Shown piece by piece: positions 1 through 41,422 of a stretch of DNA of 41,422 nucleotides. The DNA is taken from the NCBI GenBank assembly GCA_030618605.1, contig JAUXDC010000001.1:1-41422 (forward strand), in the 5' to 3' direction. Each line of letters begins with the position of its first letter. The first letter of the stretch is position 1. The notes beneath the pieces were generated by a model that saw only the letters and a program-made list of their open reading frames with translations, was not told the DNA's origin and did not search any database. Both the position numbers and the translations under genes were made by a program. Source of the stretch: Holophagae bacterium. Lineage in GTDB: Bacteria; Acidobacteriota; Thermoanaerobaculia; Thermoanaerobaculales; Sulfomarinibacteraceae.

Positions 1-1
1 C

Positions 2-319
2 TTGTCCGAGGGACGTGTGGATGAGGCTGTTCTGAGGCTGGAACGGCTGCTTGCCGATGATCAAATGAGCGATCCAACCCCCGCACTCGATGCTCTTGGC
101 ACCATTCGTCTTCAGCAGGGCTTGAGCGATGAGGCCTCGACTCTGTTTGAGCGCGCGTTGACCTATAGAGCCGCAGAAGGCCTTTACTACAAACTGTCGC
201 TGGCCCAGGCTTCAGCCGGCAATAACGAACAGGCCATGAGAACCCTCAACGAGGGGCTGCGCCTGTTCCCGGAATCCGAACGGCTGCAGGAAGCCCGATT
301 CCACCTTGGAGGTGTTTAA
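2..319 (+). CDS. TPR-like repeat protein, C-terminal part (5' end outside window)
   Basis: Frame is open from the window edge. Helical-repeat composition (ALTYRAAEGLYYKLSLAQASAGNNEQAMRTLNEGLRLFPESERL). TAA stop overlaps the ATG of the next CDS (TAATG, 317-321). Confidence 0.55.
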   Translation: MSEGRVDEAVLRLERLLADDQMSDPTPALDALGTIRLQQGLSDEASTLFERALTYRAAEGLYYKLSLAQASAGNNEQAMRTLNEGLRLFPESERLQEARFHLGGV

Positions 320-1182
320 TGCGTGCAAGATTCTGTCTGGTTCTTTGTTTCCTGGTCCTCGGAGGAGTATCCCTGTGGGCTGCCGACGAGGGTGCCACCT
401 CCGGGGATATCGATCCAAGAACGGAGCGACTCTTCGCCGATCTCGAAGGCTCGTTGTTCGGGGTCGATGATGACTCGGATATCGACCAGGCATTGATGGA
501 GTCTATCCATGAAGATCTCGAGTCCATCGATTTTCAGGGTGATCCGAAAGGGGCGGAAAAGGTCGACTCCATTTTCGGCGCCAACCCCTTGACCGGAGAC
601 GCCAACCCCTTGTTGAATACAAGCCACCGAAAACGGTGGCTGTCAACGGCAATCGCTGGGGTGGGGTTTGACGCGGTTGAAAAGCACCTGAAACGCCAGG
701 AGAAAGACATCAAGACGGGGAAGGTCAATCGATCCGACTGGTATGACCACGTGGCAGCCTGTACCAAGATCTGTAATCCGGTAGTTCAGGGTCTGTTGTA
801 CGAGCATGTTCGGCAGGTAGCGACCCATCCCCACGTTCTTCTAACATTTGGAGCGAGCTCGTCGGACCTGGGCGCCGATGGCCTTCAAGCCATGGAATCA
901 TTCGTCGATTTGGTAGCTCGTCGAGGGGCTCAGTTTCTTTTGATCGGTCGAGGATCTCGCACCGGTAATCGGGAATTCAACCGGACGCTGTCGGCTCGGC
1001 GTGTTGAGTCCGTCAAATCGGAGTTGAAACGTTTTGGAGTCGCTTCCGATGGGATCTCGGGCTTCTGGTTGGGTTACGAACCCCCCCAGATAACCGGGGA
1101 AATAGCCCAGGCCTACCGCCTCGAAGACAGTCTTGGTGATCTTGACCGGAACCAGAGTGTGATGGTTGTGGCCTTCCGGTAA
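319..1182 (+). CDS. Exported protein with OmpA/MotB-like C-terminal domain
   Basis: Signal-peptide-like N-terminus MRARFCLVLCFLVLGGVSLWA. C-terminal peptidoglycan-binding-type signature GRGSRTGNREFNRTLSARRVESVKSELKRFGV. Confidence 0.6.
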   Translation: MRARFCLVLCFLVLGGVSLWAADEGATSGDIDPRTERLFADLEGSLFGVDDDSDIDQALMESIHEDLESIDFQGDPKGAEKVDSIFGANPLTGDANPLLNTSHRKRWLSTAIAGVGFDAVEKHLKRQEKDIKTGKVNRSDWYDHVAACTKICNPVVQGLLYEHVRQVATHPHVLLTFGASSSDLGADGLQAMESFVDLVARRGAQFLLIGRGSRTGNREFNRTLSARRVESVKSELKRFGVASDGISGFWLGYEPPQITGEIAQAYRLEDSLGDLDRNQSVMVVAFR

Positions 1183-1208
1183 TCATCCCGGGCGGGGAAC
1201 GAAGACAA

Positions 1209-1289
1209 TTGAACCACGAAGACACAAAGACCACAAAGAAAGAACTTATAATACGACCCCTGAGTGTTCTTCGTGTCTTTGTGGTTCAA
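1209..1289. repeat. Imperfect 26-nt inverted repeat built from 8-nt words, between convergent genes
   Basis: TTGAACCACGAAGACACAAAGACCAC (1209-1234) versus its reverse complement at 1264-1289 (23/26 match), with a 29-nt loop. Words are GAAGACAC/AAAGACCA. Nearby direct repeat AGTTTCCAGT at 1350-1359 and 1364-1373. Confidence 0.7.
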
Positions 1290-1383
1290 ATTATTCGTTG
1301 GACTGATCAGTGTTCTCTGGACCTGTGGAGAGCCTCGGGTTGGGAGTCAAGTTTCCAGTTTTGAGTTTCCAGTATCCGGTTTT

Positions 1384-2067
1384 TTAATTCACCGATCCAG
1401 TCTCACCGAGATTTTGCCGAGCGAAATCCAGGATCCGTTGAAAGGTATCCGATTGCCGGCATCGTTCCGAGAGAGTCTGAAATACCTCTGAAGCCTTTTG
1501 GGTGTCTCCCGTGGCGACATAGGCGATCATCAGGTTTTCGAGGCTCTCACAGTCGTACTGGCGGGCAAAGGCTGCGGCCTCCGCGAAGACCAGTGCACCT
1601 TCAACATCGTCACCCATGTTCAGGCAGATGGTGAGGAGGGAGTAGATATCGCCCACGTAGGCATTTTCGTAGACCTCGTGCAGGTAGGGGAGGCAGCGGA
1701 GAAGGTACGGAGCGGCTACGGCGTACTGCTCACGCTCATAAAAAAGCACTCCTGCCGTGTAACAGGTCTGGCAGTAGACGCTGAGGACCTCGTCAAAGGT
1801 CGAGAGGTAGGGCTTGTACGAGACCAGGGCACTTTCCAGGGCTTCCGCTGCCTGATCCAGTTCCTGGAGGTCGTAGTGGATCGTGCCCACCAGGCTCAGG
1901 AGGAAGGCCCGCCAGTTGACCTCGGTCTCGACCGACTGGAGATCCCTGAGTCGGCTGATGTCCTCCTGGTCGGCCTCATGTTCGTCCATCTTGGCGATAG
2001 TCGCCTCGATACCTGCCGCTACGTCGCCGCTACGGTCGGAGCCTGTGTACCACTCTGGGATGCTCAT
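1384..2067 (-). CDS. Hypothetical protein, TPR-like helical repeats
   Basis: 227-aa ORF with protein-like composition (YCQTCYTAGVLFYEREQYAVAAPYLLRCLPYLHEVYENAY). No SD; a TAGAAT box lies 6 nt upstream of the ATG. Confidence 0.5.
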   Translation of the reverse strand: MSIPEWYTGSDRSGDVAAGIEATIAKMDEHEADQEDISRLRDLQSVETEVNWRAFLLSLVGTIHYDLQELDQAAEALESALVSYKPYLSTFDEVLSVYCQTCYTAGVLFYEREQYAVAAPYLLRCLPYLHEVYENAYVGDIYSLLTICLNMGDDVEGALVFAEAAAFARQYDCESLENLMIAYVATGDTQKASEVFQTLSERCRQSDTFQRILDFARQNLGETGSVN

Positions 2068-2097
2068 AGCGACATTCTACATCGGTTAAGATGTATC

Positions 2098-2119
2098 GCC
2101 CCATTTGGATAAATGGGGC
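2098..2119. promoter_or_regulatory. Perfect palindrome in a divergent spacer (candidate operator or hairpin)
   Basis: GCCCCATTT-GGAT-AAATGGGGC, a 9-bp perfect inverted repeat inside the 67-bp spacer between the 2067(-) and 2135(+) starts. Confidence 0.3.
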
Positions 2120-2134
2120 CCCAAGGGAGTTTTG

Positions 2135-3802
2135 ATGAACGAATCGATTGTGAGAGTGAGATATCGCGGGGAGGATCATTCGGTGTCGGACGGCACACGG
2201 GTCGATCAGTTCCTCAAGGATGTAGAGGGTGAGATCGAGGAGACGGTATTGGCGGCCTTGGTCAACAGGCGCAAGGTCATGCTGGACTTCCCTCTTCGGG
2301 GTCGGGTGGATTTGGAACTGGTACGGTTTGGGGACCGGGAGGGGGAGTCGGTCTACAAACGGTCCGTTTGTCTTCTCTTTCATGAGGCTTGCGCCGAGCT
2401 CTATCCCGAGGCAGGTTTGATCGTTGGCCAGAGCCTCGGCAACTGTTATCACTACCAGGTTCGCGGCGAGTTTCCTCAGCTCAAAGAAATGGCCCGTGAC
2501 CTCGAAGAGCGCATGACGGTGATCAGGGATGAGGCCAGACCCTTCCTACGCCGAACGGTCACCGTGGAAGACTTGGAGAATTACTTCCGCCGGGAGGGCG
2601 ATGAAGACAAGTTGGACCTGCTGGCAACCCGTAGGAGTTCAATGGTCCCCACCATCAGTTGCGGGACCTGCATCGACATTGCCCACGGCCCCTTTGTCCC
2701 GGACACATCCTGTTTGCCGACCTTCGGTGTACGGTCCTTCGGTGACGGTCTGGTCCTGCGTTTTCCTCGGCGCTCGGATCGGCATAACCTCCCGCCCTTC
2801 ACGCCGCGTGAATTGCTGTTCCAGACCTACGTCGAGACCAGACACTGGCAGGAACTGCTCGGTGTGCAGCGTGTCGGGCAGCTCAACCAGATTTGTCTCG
2901 ACGGCGAGTTGAGGCACCTCGTCCGTGTCGCGGAAGGTCTTCACGAAAAGAAGATCTCGCGAATTGCCGATGAGATATTCGCCCGACTCCCCGGAGTGAA
3001 ACTGGTGACGATCGCCGGTCCGTCGTCCTCCGGCAAGACGACCTTCTCAAAAAGATTGGGCATTCAGCTGAGAGTCAACGGCGTCGAGCCGGTGGCCCTG
3101 TCACTTGACAACTACTACGTCAATCGTACCGAGACCCCGATGGATGAGGATGGGAAGCCTGATTTCGAGAGCATCGAGGCCATCGATCTGCCGATGTTTC
3201 ACGACCAGCTTGGGGTGTTGATGGAGGGAGGCGAGGTTCGGACGCCCCGCTTCGACTTTGTCACAGGCTTGAGAGTGCCGGAGCGGCAGTGGGTGCCGAT
3301 GCGCCTGGAAGAGGGCCAGGTCCTGGTGATCGAGGGTATTCACGGCCTCAATCCGCGGTTGACAACGTCGATCCCTGAGAACCGCATCTTTCGGATCTAT
3401 GTCTCTGCTCTTTCACAGTTGGCGATCGACAATCACAACCGGATCTTCACCTCGGATACGCGACTGGTCCGGCGCATCGTTCGTGACCACCTTTTCCGTG
3501 GTTTCACCGCTGAGCGAACGCTGGACATGTGGGAAAGGGTCCGCCGAGGCGAAGGTAAGTGGATTTTTCCCTTCCAGGAACAGGCGGACGTCATGTTCGA
3601 TTCGGCGCTGGTGTACGAGCCGGCAGTGCTCAAGGTCTTTGCCGAACGTTTCCTGTTGCAGGTGCCTCGTTCCAGTCCGACTTACACCGAGGCCTACCGT
3701 CTGCTCAAGGGACTCTCAATGTTGGTCCCGGTGTTTCCCGATGAGGTTCCCCATACCTCGTTGCTGCGGGAATTCATCGGCGGCAGTACCTTCAGGGAGT
3801 GA
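2135..3802 (+). CDS. Uridine-kinase/PRK-family P-loop kinase fused to a TGS/ThrRS-N-terminal-like region
   Basis: P-loop IAGPSSSGKTTFSKRLG with a uridine-kinase-like core. N-terminal VRYRGEDHSVSDGTRVDQFL looks TGS-like. Start set at ATG 2135 (AGGGAG, 5 nt, ATG) rather than the track's TTG at 2105. Confidence 0.75.
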   Translation: MNESIVRVRYRGEDHSVSDGTRVDQFLKDVEGEIEETVLAALVNRRKVMLDFPLRGRVDLELVRFGDREGESVYKRSVCLLFHEACAELYPEAGLIVGQSLGNCYHYQVRGEFPQLKEMARDLEERMTVIRDEARPFLRRTVTVEDLENYFRREGDEDKLDLLATRRSSMVPTISCGTCIDIAHGPFVPDTSCLPTFGVRSFGDGLVLRFPRRSDRHNLPPFTPRELLFQTYVETRHWQELLGVQRVGQLNQICLDGELRHLVRVAEGLHEKKISRIADEIFARLPGVKLVTIAGPSSSGKTTFSKRLGIQLRVNGVEPVALSLDNYYVNRTETPMDEDGKPDFESIEAIDLPMFHDQLGVLMEGGEVRTPRFDFVTGLRVPERQWVPMRLEEGQVLVIEGIHGLNPRLTTSIPENRIFRIYVSALSQLAIDNHNRIFTSDTRLVRRIVRDHLFRGFTAERTLDMWERVRRGEGKWIFPFQEQADVMFDSALVYEPAVLKVFAERFLLQVPRSSPTYTEAYRLLKGLSMLVPVFPDEVPHTSLLREFIGGSTFRE

Positions 3803-4434
3803 AAGGCTTGGAGGAACGCGCGGCCGGGATTGCCCGGTGTCTGGATCTGTTCTACCCGGATGCTCGGTGTGAGCTGGATTTCAAAACCCCTTGGCAACTG
3901 CTTGCGGCAACGGTTCTCTCCGCCCAGTGCACCGACGTTCGTGTCAATCTGGTAACCCCTGAGCTCTTTCGGCGCTGGCCGACTCCGGAGGCGATGTCCC
4001 GAGCTGATCTGGCGGAGGTCGAGGGAGTCATTCACTCGACAGGTTTCTTCAGGAACAAGGCCAGGGCCCTTCGTGATGGTGCTCGAGTGCTGGTTGCCGA
4101 CCATGGAGGAGAGCTTCCTCGATCCATTGAGGGCATGGTCGACCTCCCAGGGGTCGGCCGGAAGACCGCCAAAGTGGTGTTGGGTGAAGCGTTCAACATT
4201 CCTGCGGGCATTGCTGTGGATACCCATGTCAAACGCCTTGCAGGCCGTTTTGGTCTCAGTGACGAAACTGATCCTGACCGAATTGCCGGGGACCTTGAGG
4301 CCTTGCTCCCCAAGTTTTGGTGGGTCGGTTTCTCCCTGCGTGTCGTTCTTCACGGACGAAGGGTCTGTACCGCGCGTAAGCCACAGTGCGACGACTGTGT
4401 TCTCGAAGGCGTCTGCCTGAAGAAAAATATTTAA
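3799..4434 (+). CDS. nth: Endonuclease III
   Basis: FKTPWQLLAATVLSAQCTD, HhH motif LPGVGRKTAKVVL, and C-terminal Fe-S cysteines CTARKPQCDDCVLEGVC. GTG start overlaps the upstream stop (GTGA). Confidence 0.9.
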   Translation: MKGLEERAAGIARCLDLFYPDARCELDFKTPWQLLAATVLSAQCTDVRVNLVTPELFRRWPTPEAMSRADLAEVEGVIHSTGFFRNKARALRDGARVLVADHGGELPRSIEGMVDLPGVGRKTAKVVLGEAFNIPAGIAVDTHVKRLAGRFGLSDETDPDRIAGDLEALLPKFWWVGFSLRVVLHGRRVCTARKPQCDDCVLEGVCLKKNI

Positions 4435-4481
4435 GCACTGAGCGATCAGCTACAATGACGGTCTGACAGGAGGCATACATC

Positions 4482-5534
4482 ATGATTGAAAAGATTCGTA
4501 AACAGCTGGGGGATTCGGCGTCCCTCTTGGACTATCGATGCACTGGGATTTCCAAAGACGTCCTGCATCTTCCCGGCCCGGATTTCGTCGACCGGATCGT
4601 TTCGCAGACCGATCGCAATCCCAAGGTGATGCAGTCACTGCAGTGGCTTTATGACACCGGCCGAATGGGTGGAACAGGGTTCGTTTCGATCCTTCCGGTC
4701 GATCAGGGCATCGAGCACTCCGGCGCCGCGTCCTTTGCTCCCAATCCGATCTATTTTGATCCTGAAAACATCGTCAAGCTGGCGATCGAGGGCGGTTGCA
4801 ACGGCGTTGCCTCGACCCTGGGTGTGTTGGGCTCTATTTCGCGGAAATATGCCCACAAGATTCCCTTCATCGTCAAGATCAACCATAACGAATTGCTGAC
4901 CTATCCGCCGGAGTTTGACCAGACCCTCTTTGCTTCGGTGGAGCAAGCATGGGATCTGGGCGCCGCCGGTATCGGGGCAACGATCTACTTTGGGTCGGAC
5001 AACTGCCGTCGTCAGATCATGGAGATTTCCGAGGCCTTCGAGGAGGCGCACTCCATGGGGATGTTCACCGTTCTGTGGTGCTACCTACGCAATCCCGGGT
5101 TCAAAAAGGACGGGGTCGATTACCACGCCTCGGCCGATTTGACCGGGCAGGCCAACCACATAGGTGTGACGATCGAGGCCGACATCATCAAGCAGAAGCA
5201 GCCGGAAAATAATGGTGGCTACAACGCCATCGGTTTTGGCAAGACCTCTCCGCTGGTCTACTCAGACCTGGTGCCGGACAACCCGATCGAGTTGACCCGC
5301 TGGCAAGTCGTCAACTGCTACATGGGACGCTCCGGCTTGATCAATTCGGGTGGAGCTTCCGGCGGCGCCGGTGACCTTGAGCAGGCAGTGATGACGGCCG
5401 TGGTCAACAAGCGTGCCGGCGGGATGGGGCTGATCTCCGGGCGCAAGGCCTTCCAGAAGCCGATGAACGTAGGTGTCGAACTGCTCAACGCAATCCAGGA
5501 TGTGTATCTGTGCGATGACGTGACGATTGCGTGA
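4482..5534 (+). CDS. fbaB: Class I fructose-bisphosphate aldolase (FbaB/DhnA type)
   Basis: 350 aa, nearly collinear with E. coli FbaB as I remember it ([48 protein letters not shown]). AGGAGG SD upstream. Confidence 0.9.
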
Positions 5535-5543
5535 ATGATTTAA

Positions 5544-5678
5544 GCTGTTAGCCGTTAGCTTTTAGCAGCGAAGCACCGTTTTCTTCGGAATGTCTGCTCG
5601 CCACTCGTTGATTTCCTTTATCGGGTGGCGAGCTTTTCTTTGGGGTTTGAGCTAAAGGCTAATTGCTAATCGCTAATT
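5544..5678. repeat. TTAGC-type heptamer arrays as inverted arms bracketing the fbaB terminator
   Basis: Arm 1 is GCTGTTA GCCGTTA GCTTTTA GCAGCG (5544-5570). Arm 2 is GCTAAAG GCTAATT GCTAATC GCTAATT (5651-5678). They are imperfect reverse complements. Confidence 0.75.
5596..5641 (+). terminator. Rho-independent terminator of fbaB
   Basis: 12-bp stem GCTCGCCACTCG / CGGGTGGCGAGC (one G-U pair), 14-nt loop, followed by TTTTCTTT. Confidence 0.6.
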
Positions 5679-5724
5679 TCTCTCGGCAAAATCGGGTCCA
5701 TCGTGGTTCCGGCATCGTCGGCAT

Positions 5725-6147
5725 TTACTCCCCAATGATCTTGACGAGAACCCTCTTCGGTCTTCGGCCGTCGAACTCGCCGTAGAAGATCTGCTCCCAG
5801 GTTCCGAAATCGAGGCGGCCCCTGGTGATGGCGACGACGACTTCTCGGCCCATAATCTGGCGCTTGTGGTGGGCGTCGCCGTTGTCCTCGCCGGTTCGGT
5901 TGTGGTGGTAGGTCTCGGGCGAAGCGTCGAAGGGCGCTAGCTTCTCCAACCAACGCTTGTAGTCCTGGTGGAGTCCATGCTCGTCGTCGTTGATGAACAC
6001 CGAGGCTGTGATGTGCATGGCGTTGACCAGGCACAGGCCCTCTTGTATGCCGGACTCCCGAACCGCCCGTTCAACATCGGCGGTGATGTTGACGAAGTCC
6101 ATGCGTTCGGGAATCTCGAACGTCAGATATTCGGTGTGGGATTTCAT
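5725..6147 (-). CDS. yjbQ: YjbQ/UPF0047 family protein
   Basis: [59 protein letters not shown]. Start taken at internal ATG 6147, which forms an ATGA overlap with the upstream stop. Confidence 0.85.
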
Positions 6148-7865
6148 CGTTTTTCTCCTCCGCCTGTCCCAGGCCGGACCTCTCCGGGCAGCGTGAACCA
6201 CCTCAGGGGCTCAAGGTCTTGAGGTAAGGCATTGGTTGTGTCGACCGGAACCAGCTGTTGTTCAATATGTGCCACCAGCGATTGGGCGGCTTCGAGATAG
6301 CCGGGGAGGGCGGTTTCAGGCTCACTCTGGAAGGACGAAGAGTGCCGGCACCTCGCGCCTTCAAAATGCAGATCCTTGAGATCGTGAATGGCCTCCGGTT
6401 CACGGTCACCGTGGTGCCACAGGCCGCTGTCGGCGTGAAAATCGTACTGAGGCAGCAACTTCCAACCGTGGGTCGCGATGAAGTTGACCGCTTCGAGGAT
6501 GTAGTTGATTTCCGCTTCGGAGCAGAAGTAGTTGAAATTGACCCGGACCCAGCCCGGTTTGATGCCCTCACAGCCGGAGTTGATCGCCTCCTGGAAGAGA
6601 TGTGAGCGCTCAATATCGATGCCTAAAAGCCGGTGGCCGTAGGGTCCGGCACAGGAACATCCTCCGCGGGCCTGAATGCCGAAGAGGTCGTTGAGCAAGG
6701 CGACAACGAAGTTGTGGTGCAGGTACATGGGGCCGTGCTTGATCATGAAGCTGACGATTGAAAGGCGGGTCGAGGTCAGGCTACCGAGGATATGGATGTT
6801 GTCGTTGTCCGACCATGAGCGAATCGCCTTGGTGACGACGGCCATTTCCAGGTTTTCAATGGTCTCTTGGCCAACGGCATTTTTGAGCCTGAAGACCAGA
6901 CCGGCCCGAATGCTGCCGATGATCGCCGGGGTACCGCCCTCCTCCCGGTGGCTGGGGTCGGTGATGTAGGTGTGTTCGGTCGGTGAGACGTAGGAGACCG
7001 TACCGCCCCCGGGGACCGTGGGGACCCGGTTGGTCAACAGGTGTCTCTTGACGACCAAGACCCCGGGCGTGCCGGGTCCCCCGACGAACTTGTGCGGCGA
7101 GAGGAAGACCGCATCCTTGGCGGTGTGTTTGTCCGGCCACTCTTCGCGGTGAGGGTTCATATTGAAGCCGACATAGGGCGCCGCCGCCGCGATATCCCAG
7201 AATGACAGCGCGCCGCGGCGGTGCAACAACGCGTTGATGCTGAAGGTGTGGGAGACGATGCCCGTGACGTTGGATGCCGCGGAGAAAGAGCCGATCTTCA
7301 AAGGTCGATCGGCGAATTCCACCAGGCGCTCTTCGAGCACCGACTCGTCGATGCGTCCATCGGCGTCCTCGGGGATCTCGATGACGTCCGCGATCGTCTC
7401 CCGCCACGAGATCTCGTTGGAGTGGTGTTCGTACGGGCCGATGAAGACGACGGGGCGTTCACTTTTTGGAATGTGGTCGCTCAAGGAGTAGCGCCGGTCG
7501 AGGTCGGCAGGAATTCTCAGGTTGAGGATGTCGATCATCTTCTGAATGGCGCCGGTCGCCCCGGAGCCGCAGAAGATGACGATGTCGTCGTCGTTTCCGC
7601 CCAATGACTGATGGATGATCTGCCGGGCCTCTTCTCTGAAATGAGTCGTCTGCAATCCCGTCGTCGAGGTCTCCGTGTGGGTGTTGGCATACAGCGGCAT
7701 CACCTCGTCACGGATGAAATTCTCGATGAAATCGAGGGAGCGACCCGACGCGGTGTAATCCGCGTAGATTACCCGGCGAAGGCCGAAGGGACCATCTATC
7801 GCACGATTGCGGCCGATGATGCCGTTTCGAATATTTGAGAGCAGGGTCTGTGTCTGAGGATCCAT
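6144..7865 (-). CDS. Class-V PLP-dependent aminotransferase / cysteine-desulfurase-like enzyme
   Basis: [32 protein letters not shown] and [13 protein letters not shown]. 573 aa counted from ATG 7865, which has a GGGAG SD; the track's ORF starts 13 codons further upstream. Confidence 0.75.
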
Positions 7866-7935
7866 TGGTGACTCCCGCGGAAAACCGCACGGATTGTTTA
7901 TCACAGATGCTTCAACCTTGCAGCCGAAAGCAATA

Positions 7936-7961
7936 ACCGGCCGCCCATTCGGGCGGCCGGT
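7936..7961 (-). terminator. GC-rich hairpin downstream of the acyl-CoA dehydrogenase gene
   Basis: ACCGGCCGCCC-ATTC-GGGCGGCCGGT, an 11-bp stem 37 nt after the stop. Only a weak T tract (TATTGCTTTC) follows on the minus strand. Confidence 0.5.
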
Positions 7962-7971
7962 CTGTTGTTCG

Positions 7972-7996
7972 ACTAATAGCTGACAGCTGATAGCTC
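7972..7996. repeat. Single arm of the TTAGC/GCTNNNA heptamer family
   Basis: Minus strand reads GCTATCA GCTGTCA GCTATTA, directly after the stop at 7998. Confidence 0.5.
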
Positions 7997-7997
7997 C

Positions 7998-9839
7998 CTA
8001 CATAATCGCGTACAGGGCTGCTTTCTCCCCGGAACGAATCGCCGCGGCCTTGGCCGGGACGGTCGGAAGGGCGCGGTAGCCAAAGTGGATCGCCGTCTGC
8101 ACCTTGTTGTGGTAGAACGCCGCCTCTTCGTTGTCTGAGAGGAATGCCTTGTATGCCTTTTTGTCGTCGGTGTCGACTCCGGCGTCAGAAAGGATGGCGG
8201 CCAACTTGGTCTTGGCCAGCATTGCCTGATCCAAGAGGAAGTGGGCGCCGAGGCAGGTGCCGACCATGTCCAGCAGCGGCACGGCGTTGATCAGCATCAC
8301 TTGGATGCCGTCGGGCCTTTTGGGGAGTTCCTTGGCGATGGTTTCGACCTGTTTGAGGGCCGCGGCCAAGAGCCATGCGGGTTCCATCAACTCGGGGTCG
8401 TTCTTGGCCTTGTTGAAGGTCTTCTCGGCCATGCCCAGCAAATCCTTGATCGGTTGACCGCCGGCCAGGGACAGCTTGCGGGCAACGAAGTCCAGCGCCT
8501 GGATGCCGTTGGTACCCTCGTACAGACAGGCGATCTCGGCATCGCGCATGTACTGCTCCGCCGGGTATTCCTTGGTATAGCCATAGCCGCCGTGAACCTG
8601 AACGCAGGTATGGGTCACCTGCAGGCCCCACTCGGAGCACCAGGCTTTGCAGATCGGGGTCATGACCTCGACGTAGTTCCTGTACTTCTTGGCCTCGTCA
8701 CCCTCGGTGGAGTGGCTGAGATCGAGGTAGTAGGATGCTTGCAGCAGGATGGCGCGCATCGCTTCGACATAGGCCTTGGAGGTCAGGAGCATGCGGCGGA
8801 CATCGGGATGCTCGACGATGGCCACCTGGGGCGCCTCTGGATCTTTCATCATTTTCCAGTGGCGGCTTTGCAGGCGCTCCTTGGCAAAGGCCAGGGCCTG
8901 CTGGTGGGCGCCGCTGGCTGCAGCGCAGCCCTGCATTCCAACCTCGATCCTGGCGGCGTTCATCATGTAGAACATCAGCTTCATGCCTTGGAGTTCTTCG
9001 CCCAGGAGGAAGCCCCGGCAACCGTCGTTGGCGCCGAAGACCAGCGAGCAGGTCGGGGAGCCGTGGATGCCCATTTTCTCTTCGATGTTGGAACATGCAA
9101 CGTCATTGGCATCACCGAGGGAGCCGTCGCCGTTGACGCGGATCTTGGGCACGACGAAGAGGGAAAGACCTTTGGTGCCGGGAGGGGCGCCTGGTGTGCG
9201 TGCCAAGACCAGGTGAATGATATTTTCGGCCAGATTGTGATCGCCGGACGTAATGAAAATCTTCTCGCCCGAGATCAGATAACTGCCGTCGTCCTGCTTG
9301 GCGGCCTTGGTCGTCGAGGCGCCGACGTCGGATCCGGCCTGGGGCTCGGTCAGACACATCGTGCCGCCCCACTGTCCGGTATAGGTCTTTTCGACATAGG
9401 TATTCTTGAGTTCGTCGTTGCCGAAGTTCTCGATCATGACGCCGACGCCCCGGGTCAGCATCAGGGTCAGGGAGAGGGAGACGTTGCTGCCGGAGAAGAA
9501 CTCGTTGACAACGGTGCCGACAACGTCCGGCAGGCCCATGCCGCCGTACTCGGGAGAACCCAGCAGGCCGATCCAGCCGCCCTCGCAGACGGTGTCGTAG
9601 ACCGGCTTGAAGCTGTCGGGCATGGTGACCACGCCGTCGTTCCACTGGGCCCCGATGCGGTCGCCGTCCTCGTTGCAGGATGCCATCTGCTCCTGGGCGA
9701 TCTTGAGCGCCTCGTCGACGATCATGTCCATCTGCTCGAGATCCCAGTCGCCAAAGCGCTCGGATTCGAGCAGTTTTCCGGTGTCAAGCCACTCGAAAAG
9801 CTGAAACTTAATGTCACGAATATCGACTTTGTAACCCAC
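7998..9839 (-). CDS. Long-form acyl-CoA dehydrogenase (FadE-like, with extra C-terminal domain)
   Basis: 613 aa. ACAD motifs WGGTMCLTEPQAGSD and GGYGYTKEYPAEQYMRDA. GTG start preceded by AAGGAGG plus 6 nt. Confidence 0.85.
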   Translation of the reverse strand: MGYKVDIRDIKFQLFEWLDTGKLLESERFGDWDLEQMDMIVDEALKIAQEQMASCNEDGDRIGAQWNDGVVTMPDSFKPVYDTVCEGGWIGLLGSPEYGGMGLPDVVGTVVNEFFSGSNVSLSLTLMLTRGVGVMIENFGNDELKNTYVEKTYTGQWGGTMCLTEPQAGSDVGASTTKAAKQDDGSYLISGEKIFITSGDHNLAENIIHLVLARTPGAPPGTKGLSLFVVPKIRVNGDGSLGDANDVACSNIEEKMGIHGSPTCSLVFGANDGCRGFLLGEELQGMKLMFYMMNAARIEVGMQGCAAASGAHQQALAFAKERLQSRHWKMMKDPEAPQVAIVEHPDVRRMLLTSKAYVEAMRAILLQASYYLDLSHSTEGDEAKKYRNYVEVMTPICKAWCSEWGLQVTHTCVQVHGGYGYTKEYPAEQYMRDAEIACLYEGTNGIQALDFVARKLSLAGGQPIKDLLGMAEKTFNKAKNDPELMEPAWLLAAALKQVETIAKELPKRPDGIQVMLINAVPLLDMVGTCLGAHFLLDQAMLAKTKLAAILSDAGVDTDDKKAYKAFLSDNEEAAFYHNKVQTAIHFGYRALPTVPAKAAAIRSGEKAALYAIM

Positions 9840-9873
9840 TGGATGCCTCCTTGAATTTTATCGGATAATCAAT

Positions 9874-9893
9874 ATGAATGAACACTCATTCAT
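9874..9893. promoter_or_regulatory. Perfect 8+8 palindrome, candidate TetR/FadR-type operator
   Basis: ATGAATGA-ACAC-TCATTCAT, 35-54 nt upstream of the acyl-CoA dehydrogenase start codon. Confidence 0.45.
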
Positions 9894-9962
9894 TCTCTCC
9901 GAAGTGCTGCGGGTTTGTCAAGGTGCGGCATGGGGGGCCCGACGGCGATTCGCCGTCAGGGG

Positions 9963-10135
9963 GTCGAAGAGTCGAAGAGTCAAAGAGGTCTGTAGGGGCG
10001 GACCCCTGTGTCCGCCCGTGTTGAGCCCAAGAGTTCGATGGAAAAGGAAGGGTTGAAGAGGTCAAAGAGTCAAAGGGGTCACAAAGGTCGAAGAGGTCGA
10101 AGGGTGTAAGAGTACAAGAGTGAAAGAGTTCAAGA
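9963..10135. repeat. GTNNAAGA octamer word arrays flanking GC hairpins
   Basis: GTCGAAGA GTCGAAGA GTCAAAGA at 9963-9986, and about 10 further GTNNAAGA(G) words at 10052-10135, all in the same orientation. Associated hairpins: GACGGCG-ATT-CGCCGTC (9941-9957, just upstream of the arrays) and GGGCGGAC-CCCTGT-GTCCGCCC (9996-10017, between them). Confidence 0.75.
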
Positions 10136-10252
10136 GTGGGGACGGGTGCCCTGTCGGAGAAGTGTTCTTGGATTTTGGATTGGTTGGTGGCTTCAGCACC
10201 GTCAGGAGCAACGGCCGCGTCGGCTGGCAGGATCAGCGTCAGTTGACAAACG

Positions 10253-10286
10253 ACAACAAAAAACCCGGCGGTTGCCCGCCGGGTTT
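10253..10286 (-). terminator. Rho-independent terminator of pnp
   Basis: Minus strand reads AAACCCGGCGG-GCAA-CCGCCGGGTTT followed by TTTTTTGTTGT, beginning 6 nt after the pnp stop. Confidence 0.8.
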
Positions 10287-10291
10287 GGTGT

Positions 10292-12514
10292 TTATCGTCG
10301 TGGTCCGCGATCCCGGTCGCGTCCACCGCGGTTATCGCGGTCGCGTCCGCCACCGCCCGGGCGTCCGCCTCGTCGGTCGCCGACGGGGTCACGTTCGGGA
10401 ATGTCCTCGCCTCGCTCACGGGCCTCGTCTTCGAGGATGACCCGGCGGGAGAGCTTGATGCGGTCCTGACCGTCTATGTCGATGATGCGGACCCGCATCT
10501 CATCACCAATGGCCAGCACGTCGCGGATATCCGGGATGCGCTCCATGGCGACTTCGGAGATGTGGACCAGGCCGTCCTGGTTGGGCAGGATTTCGACGAA
10601 GGCCCCGTAGGGTTCAAGGCGTTTGACCGTGCCGTCGAATTCTTCGCCGATCTCGGGCACCTTGGTCAGGCCCTCGATGATGGCAATGGCCTTTTCGGCC
10701 GCCGCCCCATCGCTGGTAGCGATCTGAACGGTACCGTCGTCCTCGACATTGATCTTGGCGCCGGTCTGCTCGACGATGGCCCGGATGGTCTTGCCGCCCG
10801 CGCCGATGATGTTGCGGATCTGCTCAACGTCAACCTTCATCGTATAGATGCGAGGTGCGTAGGGCGAAATTTCTTCGCGGCCCTCGGAAATCGCATCCTT
10901 CATGATGCCCAGGATGTGGAGGCGACCCTGGCGGGCCTGCTCCAGCGCCTGTTCGAGGATCTGCCGGGGCAGACCGGAGACCTTGATATCCATCTGAAGG
11001 GCGGTGATTCCTTCGCCGGTTCCCGTGACTTTGAAGTCCATGTCGCCGTAGTGGTCTTCCTGACCGGCGATATCGGACAACACGGCGTGGCGTTCGCCGT
11101 CTGAGACCAGGCCCATGGCGACGCCGGCAACTGCAGACGAAAGTGGCGCCCCGGCGTCCATCATCGACAAGGACCCGCCGCAGACCGAAGCCATCGACGA
11201 GGAGCCGTTCGATTCCGTGATGTCGGACACGATCCGCATGGTGTAGGGGAACGCTTCCTCGGTGGGCAGGACCGGCAGGAGGGCCCGACGGGCCAGATTG
11301 CCGTGGCCGATCTCGCGGCGGCTCGAACCTCTCAGGAAACGGGCCTCTCCAACCGAGAAGGGCGGAAAGTTGTAGTGGAGCATGAAGGGCTCTTTCCACT
11401 CGCCCTTGTAGCTCTCGATCAACTGGCGGTCCTGAGAGACGCCCAGGGTGCAGGTGACGATTGCCTGGGTCTCGCCCCGGGTAAAGAGGGCCGATCCATG
11501 CGAGCGCGGCAGAAAGCCGACTTCGCAGGCGATCGAACGGATCTCGTCAAATGCACGGCCGTCGAGGCGTTTCTTCTCACCGAGGATGGTCTCGCGTGTG
11601 ATCTCCTTGGTCATCAGGCGGAACACGCCCTTGACCCAGGGGGTCTTCTCGTCGGCTTCGTCGCCCAAGGCATCAAGGGCCTTGTCGCGAACGGCGTTGA
11701 TAGCGTCCTTCTGCTCGAACTTGCCCTTGACGTGCATCGCCTCGGTCAATTCGGCCTTCCATTGCTGGCGGACCTCATCGTCAAATCCTGCGGGCCATGG
11801 GGCGGCAGGTGCTTCGAAGCTCGCCTTGACGACGCCGCGCTCGGCAACGATTTCGAGTTGGAGGGCGATGAGGCGTTTGATTTCGGTGTGGGCCAACTCC
11901 AGGGCGTCGATGATGACGCTTTCCGGGAGTTCGTTGGCGCCGCACTCCACCATGGCGATGGCGTTTTCGGTGCCGGAGACCACCAGATCGAGATCGGAGG
12001 CTTCGCGCTGCGCGTAGGTCGGGAAGAGTACGAACTCTCCGTCGACTCGGCCTACCCGGACCGCACCGAGCGGGTTGTTGAAGGGAATCGAACCGGCGAC
12101 CATCAGGGCGATCGAAGCGCCGTTCATGGCCAGGACGTCGGGGTCATTGTCATTGTCGGCGGACAGTACCCAACCGATGACCTGGGTCTCGACGAAGTAG
12201 CTGTCGGGGAACTGCGGGCGCAGGCCGCGGTCGATGACGCGGCAGGTCAGGGTTTCTTTCTCCGACGGGCGGCCTTCACGCTTGAAGAAGCCGCCGGGGA
12301 TCCGGCCACCGGCGTAGGTATTCTCGCGGTAATCAACGGTCAGGGGCAGAAAGTCTGCTCCGCCCCTGGGCTCGTCGGCGCCGCATGCGGTGACCAGAAC
12401 CATCGAATCGTCGAGGCGAACCACGACGGAGCCGGCGGCCTGTTTGGCGATTTTGCCCAACTCAAACGAGATGGTCGTATCACCGAATGTGATTGTTTTG
12501 TTAGTGATTGTCAT
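10292..12514 (-). CDS. pnp: Polynucleotide phosphorylase
   Basis: 740 aa. Collinear with PNPase as I recognise it (two RNase PH-like regions, KH, S1), e.g. FMLHYNFPPFSVGE and GAFVEILPNQDGLVHISE. Ends in an Arg/Gly-rich tail. Confidence 0.97.
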   Translation of the reverse strand: MTITNKTITFGDTTISFELGKIAKQAAGSVVVRLDDSMVLVTACGADEPRGGADFLPLTVDYRENTYAGGRIPGGFFKREGRPSEKETLTCRVIDRGLRPQFPDSYFVETQVIGWVLSADNDNDPDVLAMNGASIALMVAGSIPFNNPLGAVRVGRVDGEFVLFPTYAQREASDLDLVVSGTENAIAMVECGANELPESVIIDALELAHTEIKRLIALQLEIVAERGVVKASFEAPAAPWPAGFDDEVRQQWKAELTEAMHVKGKFEQKDAINAVRDKALDALGDEADEKTPWVKGVFRLMTKEITRETILGEKKRLDGRAFDEIRSIACEVGFLPRSHGSALFTRGETQAIVTCTLGVSQDRQLIESYKGEWKEPFMLHYNFPPFSVGEARFLRGSSRREIGHGNLARRALLPVLPTEEAFPYTMRIVSDITESNGSSSMASVCGGSLSMMDAGAPLSSAVAGVAMGLVSDGERHAVLSDIAGQEDHYGDMDFKVTGTGEGITALQMDIKVSGLPRQILEQALEQARQGRLHILGIMKDAISEGREEISPYAPRIYTMKVDVEQIRNIIGAGGKTIRAIVEQTGAKINVEDDGTVQIATSDGAAAEKAIAIIEGLTKVPEIGEEFDGTVKRLEPYGAFVEILPNQDGLVHISEVAMERIPDIRDVLAIGDEMRVRIIDIDGQDRIKLSRRVILEDEARERGEDIPERDPVGDRRGGRPGGGGRDRDNRGGRDRDRGPRR

Positions 12515-12606
12515 GTTTTTTCCGTTCTTCTTCCGCCGGGGGTCCGCCGACGGGGTCGTCAGGTGGAGGGGGAGGCGCCGCGAATCAGTGCCTCACCAGC
12601 CAGCCG

Positions 12607-12876
12607 TCAGCCGCGGAGGCCGAGGCGTTCCACCAAGGAGCGATAGCGCGTGATGTCTTTGCCCTTGAGGTAGTCGAGCAACCGGCGACGGCGTCCAACC
12701 AGGCGCAAGAGACCACGGCGAGAGTGGAAGTCTTTCTTGAAAGACTTGAAGTGCTCGGTCAGGTACTGGATCCTCTTGGTCAGCAGTGCAATCTGCACCT
12801 CCGGGGATCCGGTATCGTTGGTGTGGGTTTTGAATTCTCCGATAATCGTTTCTTTCTGAGCGTCAAAATGACTCAT
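12607..12876 (-). CDS. rpsO: 30S ribosomal protein S15
   Basis: [44 protein letters not shown]...[18 protein letters not shown], 89 aa. Tandem ATGs at 12879 and 12876 follow GGAGGA; 12876 has the better spacing. Confidence 0.95.
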
Positions 12877-12916
12877 CATTCCTCCGTTGTTCCTCCGGTG
12901 GCGAGGAGGCTTGGCC

Positions 12917-12945
12917 ACCATACCAGGAAGTGGTTTTCAGTGCAA
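12917..12945 (-). promoter_or_regulatory. Candidate sigma70-type promoter of rpsO
   Basis: Minus strand reads TTGCAC, 17 nt, TATGGT, about 40 nt upstream of the rpsO ATG. Confidence 0.35.
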
Positions 12946-13052
12946 TGGTTATGGGCTTTTCATCGATCGCCTAAGAAGTCGCGAGGGCTCGTCTACGACG
13001 GTGTGGACACTGAGGCTGTCCCTGCCGCGGGCGCTGTTTCTTGAAATTCCCC

Positions 13053-13101
13053 CACTTTCCCCTTTCCAATGTACCGGGCACCTTTCCAGGGGACCTTTCC
13101 A
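13053..13101. repeat. CCTTTCCA word cluster
   Basis: CACTTTCC (13053-13060) and CCTTTCCA at 13061, 13081 and 13094. Confidence 0.5.
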
Positions 13102-13229
13102 ACCTCTTGTCAATCGGCAATACTCGGACGATCGCCGTTTATGGAACAGGCATTGGCGCATCTGGAGAATTTGCCTCGCCCGGTGGAGTTGGGAGTCGAA
13201 GCCGGGGGAGCCGCCTTGAGACGCTCCGG

Positions 13230-13460
13230 CTAGTGGTAGTCGGTGATTTCGACTTCGTAGGCATGTCCATTCTCCCATCTGAAACAGATCCGGTACTGTT
13301 GATTGACACGGATACTGAGTTGCGTTTTTCGACTCCCGCGGAGGCGCTCCAGCCGATTCCCGGGAGGGATCGAGAGCTCTTCGATCTCTCGAACCCGGTT
13401 TATCTGATCAAGCTTCCGTCGGGCGCCTGTGGGCTGGTGGATGGCTCGGCTGTGGGTGGC
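13230..13460 (-). pseudogene. higB: HigB/RelE-type toxin remnant lacking any start codon
   Basis: Minus frame reads ...ARRKLDQINRVREIEELSIPPGNRLERLRGSRKTQLSIRVNQQYRICFRWENGHAYEVEITDYH*. There is no ATG, GTG or TTG in this frame between the truB stop (13578) and the domain. The 5' boundary is approximate. Confidence 0.6.
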
Positions 13461-13577
13461 TGGCGCTTGCCGAGCCGTTTCGAGTTGGAGTGATTGGGTG
13501 CTTTGGTTCTTGGTGTTATTGGGGGTGTGAAGGTGAATCTTGCGACGGCCTTCGCCTTCAAGAACGAAGGTCGGGAA

Positions 13578-14528
13578 TCAGGCGCTCTGCTCCGCCAAAA
13601 CCAACGACGGACGAACGGTGATCGTCCGGCCCCGGGCAATGATGGAGGTGACTTCGCCAATACCGAGAAGCTCATCCCCCCTGCGGACGGCCACCGGGCC
13701 CTTGTCTTCGAAGATTTCGGTTTCAGAGCGCAAGATGACGACCTCTTGCCCATGGATGAAACGAGCGGCCGCGGTTGGGTTGATATCGACCGACGGGAAG
13801 GGCAAAGGGATCTTCGACAATGGGATCCAGTGAGGCCCTTCGATAATGCTCTCGGGATCCGGGGCCGTCTCGAGGTCATCTTGACTGATGGCCTCTTCCA
13901 CCCGAAAGGGTCCGATTCGGGTCCGCTCCAGGCGCCTGAGATGAGCCCCCCAGCCAAGTTCGACGCCGAGATCGTGGGCCAGGGATCGGACGTAGAAACC
14001 ACTCTCGGTTTCCACCTCGACCACGAGGTTTTCGGTGTCTTCCTGGTGGAGATGGAGGGAATGGACCTGGACGGTTTTCGGAGTAATCTCGACGTCCTGT
14101 CCTTTTCGGGCCAGTTCGTAGAGTTTTTTGCCGCCGACCTTCTTTGCGGAATACGCTGGGGGCATCTGGTCAAAGCTGCCGGAAAACTTCTCTTCGAGTT
14201 CAGAGATTTGATCGGGTGAAAGGGATTCGGGTTGCAGAGTGTCGCCGACCCGTTCACCCTCGGCGTCGTAGGTGTCGGTTGCCCACCCCAGTCGAACTCG
14301 GCCGCGGTAGGCCTTGTCCCACTTGAGGAGGTATTGCTGCAAACGGGTAGCCCGGCCGACACACAACAGGAGCAGGCCCTCGGCCATTGGGTCCAGGGTC
14401 CCGGTGTGGCCGATGCGGCGTTCTTTAAGGCTGCGGCGCGCGATGTCGACGATGTCGTGAGAGGTTGGGCCGGTCTTTTTGTACACGGGCAACAACCCGT
14501 TCCAGCGCGAGGGTCGCCTTCGGCTCAT
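13578..14528 (-). CDS. truB: tRNA pseudouridine(55) synthase
   Basis: Catalytic motif GHTGTLDPMAEGLLLLCVGRATRL. 316 aa. 4-nt overlap with the upstream nrnA stop. Confidence 0.95.
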   Translation of the reverse strand: MSRRRPSRWNGLLPVYKKTGPTSHDIVDIARRSLKERRIGHTGTLDPMAEGLLLLCVGRATRLQQYLLKWDKAYRGRVRLGWATDTYDAEGERVGDTLQPESLSPDQISELEEKFSGSFDQMPPAYSAKKVGGKKLYELARKGQDVEITPKTVQVHSLHLHQEDTENLVVEVETESGFYVRSLAHDLGVELGWGAHLRRLERTRIGPFRVEEAISQDDLETAPDPESIIEGPHWIPLSKIPLPFPSVDINPTAAARFIHGQEVVILRSETEIFEDKGPVAVRRGDELLGIGEVTSIIARGRTITVRPSLVLAEQSA

Positions 14529-15508
14529 TGGATATTCTCCAGCAGTGCTTTGAGTCTTGGGAGCAGGGCGTCACGGGCGGTGCCGAGGTCGCCGTCGATC
14601 GAACAACCTGCGGCGTTGGTGTGGCCGCCGCCGCCGAAGGATACCGCAACACGGCGAACGTCGGTTGTACCCCTTGATCGCAGGCTGACGCGTACTGCAT
14701 TGCCATCGGTCTGTTTGAGGAAGGCTACGATTTCAACCCCGGCGATTGACCGGGGCAGATTGACGATCTGGTCGGTGTCGGAGCCTTGAGCACCGGCGTG
14801 GGCGAAGGCCTCCGGCCCGACCTCGATCAGGGCCAGTTGATTGGCGCTGTGCATCTCCAGGGTAGAGAGGGCCTCGGCCAACAGGCGCACCGAGCCCAAC
14901 GTTCGACGCTCATGCACCAGTTCGGAGACCAGGGTTGGATCTGCGCCCCACTCGACCATCTCCGCAGCGGTGCGGAAGGCTCGCCCGGTCGCGTTGGAAT
15001 ACCGGAAATCCCCGGTGTCGGTAGAAAGAGCGGCAAAAAGAGCGGTCGCCGCCTGAGGTGAGGGCTCAACCGGAGCTTCCTCGAACAGCCGCCAGATCAT
15101 TTCACCGGCTGCGGGAGAGTCCTCGTCGAGAAAGTTCAGCTCGCCAAAGCGATCATTGGCTTTGTGGTGGTCGATGTTGAGGATTGGCACCCTGTGTAGA
15201 CCGTCGAATCCTGTTCGATCCAGTCCGGGGCACTCCATGGTTGCAACCAGATCGTACGCACCCGGGAAATCCTCGGGGAGGGCTTCGGCGACAATCACTG
15301 CCTCAGCCCCTGGGAGTTCCCGAAGACCAAAAGGCAGAGGGTCACGGAAGAAAATCGACGTTTCTATCCCCAGTTTTTCGGCCAGCTCCGCGAATCCGAT
15401 GGCCGAGCCGAGGCAATCACCGTCGGGGCTCCGGTGGCCGGTGATTAGAATGCGGGAGCAACGGCGGAGCCGGTCAAGGACTTCTGCCGTGGTGTGGTCT
15501 CGATTCAT
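14525..15508 (-). CDS. nrnA: DHH/DHHA1 phosphoesterase (NrnA-like oligoribonuclease/pAp phosphatase)
   Basis: ITGHRSPDGDCLGS, NIDHHKAN, GGGHTNAAG. 4-nt overlap with the rbfA stop. Confidence 0.85.
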   Translation of the reverse strand: MNRDHTTAEVLDRLRRCSRILITGHRSPDGDCLGSAIGFAELAEKLGIETSIFFRDPLPFGLRELPGAEAVIVAEALPEDFPGAYDLVATMECPGLDRTGFDGLHRVPILNIDHHKANDRFGELNFLDEDSPAAGEMIWRLFEEAPVEPSPQAATALFAALSTDTGDFRYSNATGRAFRTAAEMVEWGADPTLVSELVHERRTLGSVRLLAEALSTLEMHSANQLALIEVGPEAFAHAGAQGSDTDQIVNLPRSIAGVEIVAFLKQTDGNAVRVSLRSRGTTDVRRVAVSFGGGGHTNAAGCSIDGDLGTARDALLPRLKALLENIQ

Positions 15509-15897
15509 CGTTCATCCTCCGGACCTGTGGCTGGAGGTATGACGCCGTCGGTGTGGAGTTTGTCGAACAGTCGTTCGAGCTTGTCGCCATACGCGTAGGA
15601 GCCGTCTCTGGAAAACTCGAGGACCGGAAGGGCTCTCATACGCATCCTTCGGCCCAGTTCCCGGCGCAAGAATGGTGATGCGGCGTCGAAGCCGTCGGCG
15701 GCCTGCCTCTCGCGTTCTTCGTCTCCGACGACCGAGAAGTAGATCTTCGCCAGAGTCTTGTCGCGGTTGAGGCGTACGGTTGAAATAACGACGCCCTCGA
15801 GTCTTGGATCATTGACCTTGTGGATCAAGGTCTCCGCCAGTACGGTCCGAATCTCGGACGCCAGCCGCTGTTTTCGATCAAATGCCTGGTGGGACAT
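15505..15897 (-). CDS. rbfA: Ribosome-binding factor A
   Basis: RLASEIRTVLAETLIHKVNDPRLEGVVISTVRLNRDKTLAKIYFSV. Start at ATG 15897 (AAGGAG, 6 nt, ATG) rather than the track's 15930. Confidence 0.9.
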   Translation of the reverse strand: MSHQAFDRKQRLASEIRTVLAETLIHKVNDPRLEGVVISTVRLNRDKTLAKIYFSVVGDEERERQAADGFDAASPFLRRELGRRMRMRALPVLEFSRDGSYAYGDKLERLFDKLHTDGVIPPATGPEDER

Positions 15898-15947
15898 GAG
15901 GTGCTCCTTATTTTCGAACCGTCGAGACATCGCAAGATGGTTAGAAA

Positions 15948-16036
15948 GCTATTAGCTATTAGCAGTTAGCAAGACAGCGTCTCGACTCTCGGAGGAGTCT
16001 TCCGAGCTAATCGCTAAAAGCTAACTGCTAATTGCT
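15948..16036. repeat. TTAGC-type heptamer inverted arms inside the infB-rbfA operon
   Basis: Arm 1 is GCTATTA GCTATTA GCAGTTA GCAAG (15948-15973). Arm 2 is GCTAATC GCTAAAA GCTAACT GCTAATT GCT (16006-16036). They share 13 nt of exact complementarity (ATTAGCAGTTAGC). Central hairpin GACTC-TCGGAG-GAGTC at 15984-15999. Confidence 0.8.
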
Positions 16037-16057
16037 CCCGGCCTTGCCGGGCTCAAA

Positions 16058-16363
16058 TCATACCTGAACGATCTCCACGTCCCACATGAGGATATTTCCC
16101 GACCAGTTCTGGTCAATTGTCTGTTCCACCCGACGAAGGCGGGACTCGACGTCTACCGGATCAGCCGAGAACGCACAGACGGCGAAGGCCGCCCTTTGGT
16201 GAAGATTCTGATGATCGACCTCGGTGACGAGTACCTGATGCCGGCTTCGGATTCGTTCGATCAATGACCGTGTGTGGCTTCTCTTTGCCTTGAGGTTTCT
16301 CGCTTCTGGGATATGAAGTTCGAGTCGGCCGATTCCGACATATAGTGTGATTTCCATATCCAA
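16058..16363 (-). CDS. DUF503 (YlxP-like) protein
   Basis: GIGRLELHIPEARNLKAKRSHTRSLIERIRSRHQVLVTEVDHQNLHQRAAFAVCAFS. Sits in the typical position between infB and rbfA. Confidence 0.85.
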   Translation of the reverse strand: MDMEITLYVGIGRLELHIPEARNLKAKRSHTRSLIERIRSRHQVLVTEVDHQNLHQRAAFAVCAFSADPVDVESRLRRVEQTIDQNWSGNILMWDVEIVQV

Positions 16364-16387
16364 CCTCTGTTTTGGGGCGCGGACTTC

Positions 16388-19195
16388 CTAGAGTTCCCGG
16401 TCGATTTCGACCATCTTGTAGGCCTCGATGATGTCGCCTTCCTTGATGTCGTTGTACCTCTCGAGACCGATACCGCACTCAAAGCCCTGCCGAACCTCGG
16501 ATGCATCGTCCTTGAAACGCCTCAGGGAACCGATCGAGCCCTCATGGATGACGATGTTGTCGCGCAAGAGGCGAATTTTTGCGTCTCGGCGAATCAGACC
16601 TTCGAGGACGTGAGAGCCTGCGATGGAGCCGACCTTCGGGACCTTGAAGACCTCCCGCACCTCGGCTCGACCCAGTTCCTCTTCCTTGAATTCCGGATCG
16701 AGCAGGCCGACCATCGCCTTCTTGATGTCGTCGATCAGGTTGTAGATGACGGTATAGAGCCTGATATCAACCTTTTCTGTCTCGGCCAGGTTCTTGGCGG
16801 TTCTCTCCGGACGCACGTTGAAACCGATGATGATCGCGTTGGATGCCGTTGCCAGCATGACGTCGTTGGTCGTGACAGCACCCACTGATCCGTGAAGCAC
16901 GTTGATGGTGACCTCGTCGGTACCCAGACCAGCCATCGCCTCTCGGAGTACTTCGACCGAGCCCTGCACGTCGGCCTTGATGACGACGTTGAGTTCTTTC
17001 TGGTCTCCGGCCGAAATGTGGTCGAAGAGGTTCTCCAGTGAGACCTTCCGATGTGAGGCAAAGCTCTCTTCCCGTTCCTTCAGCTTTCGGAAGGAGGCAA
17101 CTTCGAGTGCCTTCTCTTCGCTTTCGACCCCTTGGAGGACATCGCCGGCATTGGGCACACCGTCGAAACCCATGACTTCGACGGGATCCGACGGTCCGGC
17201 CATATCTACACGTTGTCCGTTTTCGTCGGCGAGTGCCCGGACCCGGCCCCAGGTCGAGCCGCAGAAGAAGGAGTCACCGATCTCGAGGGTTCCGTGCTGG
17301 ATCACCACCGTGGCCACGATGCCTCGGCCCTTTTCTTTGCGGGCCTCAAGGATGATGCCTCGAGCGTCACCCTCTGCGGTCGCCTTGAGCTCTTTCAGTT
17401 CAGCAACCAGCAGGATCATATCCAGAAGCTCGGGGATTCCCTCTTGGGTCTTGGCCGACACGGGAACGCAGGGAACATCTCCACCCCAGTCCTCGACCAG
17501 GACCTCGACTTCGGACAGCTGTGTCTTCACTTTGTCCGGTGAGGCATTGTTCTTGTCGATCTTGTTCATCGCCACGATGAGAGGCACGTTGGCCGCCCGG
17601 GCGTGATTGATTGCTTCTTTGGTCTGAGGCATTACGCCGTCGTCTGCAGCCACAACCAAAATGACGATATCGGTGACCTGGGCGCCACGGGCACGCATCT
17701 GTGTGAAGGCCTCGTGGCCGGGTGTGTCGATGAAGACAACGACCCGGCCGTCCTCTGCCTGAATCTTCGACGCGCCGACGTGCTGGGTGATACCGCCGGC
17801 TTCGGATTCGGCGACACGACTGGAGCGCAGGGCATCCAGCAAAGAGGTCTTTCCGTGGTCTACGTGACCCATGACGGTGACAACCGGCGGCCTGGCCTCC
17901 AGGGGGCCCGTGGTCTCGACGGCTTCTTCACGCTGGAAATCCACCAGTTCTTCGGCAGTTGCGACCATCGCATCCACTTCGAGTTCTGTGCAAATTTCTT
18001 CGGCCAGTTCGTGGGGGAGGGCCTGATTGGTCGTAACCATCATGCCCCGCTGGATCAGCATGGCGAGGAGGTCCTTGGCCGTGACGTTGAGTTTCTCGGC
18101 CAATTCCCTGACGGTAACCATTTCCGAAAGAATGACCGGTCCTTCGGGCTTCACGCCGTCCCGGAACTCGACCGTGCGGGTCGGACGGGGCACCGGCGCC
18201 GTTCTGCGAGTCGCTTCCTGCTTCTGCTGGCGCTTCCGGGCCTTCTTGCTCAATCGCTGGCCGGCACCTGGGGGGCGTTGTCCGGGGCGTTGTCCGGGCC
18301 TTGAGGGGGCTGTGGTCGCTCCGTCGGCCGGAGCCTTGACCTTCTGCTCCTCGAACTTGTTGAGCAGGTCGCGAATCTCCTTGGCATCCGCGGCCGCCTT
18401 GGCCTTCCGGCTGCTTCCCGGGCGGGTCTTGCCTGCGGCACGTTCTGCTTTTCGGCGTTTTTCGGCTTCCTTTTGGGCCTGGAGACGCTGCCTGATCTCG
18501 TCAGGAGACAATTCTCGGAGGGTCTTTTCGAGTGGTGTCCTGGCCCTGGCCGGTTGGATCCGCTTGGCCTTGGTCTCGTCGGTTTGAGGCCGTTCTGCGG
18601 TGAATTCTTCTTCGGATAGGGAGGGCTCGGGTTTTACAGCCGCAACCTCGCCTGCCTGCGGCACAGTCGCGGACGTTTCAGGCTCATCCGTCGCCGGCGC
18701 TGCCTCGACCTCGGCCGGAGTCTCAGATTCATCAGCGGCTGGGGCCTCGTCTGCAGGTTCGGTTTCAACTTCGGTCGTTTTGACGTCAGCCTCTGGGGCC
18801 ACTTCCACGGCAGCAACGGCTTCTTCTGTTGTCTCAACCTCTGCAGCCGGTTTGACTGCGGCCTTGGCATCACCCTTTTCCTTCTCAGGCTCCTTCTCGG
18901 TGATGACCTCACGGATCTCATGATCCGTCTCAACGACCTGACGTTTGCGTCGACGAGCCAGCCGCTCGTGGGCAGAGGCAGTGGCTGTTTCTTCGGTTAT
19001 TTTTTCCCGGCGCTGGATCACTTCACGCGGGCGCCGGGCCAGCGTTTCGCCGGTGATGATGGCTCGGACGGTCGCGAGGTCAAGAACGTCCTCTTCGGAA
19101 CTGACGGTCACGCCGATTGACCTGAGTTTAAAAATCAGCTCTCTCGGTGTGACACCCATCGTTTTGGCAAGGTCGACGACTCGCAGCTGCTCCAT
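16388..19195 (-). CDS. infB: Translation initiation factor IF-2
   Basis: G domain [28 protein letters not shown]. 935 aa with an acidic, low-complexity N-terminal region. Confidence 0.97.
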
Positions 19196-20643
19196 TATTC
19201 TCCCTCCGCCTCGGCGGCCTCGGCACGAGCTTCATCGACGGCCTGTTGGACCATGTCCTGGAGCCGTTGTGCGGTAACGGGTCCGATCCCCGGGATTGTG
19301 GCCAATTCATCCGGAGTTCGGCTGAGCACATCCTGTGCAGTGTGGATACCGTGGCTCTCCAGTCGTTCTCGCAGCCGTTCGGAGATCATCTCCATCTCTT
19401 CCAGGGGGATCATCAAATCGTAGTCCAGGTCCTCGGCCGCTTCGGGGGCTTCGGCTTCGGCGACGTCATCGAGGCCCTCCATTTCGCGGAGCATCGAAGC
19501 AAGGGCCGACGCAAGTTCATCCTTGACTGCCTCTTCGCTCTTAATCTCAATCCGGCTGTCAAGCAGTCGTGAGGCCAATCGGACGTTCTGCCCTCGGCGA
19601 CCGATGGTCAACGAAAGCTGTTCGGTTCCGACGATGACGTCCAGGACGATCTCCTTGCCCTCCTCGGTCAGGGGCTCTCCCTCTTCGTTGACCACTGGGT
19701 TGCCCTCTTCGTCGAAGACCGGGACCTGAATGGGCTCTTCGCGAACCGCAACGCGGTTGATCTTGGCGGGGGCCAGGGCGTTTTGAGCGAAGGTCACGAG
19801 GTCAGAATTCCACGGAATGATGTCGATCTTTTCGCCCTTGAGCTCTCGTGTGATCGACTGGACTCGCGATCCCTTCAGTCCAACGCATGCGCCGACCGGG
19901 TCGATGTCTCGATCCGTGGAAAAAACCGCGACCTTGGCTCTCTCACCCGGTTCCCGGACACACTCCTTGACGATGACGGTCCCGTCATAGATCTCGGGAA
20001 CTTCCATCTCGAGGAGCTTGATCAACAACTGGGGGTCTGTGCGGGACATGACGACCTGAGGCCTCGCGGCGTCCATTGTTACGTCGACGACGACAGAACG
20101 AATGCGATCACCCGAGCTGTACCGCTCCTGCCGGACCTGATGGCCACGAGGGATGATGCCCTCCGTGTCGCCCAGTTCGACGATCACCGCTCCGCGGTCG
20201 ACCCGTTTGACAATGCCGTTGATCATTTCTCCGACGCGGCCTGAGTAATTTCGAAAGACGACGGAACGCTCGGCTTCCCGAACCCTTTGGAAGAGTACCT
20301 GGCGGGCCGACTGCGCAGCGATGCGCCCCAACTGGTCGGTGTCCAGCGTCTCGATTTTGATCTCGTCTCCCAATTTAGCCTCGGGGATGATCGCCTGAGC
20401 TTCTTCCAGCGTTAATTCGCCGGGTTCGAGGGGCGCTTCTTCGGTCGGTTCGGCCACAATGCGGACCGCCCAACAGAAGACCTCTCCGGTCTCCGGGTCA
20501 ATCTCGGCGTGAACCGCAGGTTGCTTGTAATGTTTTCGTGCCGCAGAGGCAATGGCCTCGGCCACGGCATCGGTCAAGATCTGTGGTTCGATGTCGCGTT
20601 CTGCCGCCATTTGGTTGACGAGGTTCTTGATATCCAGCTTCAT
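19195..20643 (-). CDS. nusA: Transcription termination/antitermination factor NusA
   Basis: MKLDIKNLVNQMAAERDIE..., with S1 and KH regions and a C-terminal HhH (IPGIGPVTAQRL). Start at ATG 20643 forms an ATGA overlap with the rimP stop. The nusA stop shares 1 nt with the infB ATG. Confidence 0.95.
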   Translation of the reverse strand: MKLDIKNLVNQMAAERDIEPQILTDAVAEAIASAARKHYKQPAVHAEIDPETGEVFCWAVRIVAEPTEEAPLEPGELTLEEAQAIIPEAKLGDEIKIETLDTDQLGRIAAQSARQVLFQRVREAERSVVFRNYSGRVGEMINGIVKRVDRGAVIVELGDTEGIIPRGHQVRQERYSSGDRIRSVVVDVTMDAARPQVVMSRTDPQLLIKLLEMEVPEIYDGTVIVKECVREPGERAKVAVFSTDRDIDPVGACVGLKGSRVQSITRELKGEKIDIIPWNSDLVTFAQNALAPAKINRVAVREEPIQVPVFDEEGNPVVNEEGEPLTEEGKEIVLDVIVGTEQLSLTIGRRGQNVRLASRLLDSRIEIKSEEAVKDELASALASMLREMEGLDDVAEAEAPEAAEDLDYDLMIPLEEMEMISERLRERLESHGIHTAQDVLSRTPDELATIPGIGPVTAQRLQDMVQQAVDEARAEAAEAEGE

Positions 20644-21128
20644 CGATCGTTCTTCCTTTTCTTCAGCATCTGATCCCAATCGATCTCGAGGCGGGCCTCG
20701 AAGACTTCGTCGAAGGGGAGCTCAACACGATCGCCTGCATCGGTGTTGATGCTGACGACTCCATCCTCGAAAGCCAATAACTCTCCGGCCACCGTGCGGT
20801 GTTGCCGGAAGGAAGGTGCCATTCGGACGTTGATCCGGTGTCCGGAAAAACGTTTAAAGTCCTCTTCAGAGTACAATTTGCGATCCATTCCCGGGGAGGA
20901 GACTTCCAAGGTGTATCCGTGGGACAAAGGGTCCTCGACGTCGAGCAGGGCCGATGCCTGGCGGGAAATCGTTGCACACTGATCAAGGGTGACGCCGTCG
21001 GGGCCATCCACTACCAGACGAAGAATGGACTGAGGGCCTGACCCCATCATTTCGGTGGAGACAAGGCCCAGCCCCTCGCTTGCGGCGAGGCTCCGCAATT
21101 GTTCGGTGATGGCAGCGTTTAACGACAT
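20640..21128 (-). CDS. rimP: Ribosome maturation factor RimP
   Basis: 162 aa, LVSTEMMGSGPQSILRLVVDGPDGVTLDQCATISRQASALLD...YTLEVSSPGMDRKL. Conserved position upstream of nusA. Confidence 0.9.
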   Translation of the reverse strand: MSLNAAITEQLRSLAASEGLGLVSTEMMGSGPQSILRLVVDGPDGVTLDQCATISRQASALLDVEDPLSHGYTLEVSSPGMDRKLYSEEDFKRFSGHRINVRMAPSFRQHRTVAGELLAFEDGVVSINTDAGDRVELPFDEVFEARLEIDWDQMLKKRKNDR

Positions 21129-21152
21129 CTTCTTGAATCAAAAGCCTTTCTT

Positions 21153-21198
21153 CTTTCGTAAAAAAAAGTGGGCCGAGGGCCCACCTTCCTTACGAAAG
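21153..21198 (-). terminator. Intrinsic-terminator-like hairpin in the rimP-nusA leader (candidate attenuator)
   Basis: Minus-strand RNA reads CUUUCGUAA-GGAAG-GUGGGCC-CUC-GGCCCAC-UUUUUUUUACGAAAG. The U8 tract ends about 32 nt before the rimP AUG. Confidence 0.5.
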
Positions 21199-21209
21199 CA
21201 GGCGAGAAG

Positions 21210-21237
21210 GTATAACACAATGCCGGCCCAACGGCAA
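21210..21237 (-). promoter_or_regulatory. Candidate promoter of the rimP-nusA-infB operon
   Basis: Minus strand reads TTGCCG, 16 nt, TTATAC. The predicted start site lies immediately upstream of the leader hairpin. Confidence 0.35.
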
Positions 21238-21305
21238 CTGGAAAGGTGGCAATAGAACGGGCTCTGGGGGCTGCATATTTCTACATTCGCGCATATGATG
21301 GAATC

Positions 21306-22586
21306 ATGATAGCTGTGATTCAGGTCCTTGCTGCATCGTGGGCTCTCCTTGGGGAGATGGCGCCCTATCTCCTGTTTGGGTTCTTGGTCGCCGGGTTGTT
21401 GTCGGTCTTCGTCTCGCCGGAGTGGGTGGAACAGCATCTGGGCCGCAAGGGATTTGCCCAGGTTGCCAAGGCCAGTTTGTTTGGGGTTCCCTTGCCCTTG
21501 TGTTCATGCGGGGTCCTGCCTGTGGCGGCTTCCTTGAGGAGGCACGGCGCCGGAAAAGGGGCGACGACTGCGTTTCTACTCTCAACGCCCCAGACCGGAG
21601 TCGACAGCATCGCCGTTACATGGGCTTTGCTTGGCCCCGTTGTCGCGTTCATTCGACCGCTTGCGGCCTTCATTACCGGCATCGCCGGCGGTATGGTTGT
21701 TCAGGCTGTTGAACCGGACGAAGATCCGCAGACTCTGCCGGAAAAGGATGGAGGATGTGCGGATTCGTGTTGTTCTTCAGAGAGGGAAGAACACGCACTG
21801 TTTAAGGCTCTGCGCTACGGGTTCGTGACCCTGCCTCGGGATATTGGCAGGGCTCTTTTTGTCGGGCTGGTTCTCTCCGGGATCATCGCCGCTTTTCTCA
21901 ATCCTGATCATGTGAAGGTCGTCTTTGGAGGCGGGGTTCTGCCTTATCTGGTGGCGATGGCCGTGGGAATCCCGTTGTACGTCTGTGCGACTGCCTCAAC
22001 GCCGATCGCGGCCAGCCTGATCGGTGCCGGCCTGTCTCCCGGTGCAGCCTTGGTGTTTTTGATCTCAGGTCCGGCCACCAATGTCGCTTCGGTGACGACG
22101 TTGCTGAAAGTCCTCGGGAGGAAAACGGTGGCTGTGTACCTTGCCACGGTAGTCGTCGGGTCGTTGGCTACAGGCCTGGTGGTCGATTTCTTTTTTGGGA
22201 GGTGGGTGTTGACGGGTATGCCTGCCTCAGCGATCGAGGCGGTGCACCGTCATGCCGACGGCACGGTGGCAACGGGTTGGGGATTCAAGGAAATCAGTGC
22301 AGTAGTGCTGTTGGCCGTTCTTGTGGGGGCAATGTGGCCTCGCCGTTCCCGGGCTGTAGAAGAGAACTCGGGTGCCGAAAGCCTTGAGGAACGGTTGAGG
22401 TTGTCGGTCGGTGGGATGCGTTGTAATGGCTGCGTGACGAGCATCGGGCGTGCCTTGCGTGAAGTTGAGGGGGTCCGGGACGTCACGGTCGATCTTGCGG
22501 CGGCGAAGGCGATCGTGATCGGGATTGGGCTTGACTCCGAGGCCTTGTGCGCTGAGGTCAGGGCATTGGGGTTTGATTGCGAGTGA
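21306..22586 (+). CDS. DUF318/ArsP-type metal permease fused to a C-terminal HMA domain
   Basis: Permease motif GVPLPLCSCGVLPVAASL and many TM segments. C-terminal LSVGGMRCNGCVTSIGRALREVEGV is HMA-like. Start is uncertain: ATG 21306 or the track's GTG 21246. Confidence 0.75.
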   Translation: MIAVIQVLAASWALLGEMAPYLLFGFLVAGLLSVFVSPEWVEQHLGRKGFAQVAKASLFGVPLPLCSCGVLPVAASLRRHGAGKGATTAFLLSTPQTGVDSIAVTWALLGPVVAFIRPLAAFITGIAGGMVVQAVEPDEDPQTLPEKDGGCADSCCSSEREEHALFKALRYGFVTLPRDIGRALFVGLVLSGIIAAFLNPDHVKVVFGGGVLPYLVAMAVGIPLYVCATASTPIAASLIGAGLSPGAALVFLISGPATNVASVTTLLKVLGRKTVAVYLATVVVGSLATGLVVDFFFGRWVLTGMPASAIEAVHRHADGTVATGWGFKEISAVVLLAVLVGAMWPRRSRAVEENSGAESLEERLRLSVGGMRCNGCVTSIGRALREVEGVRDVTVDLAAAKAIVIGIGLDSEALCAEVRALGFDCE

Positions 22587-22599
22587 TATTCTACTGACG

Positions 22600-22992
22600 A
22601 TGGACACGCCGAAAGAACTCCGCAGGATTGTCGTTGTCGATGATTCCATGCTGCAGTGTGTTTTGTGGCGGCGAATGCTGGAGAGCCGTTACCCGGATCA
22701 GGTGGCGGTGGAAACATTCACGGATCCCGTTGAAGCCGTCGGCGTTCTCGGCCCCGACATTCACCTGATGTTGCTGGACTGGGAGATGCCGGTGATGGAC
22801 GGTATGGAGGTCTTTGAGGCGGCGGTCGAAGCCGGCGTCAACCCCAAGCGCATCATCATCTCCTCGTCTCACCCTGCCCAACGCCTGCACGAGGCCTTCG
22901 ACCGAACTGCCTGTCTTGCCGTGATCGAAAAGGTCGAACCCCAACAGCAGGCGGCCTTCATGATGATCCTCGACAGCATCATGAAACGCTAA
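22600..22992 (+). CDS. Single-domain response regulator (receiver only)
   Basis: RIVVVDDSMLQ..., acceptor context LMLLDWEMPVMDG, and no output domain. Start taken at ATG 22600 (MDTPKELRRIVVVDD). Confidence 0.8.
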   Translation: MDTPKELRRIVVVDDSMLQCVLWRRMLESRYPDQVAVETFTDPVEAVGVLGPDIHLMLLDWEMPVMDGMEVFEAAVEAGVNPKRIIISSSHPAQRLHEAFDRTACLAVIEKVEPQQQAAFMMILDSIMKR

Positions 22993-23093
22993 AAGCGGAC
23001 CCAAACCGCTCCCGTTGGTGGTGGCAGAAATTTGGATGTGGTCTCGTCCGCGATTTGCGTCCGCTTTGAGCAATTGACGGGCACGCCTTGCCG

Positions 23094-25172
23094 TTACTTC
23101 CCCGTCTTCATCCAGAGGTAGGTCATCTCCAGGGCGGTCATCCGGGCCTTCTGGCCGTGGTCGGCGGCGGCAGCATGACCACCTTCGGTGTTCTCGTAGT
23201 AGAGCACTGGGTGGCCCAGTGATTGCAGGAGAGCGACCATCTTCCGTGCATGTCCTGGGTGGACGCGATCATCCCTGGTCGAGGTAATGAACAGGGCCTC
23301 GGGGTAGTCGGCGCCCTTGACAACGTTGTGGTAGGGCGACCATTTCTGGATGAAGGCCCACTCCTCCGGAATATCCGGGTTACCGTACTCGGCCATCCAG
23401 CTGGCGCCGGCCAGGAGCTTGTTGTAGCGCTGCATGTCCAGCAGAGGGACCTGGCATACGACGGCATCGAAAAGTTCCGGGCGTTGCGTCATGACCGCTC
23501 CGACCAGGAGTCCTCCGTTCGAACCGCCCATGATTCCCAGGTGCTCAGGCGAGGTGATTTTGCGTCGGCTGAGGTCCTCCGCCACGGAGATGAAATCCTC
23601 GAAACTCTTGTTGCGATTGCTCTTGAGGGCTGCCTGGTGCCAGGCGGGCCCGAACTCACCGCCGCCTCGGATGGTGGCCAGGGCGACGACGCCGCCCCGC
23701 TCGAGCCAGGCAGTGCCCCATGTGGCCGAGTAGAAGGGCTTCAGGGAGATCTCAAAGCCGCCGTAGCCGTAGAGCAGGGTAGGGTTCTTGCCGTTGGGGG
23801 TGTAGCCCTTGGGGGTCACGAGGAAGTAGGGGATCAGGGTACCGTCCAACGACTTCGTTTCGTGCTGGGAAACAGTCATACCCTCGGTGTCGAAGAAGGC
23901 CGGCGTCGACTTGAGTTTTTCGGGTTTCTCATCGCCTTCGATGAGCCAAAGGCTGGAAGGCGTCAGAAAATCTTGATACGAAAAGAGGTAGAGGTCCTGA
24001 TCCTTGGATGTCGCCGCGAAGGAGGCTTGGCCGAGGCCGGGCAGGGGCACCTGCTTTCGGTCCCACCCCTCGTCGGTCGGATGCAATTCGTACAGCCGGC
24101 CCCGGACGTTATCCAGGGTGGTCATCAGCAGGCGATCCCGGGTCCAGGCGACCCCGCCCAAAGAGACCTTGGCCGATGGCTCGAACAGCACATCAAAGGA
24201 CCGGCGCCCTTCGAGGAAGGCGTCCAGGTCGATGGCCAAAAGGGCGTCTTGGGGATAGGTTGTACCGCCGATGGTCCAGTCCGACCGAAGAGCGATCATC
24301 AGCTGATCTTTGAAAAACCCATGGAATTGCACGTCGTCCGGTAGATCCAACTTGATAAGCCGGTCGCCCAGTCTCAAGAAGTACTCGCCGCGGAAGAAGG
24401 CCGGTGTCCGGGAGATGATGTCGTACCGACCCTCAGGCGTGTGCCTGCTGTGGGCGGAAACTGAAACGTCCTCTGCCTTACCTTCAAACACGGTGACCGC
24501 ATCTTCGAGGGGTGTGGCTCGAGTCCATAGTTTGACGATGCGCGGATAGCCGGAGTCGGTCAGGGATCCCTCGCCAAAGTTGGTTCCAACCCACAGGTGG
24601 TCACTATCCTGCCAGTAAACGTTGCTCTTGGCTTCGGGCAGAGAGAAACCGTCGGTGACGAAGGCCTTGGCAACGGTGTCAAACTCGCGGTAGACCACTG
24701 CGTCACCGCCACCGCGCGACAGGGCCACCATGCAGTGCCTGTATTCGGGTCCGAGGCAGGAAGGCCCCTTCCAAACCCAGCTTTCGTCCTCGATTTCCAC
24801 CAATGCGTCAATGTCGAGCACGGTCTCCCACTCTGGTTCGGCTTGGCGGTATTGTTCGAGAGAAGTCCGTCTCCAGATGCCGCGGACGTGCTCTTCATCC
24901 TGCCAGAAGTTGTAGAGGTCCGTGCCACGGATACCGACGTATGGGATGCGGTCGGCCGAATCCAGGATTTCCAAGGTTTGTTTTCGAATGGGCTCGAATT
25001 CCGGACGAGCCTCAAGAACCTTTGTGGTTGCGGCACTTTGCTCGGCAACCCAGGCGAGGGCCTTCTCACCTTCGACCTCTTCGAGCCAGAGAAAGGGGTC
25101 ATCACCTGCAAATGTCGGGGTGGTCAAAATGAAGACCATTGCTGAGAGAACAAGAGTAGTGAAAATGCGCAT
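23094..25172 (-). CDS. Prolyl oligopeptidase family (S9A) serine peptidase, exported
   Basis: Signal peptide MRIFTTLVLSAMVFILTTPTFA, long propeller-like region, catalytic Ser motif GGSNGGLLVG, and RDDRVHPGHARK. GGAGGG SD. Confidence 0.9.
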   Translation of the reverse strand: MRIFTTLVLSAMVFILTTPTFAGDDPFLWLEEVEGEKALAWVAEQSAATTKVLEARPEFEPIRKQTLEILDSADRIPYVGIRGTDLYNFWQDEEHVRGIWRRTSLEQYRQAEPEWETVLDIDALVEIEDESWVWKGPSCLGPEYRHCMVALSRGGGDAVVYREFDTVAKAFVTDGFSLPEAKSNVYWQDSDHLWVGTNFGEGSLTDSGYPRIVKLWTRATPLEDAVTVFEGKAEDVSVSAHSRHTPEGRYDIISRTPAFFRGEYFLRLGDRLIKLDLPDDVQFHGFFKDQLMIALRSDWTIGGTTYPQDALLAIDLDAFLEGRRSFDVLFEPSAKVSLGGVAWTRDRLLMTTLDNVRGRLYELHPTDEGWDRKQVPLPGLGQASFAATSKDQDLYLFSYQDFLTPSSLWLIEGDEKPEKLKSTPAFFDTEGMTVSQHETKSLDGTLIPYFLVTPKGYTPNGKNPTLLYGYGGFEISLKPFYSATWGTAWLERGGVVALATIRGGGEFGPAWHQAALKSNRNKSFEDFISVAEDLSRRKITSPEHLGIMGGSNGGLLVGAVMTQRPELFDAVVCQVPLLDMQRYNKLLAGASWMAEYGNPDIPEEWAFIQKWSPYHNVVKGADYPEALFITSTRDDRVHPGHARKMVALLQSLGHPVLYYENTEGGHAAAADHGQKARMTALEMTYLWMKTGK

Positions 25173-25496
25173 CGAAGACCCTCCAGTGGGTTGTGGTACG
25201 CCTGCAGGGGGCCGGGGTTACAGGCGCTCACAGCTTGGAAGGGTAGCAGAGCGTTAGACCTCATCCCCAAGACGCTTCAAAGAGCGAAGCGAAAATGGGG
25301 ATAAGTTGCTCTCAGCTCTCAGCTGCAGCCTCCTCCGCAGCGGCAGCGAAGGACTTGCCTGGAGGTCGGGCTGATCATCTCGAGGAGATTGGAGGACATG
25401 ATGTCGAAGGACTCCTCCGAGAAAATACAGGGGGCGTGGAGGTGGTGGAGTTGATTGCCGTCGAGGACCAGAAGATTCCAGGCTACACTCAGGCTG

Positions 25497-25700
25497 ATGA
25501 CAGGAGACCGAGGCATTGTCGTCGGCTTGAACGCCGTGATCGTTGCTCTGGAAGGTGACCGGCCCAGGGTGCTGACAGTATCGGTGCCCGAGGGAACGCC
25601 TCTCGAGGGAGGAACCGCGGCTCTGGAAAGGGCCGATAGTCCAGGGTCGATCGCTCTTCCTACCGGGCCTTTGGACCCTACCAGCGACCGGACCCTGAAC
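25497..25700 (+). pseudogene. Possible truncated gene fragment (N-terminus resembling some NUDIX-like proteins)
   Basis: MTGDRGIVVGLNAVIVALEGDRPRVLTVSV...SIALPTGPLDPTSDRTLN looks protein-like. The frame then degenerates and runs into the convergent gene at 25760. Competing ORFs overlap it. Confidence 0.25.
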
Positions 25701-25759
25701 ATGCCAACTGATGCCGTTGCGGCCCCTGTTCCTGACGCTGGTTCGGCCTCCCAGCCTCC

Positions 25760-27040
25760 CTACCTCACCAACTCGATACCCTCAGCCTTCGGTCCAAGGG
25801 TGATATTGCCGGGCAAATGTCGGCCGATCAGCCAAACGATTCTTTGGCTGTCGAGGTCTTCCTGGAGCCACTGAACCGACGACAGCCACCTCAGGGGGTC
25901 GATGACCTCATCGACCGGACGCCATGCTTCGGAGGCCGGGCCGGCTCCGGCGACGTCAAAAACGACCAGGGGTACCCGGAGCGCTTCGAGATAGGATCGC
26001 ACGGCGGCCGGCGAGTGGGCGCTGGAGTCGTCCGATTCAGGGCCGAGGATCAACAGGACGATACGTCGTTGGTTGCCGCCGGCGGCCTTCAGGCCGGCCA
26101 GTGCGACGGCGTCGGCCCGGCGGTGGAGGCCGAATTGCAGCTTGCCGAAGCGCGCCTTCTCTAACTCGTCGGCCAGGCCCTTGTGACCAACGGTCTTGGG
26201 GTGAGAGAAAGGGAAGAGGCGGGCGTCGCCTCGAGGGCCTCCGGTCGGGATGGTGCCGATGACCCGGAAGAAAACATCGGCCGAGAGACGACCATTGCGT
26301 CCTTCCTCCGTGTTTTCCTCCAACTTGAGTTCGAGCGCCTTGAGGTGGTCATCCACCGACGAGCCGCGGACGATCACCAATTGGGCCTTGCCCTTTTCGA
26401 CATCAGCCACTTCGATCGGCTTCCCTCGTACCTCGAACCAACCCTCCAGACCGTCTGAGGGAGGGAAGGCGCCGGGGTCGTCCACGACGACTGGCAGGGC
26501 CGTCAGGTGCAGACTGAGGTCACTCGAATAGCCCTTGCCGAAGACCAGTTGTTCGCGAACCACGATGTGATCGGGAAATCGGATTTCAACGTCAAGAATA
26601 TGGAGGGTTGAGGGATTGGCGCCGCGAAGGTCGATCGACAAATCCGAGTCGTGACCGACCGGTTTCCCGTCGAGACGGAAATCGACTCCCTTGGGTTTCA
26701 GAAATTCGGCGCTGCTCCACTGGAGATGAGCACCGATGACGAGCCCGTCTTCATCGAGCCGAGGAATAACAACGGCCTCGGCTCGTGGTCTGGGCATGTT
26801 GAGCCATTGGCGGTCCCGGCCCAACAGGCGTCCATCGGTATCGAAGGCCAGAGCTTCGAGAAGAGCAGGCTTGAGGGTTGGCCCGAGGTTGACCGTGGTT
26901 CGCCAGGGCCTGCCCTTGATCTGGGCCAACGCCTCGCCGTCGAGTCGAATCTCCACCCGTGCGACCGGTCCCGTGACCGCCACCTCGATCGGGTGAACCC
27001 CGACAACCAGACCGACCAGGAAGGAAAGGAAGTGGACCAT
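25760..27040 (-). CDS. Exported or membrane-anchored hypothetical protein, possibly VWA-like at the C-terminus
   Basis: Hydrophobic N-terminus MVHFLSFLVGLVVGV. C-terminal RRIVLLILGPESDDSSAHSPAAVRSYLEALRVPLVVFDV resembles the end of VWA folds. No SD; TAGAAT lies 6 nt upstream of the ATG. Confidence 0.6.
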   Translation of the reverse strand: MVHFLSFLVGLVVGVHPIEVAVTGPVARVEIRLDGEALAQIKGRPWRTTVNLGPTLKPALLEALAFDTDGRLLGRDRQWLNMPRPRAEAVVIPRLDEDGLVIGAHLQWSSAEFLKPKGVDFRLDGKPVGHDSDLSIDLRGANPSTLHILDVEIRFPDHIVVREQLVFGKGYSSDLSLHLTALPVVVDDPGAFPPSDGLEGWFEVRGKPIEVADVEKGKAQLVIVRGSSVDDHLKALELKLEENTEEGRNGRLSADVFFRVIGTIPTGGPRGDARLFPFSHPKTVGHKGLADELEKARFGKLQFGLHRRADAVALAGLKAAGGNQRRIVLLILGPESDDSSAHSPAAVRSYLEALRVPLVVFDVAGAGPASEAWRPVDEVIDPLRWLSSVQWLQEDLDSQRIVWLIGRHLPGNITLGPKAEGIELVR

Positions 27041-27088
27041 TGGGAGATTCTACGGGAACCGCGCCCCACGGGTTCATACCGGGGCGGC

Positions 27089-27150
27089 GGGGAACAGGGG
27101 ACATGGAGCAGACCTGACTTTGCTCCCTGTTCCTTGCACCCTGCTCCCTG
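27089..27150. repeat. NNCCCTG heptamer array with an inverted partner
   Basis: CTCCCTG TTCCTTG CACCCTG CTCCCTG at 27123-27150. Partner GGAACAGGGGACATGGAGCA at 27091-27110 (GGAACAGG pairs with CCTGTTCC, GAGCA with TGCTC). Confidence 0.65.
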
Positions 27151-27156
27151 AGACCA

Positions 27157-28533
27157 TTATTTCTCTACCGGCTCAAAGTGACATGTAAAATGCCGCAACA
27201 GCTTAGGCCCGGCGGTGATTCGGTGGCCTCCGATGGCGTCGCGGTTTTGCCAGACTTCTTCGATGACCTCGATCAGGTAATCAAAGTGGCTTTGGGTGTA
27301 GACGCGGCGCGGAAAGGCCAGACGGACCAGTTCCAGAGGTGAAGGTTGCTCATGACCCTGCTCGTCAAAGTGTCCAAACATCACGCTGCCCAGTTCGACG
27401 GCGCGAACGCCACCTTCGAGGTAGAGGGCGTTGACGATACCGATTCCGGGGAACTGGAGCTGCGGCACGTTGGGCAGCATCTTGCGGGCGTCAAGGAAGA
27501 CAGCGTGGCCGCCGGCGGGCTGGACCATCGGAATGCCCAGCTTGACCAGACGCTCGACCATGTACTCGACCGTCGCGTGGCGGTAGACCTGGTAGTCGTA
27601 GTCCAATGCCTCCATCAGACCGACGGCGATCGCCTCGAGATCTCTGCCGGCCAGACCGCCGTAGGTCGGGAAGCCCTCTCGGAGGATCAGCAGATTTCGA
27701 AACCGTCCGGCCCACTCTTCGTTGCGGCAGATCAGGAAGCCGCCGATGTTGGCCAGGCCGTCCTTCTTGCAGCTCATCGTCGCGCCGTCGGCCAACGAGA
27801 ACATCTCCTGGGCGATCTCCAGCAGTGAGGATTTTTCGTAGCCGGCCTCCCGCTCCCGAATGAAGTAGGCGTTTTCTGCGAAGCGGCAGGCGTCGATGAT
27901 CAGCGGGATGTCGTGCTCTTCGAGTACCGCCTTGACCTCACGGATGTTGGCCATCGACACCGGTTGGCCGCCGCCTGTGTTGTTGGTCACCGTGATCATG
28001 GCGAAGGGGATCTTTTCTTTCCCGTGCTTGGCTATGGTACGGCGAAGTCCCTCGACGTCCATGTTGCCCTTGAATGGCGCCGGCACGCCGGTCTCGAAGG
28101 CCTCTGCACAGGGGAGGTTGAGCGCGATGCCACCGACGTACTCGATGTTGGCGCGGGTTGTGTCGAAGTGGCTGTTGTTGGGGATGATGTCCCCTGGGGA
28201 GAGAATGCACTCAGCCAGAATCCCCTCGGCGGCACGGCCCTGATGAGTGGGGAAGACATGTTCGATACCGGTGATCTCATGCACTGCGGCCTCGAATCTC
28301 TTCCACGACCGGCTGCCGGCGTAACTCTCGTCTCCCAACATCATTGCGGCCCATTGCTGAGCGGACATCGCTCCCGTGCCGCTATCGGTCAAGAGGTCGA
28401 TGCAGCAGTCTTCGGCGGCCAGCAGAAACACGTTGTAGTGGGCTGCCTCAAGGGCCCGACCGCGGTGCTCTCGAGTCGTGATTTTTAGGGGCTCGGTCAT
28501 CTTGATGCGAAAGGGCTCGATGATCGTTCTCAT
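27157..28533 (-). CDS. tnaA: Tryptophanase-type beta-eliminating lyase
   Basis: EPFRIKMTEP, IDLLTDSGTGAMS, PTHQGRAAE, PLP-lysine context MSCKKDG, FPTYGGLAGRD. NSHFDTTRAN carries the Asp that I remember in TnaA (FFDTT), where Tpl has FTTT. Start ATG 28533 (GGAGG, 4 nt). Confidence 0.85.
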   Translation of the reverse strand: MRTIIEPFRIKMTEPLKITTREHRGRALEAAHYNVFLLAAEDCCIDLLTDSGTGAMSAQQWAAMMLGDESYAGSRSWKRFEAAVHEITGIEHVFPTHQGRAAEGILAECILSPGDIIPNNSHFDTTRANIEYVGGIALNLPCAEAFETGVPAPFKGNMDVEGLRRTIAKHGKEKIPFAMITVTNNTGGGQPVSMANIREVKAVLEEHDIPLIIDACRFAENAYFIREREAGYEKSSLLEIAQEMFSLADGATMSCKKDGLANIGGFLICRNEEWAGRFRNLLILREGFPTYGGLAGRDLEAIAVGLMEALDYDYQVYRHATVEYMVERLVKLGIPMVQPAGGHAVFLDARKMLPNVPQLQFPGIGIVNALYLEGGVRAVELGSVMFGHFDEQGHEQPSPLELVRLAFPRRVYTQSHFDYLIEVIEEVWQNRDAIGGHRITAGPKLLRHFTCHFEPVEK

Positions 28534-28679
28534 GATTCCTCCGTTCCCGTTGTCGGGACGGTACAGCGTAGGTGTTTGGGGGCGGCGAATCAAGAGTTTG
28601 GGCCGTGAGATCCGGTAATTGGTGAAAGAAATTCAGACTCCCCGATGTTATATTGCGTGGAACGCCTAAGGAGGCACTG

Positions 28680-30413
28680 ATGAATTTCCTAACCCAAATT
28701 TCAAAAGTCTGTCTGGCCCTGAGTGTCGCTGCATTTGCCGTCTCAGCCGAAACTGAGAACCCAGTTGCCGCCCTCGAGACCGCTCGTGATTCAGTTCAGC
28801 TCAAGGTCGTCAAGTTTGACATTTCGCCGCCTCTTCGGGACATCAAGGTCTCAAAGAAGACCGACCGGCCGTTGAAAATCTCTCGAGAACATGACACGCC
28901 GGAAGGATTGAACAAGCTGCCGGAAGGGTGGAGCGGCAAAAAGGGCTCGCGCTTCTCGCCGCACGTCCTGCAAAAGGCGCCGGGCACTCGAGCGGTGATT
29001 CCGGCCCCGACGGTCAACGTCGAGGGTCTGGGAACGGGCATCCCGGACTATCCCCTGGGTGGCGTTCCACCGGACACAACCGGGGGCGTCGGACCCAACT
29101 ACTACACCCAGTGGGTCAATACCTCATTTGCATTCTTCGACAAGACCGGTGCAATGGTTGATCTTTCGGGCAATGATTGGCGGAACGGCAACACCATCTG
29201 GTCGGGATTCGGGGGCAAATGTGAGTTGACCAATGACGGAGATCCGATCGTGGTTTACGATCAACTGGCCGGTCGTTGGGTGATGACGCAGTTTGGTCTG
29301 GGCCCGGGCAGTGGACCGCACTCCCAGTGCGTTGCCGTTTCGACCACCGGAGATCCTCTCGGGACATGGGTTCGGACCGAGTACGAATGGCCGAACAGCT
29401 ATCTCAACGACTATCCAAAGCTGGGCGTTTGGACTGACGGCTACTATCTCGCCGTCAATCAGTTCCTGTGCAATAACTCGTGGAGCTGCAGTTGGCGCGG
29501 CGCGGCAGTCGCCGTTTTCGATCGCGAAAATCTGATCCAGGGTATTGCGCCCCGGGCGCCCCAGTACTTCAACATCGGTCCCGCCTACGGCAGCTTGCTG
29601 CCGGCGGATATTGATGGCGACACGGTCCCCCCAGACGGATCCCCGGGGTACTTTTTCGCTGCCTATGACGGTGGCGGCACCGACTACATGGATATCTGGG
29701 AGACCTCGATCGACTGGGACACGCCCGCCAATTCGACCTGCGGCATCGCCACCAATGATCCCAACTCCAGTGTGGCTCTGACGTCCTTCTCGGCCTCCGG
29801 CGGCATCGACCAACCGGGGACGACCAACGATCTGGATTCTCTCAGCCCCCGATTGATGTTCCGGGCGGCCTACCGAAACTTTGATGATCACGAGTCCGTA
29901 CTGCTGTCCCACACGGTCGGGAATCCTGCAGGCATGAGGTGGTACGAAATCCGAAATCCTGGAGGAACTCCGGTCCTGTACCAGGAGGGAACCTACAGCC
30001 CCGATGCCGATGAGCGCTGGATGGGTGCGGTGTCGATGGACGGCAGTGGGAACATTGCCATGGGCTACAGTGTTTCCGGCGCCGCGGTCTCGCCCTCGAT
30101 CCGGGTGACAGGTCGTCTGGCCGACGATCCCCCGGGCACGATGACCTTTTCCGAGCTCGAGATCGCGACCGGGGCCGGTTATCAGAATCCCTCGTACGGC
30201 GCCAACCGGTGGGGCGACTATTCCACGATGTCGATCGACCCCTCGGACGACTGTACCTTCTGGTACACCCAGGAGTACATCACCACCACCGGCCAGTTCA
30301 TCTGGAAGACCCGGATTGCGGCATTCAAGTTCAACGAATGCGTGACCGGATCGGTTTTCTCAGACGGATTCGAAAGTTCCGACACCAGTGCGTGGAGTTT
30401 TGCTGGTCCGTAG
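28680..30413 (+). CDS. Exported hypothetical protein
   Basis: AAGGAGG, 6 nt, ATG at 28680. Signal peptide MNFLTQISKVCLALSVAAFAVSA. Motifs DPIVVYDQLAGRWVMTQF, DYPKLGVWTDGYYLAVNQF, RWGDYSTMSIDP. I could not assign a family. Confidence 0.7.
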   Translation: MNFLTQISKVCLALSVAAFAVSAETENPVAALETARDSVQLKVVKFDISPPLRDIKVSKKTDRPLKISREHDTPEGLNKLPEGWSGKKGSRFSPHVLQKAPGTRAVIPAPTVNVEGLGTGIPDYPLGGVPPDTTGGVGPNYYTQWVNTSFAFFDKTGAMVDLSGNDWRNGNTIWSGFGGKCELTNDGDPIVVYDQLAGRWVMTQFGLGPGSGPHSQCVAVSTTGDPLGTWVRTEYEWPNSYLNDYPKLGVWTDGYYLAVNQFLCNNSWSCSWRGAAVAVFDRENLIQGIAPRAPQYFNIGPAYGSLLPADIDGDTVPPDGSPGYFFAAYDGGGTDYMDIWETSIDWDTPANSTCGIATNDPNSSVALTSFSASGGIDQPGTTNDLDSLSPRLMFRAAYRNFDDHESVLLSHTVGNPAGMRWYEIRNPGGTPVLYQEGTYSPDADERWMGAVSMDGSGNIAMGYSVSGAAVSPSIRVTGRLADDPPGTMTFSELEIATGAGYQNPSYGANRWGDYSTMSIDPSDDCTFWYTQEYITTTGQFIWKTRIAAFKFNECVTGSVFSDGFESSDTSAWSFAGP

Positions 30414-30484
30414 GACTGTGTTTATTGGAGTTGCGGCGGCACTGTGGTTCCATTCCCCGACCGTCGAGGTGGCCAAGAAACGAG

Positions 30485-30493
30485 TGTTACAAT
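30485..30493 (+). promoter_or_regulatory. Extended -10 promoter element upstream of the DUF1573 gene
   Basis: TGTTACAAT (TGn + TACAAT), 41 nt upstream of ATG 30534. No clear -35. Confidence 0.35.
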
Positions 30494-30533
30494 TCTGCAC
30501 CGGTCCGGCTGGAGGCCGGCACAGGAGGTTTTG

Positions 30534-31724
30534 ATGAAGAGATTTCAACGGGCGGCCGTTCTTGCCGTCCTTATCACGGCGGCATCCGTGTCGTCGATGG
30601 TGTTTGCCGAGACCGAGCAGGGCGAGAAGGCTGCAAAGGGCTTCTGGGTCGAGGAGGCCAATATTCTGCTGGACTCCATTGCGGCCGGCACCGACGCGGT
30701 GGGAACCTTCATTTTTCACAATGACACCGACAAGGAAGTCAAGATCATCAAGGCCAAACCTTCTTGAGGATGCACAGTTGCCGAGTTTGACTCGGTGATC
30801 CCGGCCGGTCGGTCGGGTAAGCTCGTCGCCAAGGTTCATACCAGACCCACGCAGAGTGGCACGATGAATAAATCGATTTCTGTGGCCACGGATGCCCCAA
30901 ATGCCAAGAGTCTTCGGTTGTCAATGAAATTCTCAGTCGAGACCATGATCTCAATGAAGCCGCGACCCCAAATTTTCACCAACGCCATTGTTGGCGATGA
31001 GGCAAGCGGTCGGATTCTGTTGCACCGCAACGATGGTGAAAAGCTCGAGATTTCGGCAGTCCGTTATGAGAGCTCCGATATTGAAATTGAAGCCTTGCCC
31101 GTCGATCTGAAAGCTGAAAAGCCGGCCGGTTTCAAGCCGGAGGCCGGCGATATCTGGCTGGTCGCAAGGGTCAAAGATGGCGCAGGCCCGGGGAACTATT
31201 CCCTCAAAGTGTGGTTGACGACCAATCATCCAAAATTGACGGAGGTTGAGGTTCCGGTGACCTTCAGGATCAAGTCCTTGATCTCCGCTCATCCGGAACA
31301 GGTTCGGCTTTGGCTCCAGGAGTCCGGCGCGGGTCCCCGAGGTACGCTTTTCCGCATCATCAATAACGGGGGCGCCGACTTCGAGGTGACCTCCATTACC
31401 GTCGAGGACGAGGCGCTGGTCAAGGCGTCATTGGTGGCCGAAGGCTCGGCGAGAATGCACAATATCCGGGTTGAAGTTTTGGATGGTATCAAGGTTTCCG
31501 ACCTGGGACAGAAGGGGAAGACGACCGAACTGGTCATCGGCACCTCTGATCCGAAGCAGCCTGAGGTCCGGGTTCCTGTTCTGCTGGTACCACGACAGGC
31601 CGTCACTCGTCCGGGGCGGGGTCCCGCGGAACTCCGGCCGTCGGATATTCAGCGAATGGGCGTCACCAATAAGGTCGTTCCGCAGCCGTTGCCGACGGGG
31701 ACGCCGGGGGTTGGTGGATCGTAG
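30534..31724 (+). CDS. Exported DUF1573 repeat protein with in-frame TGA at 30765-30767 (candidate selenocysteine, otherwise a pseudogene)
   Basis: AGGAGG, 5 nt, ATG. Signal peptide MKRFQRAAVLAVLITAASVSSMVFA. Track ORFs 30444..30767 and 30795..31724 are in the same frame. The junction reads FIFHNDTDKEVKIIKAKPS-TGA-GCTVAEFDSVIPAGRSGKLVAKV, which matches the DUF1573 SCGCT core. Confidence 0.65.
30768..30801 (+). promoter_or_regulatory. SECIS-like stem-loop immediately 3' of the in-frame TGA
   Basis: Lower helix GGAU/AUCC (30768-71 / 30798-801). Upper 17-nt stem-loop GCCGAG-UUUGA-CUCGGU (30780-30796) starts 12 nt after the UGA and has a G in the apical loop. Confidence 0.4.
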
Positions 31725-31745
31725 GGGCGAAAGGTTTTTCGCCCC
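31724..31745 (+). terminator. GC hairpin at the DUF1573 gene stop (terminator- or REP-like, no U tract)
   Basis: GGGGCGAAA-GGTT-TTTCGCCCC, overlapping the TAG stop (31722-31724). Confidence 0.4.
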
Positions 31746-31953
31746 AACAGGCTCCTTTGTGTTTCTTTCTACCCTGGCTGTTGCAGGTGCCTTGTGCCTG
31801 TATGTGAGCGGGCTCGGGGACCTGCCCCTTCGACGCCGTTGACCTGAACCATACCTCCAATAATCCGTATCTCTATCAGTTGGAGTTTCGTTCGCTCGAA
31901 GCGTTTTTCACCGTACAATAGGGGCCGTTCGAGAGGGGCAAGGGAGAAGAAAA

Positions 31954-32904
31954 ATGGCACAAGGGTCTGAGACGATTGCTGCGGAATCCTTTTGTGCGGT
32001 CGAGGGCGTCCGCCATGTCTACAAGGGCGGAACGGTCGCGCTCGACGGCGTCGATCTCAGGATAGGAACCGGGCTCTTCGGTCTGCTTGGGCCCAACGGC
32101 GCCGGCAAGAGTACCTTGATGCGCATTTTGTGCACGCTCTTGGTTCCGACCGAAGGTCGTGCGGCAGTCGGCGGCTATGACGTCGTCACTCAGCGGGACG
32201 CTGTCCGCTCGCTGATCGGATACCTGCCTCAGGAATTCGGAGCCTGGCGGCTCCACCGGGTTGCCGAGGTCCTCGATACTCTGGCCTCACTCTCGGGTAT
32301 GCGGGACAAGGGTGAGAGGCGACTGAGAGTGGAGCAGGTGCTGGAACAAGTCGGTTTGGCCGAGGTCTCGGATCGGAAGGTCAAGAAACTCTCCGGCGGC
32401 ATGCTGAGGCGGTTGGGCGTGGCTCAGGCCCTGATCCACGAGCCGCGATTTCTCATTGTCGATGAACCGACGGTTGGTCTGGATCCTGAGGAGCGGCTCA
32501 GGTTCAGGGCGGTGATGGCTGAGTTGGCCAGAAACAGGACGATCATTCTGTCAACCCATATTGTGGCGGATCTGGGCTCGGGCTGCGAGGACCTGGCCCT
32601 GATTGACCGTGGAAAAGTAGTCTTCAGGGGCTCGCCGTCGGAACTGCTGCAGCGATCTCGGGGCAAGGTCATCGAGGTCGAGGTGGATCAGGCGGGCGAG
32701 ATGGCGGTCCTGGAGTTGATTGAGGTGGTTGCACGTTCGGCCCACGGGGGACGGGTGCACATCCGGGGTGTGCTCAAGAGCGAACGGGCAGTCTCGGGAT
32801 CAACACCGGTAGCTGATCCGACCCTGGAAGAGGCCTACCTGGCATTTATGGTCGGCCGTGGGCGGGGCGGCGTCCTGGACGAGGGGGAGGTGGCCAATGC
32901 GTAA
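31954..32904 (+). CDS. ABC transporter ATP-binding protein
   Basis: Walker A GPNGAGKST, signature LSGGMLRRLGVAQAL, Walker B FLIVDEPTVGLDP. GGGAG SD. Confidence 0.9.
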   Translation: MAQGSETIAAESFCAVEGVRHVYKGGTVALDGVDLRIGTGLFGLLGPNGAGKSTLMRILCTLLVPTEGRAAVGGYDVVTQRDAVRSLIGYLPQEFGAWRLHRVAEVLDTLASLSGMRDKGERRLRVEQVLEQVGLAEVSDRKVKKLSGGMLRRLGVAQALIHEPRFLIVDEPTVGLDPEERLRFRAVMAELARNRTIILSTHIVADLGSGCEDLALIDRGKVVFRGSPSELLQRSRGKVIEVEVDQAGEMAVLELIEVVARSAHGGRVHIRGVLKSERAVSGSTPVADPTLEEAYLAFMVGRGRGGVLDEGEVANA

Positions 32905-35900
32905 AGATGTCGTTCTTTCGGTCATGCGGGCGGAACTGCGCCTGACGCGCCGCCTGGTTCGCTATTGGATCTTTTTGACACTGGCTCTTCTGTCCGGCCT
33001 GGTGATCTACCTCTATTACTGCGCTCTGCACGCCGTCTTTTCTTCGTATTCAGGTACGGCGGCCAATATCGGTCCGCGGTTTCTGATCGGCGCGATGGGG
33101 CTCTACTATGTCGGTTTCTTCCTCTTCGGTCTGGTATTCATGGCCTTTGACGTGCGGGCCAGAGATGTTCGTGAGCGCATGGTGGAGGTGCTCGACGCTC
33201 GCCCGATGACGACGCCTGAGTTGATGGTGGGCCGGTTCACGGCTCAATTGCTGGCGGCCTGGGTGCCGGCGTGGGTGATGGTGGCCTTGATGCAGTTGCT
33301 GGGCTTCGCACTGCCCGCACTGGGTGCACCCATTGGACAGCCTCTGCAACCGACATCCCTTGTGATGTTCGTTCTCTTGATGTGCTTGCCGGCCATGGCC
33401 TTCGGTTTGGCGCTGACCTACCTTGTGACCCTTCTGGTTCGGAACCGTCTGATCGCCGCGGTGGTCACGATCGGAGCGCTGGTCGGCATTATCTGGGCCT
33501 CGTTCAAGGTCTCCCCCGTTGCTTCGGTCTTCCTCGACGTCAGCGGCATGTACTCGGTGTTGTTTCCGTCGGACATCCTGCCGGGCATGGCTGATCTGGC
33601 CGGCTTTCTTCAGCGACTGGGATACCTTGTGGCGGCTTCTGGCCTTTTGGCATTGGCTATTGCCGTCCATCCCCGTCAGGATGGCGGCTCCCGCCGTCTT
33701 CGTGCCGTTCTCGGGGCTGGGTTGATGGCCGCAGCGGTGGCAATTTTGGGCGCCGGAGCGGGACTCAGGGCTTCCAATATCCGCCAGCTGGACGAATGGC
33801 TGGCTGCCCACGAGGCACGAGCCTCCGAGCAGCGCCCGGACATCATTCGGATCGATGCCACGACGGATATCGAGCCCGGGAAGGCGATCACCGTTGACGC
33901 GGAGATTGTCATTTCTGCACCGGGCGAGAGTGCGCTTGATCGGGTCCTGCTGACCCTCAATCCGGGCCTGGAGGTCCACGAGGTCACGGTCGACGGGTCA
34001 GATATCTCCTTTGAACACTCGGATGGATTGCTGGAACTCGACCTGAGGTTGGATCCCGGTGCCGAACGGCGGGTACGCTTGCGATACTCAGGCAAACCCG
34101 ATATCCGCTTTGGCTACCTGGACGCAGTTCGCACTCCCGAGCGATTGCCGGCGATGGAAGCACAGCTCTATATCCTGGGTTACGACCGTGGTCTGAACGA
34201 TCGGCGTTACGTGGCCCTGATGCCGGCGATCGGCTGGTTACCCCGGAGCGGGGCGGCAGTGGAGCCGAAGGATGGCTCCGGTCTGGGGCCGGACTTCTTT
34301 GAGGTTGACCTCGAGGTCTCGGTGCCTGATGGTTGGCTGGCCGCCGGCCCGGGGGCTCGGCATGACGAGGGATTGACCGACGGGCGATCGATATTCCGTT
34401 TTGATCCCGGCGCACCGGTTGACGGTGCTGCGGTCGTGACCTCGGTCTTCGAGACCTTCGCCTTCGATGCTGAGGGCATCACGCTTGAGTTGCTGTTAAC
34501 GCCGGGCCACCTGAGAACGGTTGAGGATCTCTCCGATGCGCGTGATGCCATCAAGGAACGCGTGGCGGACCGGTTGCAAGAGTTCGCAGAGGCGGGACTG
34601 ACCTATCCCTATGATGGATTCACCGTCGTTGAGGCGCCCAACGCTCTGCGGGGCTTTGGTGGCGGGTGGCGCCTTGGATCAGTTCTGAGCCAGCCTGGAA
34701 TGATGCTGGTGCGGGAGTTGGGCTTTCCCTTGGCCCGATTCGACGTGCCATTCCGGGACGAGTCAGACTGGCAGGACCACGAGGGTGGTCTGCCTCAGGC
34801 CAAGCTGGAGCGATTGGAAGAATTCTTTATCAACGATTTTTCGGGAGGAAATCTCTTCACCGGCGCCGCGAGGTCGTTTGGCATGACCCAGTGTTCGGCG
34901 CGTGGGCCGGGGAGAGAGGCGCTGGATTGGACGCTTGACGAGCTGGGAACCCTGATGATGTCCGGCACTCGGGGTTACTTCTCGGCCCACCTCTTCACTC
35001 CTGAAATGAACTCCAAGATCGGCCAGGTGATTCAGGGGCACTTGATCGGCGGCGGTGGAGGTCACTTCGCAGACTCGTTGATCGAGGTCTTTGCCTCTCG
35101 ACCGGCCGTGTGGAAGGCTGTTCTGGACACCTCGCCGGTCGATATTGATCCGTGGGATGACCCCCAAAAGGCGATTGACGGGCTGTCCTTGAAAGCGGGA
35201 ACCCTGGCCCAGGTGATCTACGACGATATCGGTTTTGAGGGTAGCGCTGCCCTGCTGGCCTCCCTGAGGCGAGACTTTTCGGGGACTACTTTTACGCTGG
35301 ATGATGCTGTCGCGGCGGCTGAGCGACAGGATCAGGGCCTGGGTCGGATGATCGAGGACCTGCTGACGACGACAAATCTCCCAGGTCTGGTCGGACAGCA
35401 AACCGAAGCCTATCGTCTTCCGGACGGAACGGATGGTGGCGCCCGCTATCAGTTGAACCTGGTTGTGCGGAACGACGAGGCGACCCCAGGACTGTTTCGG
35501 GTTGTTTATTACGTCGGCGCCGATGACGACCAGGAGCGGGAGGAGAGCGAACCCTTGAGGATCGATGGACAGTCCGCCGTCCGATTTTCGACGGTTCTGA
35601 CCCGTCCGCCGACCGGGGTTTGGGTCCATCCCTACCTCAGTCTCAACCGGAGCAGCTTCCGAGTGCCCCTGGCCGAGGTCGATGAGACGGCTGTCGTCGA
35701 GGCCGAGCCTTCAGAGGGCGTGACGATATCTGAGTTTGAGATCGCCGACAGCGATGTCGTTATCATCGACGATCTGGACGACGGATTTGAGGTTTCTGAG
35801 GGCGATGGCCCCTCTGGGTTGCGTCTCGGCGCAAAGGGTCAGGATGATGCCGAGTTGGACCAAGGGCTCCCAGTTGAAGAATTTGGTCCTATGCCCAAGG

Positions 35901-36295
35901 CCTGGTCCCGCGCTACATCGGCCACGGCCTACGGACGTTACCGTCATACGCTGGCTTGGATGCGTAAGGGGAAAGGCGAAAGTAGCGCCCGGTTCACCGG
36001 AGTCGTCCCTCAATCGGGGCCGTGGGAGTTGGCGATCCACCTGCCCCACAAGCAGCGTTTCCGGATGGCCCGGAAATGGGGTGTGTGGAAACTTGCAGTA
36101 GTGCAAGGAGATCAGCGGCACGAAATCGGCTTTGACGCGGGGGAGGCACCCCGAGGCTGGAACCTGGTCGACAGTTTTGATCTGGAAGGCGGCGACGTGA
36201 CCGTTGAGTTTTCGGACGAGACGACCGGTATGATTGTCGTGGCCGATGCCGTGCGGTGGACACCGATTGCACGAACAGGCGGGGAGGTCGAATGA
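32897..36295 (+). CDS. ABC-2-type permease fused to a very large extracytoplasmic region
   Basis: ATG 32897 (GGAGG, 7 nt) overlaps the ATPase stop by 8 nt. About 6 N-terminal TM segments are followed by about 800 aa of soluble sequence. The tail GDVTVEFSDETTGMIVVADAVRWTP resembles golvesin-C-like domains (tentative). No HExxH anywhere. Confidence 0.75.
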   Translation: MRKDVVLSVMRAELRLTRRLVRYWIFLTLALLSGLVIYLYYCALHAVFSSYSGTAANIGPRFLIGAMGLYYVGFFLFGLVFMAFDVRARDVRERMVEVLDARPMTTPELMVGRFTAQLLAAWVPAWVMVALMQLLGFALPALGAPIGQPLQPTSLVMFVLLMCLPAMAFGLALTYLVTLLVRNRLIAAVVTIGALVGIIWASFKVSPVASVFLDVSGMYSVLFPSDILPGMADLAGFLQRLGYLVAASGLLALAIAVHPRQDGGSRRLRAVLGAGLMAAAVAILGAGAGLRASNIRQLDEWLAAHEARASEQRPDIIRIDATTDIEPGKAITVDAEIVISAPGESALDRVLLTLNPGLEVHEVTVDGSDISFEHSDGLLELDLRLDPGAERRVRLRYSGKPDIRFGYLDAVRTPERLPAMEAQLYILGYDRGLNDRRYVALMPAIGWLPRSGAAVEPKDGSGLGPDFFEVDLEVSVPDGWLAAGPGARHDEGLTDGRSIFRFDPGAPVDGAAVVTSVFETFAFDAEGITLELLLTPGHLRTVEDLSDARDAIKERVADRLQEFAEAGLTYPYDGFTVVEAPNALRGFGGGWRLGSVLSQPGMMLVRELGFPLARFDVPFRDESDWQDHEGGLPQAKLERLEEFFINDFSGGNLFTGAARSFGMTQCSARGPGREALDWTLDELGTLMMSGTRGYFSAHLFTPEMNSKIGQVIQGHLIGGGGGHFADSLIEVFASRPAVWKAVLDTSPVDIDPWDDPQKAIDGLSLKAGTLAQVIYDDIGFEGSAALLASLRRDFSGTTFTLDDAVAAAERQDQGLGRMIEDLLTTTNLPGLVGQQTEAYRLPDGTDGGARYQLNLVVRNDEATPGLFRVVYYVGADDDQEREESEPLRIDGQSAVRFSTVLTRPPTGVWVHPYLSLNRSSFRVPLAEVDETAVVEAEPSEGVTISEFEIADSDVVIIDDLDDGFEVSEGDGPSGLRLGAKGQDDAELDQGLPVEEFGPMPKAWSRATSATAYGRYRHTLAWMRKGKGESSARFTGVVPQSGPWELAIHLPHKQRFRMARKWGVWKLAVVQGDQRHEIGFDAGEAPRGWNLVDSFDLEGGDVTVEFSDETTGMIVVADAVRWTPIARTGGEVE

Positions 36296-36315
36296 GAAGT
36301 CGGGCCGGATTCTCC

Positions 36316-36341
36316 GATGCCACTGATCGGCCAGTGGCATC
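36316..36341 (+). terminator. Perfect 10-bp hairpin after the permease-fusion gene (no U tract)
   Basis: GATGCCACTG-ATCGGC-CAGTGGCATC, 21 nt after the stop at 36295. Confidence 0.4.
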
Positions 36342-36356
36342 GAATGTGCGAGGGAA

Positions 36357-36499
36357 GTTTCAAATTCTCAATTTCAAATTCTCAATTTTGAATTTCAGAA
36401 CGAAACGTTCTTACGCCTCTCCCTCTTTAAATAAGGGGTTAGGGGCAGGGGTGAGGAAGTCAGGGGTTTATAATTCAAAATTCAAAATTCAAAATTCAA
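36357..36499. repeat. AT-rich heptamer/14-mer tandem arrays
   Basis: TTTCAAATTCTCAA x2 is perfect (36358-36385). AATTCAA x4 is perfect (36472-36499). A G-rich core lies between them. Confidence 0.8.
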
Positions 36500-36504
36500 A
36501 ATTA

Positions 36505-37599
36505 TTGATTTCTGATCCCCCTCGTCGATTGAGGTCCACCACCGCTGCCCTGGCCACCTGCCTCTGCCTGATACTGATCGGCTGTGGGCCAGGACGAACC
36601 GATGAGCCCGTCGAGTTCAAGGTGCCGGTCACGGTCGCCGAGGTAGGAACAGGCGTTGTCGAAGACCGGATCAGAGCCACCGGATCCCTCCGTGCTTCAC
36701 AGGTTGTCACATTGACCGTCGAGAGCCGTGGAATCCTCAATCTCGCCAGAAAGGATGGGCGCCGGTTGGCCGAGGGGGACCGGGTGAGGGTCGGCCAAGT
36801 CGTTGCCGAGATCTCCGGTGAAGACGTTCGGGTGGCGGCACGGACTGCGGCGACCCGGCGACGCTTCGAGAGCGCCCAGAGCGATTTCGAGGCCACTCGC
36901 GAACTCTTTGATCAGGGTCTGATTAACGAGGCGGAACTCCGGCGGGCCGAGACGACGCTCGAGGATGCCCGCCTCGAGTATGACCGGAGTCTCCTGGTCG
37001 AGGTCCGCAACCGTCTGGTGACACCGATTGATGGGGTCATCTTGACCCTGGCCAGAGATGTCAACGGGCGGCCGATGGCGGACGGTCAGTTGGTGGCACC
37101 AGGATTCGCGGTCGCACAGATTGCACCGACCGGGGAGTTGGTCGCCGATATCGACATCGTAGGCTTGGATGTCGCCCGTATTCGTGAAGGGCTTCCTGTC
37201 AGGGTGTTGCATCACGCCTTCGGTGATCAGGAGTTCGAAGGCCGTGTCGTGCGTTTGGCACCCTCGATCAACGAACTGACCCGTGCCTTGCGGGCGGAGG
37301 TTGGCGTCGACAATTCAAGCGGTCTGTTAAGACCCGGGATGTTCGTCGAGGCGGAGGTCTTGATCGAACGCCGGGAGGGCGTTGCCGTCGTACCCCGGGA
37401 TGCCGTTGCCGACAGGGCGGGCAAACGGGTGGTCTTTGTCCTTCAGGGGCAGCGGGTCGTCCGCCGAGAGGTTGAGCTGGGTCTCGGGGATGACCGAATG
37501 GTCGAGGTTCGGTCCGGTATTGAGCAAGGCGAACGAGTCGTCGTGCGAGGCCTGGAGACCCTGACCGATGGGTCGCGGGTGCGGGTGACGGGGACGTAG
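36505..37599 (+). CDS. RND efflux periplasmic adaptor (MFP/HlyD family) lipoprotein
   Basis: Lipobox LILIGCG, then RIRATGSLRASQVVTLTVESRGIL..., ...GMFVEAEVLIERREGVAVVPRDAV.... Start is uncertain (TTG 36505 or TTG 36529). The track's start at 36256 runs through the repeat arrays and overlaps the upstream gene. Confidence 0.8.
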   Translation: MISDPPRRLRSTTAALATCLCLILIGCGPGRTDEPVEFKVPVTVAEVGTGVVEDRIRATGSLRASQVVTLTVESRGILNLARKDGRRLAEGDRVRVGQVVAEISGEDVRVAARTAATRRRFESAQSDFEATRELFDQGLINEAELRRAETTLEDARLEYDRSLLVEVRNRLVTPIDGVILTLARDVNGRPMADGQLVAPGFAVAQIAPTGELVADIDIVGLDVARIREGLPVRVLHHAFGDQEFEGRVVRLAPSINELTRALRAEVGVDNSSGLLRPGMFVEAEVLIERREGVAVVPRDAVADRAGKRVVFVLQGQRVVRREVELGLGDDRMVEVRSGIEQGERVVVRGLETLTDGSRVRVTGT

Positions 37600-37846
37600 G
37601 CTGGGATGCTAGGACGCTGGGACGCTAGGATGCTAGGACGCTGGGACGCTAGGATGCTGGGACGCTGGGATGCTGGAAGGCAAGACATAAGAGGGCACCG
37701 CTGCGGATCTGGAGATCCACGCCCCACGAGCACGTCCTGTGTCCGGGGCGAGCGAAAAACCTATTGTCCCTTCTTTTCGATCTGGACGAAAAAGGTAACT
37801 CCTTGCCTCCTGGTTTCCGGGCTTCCTAGCCTTCCAGCCTCCCAGC
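37600..37846. repeat. GCTGGGAY/GCTAGGAY octamer array (x10) with inverted 5-unit partner
   Basis: Ten contiguous octamers at 37600-37679. Reverse-complement units (CTCCTGGT TTCCGGGC TTCCTAGC CTTCCAGC CTCCCAGC) at 37807-37846. Lies between convergent genes. Confidence 0.85.
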
Positions 37847-37851
37847 GTTTT

Positions 37852-39210
37852 TCAGTCCGGGTGCGCCCAGTCATGCTCGGGATCAATGGTGACGGTGCAG
37901 TGATCCCGCAGCCCGAGTTCGTCGATGAGAGGTTGGTCCGCAAGCAAGACTGCGATGGCCGCATAATGTCCGCCTTGACGGAACATCGGTGCAGCCGTGG
38001 TGATTGCGATGACCAAAACTACCGTTGCAACGGCCCACATCGCCAGAACTCTTTTGGTTGCCGTACGTCGTCGGGTCCTCAAGAGGGCTTCGAGCGGGAC
38101 CACGACAGTCAGAGCGATCGTCGCCATCAAAATCTGGGTCTGCCAGTACATTATCGTTGTCGGAGAGGCTGCGAAGGACAGGGCCGCGGTGCAGCAGGCC
38201 ACAGACAGGTAGCCCTTGAGCCAGCCGCGGAGGGGGCCATCGGCCTCCTGCGACCACGGACGGCGCCGGCGTGCCTTGCGGAAGAGACGGGCGACGGCCC
38301 AGATCGGCACCAGGACACTCAGATGAGCGACCCCGGCCAGGAGGGTCATTGGAGGCAGCAGCCAGTGATCGACGCCTGCGCCGAAGACTGGTGTGAAGTC
38401 GAAAGCCGTCAAACGGGACGGCAGGGAGAGCGATGCCATTCTCAGGGTGTAGCCCAGGCCTCGGGCCATCGGATAGATCAGAGCCAGACCTCGGAAGGGG
38501 AAACCGGCCCCGGCCGGCGCCAGGCTGGGATCGGCGGCGATGGCATGGATCCAGGGGATGAGCGACAGCAGGGTCGCGCACGTCGCTGCTGCCAAGGCGC
38601 TCCAGTGGACCTTGATCAATCGTGTGGCAAAAAGGGCAATCGAGATCAGTGCGAGCAAGGCTGCAGAAGAATGGAGTTGGGCGCCCAGTCCAATCACCAG
38701 GACGTGGGCGAAGGTCGCCAATGCGACGGGTTTTCGTCTCATGTGGATGGCGGTCGCCAGGTGAAGCAAACCCATCGGCAAGGCGTAGTTCGGGGGCCAG
38801 ATGAAGGACGAGAAGGCCATTCGCCAGGGACCCAGCCACAGGAGAAGGAGCAACAGCCATCGGCCCCGAGACCCCAGGGCCGGTCGGATCGAGCGTTCGA
38901 GGAAGAGGAAGGCCGCCATGTTGATGACGACCATCGACAGGGCCAAAGCCCGGAAGTCCCACCAGATCATAAGCGGCACCGCAGAGAAAAGAGTGATCAG
39001 GCTCCCTGGCGAGAATCCACCGGCCGAGGTCGGCATTCCATGTGGCAGGAGGACATCCTGGGTGATCCACCACCAGCCGAATCGCAATTGGTTGACCTGG
39101 TCCGCTTCGACCTGGGATCTGAGGGCCATCACGATCGACACGGCCAAACCCAGGCCGAAGATCGACCAATACAATACGGTACGGGAGGGTGAGCGGAATG
39201 CAGAGTTCAT
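37852..39210 (-). CDS. Polytopic integral membrane protein, function unknown
   Basis: 452 aa with at least 10 hydrophobic segments (e.g. LLLLLLWLGPWRMAFSSFIWPP, ALLALISIALFATRLI). I recognised no catalytic motif. Confidence 0.65.
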   Translation of the reverse strand: MNSAFRSPSRTVLYWSIFGLGLAVSIVMALRSQVEADQVNQLRFGWWWITQDVLLPHGMPTSAGGFSPGSLITLFSAVPLMIWWDFRALALSMVVINMAAFLFLERSIRPALGSRGRWLLLLLLWLGPWRMAFSSFIWPPNYALPMGLLHLATAIHMRRKPVALATFAHVLVIGLGAQLHSSAALLALISIALFATRLIKVHWSALAAATCATLLSLIPWIHAIAADPSLAPAGAGFPFRGLALIYPMARGLGYTLRMASLSLPSRLTAFDFTPVFGAGVDHWLLPPMTLLAGVAHLSVLVPIWAVARLFRKARRRRPWSQEADGPLRGWLKGYLSVACCTAALSFAASPTTIMYWQTQILMATIALTVVVPLEALLRTRRRTATKRVLAMWAVATVVLVIAITTAAPMFRQGGHYAAIAVLLADQPLIDELGLRDHCTVTIDPEHDWAHPD

Positions 39211-39295
39211 GGGGTCCCGATCGTCACCAGAGTCGACTGGAATGTACCATGACGAATCCGCCGGCGCCGGGGGTGCGGAGTGTTCGAAAAATCCC

Positions 39296-39514
39296 AGGAG
39301 GGGGAGAATTCAACGCAAAGGCGCAAAAACGCAGAGGACACAGGAACGTGTGGAAACCGAGGGGTTTTCTCCCTCTCTCCCTCTCTCCCCCTCTCCCCCT
39401 CCAAGAAGCGGGGAGCAGGGATCAGCGAACAGGGATCAGGCGCGAATATCTGCCTCTCTCATGTTTTTTGTTATCTCCCTTTTTGTGCCTTTTTGCGTCC
39501 CTGCGTCTCTGCGT
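39296..39514. repeat. Nested inverted word arrays with a 38-nt polypyrimidine tract
   Basis: ACGCAAAG GCGCAAAA ACGCAGAG (39313-39336) faces TTGTGCCT TTTTGCGT CCCTGCGT CTCTGCGT (39483-39514). AGGAGGGGGAGA (39296-39307) faces TCTCCCCCTCC (39392-39402). Pure pyrimidine run 39365-39402. CAGGGAT words 39412-39440. Confidence 0.8.
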
Positions 39515-39547
39515 TAATTTTTATTCTTCCGGCCGAGGGACCGCCTG

Positions 39548-41422
39548 ATGGAGGGCCTGACACGGCTGGCGGTCCGGAGGCCAGTTGCAGTTGTTGTCGT
39601 GGCTCTTGCCGTCGTTCTGATCGGTCAGGTGGCATGGCGGCAATTGCCGATTGACCTGTTGCCGGACCTCCAGAGTCCGACGATCCTGGTGTCGGTTCGG
39701 TCCGGCGATCGGCCGCCGTTGGAGATGGAGCGCCTGTTCGGCGAACAGGTCGAACAGCGCCTGTTCACTGTGGCGGGTATCAGGGCGGTGGAACAGGTCG
39801 CGCGGACGGGTCGGCTGGTGACCCGGGTGACCTTCGAGTGGGGATCGAACATGGATTTGGCGGTCGTCGAGGTGCAGAAGGTCCTCGGGCCGATTGAGGC
39901 TGATCCTGAGGTTGGTGAGGTCATCGTTCGTCGTTTCGACCCTCGGCAATTGCCGGTTCTGGCAATGGGCCTGGTGGCACCCTCGGGTCGGCCGGATCTC
40001 GCTGAACTCAAGAGAATAGCCCGGCGGCAATTGGCCCCGACGCTGGAACAATTGGACGGTGTTGCGCAGGTAAGGGTGATCGGCGGGCGGGACCGCGAGG
40101 TGCAAGTGCGCCTCGACCGCCACCGTCTCGAAGCCTTCGGTGTGACGCTGCGGGAAGTCGAATCCCGGCTACAGGCGGCCAACCTCGATGTCAACGCGGG
40201 CACGCTCGAAGAGGGAGATCGGGTTTACCTGGTGCGGGGTCTTGCACGGTTCACCAGTTCAGAGGACGTCGGCAGGGTAGTCGTTCGTTTTGTCGGGGAT
40301 GCTGCGGGCAGAATGGTTCCGCTTCGAGTTGCCGACTTGGGCGAAGTTGTTCTGGCAGATGCCGAGATTGAAAGCCTGGTCCTCCTTGACGGTATTGAGG
40401 GTGTGGGTCTCGAGGTCTACAAGGAGGCCGGCGCCAACACCGTCAGGGTTTCGCGGTCCGTTCGAGAGTCCTTGGCCGATATTGGTGCGGACCTGCCGGG
40501 TATTGAGGTTCGCCTGGTCGGGGACGAGGCTGCTCTGGTGGAAGGTGCGATAACGGACGTCAAGGGCGCCGCCCTGATCGGCATCGCGTTGGCCGTACTG
40601 GTACTGGTGATCTTCCTCCGTTCGGTCGGTCCGACGCTGGTCGTCGCGACGGCGGTGCCGGTGTCCTTGCTGGCTTCGGTGCTCTTGATGAGTTTTGCCG
40701 GCCGTAGCCTCAATCTGATGACCCTGGGAGGACTGGCCCTCGGCGCCGGGATGCTGGTGGACAATGCCATTGTTGTTGTCGAGAGTATTTTCAGGCGACG
40801 TGCCCAGGGGGATGACCCAGCCACCGCGGCAGCTTCGGGCACAGCGAGGGTGGCCGGCGCCATCGCAGCCTCGACCCTGACGACCTGCGTGGTCTTTCTG
40901 CCTGTCCTCTTTGTCCGTGGTCTGGCGGCCCGGTTGGTTTCGGGGTTGGCCTTCACTGTGGTCGCATCCCTGCTGGCCTCGCTGGTTGTTGCGGTGTTCC
41001 TGATTCCTGCGCTGGCCGGATGGCTTCTGCCTCGCGGTCGATTCAAGGCGTTGGATCCGGGACGCGAGAGCATTGAGCGCCTGGTCGGGGCCTTGCTTGA
41101 AAGGCCGGGAACTGTCGTCGCTACGGCCCTGATCGCCGTGGTCCTTGCGCTTTTCGGCCTGGCCCAACTTGGTACTGAACTCCTGCCCCCGACTGATCCG
41201 CAACAGATCAGTCTTCGTCTGGTTGGTCCCCCGGGCCAGCGGGTGACAAGCTCGGCCCGGATGGCCGAGACCGTTGAGGCCATCATCAGGGAGGCGGCCG
41301 GAGACGACGTTGAGGCGGTCCTGGCTGAGGTCGGTCGCATTCCCGAGGACGACCGGTTCATTCGTGAGGAGCAAGCGGAAGAAAACACCGCGCGCCTGAG
41401 GATTCGGTTGGCCGCCGAGGGT
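39548..41422 (+). CDS. RND efflux transporter permease (AcrB/CzcA superfamily), 3' end outside window
   Basis: My own translation: MEGLTRLAVRRPVAVVVVALAVVLIGQVAWRQLPIDLLPDLQSPTILVSV...LGGLALGAGMLVDNAIVVVESIF... It is open for 625 codons to the window end. It is not in the supplied track, which lists only antisense ORFs here. Confidence 0.9.
   Translation, partial: MEGLTRLAVRRPVAVVVVALAVVLIGQVAWRQLPIDLLPDLQSPTILVSVRSGDRPPLEMERLFGEQVEQRLFTVAGIRAVEQVARTGRLVTRVTFEWGSNMDLAVVEVQKVLGPIEADPEVGEVIVRRFDPRQLPVLAMGLVAPSGRPDLAELKRIARRQLAPTLEQLDGVAQVRVIGGRDREVQVRLDRHRLEAFGVTLREVESRLQAANLDVNAGTLEEGDRVYLVRGLARFTSSEDVGRVVVRFVGDAAGRMVPLRVADLGEVVLADAEIESLVLLDGIEGVGLEVYKEAGANTVRVSRSVRESLADIGADLPGIEVRLVGDEAALVEGAITDVKGAALIGIALAVLVLVIFLRSVGPTLVVATAVPVSLLASVLLMSFAGRSLNLMTLGGLALGAGMLVDNAIVVVESIFRRRAQGDDPATAAASGTARVAGAIAASTLTTCVVFLPVLFVRGLAARLVSGLAFTVVASLLASLVVAVFLIPALAGWLLPRGRFKALDPGRESIERLVGALLERPGTVVATALIAVVLALFGLAQLGTELLPPTDPQQISLRLVGPPGQRVTSSARMAETVEAIIREAAGDDVEAVLAEVGRIPEDDRFIREEQAEENTARLRIRLAAEG

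Follow-up and report, generated by a model that had tools for sequence, protein, structure and literature searches.

The window, i.e. the whole stretch of 41,422 nucleotides that was analysed, carries short tandem word arrays at ten loci, which were found at the coordinates reported in a first-pass annotation. The features of these loci are as follows, with the strand in brackets where one is assigned.

1209..1240: locus 1, 5' arm, purine-rich 8-9-nt units GAAGACAC / AAAGACCAC
1260..1289: locus 1, 3' arm, GTTCTTCGTGTCTTTGTGGTTCAA, stem of ~17 bp or more with 1209-1240
5543..5569: locus 2, 5' arm, (TTAGCNN) x3.4, beginning 9 nt past the stop of a DeoC-family gene
5596..5641 (+): locus 2, core, canonical intrinsic terminator with a 12-bp GC stem and TTTTCTTT, surrounded by the arms
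5650..5678: locus 2, 3' arm, (NNGCTAA) x about 4
7935..7962 (-): locus 3, hairpin terminating the acyl-CoA dehydrogenase gene
7972..7996: locus 3, array of 3 units TAGCTGA / CAGCTGA, flanked by the stop codon (7998) and the terminator, without partner arm
9963..9987 (+): locus 4, array A, (GTCGAAGA) x3.1
10056..10138 (+): locus 4, array B, (GTCRAAGRG) about x10, direct relative to array A
13058..13101 (-): locus 5, four GGAAAG(G) copies at irregular distances upstream of rpsO, weak
15947..15970: locus 6, 5' arm, (AGCTATT / AGCAGTT) x3.4
16004..16034: locus 6, 3' arm, (GCTAANN) x4, 13-bp perfect complement to the 5' arm
27089..27111: locus 7, 5' arm, CAGGGNN-type, G-rich
27120..27150: locus 7, 3' arm, (NNCCCTG) x4, end 7 nt from the stop codon of the beta-eliminating lyase gene
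36358..36397 (+): locus 8, array 1, (TTTCAAATTCTCAA) x2.2-2.8, last unit one inverted TTGAATT
36472..36503 (+): locus 8, array 2, (AATTCAA) x4.6
37600..37676: locus 9, 5' arm, (GCTRGGAY) x9.6, beginning 1 nt past the MFP stop
37822..37846: locus 9, 3' arm, (CTTCCWGC) x3, ending 6 nt before the stop of the 452-aa membrane-protein gene
39312..39337: locus 10, outer 5' arm, (ACGCAAAGG-type) x3, CGCAAAG word family
39368..39401: locus 10, inner pyrimidine-rich array, (TCTCCCYC) x4.2
39411..39440: locus 10, inner purine-rich array, (GGGAKCA) x4.3, partial pairing with 39368-39401
39478..39514: locus 10, outer 3' arm, (CCTTTTTGCG / TGCGTCYC) x3-4, end 33 nt before the start codon of AcrB (39548)

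In agreement with the earlier annotation, arrays were seen in convergent, tandem (operon-internal) and divergent spacers, and they are neither CRISPR nor REP/BIME elements. The spacer of locus 1 is convergent, its 5' arm lying 27 nt past the stop of an OmpA-like gene, and locus 6 is situated between the stop of the DUF503 gene and the start of rbfA, within the nusA-infB-rbfA operon. The spacer 39211-39547 is divergent, since the start of the AcrB gene is at 39548; the ORFs 39521..40123 and 40259..41374 on the minus strand were rejected as spurious.

Array density, words and predicted folding

Arrays were called in the window with TRF (score of at least 30) and merged. The 5.1 kb of spacer contain 20 of them (~3.9/kb) and the 36.3 kb of coding DNA 11 (~0.30/kb). 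Against 200 dinucleotide-preserving shuffles of the window spacers, 19 real arrays compared with a shuffled mean of 0.78 (maximum 4), and for periods 7-9 alone 15 real arrays with a mean of 0.28. The arrays are much rarer in both shuffled and coding sequence.

The repeat words are diverse: the 123 arrays found in about 0.46 Mb represent 79 different words. The words had been described as differing from locus to locus, which does not hold strictly, as GCTAAT-type arms occur at three window loci. Variation within arrays is clustered at 1-2 unit positions (summed chi-square 331 vs 218 +/- 17 simulated, a value inflated by variants passed on via duplication). The GCTRGGAY units of locus 9 vary at R and Y only; this array also has a higher-order period of 24 nt, and the two arms of the locus are very unequal (9.6 vs 3 units). 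In the arms of locus 2 the 5-nt core pairs and the 2 variable positions are mostly unpaired.

Long imperfect hairpins were predicted for six loci of the window (z -3.4 to -6.5) and, in part, for a seventh. Relative to dinucleotide shuffles, z reached -4.5 (-4.46) for the inverted arms at 1190-1296, -6.5 (-6.51) at 5540-5682, -4.8 (-4.83) at 15944-16040 and -3.4 (-3.42) at 27085-27155; for the inverted arms at 37596-37850 and 39290-39520, z ranged from -3.5 to -5.9 relative to mononucleotide shuffles. Region 36350-36510 is inverted in part only. Among the ten loci, two have direct arrays only and one has a lone array beside a terminator. The recurring order of array, core and reverse-complement array proposed earlier therefore stands as a pattern, with hairpins predicted at 6-7 of 10 loci, but not at 9963-10138, 13053-13101 and 7972-7996. 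At locus 4 (9963-10138) both arrays share one orientation with a GC hairpin between them (z about -1), and the CTTTCC(A) copies of locus 5 (13053-13101) gave no predicted structure (z +0.40). Arms around a 30-150-nt core need single-stranded RNA or DNA for pairing; cruciforms, which had also been suggested, are unlikely to extrude from duplex DNA with a core of this length. The sense strand was no more stable than the antisense strand (7 vs 6, p = 0.38).

Translation of the arrays had been held to produce spurious ORFs. This applies to, for example, 37606..39192 (+), but not to the extension through 36292-36579, which appears to be kept open by selection. Both arrays of locus 8 lie in this stop-free, in-frame stretch, which runs into the MFP lipoprotein, and the window insert has 0 stops in frame vs 9 and 4 in the other frames. 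Upstream of the MFP gene, array-bearing inserts occur in three independent cases, and each of them keeps the frame and contains no stop (shuffle P = 0.006, 0.077 and 0.025). Coding DNA is ~12-fold depleted in arrays.

Arrays in related genomes

Such arrays are also carried by relatives. In 26 Thermoanaerobaculia sequences (25 related loci and the window), array density is 1.79/kb in spacers vs 0.15/kb in coding DNA. For 53 of the 90 intergenic arrays (59%) a reverse-complement partner lies no more than 300 nt away. Array density in the relatives is 2.05/kb in convergent and 1.77/kb in divergent spacers, and similar in tandem ones; arrays are borne most frequently by convergent spacers (35% vs 17% of divergent ones). 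Some Anaerolineae have arrays of this kind as well, and the Anaerolineae loci and one metagenome locus fold likewise (z -4.4 to -14.7).

Comparison of orthologous spacers, as proposed in the first-pass annotation, showed arrays to be present, absent or of another word between relatives. Turnover is fast, with flanking proteins 90-97% identical: the spacer of locus 3 holds different, nested arrays in relative L002, and the block of locus 4 is missing entirely from L002 and L003. Homologous arrays also diverge in place through unit substitutions. In the locus 6 spacer of L005 every unit is changed alike, both arms being TCAGC/GCTGA vs TTAGC/GCTAA in the window; an AABBCC unit pattern was found in L005. 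The GCTRGGAY homologues in L092, L093 and L094 have 9-10 units, so that copy number is not hypermutable on the timescale of these three lineages.

The words GTCRAAG, CGCAAAG, AATTCAA and TGGAAAGG (GCTRAYN) come back at non-orthologous sites in relatives, and the word families of the window and its relatives are nearly absent among 55 loci of other phyla. At least 120 metagenome contigs, with GC contents of 32-76%, were found to carry CGCAAAG arrays; this abundance cannot be called special because the scan included no control word. The flanks of this family are alike across contigs (T-rich, then C and A/R just before the array), with T-rich sequence just upstream of the 5' arm and A-rich sequence just downstream of the 3' arm, and its arm order is fixed (24 vs 4). 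One contig, L139, carries five CGCAAAG arrays within 6 kb.

Origin of the arrays and rival explanations

In the reading that we prefer, with a probability of about 0.5, the arrays are driven by slippage, their arms are kept complementary by template switching or selection, and they are tolerated only where genes remain unbroken. Judged by their architecture they would belong to the LSSR/STRR class of other phyla, in a paired form in which a core, often with its own GC hairpin or terminator, lies between an array and its reverse-complement array. Replication slippage would grow, shrink and homogenise the arrays; the evidence is anatomical, namely the higher-order periods, the AABBCC units of L005, the unequal arms and the differences in presence, absence and units between relatives. 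Arm complementarity may be kept via intrastrand template switching across the hairpin, selection for pairing, or both, a step for which the spacer of locus 6 in L005, with every unit of the two arms altered at the same base, is the one clear example. The elements would persist only where no gene is broken and, in the 5' ends of reading frames, in frame and stop-free. Transcribed arms would fold into long stems with about one interruption per unit, in 3' UTRs, intercistronic regions and leaders, and may have at most a generic structural role, e.g. insulation or RNA-end protection. The arrays are not locus-specific regulators, because close relatives have no arrays, or arrays of other words, in the orthologous spacers.

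Some observations run counter to this. Passive slippage predicts neither that word families recur at sites that are not orthologous and in distant genomes nor that the CGCAAAG family has similar flanks and a fixed arm order, which counts against the preferred explanation. Equally counter to it are the clustering of variation at 1-2 positions of the unit, the GCTRGGAY copy number, steady across three lineages, and the absent bias in stability of sense over antisense.

An improbable alternative is that the arrays serve as multimeric sites to which an oligomeric protein (a nucleoid-associated protein, a global regulator or a ring-shaped RNA binder) attaches on DNA or RNA. Each 7-9-nt unit would comprise a conserved core and a free spacer position, and pairs would bind both strands or loop DNA. 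The invariant 5-6-nt core with variation at 1-2 positions, as in GCTRGGAY, could indicate recognition of the core by a factor; the arms of locus 2 have the TTAGC core in common but not the spacer bases. The near absence of the word families from other phyla and the alike CGCAAAG flanks also fit. Ring proteins reading periodic short repeats exist, such as HutP, which reads (UAGNNNN)3, and TRAP. On the other hand, the number of words implies many proteins or none, and arrays come, go or switch word at orthologous spacers of close relatives. Their position towards promoters and start codons is not fixed, with similar densities in all spacer types, and a candidate protein was not identified.

It is similarly unlikely that the arrays are the terminal inverted repeats of non-autonomous foldback or MITE-like elements spreading within and between genomes. 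The polymorphic orthologous spacers, the word families shared by non-orthologous sites, the CGCAAAG contigs with like flanks and fixed arm order, the clustering in L139 and the nesting at locus 10 and in L002 would suit such elements, as would an imperfect 11-12-nt direct repeat (GTCGAATGAG / GTCGATTGAG) seen by eye around the 36296-36528 insert. However, no flanking direct repeats were noticed by eye at the remaining loci, and neither transposase nor RAYT was found among the ORFs of the window. Cores within one word family appeared unrelated by eye, both for the GTCRAAG elements of the window, L002 and L088 and for the GCTAAT cores 5567-5650 and 15971-16003. Arms are often very unequal or without partner, homologous arrays show in-place unit substitutions, and the CGCAAAG count lacks a control word.

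Primary selection as RNA elements, either bidirectional terminators or 3'-end stabilisers, is also doubtful. E. coli REP elements shield mRNAs from 3' exonucleases, and a comparable role would agree with window arms 1-12 nt from the stops at 5534, 7998, 27157, 37599 and 37852, with the frequent occupation of convergent spacers and with the terminator hairpins in the core (locus 2) or alongside (locus 3). Of 45 arrays in the tandem spacers of relatives, 16 are at most 18 nt away from the stop of the upstream gene and 4 are equally close to the start of the downstream gene. Yet density per kb is nearly equal in divergent and convergent spacers, the arms have no U-tract, the CGCAAAG flanks are the reverse of a terminator and the sense strand is not favoured. 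Separate canonical terminators exist, e.g. that of pnp at 10261-10286, apart from the arrays, and close relatives do without these arrays.

Chance low-complexity sequence or an assembly artefact was rejected as the source of the arrays' existence, exact copy numbers aside, and has a negligible probability: short-read contigs do end inside arrays and the copy number of the longest array is beyond their reach, but up to these breaks four independent short-read assemblies match base for base, shuffling removes nearly all arrays, homologous arrays occur in related genomes from other samples, and arrays of this kind occur in relatives with contigs of 0.25-1.9 Mb.

Comparison with known repeats

The first-pass annotation could assign the arrays to no described element class; the architecture has in fact been described, though never named or explained. 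Geobacter metallireducens has opposite-strand pairs of arrays with 3-5 tandem 7-9-nt repeats (PMC2700814), Xanthomonas has GGGAATC arrays in inverted pairs (PMC4692102), and heptamer arrays and LSSRs occur in cyanobacteria, Beggiatoaceae and Bacteroidetes (PMC4679880). Slippage has been proposed as their origin, and their length differs between close relatives (PMC4692102, PMC4679880, PMC2700814). Protein binding was put forward by the Geobacter authors for arrays of this architecture (PMC2700814), and CspB reads one heptamer each, as cited in PMC4679880. The arrays of the window resemble the Geobacter, Xanthomonas and cyanobacterial repeats in architecture; Thermoanaerobaculia are therefore a new lineage for a known, poorly understood repeat class.

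Array-bearing spacers of the segment

The tandem arrays of the window represent a new and notably word-rich lineage of a known but unexplained class of bacterial repeats. Short-unit arrays in bacterial spacers have been known since 1990, the cyanobacterial STRR heptamers reportedly being described by Mazel et al. in that year, and we know of none for which a function or an origin has been established. The window and its relatives add the Acidobacteriota (Thermoanaerobaculia) to this class, and the loci fetched from Anaerolineae add the Chloroflexi.

The segment (about 59% G+C) is part of a bacterial chromosome, and Pfam scans of its ORFs revealed ordinary housekeeping genes. Its PNPase protein assigns the segment to the class Thermoanaerobaculia of the Acidobacteriota. 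Among the related Thermoanaerobaculia loci collected by means of PNPase, the closest contigs at the protein level were L001 and L005 (97-98% identity), followed by L002-L004 and L006 (79-92%), while L007-L025, from Sulfomarinibacteraceae and others, showed 70-75%.

Genes of the window (forward-strand coordinates)
Minus strand: nusA-infB-DUF503-rbfA-DHH-truB ... rpsO-pnp cluster (Pfam)
12607-12876, minus strand: rpsO
16058-16363, minus strand: DUF503 gene
22525-22992, plus strand: response regulator
From 39548, plus strand: AcrB gene
Window: RND efflux pair, MFP and AcrB (Pfam)
Window: DeoC-family aldolase, acyl-CoA dehydrogenase, ABC ATPase and Golvesin-domain protein (Pfam)

With the AcrB start at 39548 on the plus strand, the spacer 39211-39547 is divergent and the minus-strand ORFs 39521..40123 and 40259..41374 are spurious. 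Between MFP and AcrB of the efflux operon lies a gene (37852-39210, minus strand) for a 452-aa multi-pass membrane protein with no Pfam match, and the two largest hairpin loci lie on either side of it. L086-L089 and L091 have this gene, L090 and L092/L093 lack it, and L085 retains a remnant. The truB-rpsO spacer, 105 nt long in L001 versus about 700 nt in the window, contains a HigB-like toxin fragment (13233-13430, minus strand; PF05015, E = 2.6e-17) which covers profile positions 30-91 of 91 and misses the N-terminus; no intact antitoxin was evident.

TRF, run at a low threshold, detected arrays in nine of the ten spacers named by the first-pass annotation, and the sequences read as it had described them. 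After merging, and on the uncorrected gene map, 20 arrays were counted in 5.1 kb of spacer against 11 in 36.3 kb of coding sequence (3.9 versus 0.30 per kb). Dinucleotide-preserving shuffles of the spacers (n=200) gave a mean of 0.78 arrays and a maximum of 4, compared to 19 in the real sequence; for periods 7-9 alone, the shuffles averaged 0.28 arrays and the real spacers had 15. The arrays are genuine and well above chance, and the possibility that shuffled or coding DNA would hold a similar density could be dismissed. In the 25 related loci, genes were called by a simple GC3-based method that had been checked on the window; it is unsuited to the low-GC control loci, and usable spacer densities are those of Thermoanaerobaculia. 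In these 26 sequences, window included, 1.79 arrays per kb of spacer were found versus 0.15 per kb of coding DNA. Two small arrays were absent from the first list: GAGTTTCCAGT x2 at 1336-1367, which adjoins the stop of a TPR gene and resembles the TCCAGTTT word of the Anaerolineae locus L056, and GCTCTCA x2.4 at 25308-25324, which overlaps the stop of ORF 25319..25702 (minus strand).

An assembly artefact could also be discounted. The exact 452-aa membrane protein was found on four contigs from four other sequencing runs (L081-L084), and their DNA is that of the window through the arrays, with no difference. The four contigs share one end point, within the GCTRGGAY array (window about 37629), and two of them also begin inside the GGGAGAGA array (about 39385). 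The arrays are therefore real, and they break short-read assemblies; for the GCTRGGAY array, the longest, the copy number rests on the window assembly, as the four contigs end within it. Contigs of relatives of 0.25-1.9 Mb, probably long-read assemblies, bear the same kind of arrays.

Folding of the ten array-bearing spacers (loci 1-10, numbered 5' to 3') gave the following picture.

Structure of the array-bearing spacers
1190-1296: long imperfect hairpin, z -4.5 (dinucleotide shuffles)
5540-5682: long imperfect hairpin, z -6.5 (dinucleotide shuffles)
7972-7996: one array of three units, with a stop codon on one side and a terminator hairpin on the other
9963-10138: two arrays in the same orientation
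13053-13101: four irregular, weak CTTTCC(A) copies, z +0.4, no structure
15944-16040: long imperfect hairpin, z -4.8 (dinucleotide shuffles)
27085-27155: long imperfect hairpin, z -3.4 (dinucleotide shuffles)
36350-36510: partial pairing only
37596-37850 and 39290-39520: long imperfect hairpins, z -3.5 to -5.9 (mononucleotide shuffles)

As six loci are clearly and one is partly inverted, the earlier description "mostly as inverted arms" is fair. The folds of the four shorter hairpin loci hold with DNA parameters too. Among relatives and window, a reverse-complement partner (at least two reverse-complement core hexamers within 300 nt) was found for 53 of 90 intergenic arrays (59%), so defined; random spacer DNA of the same loci gave 30%, from a pool contaminated by orthologous or related arrays, and this control was set aside. 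The arrays are usually paired and predicted to fold. The first-pass annotation had predicted long imperfect hairpins or cruciforms. The hairpins are predicted at six to seven loci, while cruciform extrusion from duplex DNA is unlikely because the cores between the arms are long (30-150 nt), and pairing would need RNA or single-stranded DNA.

The units of 7-9 nt consist of a conserved core of 5-6 nt with one or two variable positions; those of GCTRGGAY vary at R and Y only. Higher-order periods of 24 nt (37600-37676) and 14 nt (36358-36388) are present, and the internal structure is of the slippage type. Arms are often unequal (9.6 versus 3 units at locus 9), and the stems are interrupted by a mismatch or bulge roughly once in every unit. 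The core of locus 2 is a canonical terminator with a T-run, a terminator stands beside the array of locus 3, and locus 10 is nested, with an outer ACGCAAAGG / CCTTTTTGCG pair around an inner TCTCCCYC / GGGAKCA pair.

Turnover at orthologous spacers and in the MFP reading frame

The flanking genes of L001-L006 are collinear with the window, and the alignments break at the spacers. In the rbfA/DUF503 spacer, the window has arms of TTAGC.. / ..GCTAA and L005 arms of TCAGC.. / ..GCTGA, one base change being common to all units of both arms, with 3 units against 7; L006 has one good arm left and L002 has no array. L002 and L003 lack the 180-nt GTCRAAG block that precedes the acyl-CoA dehydrogenase gene in the window, and L002 bears GTCAAAGAG and GGCACAAAAA arrays in another spacer. 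A good sigma-70-like promoter match (TTGACA, 18 nt, GAGAAT; 9892-9921, minus strand) lies just downstream of the direct GTCRAAG arrays of the window and ahead of the acyl-CoA dehydrogenase gene. Both array-free relatives conserve the sequence close to the promoter, so that the arrays seem to have been inserted between the pnp terminator and the promoter. In the truB-rpsO spacer of L001 (2304-2335), a (CCCTAAN)n array, which happens to match a telomere-type repeat, is probably another word of the same repeat class.

Ten more loci were fetched through protein homologues for comparison of the MFP area. Downstream of the MFP stop, homologous GCTRGGAY arrays of 9-10 units each, differing by substitutions, are present in the window, L092/L093 and L094, which indicates that arrays are heritable. 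L091, at 97% protein identity, instead has an AGCTNTC array and hairpin at this place, L088 a GGTCRAAG inverted pair (z -3.6), and L086 and L087 have nothing. Close relatives thus hold another word or no array at some spacers, and differences in unit number, which the earlier note proposed to look for, were found as well. This graded series shows how fast the arrays turn over and that both arms can change jointly.

The region 36292-36579, with TTTCAAATTCTCAA and AATTCAA arrays, is stop-free and in frame from the ancestral MFP start, an ATGA overlapping the stop of the upstream gene, to the lipobox. It holds no stop in this frame versus 9 and 4 in the other two (shuffle P = 0.006). The relatives L086 and L090 are without an MFP insert, and two unrelated array-bearing inserts (L088; L091-L094) likewise keep the frame and contain no stop (P = 0.077 and 0.025). 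Within reading frames, only those arrays persist that preserve the frame and bring in no stop. Judging from these open frames, the arrays may encode an N-terminal extension of MFP, or the frame may be kept open for translational coupling. Arrays are in general strongly confined to non-coding DNA or frame-neutral positions. Gene callers extend ORFs at the arrays, MFP homologues being called at 419-447 aa versus about 355. The earlier remark that translated arrays produce spurious ORFs was borne out, for example by 37606..39192 (plus strand). In practice, arrays break short-read metagenome assemblies and give rise to false or overlong ORF calls when MAGs are annotated.

Word families, position and possible origin

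The claim that the word differs between loci agrees with the 79 distinct words among 123 arrays of the window and L001-L025; strict locus-specificity does not hold, as families recur at non-orthologous sites. About eight words occur in the 41-kb window and 79 in about 0.46 Mb including relatives.

Word families recurring at non-orthologous places
GTCRAAG: window, L002, L009, L088/L089
AATTCAA: window, L008, L015, L025
GCTRAYN: three window loci, L002, L005, L006, L009
TGGAAAGG: window, L008, L010

These four are nearly absent from 55 loci of other phyla (two matches). Adjacent inverted arrays were found on several Anaerolineae contigs collected by means of PNPase, and three of these loci (L042, L053, L039) folded with z -4.4 to -8.5, the interruptions of the stem, one per unit, being very regular in L042.

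Inverted arrays of Anaerolineae
L042: AGTAAACA / TGTCTACT
L053 and L039: GTAACRA / TTACTCG
L056: TCCAGTTT x16.6 / CAACTGGA x6.6

The word CGCAAAG was matched by regular expression in the window and one locus of another phylum, and by reading of the sequence also in L090-L094. In metagenomes, (CGCAAAG N1-2) x3 was present in at least 120 contigs, this word alone being scanned. Of these, 80 loci with 32-76% G+C were read (L095-L174), and 37 have at least two CTTTGCG within 300 nt. In elements with complete flanks the partner lies 3' in 24 and 5' in 4, reads on both strands counting twice, and the order is purine-rich arm, then pyrimidine-rich arm. The flanks are alike: a T-rich stretch followed by C and A/R leads up to the 5' arm, with the mirror image behind the 3' arm. 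Loops range from 6 to 198 nt. L141 has a perfect 35-bp hairpin (z -14.7), and L139 (40% G+C) carries five CGCAAAG arrays on one strand within 6 kb. The purine-rich arm also came first in 25 versus 12 cases in Thermoanaerobaculia (p = 0.047, cases not independent) and in 17 versus 11 elsewhere, which is only suggestive; the polarity is clear for the CGCAAAG family only, in which elements read on both strands were counted twice.

We propose that arrays would grow and homogenise by replication slippage, and that the arms could stay complementary because of template switching across the hairpin, selection for pairing or the two combined; any function would be generic and structural, in transcripts. 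Slippage leaves unexplained why words are shared, why flanks and arm order agree in the CGCAAAG family and why certain positions of the unit are conserved, and these features keep two other readings alive.

A wider reading takes the window as one lineage's share of a pan-bacterial, sequence-specific system with active machinery, and not as passive microsatellites. Defined families such as (CGCAAAGR)n, with similar flanks and a fixed arm order on contigs of 32-76% GC, speak for it, as do word families at non-orthologous sites of related genomes; still, we regard it as unlikely, and on present evidence specific machinery is a minority reading. If true, the machinery could be a new class of bacterial foldback mobile element with subrepeat-array arms, or else an oligomeric factor that binds nucleic acids, or an enzyme adding repeats from a template, which would make and maintain the arrays. 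If words and flanks do reflect specific machinery, the class would deserve the attention that REP or CRISPR repeats once had.

The features which slippage leaves over could also point to binding sites, for which conserved unit positions and shared words are natural, but we give this quite a low probability. That the arrays are mobile elements, of MITE or foldback type, seems equally improbable to us: the same features, the presence and absence among relatives and the similar flanks of the CGCAAAG family would suit such elements, but the cores, read by eye, looked unrelated, and no consistent flanking duplication was seen at the loci read in the same way, an 11-nt repeat at 36296/36528 being the sole candidate.

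A further reading gives the arrays a primary role as terminators or stabilisers of mRNA 3' ends. Many window arms lie 1-12 nt from stops, namely those at 5534, 7998, 27157, 37599 and 37852, and in tandem spacers 16 of 45 arrays are within 18 nt of the upstream stop, whereas 4 of the 45 come as close to the downstream start, the position of which is uncertain. Gene 3' ends are somewhat favoured, but the arrays are not confined there. As the first-pass annotation had noted, they occur in convergent, tandem and divergent spacers, at nearly equal densities (2.05, 1.82 and 1.77 per kb in the 25 relatives and the window). Among 14 tandem-spacer hairpins the sense strand was not stabler than the antisense (7 versus 6, one tie; Wilcoxon p = 0.38), so that this low-powered test offered nothing in favour of strand-specific selection on RNA. 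Hairpins of the CGCAAAG family have the T-rich flank in front, opposite to the layout of a terminator. Three findings weaken the proposed role: divergent spacers are as densely occupied, the T and A tracts beside the arms have the reversed orientation, and a sense-strand bias is absent. The arms themselves were rejected as intrinsic terminators: they are without a U-tract, and the actual terminators stand apart from them, within or next to the cores (5596-5641, 7935-7962 and 10261-10286). Of these, a consensus scan matched the GC hairpins 7935-7962 and 10261-10286, together with a weak match inside locus 7; the one in the core of locus 2 was missed by the scan and identified from the fold. Rfam covariance models at gathering score gave no match in the whole window.

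Comparison with known repeat systems

CRISPR was excluded, as it had been earlier, by contiguous units of 7-9 nt and by Pfam scans of the window ORFs which found no cas domains. REPs are single imperfect palindromes of 20-40 nt that follow one consensus throughout the genome and have a cognate RAYT transposase. The arrays resemble REP/BIME in being intergenic, hairpin-forming and often at gene 3' ends, with possible roles in mRNA stability or termination, but their arms are tandem arrays, no consensus is common to the loci and no RAYT/Y1 transposase was found among the window ORFs, in agreement with the earlier rejection. Eukaryotic foldback (FB) transposons have inverted arms of tandem subrepeats, unequal arms and a variable central loop; their arms are hundreds of bp to kb long, and the elements are demonstrably mobile, some with a transposase. 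The window elements share the subrepeat arms, their inequality and the variable loop, and no mobility is evident here.

The observation of the first-pass annotation was sound and its interpretation partly right, failing on strictly locus-specific words and on the lack of a described class. A literature search for the literal repeat strings gave no match, but the latter statement was too strong, since the same architecture is on record, without name or mechanism, in Geobacter, Xanthomonas, cyanobacteria and others (PMC2700814, PMC4692102, PMC4679880).

LSSRs (Mrazek et al. 2007), as summarised in later papers, are an excess of repeats with 5-11-nt units in the non-coding DNA of scattered environmental bacteria, heptanucleotides being commonest, with slippage tied to the polymerase footprint as proposed origin (PMC4679880, PMC4692102). 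The arrays have periods of 7-9 nt and 2.4-9.8 copies (LSSR/STRR definition: 5-11-nt unit, at least three copies, beyond chance), a strong non-coding bias in the window and the 26 Thermoanaerobaculia sequences, and length and sequence that vary among related genomes at the same spacer. The LSSR, as far as these summaries describe it, is a statistical category without a paired inverted grammar, and in the window periods 7 and 8 are about equal.

TAACTGA arrays of Beggiatoaceae, Cyanobacteria and Bacteroidetes are nearly always intergenic, often just upstream of start codons without Shine-Dalgarno, and sporadically distributed, with the same word in unrelated phyla (MacGregor 2015, PMC4679880). 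The AATTCAA x4.6 array just upstream of the MFP signal peptide invites comparison with them, and the CAACTGAA/TAACTGAA arrays of the Anaerolineae locus L056 can be set beside the STRR/TAACTGA class. Nearly all arrays of that class are direct, with a single inverted case in the Beggiatoa genome, and there is mostly one word per genome, whereas in Thermoanaerobaculia inverted pairing is the rule (59%).

Xanthomonas genomes each carry 70-75 inverted GGGAATC array pairs in convergent orientation, able to form stem-loops, which are intergenic, near ORF ends, variable in length and sequence among close relatives and mostly transcribed; a role was not found, and divergent ORFs have fewer arrays between them than expected (Rehm et al. 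2015, PMC4692102). Like the GGGAATC and the Nostoc GGGGAYT repeats, the window units are intergenic short words with conserved and variable positions, and the GGGAKCA array (39411-39440) resembles the GGGNATC word. The Xanthomonas and Nostoc systems have one dominant G-rich word per genome and a G-quadruplex rationale (mode four units). In the window, repeated G3 tracts occur only in GGGAKCA and at 37600-37676 (GCTGGGAC, interrupted by GCTAGGAY units), most words (GCTAATN, AATTCAA, GTCGAAGA) cannot form G4, and, unlike in Xanthomonas, the density per kb is alike in all spacer types.

The "putative global regulator binding sites" of Geobacter metallireducens, classes 1-3 (Aklujkar et al. 2009, PMC2700814), are paired sites of 3-5 tandem 7-9-nt repeats (GTTGCTYN x4, TCTCCGTS[Y] x3, MTYCTGA x5). 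All classes are described as paired, and in classes 1 and 2 the sites are on opposite strands at variable distance; 24, 21 and 8 pairs are known, one of them inside the proBA operon, G. sulfurreducens has none, and the authors proposed IHF/HU-type binding (PMC2700814). The same word on opposite strands, close and at variable distance, was found at 6-7 of the ten window loci. Common to both systems are several word classes per genome, pairing, intergenic position including inside operons, and absence from a sister species. Geobacter, a member of the Desulfobacterota and not of the Acidobacteriota, has three or four classes of 8-24 pairs with 3-5 units, whereas in the lineage of the window the words number in the dozens, arrays reach about 10 units, and unequal arms as well as nested pairs occur.

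Follow-up and report, generated by a model that had tools for sequence, protein, structure and literature searches.

The locus described here raises the question of whether an in-frame TGA, placed where members of the DUF1573 family carry a nearly invariant cysteine, terminates a gene, disables it or is translated. In the window (the whole 41,422-nucleotide stretch of DNA that was analysed, all features given here lying on its forward strand), the open reading frames 30444-30767 and 30795-31724 are in one frame, with the TGA at 30765-30767 as the sole intervening stop, exactly as the initial annotation had proposed, and the junction obtained on read-through is ...IIKAKPS-[TGA]-GCTVAEFDSVIPAGRSGKLVAKVHT. 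Signals for initiation and export belong to the upstream frame only, as had also been claimed: a Shine-Dalgarno sequence AGGAGG (30523-30528), read from the sequence, lies 5 nt upstream of ATG 30534, and the N-terminus encoded from this ATG is signal-peptide-like, MKRFQRAAVLAVLITAASVSSMVFA followed by E, with features that predict a Sec-type signal peptide cleaved after VFA (30534-30608). GTG 30795, from which the downstream frame would start, has no Shine-Dalgarno sequence. A scan for promoters and terminators around 30534-31724 returned signals no better than chance. Based on the collective sequence evidence, the TGA is almost certainly a genuine selenocysteine (Sec) codon, and 30534-31724 is very probably a single gene of a Thermoanaerobaculales-like acidobacterium, its product being a secreted selenoprotein of 396 residues, with the UGA read as Sec.

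The gene so delineated comprises 396 codons, including that of Sec78, and ends at the TAG 31722-31724; its read-through architecture, with the signal peptide upstream, recurs in 18 distinct orthologues, all of which have a basic and hydrophobic N-terminus equivalent to that of the window protein. Residues 40-132 (30651-30929) constitute an Ig-like domain of the DUF1573 (PF07610) type, matched at 49.3 bits (E=5e-13; gathering threshold, 26.1 bits) over profile positions 4-95 of 98 when Cys is put in place of the TGA-encoded residue. The UGA thus falls, as initially recognised, on the near-invariant cysteine of the domain, and would specify residue 78 as the first position of a U-G-C motif encoded by TGA-GGA-TGC. 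The motif partner, Cys80 (30771-30773), is invariant, with TGC used in 111 of 116 sequences and TGT in the other 5. Two further Ig-like β-sandwich domains are placed at approximately residues 139-247 and 250-350 (30948-31583); their boundaries are inferred from the model of a paralogue, and the alignment anchors P143, T230 and P254 support the placement. A Pro/Arg-rich C-terminal tail (31584-31721) closes the protein and has at its end a conserved PLPTGTP (31686-31706), defined from the consensus of the alignments A1 and A3 and found in the window protein and in the orthologues L001, L003, L004 and L006. The structural model from AlphaFold2 is that of a Cys paralogue (P0033) and shows three β-sandwich domains at a pLDDT of 90, with the C-G-C forming the turn between two strands of a single domain. 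Foldseek matched it to tandem Ig domains of the HYDIN/CFAP type (generic tandem Ig/ASH) and to 2qsv, a protein of unknown function, and these matches gave no functional lead; a sequence search of solved structures returned no matches, and no literature found to mention DUF1573 deals with its function.

The TGA is conserved. It occupies the identical codon in every one of 18 distinct junctions of orthologues from Thermoanaerobaculia MAGs, at protein identities of 32-89%, and these orthologues came from searches made without selection for TGA. A metagenome scan specific for the TGA added about 100 sequences, so that the TGA form is present in at least 120 metagenome stretches. Among the larger assemblies with the TGA form are CAWGLE010000013.1 (834 kb), CAVYKX010000028.1, CAVQQV010000038.1 and JAOZPW01. 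The paralogues, on the other hand, have Cys-Gly-Cys at the aligned column in 65 of 65 cases, with TGC (59) or TGT (6) as the codon. Both forms occur together in eight MAGs, and no Cys form was found inside the Sec clade, which a rough tree recovers as monophyletic. This evidence bears directly on the alternative raised at the outset, namely that a nonsense mutation of TGC or TGT to TGA has killed a DUF1573 gene. A single base change would suffice, and gene callers do split the gene at this point; however, a pseudogene is highly improbable considering that the TGA is shared by all orthologues down to 32% identity and by the metagenome stretches, that every orthologue has preserved its reading frame and its signal peptide, and that constraint at the RNA level is localised downstream of the TGA. 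The median dN/dS is 0.29 upstream and 0.43 downstream of the TGA (0.30 and 0.13, respectively, for the window compared with the orthologue L010) and because it is below 1 on each side, purifying selection acts on both halves of the gene. Divergence between orthologues, at a dS above 1, excludes a dead allele that has spread recently. The initial preference for a candidate Sec codon over a nonsense mutation is therefore borne out by conservation of the TGA, the Cys of the paralogues, purifying selection and RNA constraint alike. An error of sequencing or assembly at 30765-30767 has nothing specific in its favour, the window being probably a MAG contig, and it is extremely improbable given that an identical protein with the same split frames was recovered from three more independent sequencing runs and that the TGA recurs in assemblies made independently by different projects, dozens of them in all.

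Public gene calls treat the locus as two genes. All 31 close database homologues are cut short just past the point of the TGA; a separate gene of 74-80 amino acids is called upstream at every locus, and in the public records examined the whole clade is split into frames of ~77 and ~300 amino acids, neither annotated as selenoprotein. Taken at face value, these calls would imply two separate products, a 77-residue secreted peptide ending at the TGA and an independently started protein of about 300 residues. Such an arrangement is very unlikely: the TGA would cut the DUF1573 β-sandwich in mid-domain, the downstream starts as called are scattered 12-159 nt past the TGA and have no conserved start codon (GTG 30795 with no Shine-Dalgarno among them), and the downstream part lacks a separate signal peptide, though the paralogues to which it is homologous are secreted. 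Genome-wide reassignment of UGA to sense, as in codes 4 or 25, finds no point in its favour and is vanishingly improbable, since TGA serves as a normal terminator, closing 11 of the 26 genes in the window and, for the selenoprotein gene itself, 8 of its 17 orthologues, and the long housekeeping genes for IF-2, PNPase and NusA read normally under table 11.

Further support for Sec decoding comes from the mRNA immediately downstream of the UGA. Freezing of synonymous positions is confined to codons +5 to +16, where 7 of 11 columns have zero entropy, the count outside this stretch being 1 of 78 (Fisher p = 3.7e-7), and it is also seen across 116 distinct sequences. These codons encode two abutting hairpins, here H1 and H2. 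Pairing under the two-hairpin model amounts to 90%, compared with 27-47% in slid controls, and its covariation score was reached by 0 of 500 shuffles. The stem cores are unvarying throughout the main clade, so the support for the hairpins there derives from synonymous-site invariance and not from covariation. The Cys paralogues lack the freezing, their synonymous sites varying freely, and their fold is weaker, at -14.9 kcal/mol compared with -23.7 kcal/mol when GC is equal. Rfam searches of the whole window at gathering thresholds identified no SECIS family, and at E <= 10 over 30700-30900 the sole match was a spurious snoRNA.

H1 (30777-30799; nt +10 to +32 after the UGA) has a 10-bp stem with a UUG loop and folds at -10.9 kcal/mol (z = -5.0), as well as which 0 of 200 shuffles fold. 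Its core is the 17-nt stem-loop GCCGAG-UUUGA-CUCGGU (30780-30796), located 12 nt past the UGA, which the initial annotation had picked out; we take its start distance to be that of the minimal E. coli hairpin (11-12 nt). Across 112 distinct sequences 93% of the H1 cells are paired, and the codons GCC, GAG, GAC and TCG are frozen. A lower GGAU/AUCC helix, also proposed initially, was rejected: it is not conserved and shows no covariation, its third pair needs an A at a Gly wobble position that varies (GGC 61, GGA 43, GGG 6, GGT 6; n=116), and it competes with better-conserved pairings.

H2 (30800-30817; nt +33 to +50) has a 7-bp stem and the apical loop GGUC (CCCGGCC-GGUC-GGUCGGG, -12.2 kcal/mol), a tetraloop that E. 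coli fdhF has as well. The GGT codon of the loop is kept in 111 of 116 Sec sequences compared to 4 of 62 Cys paralogues, and the pairs 45-56 and 48-53 of H2 covary. The lineages L102, L120 and L106 all have H2 at the same register. Of the three, L102 and L120 retain H2 only, H1 being missing, and the 41%-GC lineage L106 rebuilds both hairpins at the same register, with compensatory changes in the stem of H2 and two double synonymous compensations in that of H1. H2 is the element common to the clade and to two other, low-GC DUF1573 Sec lineages, and its register is shared by at least three DUF1573 Sec lineages of very different GC content. By analogy, H2 is probably the part of the SECIS to which SelB binds. 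The SECIS-like hairpin of the initial annotation, H1, is therefore real and constrained, but the canonical GGU loop and the sharing across lineages belong to H2, which had been missed.

Compared with the bSECIS consensus and with E. coli fdhF, the clade exhibits the expected stable stem-loop, placed in the coding sequence immediately 3' of the UGA, and the small apical loop of H2 starts with (N)GGU as in the consensus; it differs in having a tandem of two abutting hairpins instead of one. The published bSECISearch model, as summed up in PMC13188914 (Fig. 2A), describes an upper stem of 4-16 bp capped by an apical loop of 3-9 nt, a G in the first two loop positions, a spacing of 16-37 nt and a minimum free energy of <= -7.5 kcal/mol. 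Loop and stem sizes are within these limits for H1 (3-5 nt, 6-10 bp) and H2 (3-6 nt, 6-7 bp), as are the energies, both of the window hairpins given above and of the clade means (-11.6 kcal/mol for H1, -9.3 kcal/mol for H2), apart from a few weaker H2 variants of up to -5.7 kcal/mol. The loop G divides the two hairpins sharply: it is found in 0 of 113 sequences for H1 (loops UCG, ACG, UUG, CACGA etc.) and in 112 of 113 for H2 (AGGUGG, GGUC, GGU etc.). Spacing divides them in the opposite sense, with H1 at 18-19 nt inside the range and H2 at 38-39 nt in 112 of 113 sequences, 1-2 nt outside. Neither hairpin, then, combines loop and spacing as modelled; the one at the canonical distance has no loop G and the one with the canonical loop is too distant. 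According to the same review (PMC13188914), some bSECIS elements fall outside the model. It is conceivable, though we consider it somewhat doubtful, that the clade has a distinct, bipartite bacterial SECIS in which H1 is a spacer hairpin at the mRNA entrance that folds back so that the abutting H2 presents the SelB-binding GGU loop, in spite of the linear distance of 38-39 nt between this loop and the UGA.

Genes for the decoding apparatus were sought in the window and its relatives. No selA, selB, selD or tRNA-Sec was found in the 41-kb window or in 1.14 Mb of related contigs, consisting of flanks of up to ~14 kb, and these genes need not be linked to the genes they serve. ARAGORN found no tRNA-Sec at any locus, the window included, the E. 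coli proteins SelA, SelB and SelD matched only GTPase domains in the 1.14 Mb by tblastn (e.g., the IF-2 of the window), and Pfam annotation of 27 window ORFs gave housekeeping genes and an ABC/HlyD export cluster, no Sec machinery among them. A scan for other read-through candidates in the window delivered only the spurious long ORFs of 60%-GC sequence. UGA might in principle be recoded to a residue other than Sec, either by a selC* tRNA(Cys) that inserts Cys or through suppression by an allo-tRNA. Acidobacteria are reported to have allo-tRNAs that are possible nonsense suppressors, and selC* tRNA(Cys), which mimics tRNA-Sec, may read UGA in other anaerobes; yet selC* is known from Firmicutes, Thermodesulfobacteria, Nitrospirae and Proteobacteria, not from Acidobacteria (PMC5389517). 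Moreover, a conserved GGU-loop hairpin is a signature of SelB-dependent decoding, the UGA lies at a classic Sec/Cys site within a redox-type motif, in a listed selenoprotein family, and a general suppressor would do harm where 11 of 26 genes depend on TGA as their stop. Recoding to a non-Sec residue is hence considered distinctly unlikely.

DUF1573 was not known as an established selenoprotein family to the initial annotation. That view does not hold, for the UGC form is already catalogued. It was first reported as OS_HP2 by Zhang & Gladyshev 2007 (PMC1976440), who described it from two ORFs of deltaproteobacterial worm symbionts, with selenoprotein status by computational prediction; DUF1573/OS_HP2 with the UGC motif is listed among selenoproteins in PMC9312934 and PMC13188914, and NCBIfam has the model NF041425, 'OS_HP2 family (seleno)protein'. 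The window clade resembles OS_HP2 in having the PF07610 domain with Sec at the first Cys of C-G-C, hence U-G-C, and the logic of prediction is the same (in-frame TGA, downstream stem-loop, Cys homologues). It differs in being acidobacterial (class Thermoanaerobaculia), monophyletic and ~375-405 amino acids long, with two extra Ig-like domains and the PLPTGTP tail. The window domain aligns with the NF041425 profile end to end (positions 6-98 of 98) but at 69.1 bits misses the cutoff of 100 bits, as do two other clade members at 68-69 bits; the Cys paralogues of Thermoanaerobaculia, at 77-99.6 bits, are all nearer to the model, as are two low-GC Sec lineages, L102 and L106, at 85-86 bits. Judged from these profile scores, the window protein is a relative of the NF041425 family and not a member as curated by NCBI. 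The clade is accordingly a new, unannotated branch of a catalogued DUF1573 selenoprotein family, not a new kind of selenoprotein. The Cys paralogues (P0032-P0039 and L024-L089, from Thermoanaerobaculia, other Acidobacteriota and Planctomycetota) have the same three-domain secreted architecture and the core motif P-[STA]-C-G-C-T-V-A-E-[FY]-D. They are only 24-32% identical to the window protein and have Cys (TGC/TGT) in place of Sec and Lys instead of Ser at +9, and because of this Lys the 3' arm of H1 cannot form in them.

For the window protein we infer SelB binding, Sec insertion, export and redox function along the following lines. Following the established bacterial pathway, the complex SelB-GTP-Sec-tRNA(Sec) would bind the structured mRNA directly 3' of the UGA. 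The binding structure would be the tandem of H1 and H2, H2 supplying the GGU loop typical of a SelB-binding SECIS; the folding back of H1 would bring the base of H2 near the mRNA entrance with the UGA in the A site. Sec would be inserted and translation continue for 318 further codons to the TAG at 31722, with PS-U-GCTVAEFDSVIPAGR as the junction-spanning peptide expected of the Sec form. Export and removal of the signal peptide would then release three tandem Ig-like β-sandwich domains, DUF1573 first, in which Sec78-Gly-Cys80 would be held in a tight turn between two β-strands; Sec and Cys could there be linked as a selenenylsulfide, or could serve as ligands for a metal or chalcogen. Our best guess is that Sec78-Gly-Cys80 is a redox-active site outside the cytoplasm. 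A gene set of LarA_N, cupin and 4Fe-4S proteins is in tight synteny with the Sec form, upstream of it in relatives with the ancestral gene order, and this association could point to a selenium-dependent, extracytoplasmic redox role of an uncharacterised type.

Lastly, our analysis has importance for the annotation and the biology of these organisms, even though it opens no new category, the discovery at family level dating from 2007. Thermoanaerobaculia MAGs with split records number in the dozens and metagenome contigs over 100, sediments being the source of many, and the curated selenoprotein model NF041425 misses the clade. The clade also provides a large natural alignment (112 distinct sequences and, besides these, two lineages of low GC) of a tandem-hairpin SECIS at the edge of the consensus model, which could aid SECIS predictors and be useful in probing how much variation in spacing SelB tolerates. 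If the bipartite reading is true, the shared register would suggest either an ancient Sec state with repeated replacement of Sec by Cys, or the transfer of Sec codon and SECIS as a module. Selenoproteins are on record for Acidobacteria at the level of the phylum, and we found nothing in the literature on the use of Sec in Thermoanaerobaculia; recognition of the clade would mend the split records and extend the little-described selenoproteome of Acidobacteriota. Sec nearly always marks redox or metal-binding sites, and for this reason DUF1573, widespread as a domain and of unknown function, probably has such a site in its C-G-C turn.

The TGA at 30765-30767 is very probably a selenocysteine codon and not a nonsense mutation. 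It is the single stop between the same-frame ORFs 30444..30767 and 30795..31724, as the window sequence, the ORF list and the in-frame translation agree, and reading through it yields the junction ...FIFHNDTDKEVKIIKAKPS-[TGA]-GCTVAEFDSVIPAGRSGKLVAKVHT.... The likely start of the gene is ATG 30534, preceded at 5 nt by AGGAGG and opening on what is predicted from sequence as a typical signal peptide (MKRFQRAAVLAVLITAASVSSMVFA/E); GTG 30795, the start of the downstream ORF, has no Shine-Dalgarno sequence, so the asymmetry described in the initial annotation stands. Its DUF1573 assignment is likewise borne out: once Cys stands in for the TGA, the product of 396 residues scores 49.3 bits against Pfam PF07610 (cutoff 26.1) over residues 40-132, along with a sub-threshold match to a HYDIN/VesB-like Ig domain. 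Within the Pro/Arg-rich C-terminal tail (31584-31721), a PLPTGTP motif lies at 31686-31706; it is found in the window and in the homologous loci L001, L003, L004 and L006 (two copies in the last) and is missing from more distant orthologues. The motif is no LPXTG sortase signal, and it has no hydrophobic segment after it. Directly 3' of the stop TAG, a perfect 9-bp stem-loop (GGGGCGAAA-GGUU-UUUCGCCCC, 31725-31746) has no T-run and is thus not detected as an intrinsic terminator.

The relatives carry the argument on the TGA. All 31 close homologues in the protein search (34-100% identity) are 233-310 aa long and cover the post-TGA part only, meaning that gene callers cut every close relative at the same site; full-length homologues with PF07610 in that search are distant ones only (~25% identity). 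The DNA of eight close homologues shows, in 8/8, TGA at the same codon, an intact signal peptide 5' of it and a separately called ORF of 74-80 aa. Peptide patterns independent of TGA, run against a single genome for each GTDB species, gave 80 loci, nearly all from Acidobacteriota, class Thermoanaerobaculia. At the Cys column predicted for the domain, all orthologues (L010-L023, 32-89% identity) have TGA, and all 65 paralogues with a locatable motif (24-32% identity) have TGC (59) or TGT (6). Decay of a Cys codon into a pseudogene, the alternative offered in the initial annotation, conflicts with this retention and with pairwise dN/dS below 1 both before and after the TGA (medians 0.29 upstream and 0.43 downstream; 0.30 and 0.13 for the window against L010). 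A sequencing error would have to recur, since the window's exact downstream protein is present with the same ORF split in three further sequencing runs. Reassignment of the code is contradicted by TGA still serving as an ordinary stop, ending 11/26 window genes and 8/17 orthologues of the Sec gene. Were there two separate genes either side of the TGA, the second would need a start of its own; the called downstream starts are scattered 12-159 nt past the TGA, hence no start codon is conserved. Taken together, homologues, their DNA, named genomes, independent assemblies, and selection and stop usage make these four explanations very unlikely. Reading of the UGA by a suppressor allo-tRNA or a tRNA-Sec-like tRNA(Cys) has a low probability: allo-tRNAs that may be suppressors have been described from Acidobacteria, and tRNA-Sec-like tRNA(Cys) from other phyla and not from Acidobacteria (PMC5389517). 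No Sec machinery was seen in the 41-kb window or in 1.14 Mb of related contigs, partial genomes in which such a result is uninformative.

The codons 3' of the TGA are further in line with selenocysteine decoding. Among 18 distinct orthologous junctions, amino-acid-invariant codons 5' of the TGA vary at the third position (Phe TTT 10/TTC 8, Asp GAC 10/GAT 8, and an Ala with four codons in use), and codons +5 to +16, counted from the TGA, are frozen: GCC 17/17, GAG 18/18, GAC 18/18, TCG 18/18, ATC 17/17, CCG 17/18, GGT 18/18 and TCG 18/18. Codon entropy is zero in 7/11 conserved-residue columns of that stretch compared to 1/78 in the rest of the gene (Fisher p = 3.7e-7). Cys paralogues of near-identical peptide (CGCTVAEFD...) have mixed codons at the positions frozen in the Sec form, Gly+14 for example being GGC in 34, GGG in 10, GGA in 14 and GGT in 4, and at equal 66% GC they fold at -14.9 compared to -23.7 kcal/mol for the Sec forms.

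The frozen stretch encodes two adjoining hairpins, H1 (30777-30799, +; GUUGCCGAGU-UUG-ACUCGGUGAU; MFE -10.9 kcal/mol, z = -5.0) and H2 (30800-30817, +; CCCGGCC-GGUC-GGUCGGG; MFE -12.2 kcal/mol), with a joint fold of -23.3 kcal/mol that 0/200 shuffles matched; no Rfam family matches the region. The 17-nt SECIS-like core noted initially lies within H1, and the second hairpin had been missed. The lower GGAU/AUCC helix then proposed does not hold, its third pair needing a wobble A where 61/116 sequences among the matches listed have C. A metagenome scan with a TGA-requiring pattern returned at least 120 stretches, all in DUF1573 context, with at least 103 distinct junctions. Over 112 distinct sequences among the matches listed, 90% of cells pair under the two-hairpin model, as against 27-47% with the 3' partners slid; the model's covariation score was equalled by 0/500 shuffles, and three pairs show compensatory changes. 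Because the stem cores are invariant among these matches, support within the main Sec clade (the window and its TGA orthologues) comes mainly from synonymous-site invariance, and the clearest covariation is that of lineages outside it. There are at least two such further U-G-C DUF1573 lineages of ~40% GC, L102 (TGA at oriented position 9196) with L120, and L106 (TGA at 534). L106 (41% GC) rebuilds both hairpins in the same register through double changes, mostly synonymous, with ACUGAAU/AUUCAGU replacing GCCGAGU/ACUCGGU in H1 and CCUUCC-UGGAC-GG(A)AAGG as H2. L102 and L120, one 40%-GC lineage with Lys for Ser at +9, have no H1 and keep H2 (CCCGCC-UGGUCA-GUCGGG).

The published bSECIS model asks for an apical loop of 3-9 nt, a stem of 4-16 bp, G in the first two loop positions, a UGA-to-apical-loop distance of 16-37 nt and an MFE of at most -7.5 kcal/mol (PMC13188914). 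Both hairpins conform in loop and stem and, among the matches listed, in mean MFE (H1 -11.6, H2 -9.3 kcal/mol). Among the same matches, the loop G occurs in 0/113 for H1 and 112/113 for H2, where GGU is nearly invariant, and the distance is 18-19 nt for H1, inside the range, and 38-39 nt for H2, outside it. Neither hairpin alone combines all features, and the putative tandem-hairpin SECIS lies at the edge of a consensus from which, per the review itself, some bSECIS elements deviate (PMC13188914). Given that H2 is common to the lineages and that its loop U is kept by an otherwise rare GGT codon, we infer that H2 is the SelB-binding element. H1 would fold back on itself and so bring the base of H2 spatially near the mRNA entrance. 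The bipartite H1+H2 may constitute a distinct SECIS class common to DUF1573 Sec lineages.

As regards the protein, AlphaFold2 was applied to the Cys paralogue P0033, which is full length and shares the architecture. The model has three tandem beta-sandwich domains (pLDDT 90) and, in the first of them, places C-G-C (residues 76-78) in a tight turn joining strands 67-74 and 79-83. Foldseek of this model against the PDB retrieved tandem Ig/ASH domains of ciliary central-apparatus proteins, cadherins and 2qsv, a Porphyromonas protein of unknown function; the PDB sequence search gave no match, and the four papers that mention DUF1573 do not deal with its function. Our best guess, taken solely from the general rule that selenocysteine marks redox or metal/chalcogen-binding sites, is that Sec78 and Cys80 form an extracytoplasmic site for such chemistry or binding.

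The usual gene order in relatives is rhomboid, LarA_N (PF09861), cupin, 4Fe-4S/AF_0155 protein, Sec-DUF1573, radical SAM (opposite strand) and cmk, as in L008 (205-2694) and L004 (3901-6363); among 67 loci, a ferredoxin-like 4Fe-4S gene directly 5' of the Sec gene is found in 48, LarA_N in 42, radical SAM in 37 and cmk in 37. This arrangement could reflect an operon link or merely synteny inside one class. This neighbourhood is rearranged in the window and in L010 and L167, the relatives nearest to it: the gene directly 5' of the Sec gene (28653-30413, +; 94% identity in L010, 95% in L167) encodes 586 aa that open on a signal-peptide-like stretch and match no Pfam family, and it replaces the ancestral LarA_N/cupin/Fer4. 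Downstream in the window, the cluster 31954-39192 (+) opens with the gene of an ABC ATPase (31954-32904). The next gene (32858-36295) overlaps it at its start and encodes 1145 aa with Golvesin_C as the C-terminal domain; a HlyD-like membrane-fusion protein (36256-37599) and, last, a protein of 528 aa that matches no Pfam family come after it. In L001 and L003, both the ATPase and the Golvesin_C gene likewise lie 3' of the Sec gene, as does the ATPase gene in L011 and L012; none of the ATPase, Golvesin_C and HlyD genes was seen in the short L010 and L167 loci. Elsewhere in the window, 21246-22586 (+) encodes an ArsP-type permease (PF03773) with a fused C-terminal heavy-metal-associated (HMA) domain, and 6144-7904 (-) a protein of the class-V aminotransferase fold (PF00266) that, at 586 aa, is far longer than usual. 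That fold is shared by cysteine desulfurases and selenocysteine lyases; the protein is not SelA.

Lastly, the initial annotation was unaware of DUF1573 as a selenoprotein family, and the family has been catalogued since 2007. Both recent prokaryotic selenoproteome reviews list the DUF1573 domain-containing protein (PF07610, motif UGC) (PMC9312934, PMC13188914), citing Zhang and Gladyshev 2007, where it figures as OS_HP2. That prediction was based on two ORFs with TGA, from the delta-1 and delta-4 symbionts of Olavius, and the count of Cys homologues in the Olavius symbiont sequences was zero (Table 2, PMC1976440). Selenocysteine at exactly this position is therefore established, as a computational prediction, and selenoproteins have been reported from Acidobacteria at phylum level. 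The window protein aligns over the whole NCBIfam profile NF041425 ('OS_HP2 family (seleno)protein') but scores 69.1 bits, below its 100-bit cutoff; two other main-clade members score 68-69, Cys paralogues of Thermoanaerobaculia and Planctomycetota 77-99.6, and the low-GC Sec lineages L102 and L106 85-86 bits. A rough neighbour-joining tree of the domain recovers the main Sec clade as monophyletic and free of Cys forms, and it puts L102 and L106 outside that clade, closer to Cys paralogues, which suggests either that the Sec state is old or that Cys and Sec were switched several times. The Sec form and a Cys-form three-domain DUF1573 paralogue occur on different contigs of eight MAGs (Sec/Cys pairs L010/L032, L011/L031, L012/L039, L013/L034, L014/L027, L016/L057, L022/L024 and L023/L028), so that the Sec form is understood as an extra, specialised copy alongside the Cys form, not as its substitute. 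Unnamed or 'hypothetical' and cut short in every database record seen, acidobacterial and below the curated threshold in distinction from OS_HP2 as catalogued, the window's clade is a new and unannotated branch within a selenoprotein family that has been known since 2007.
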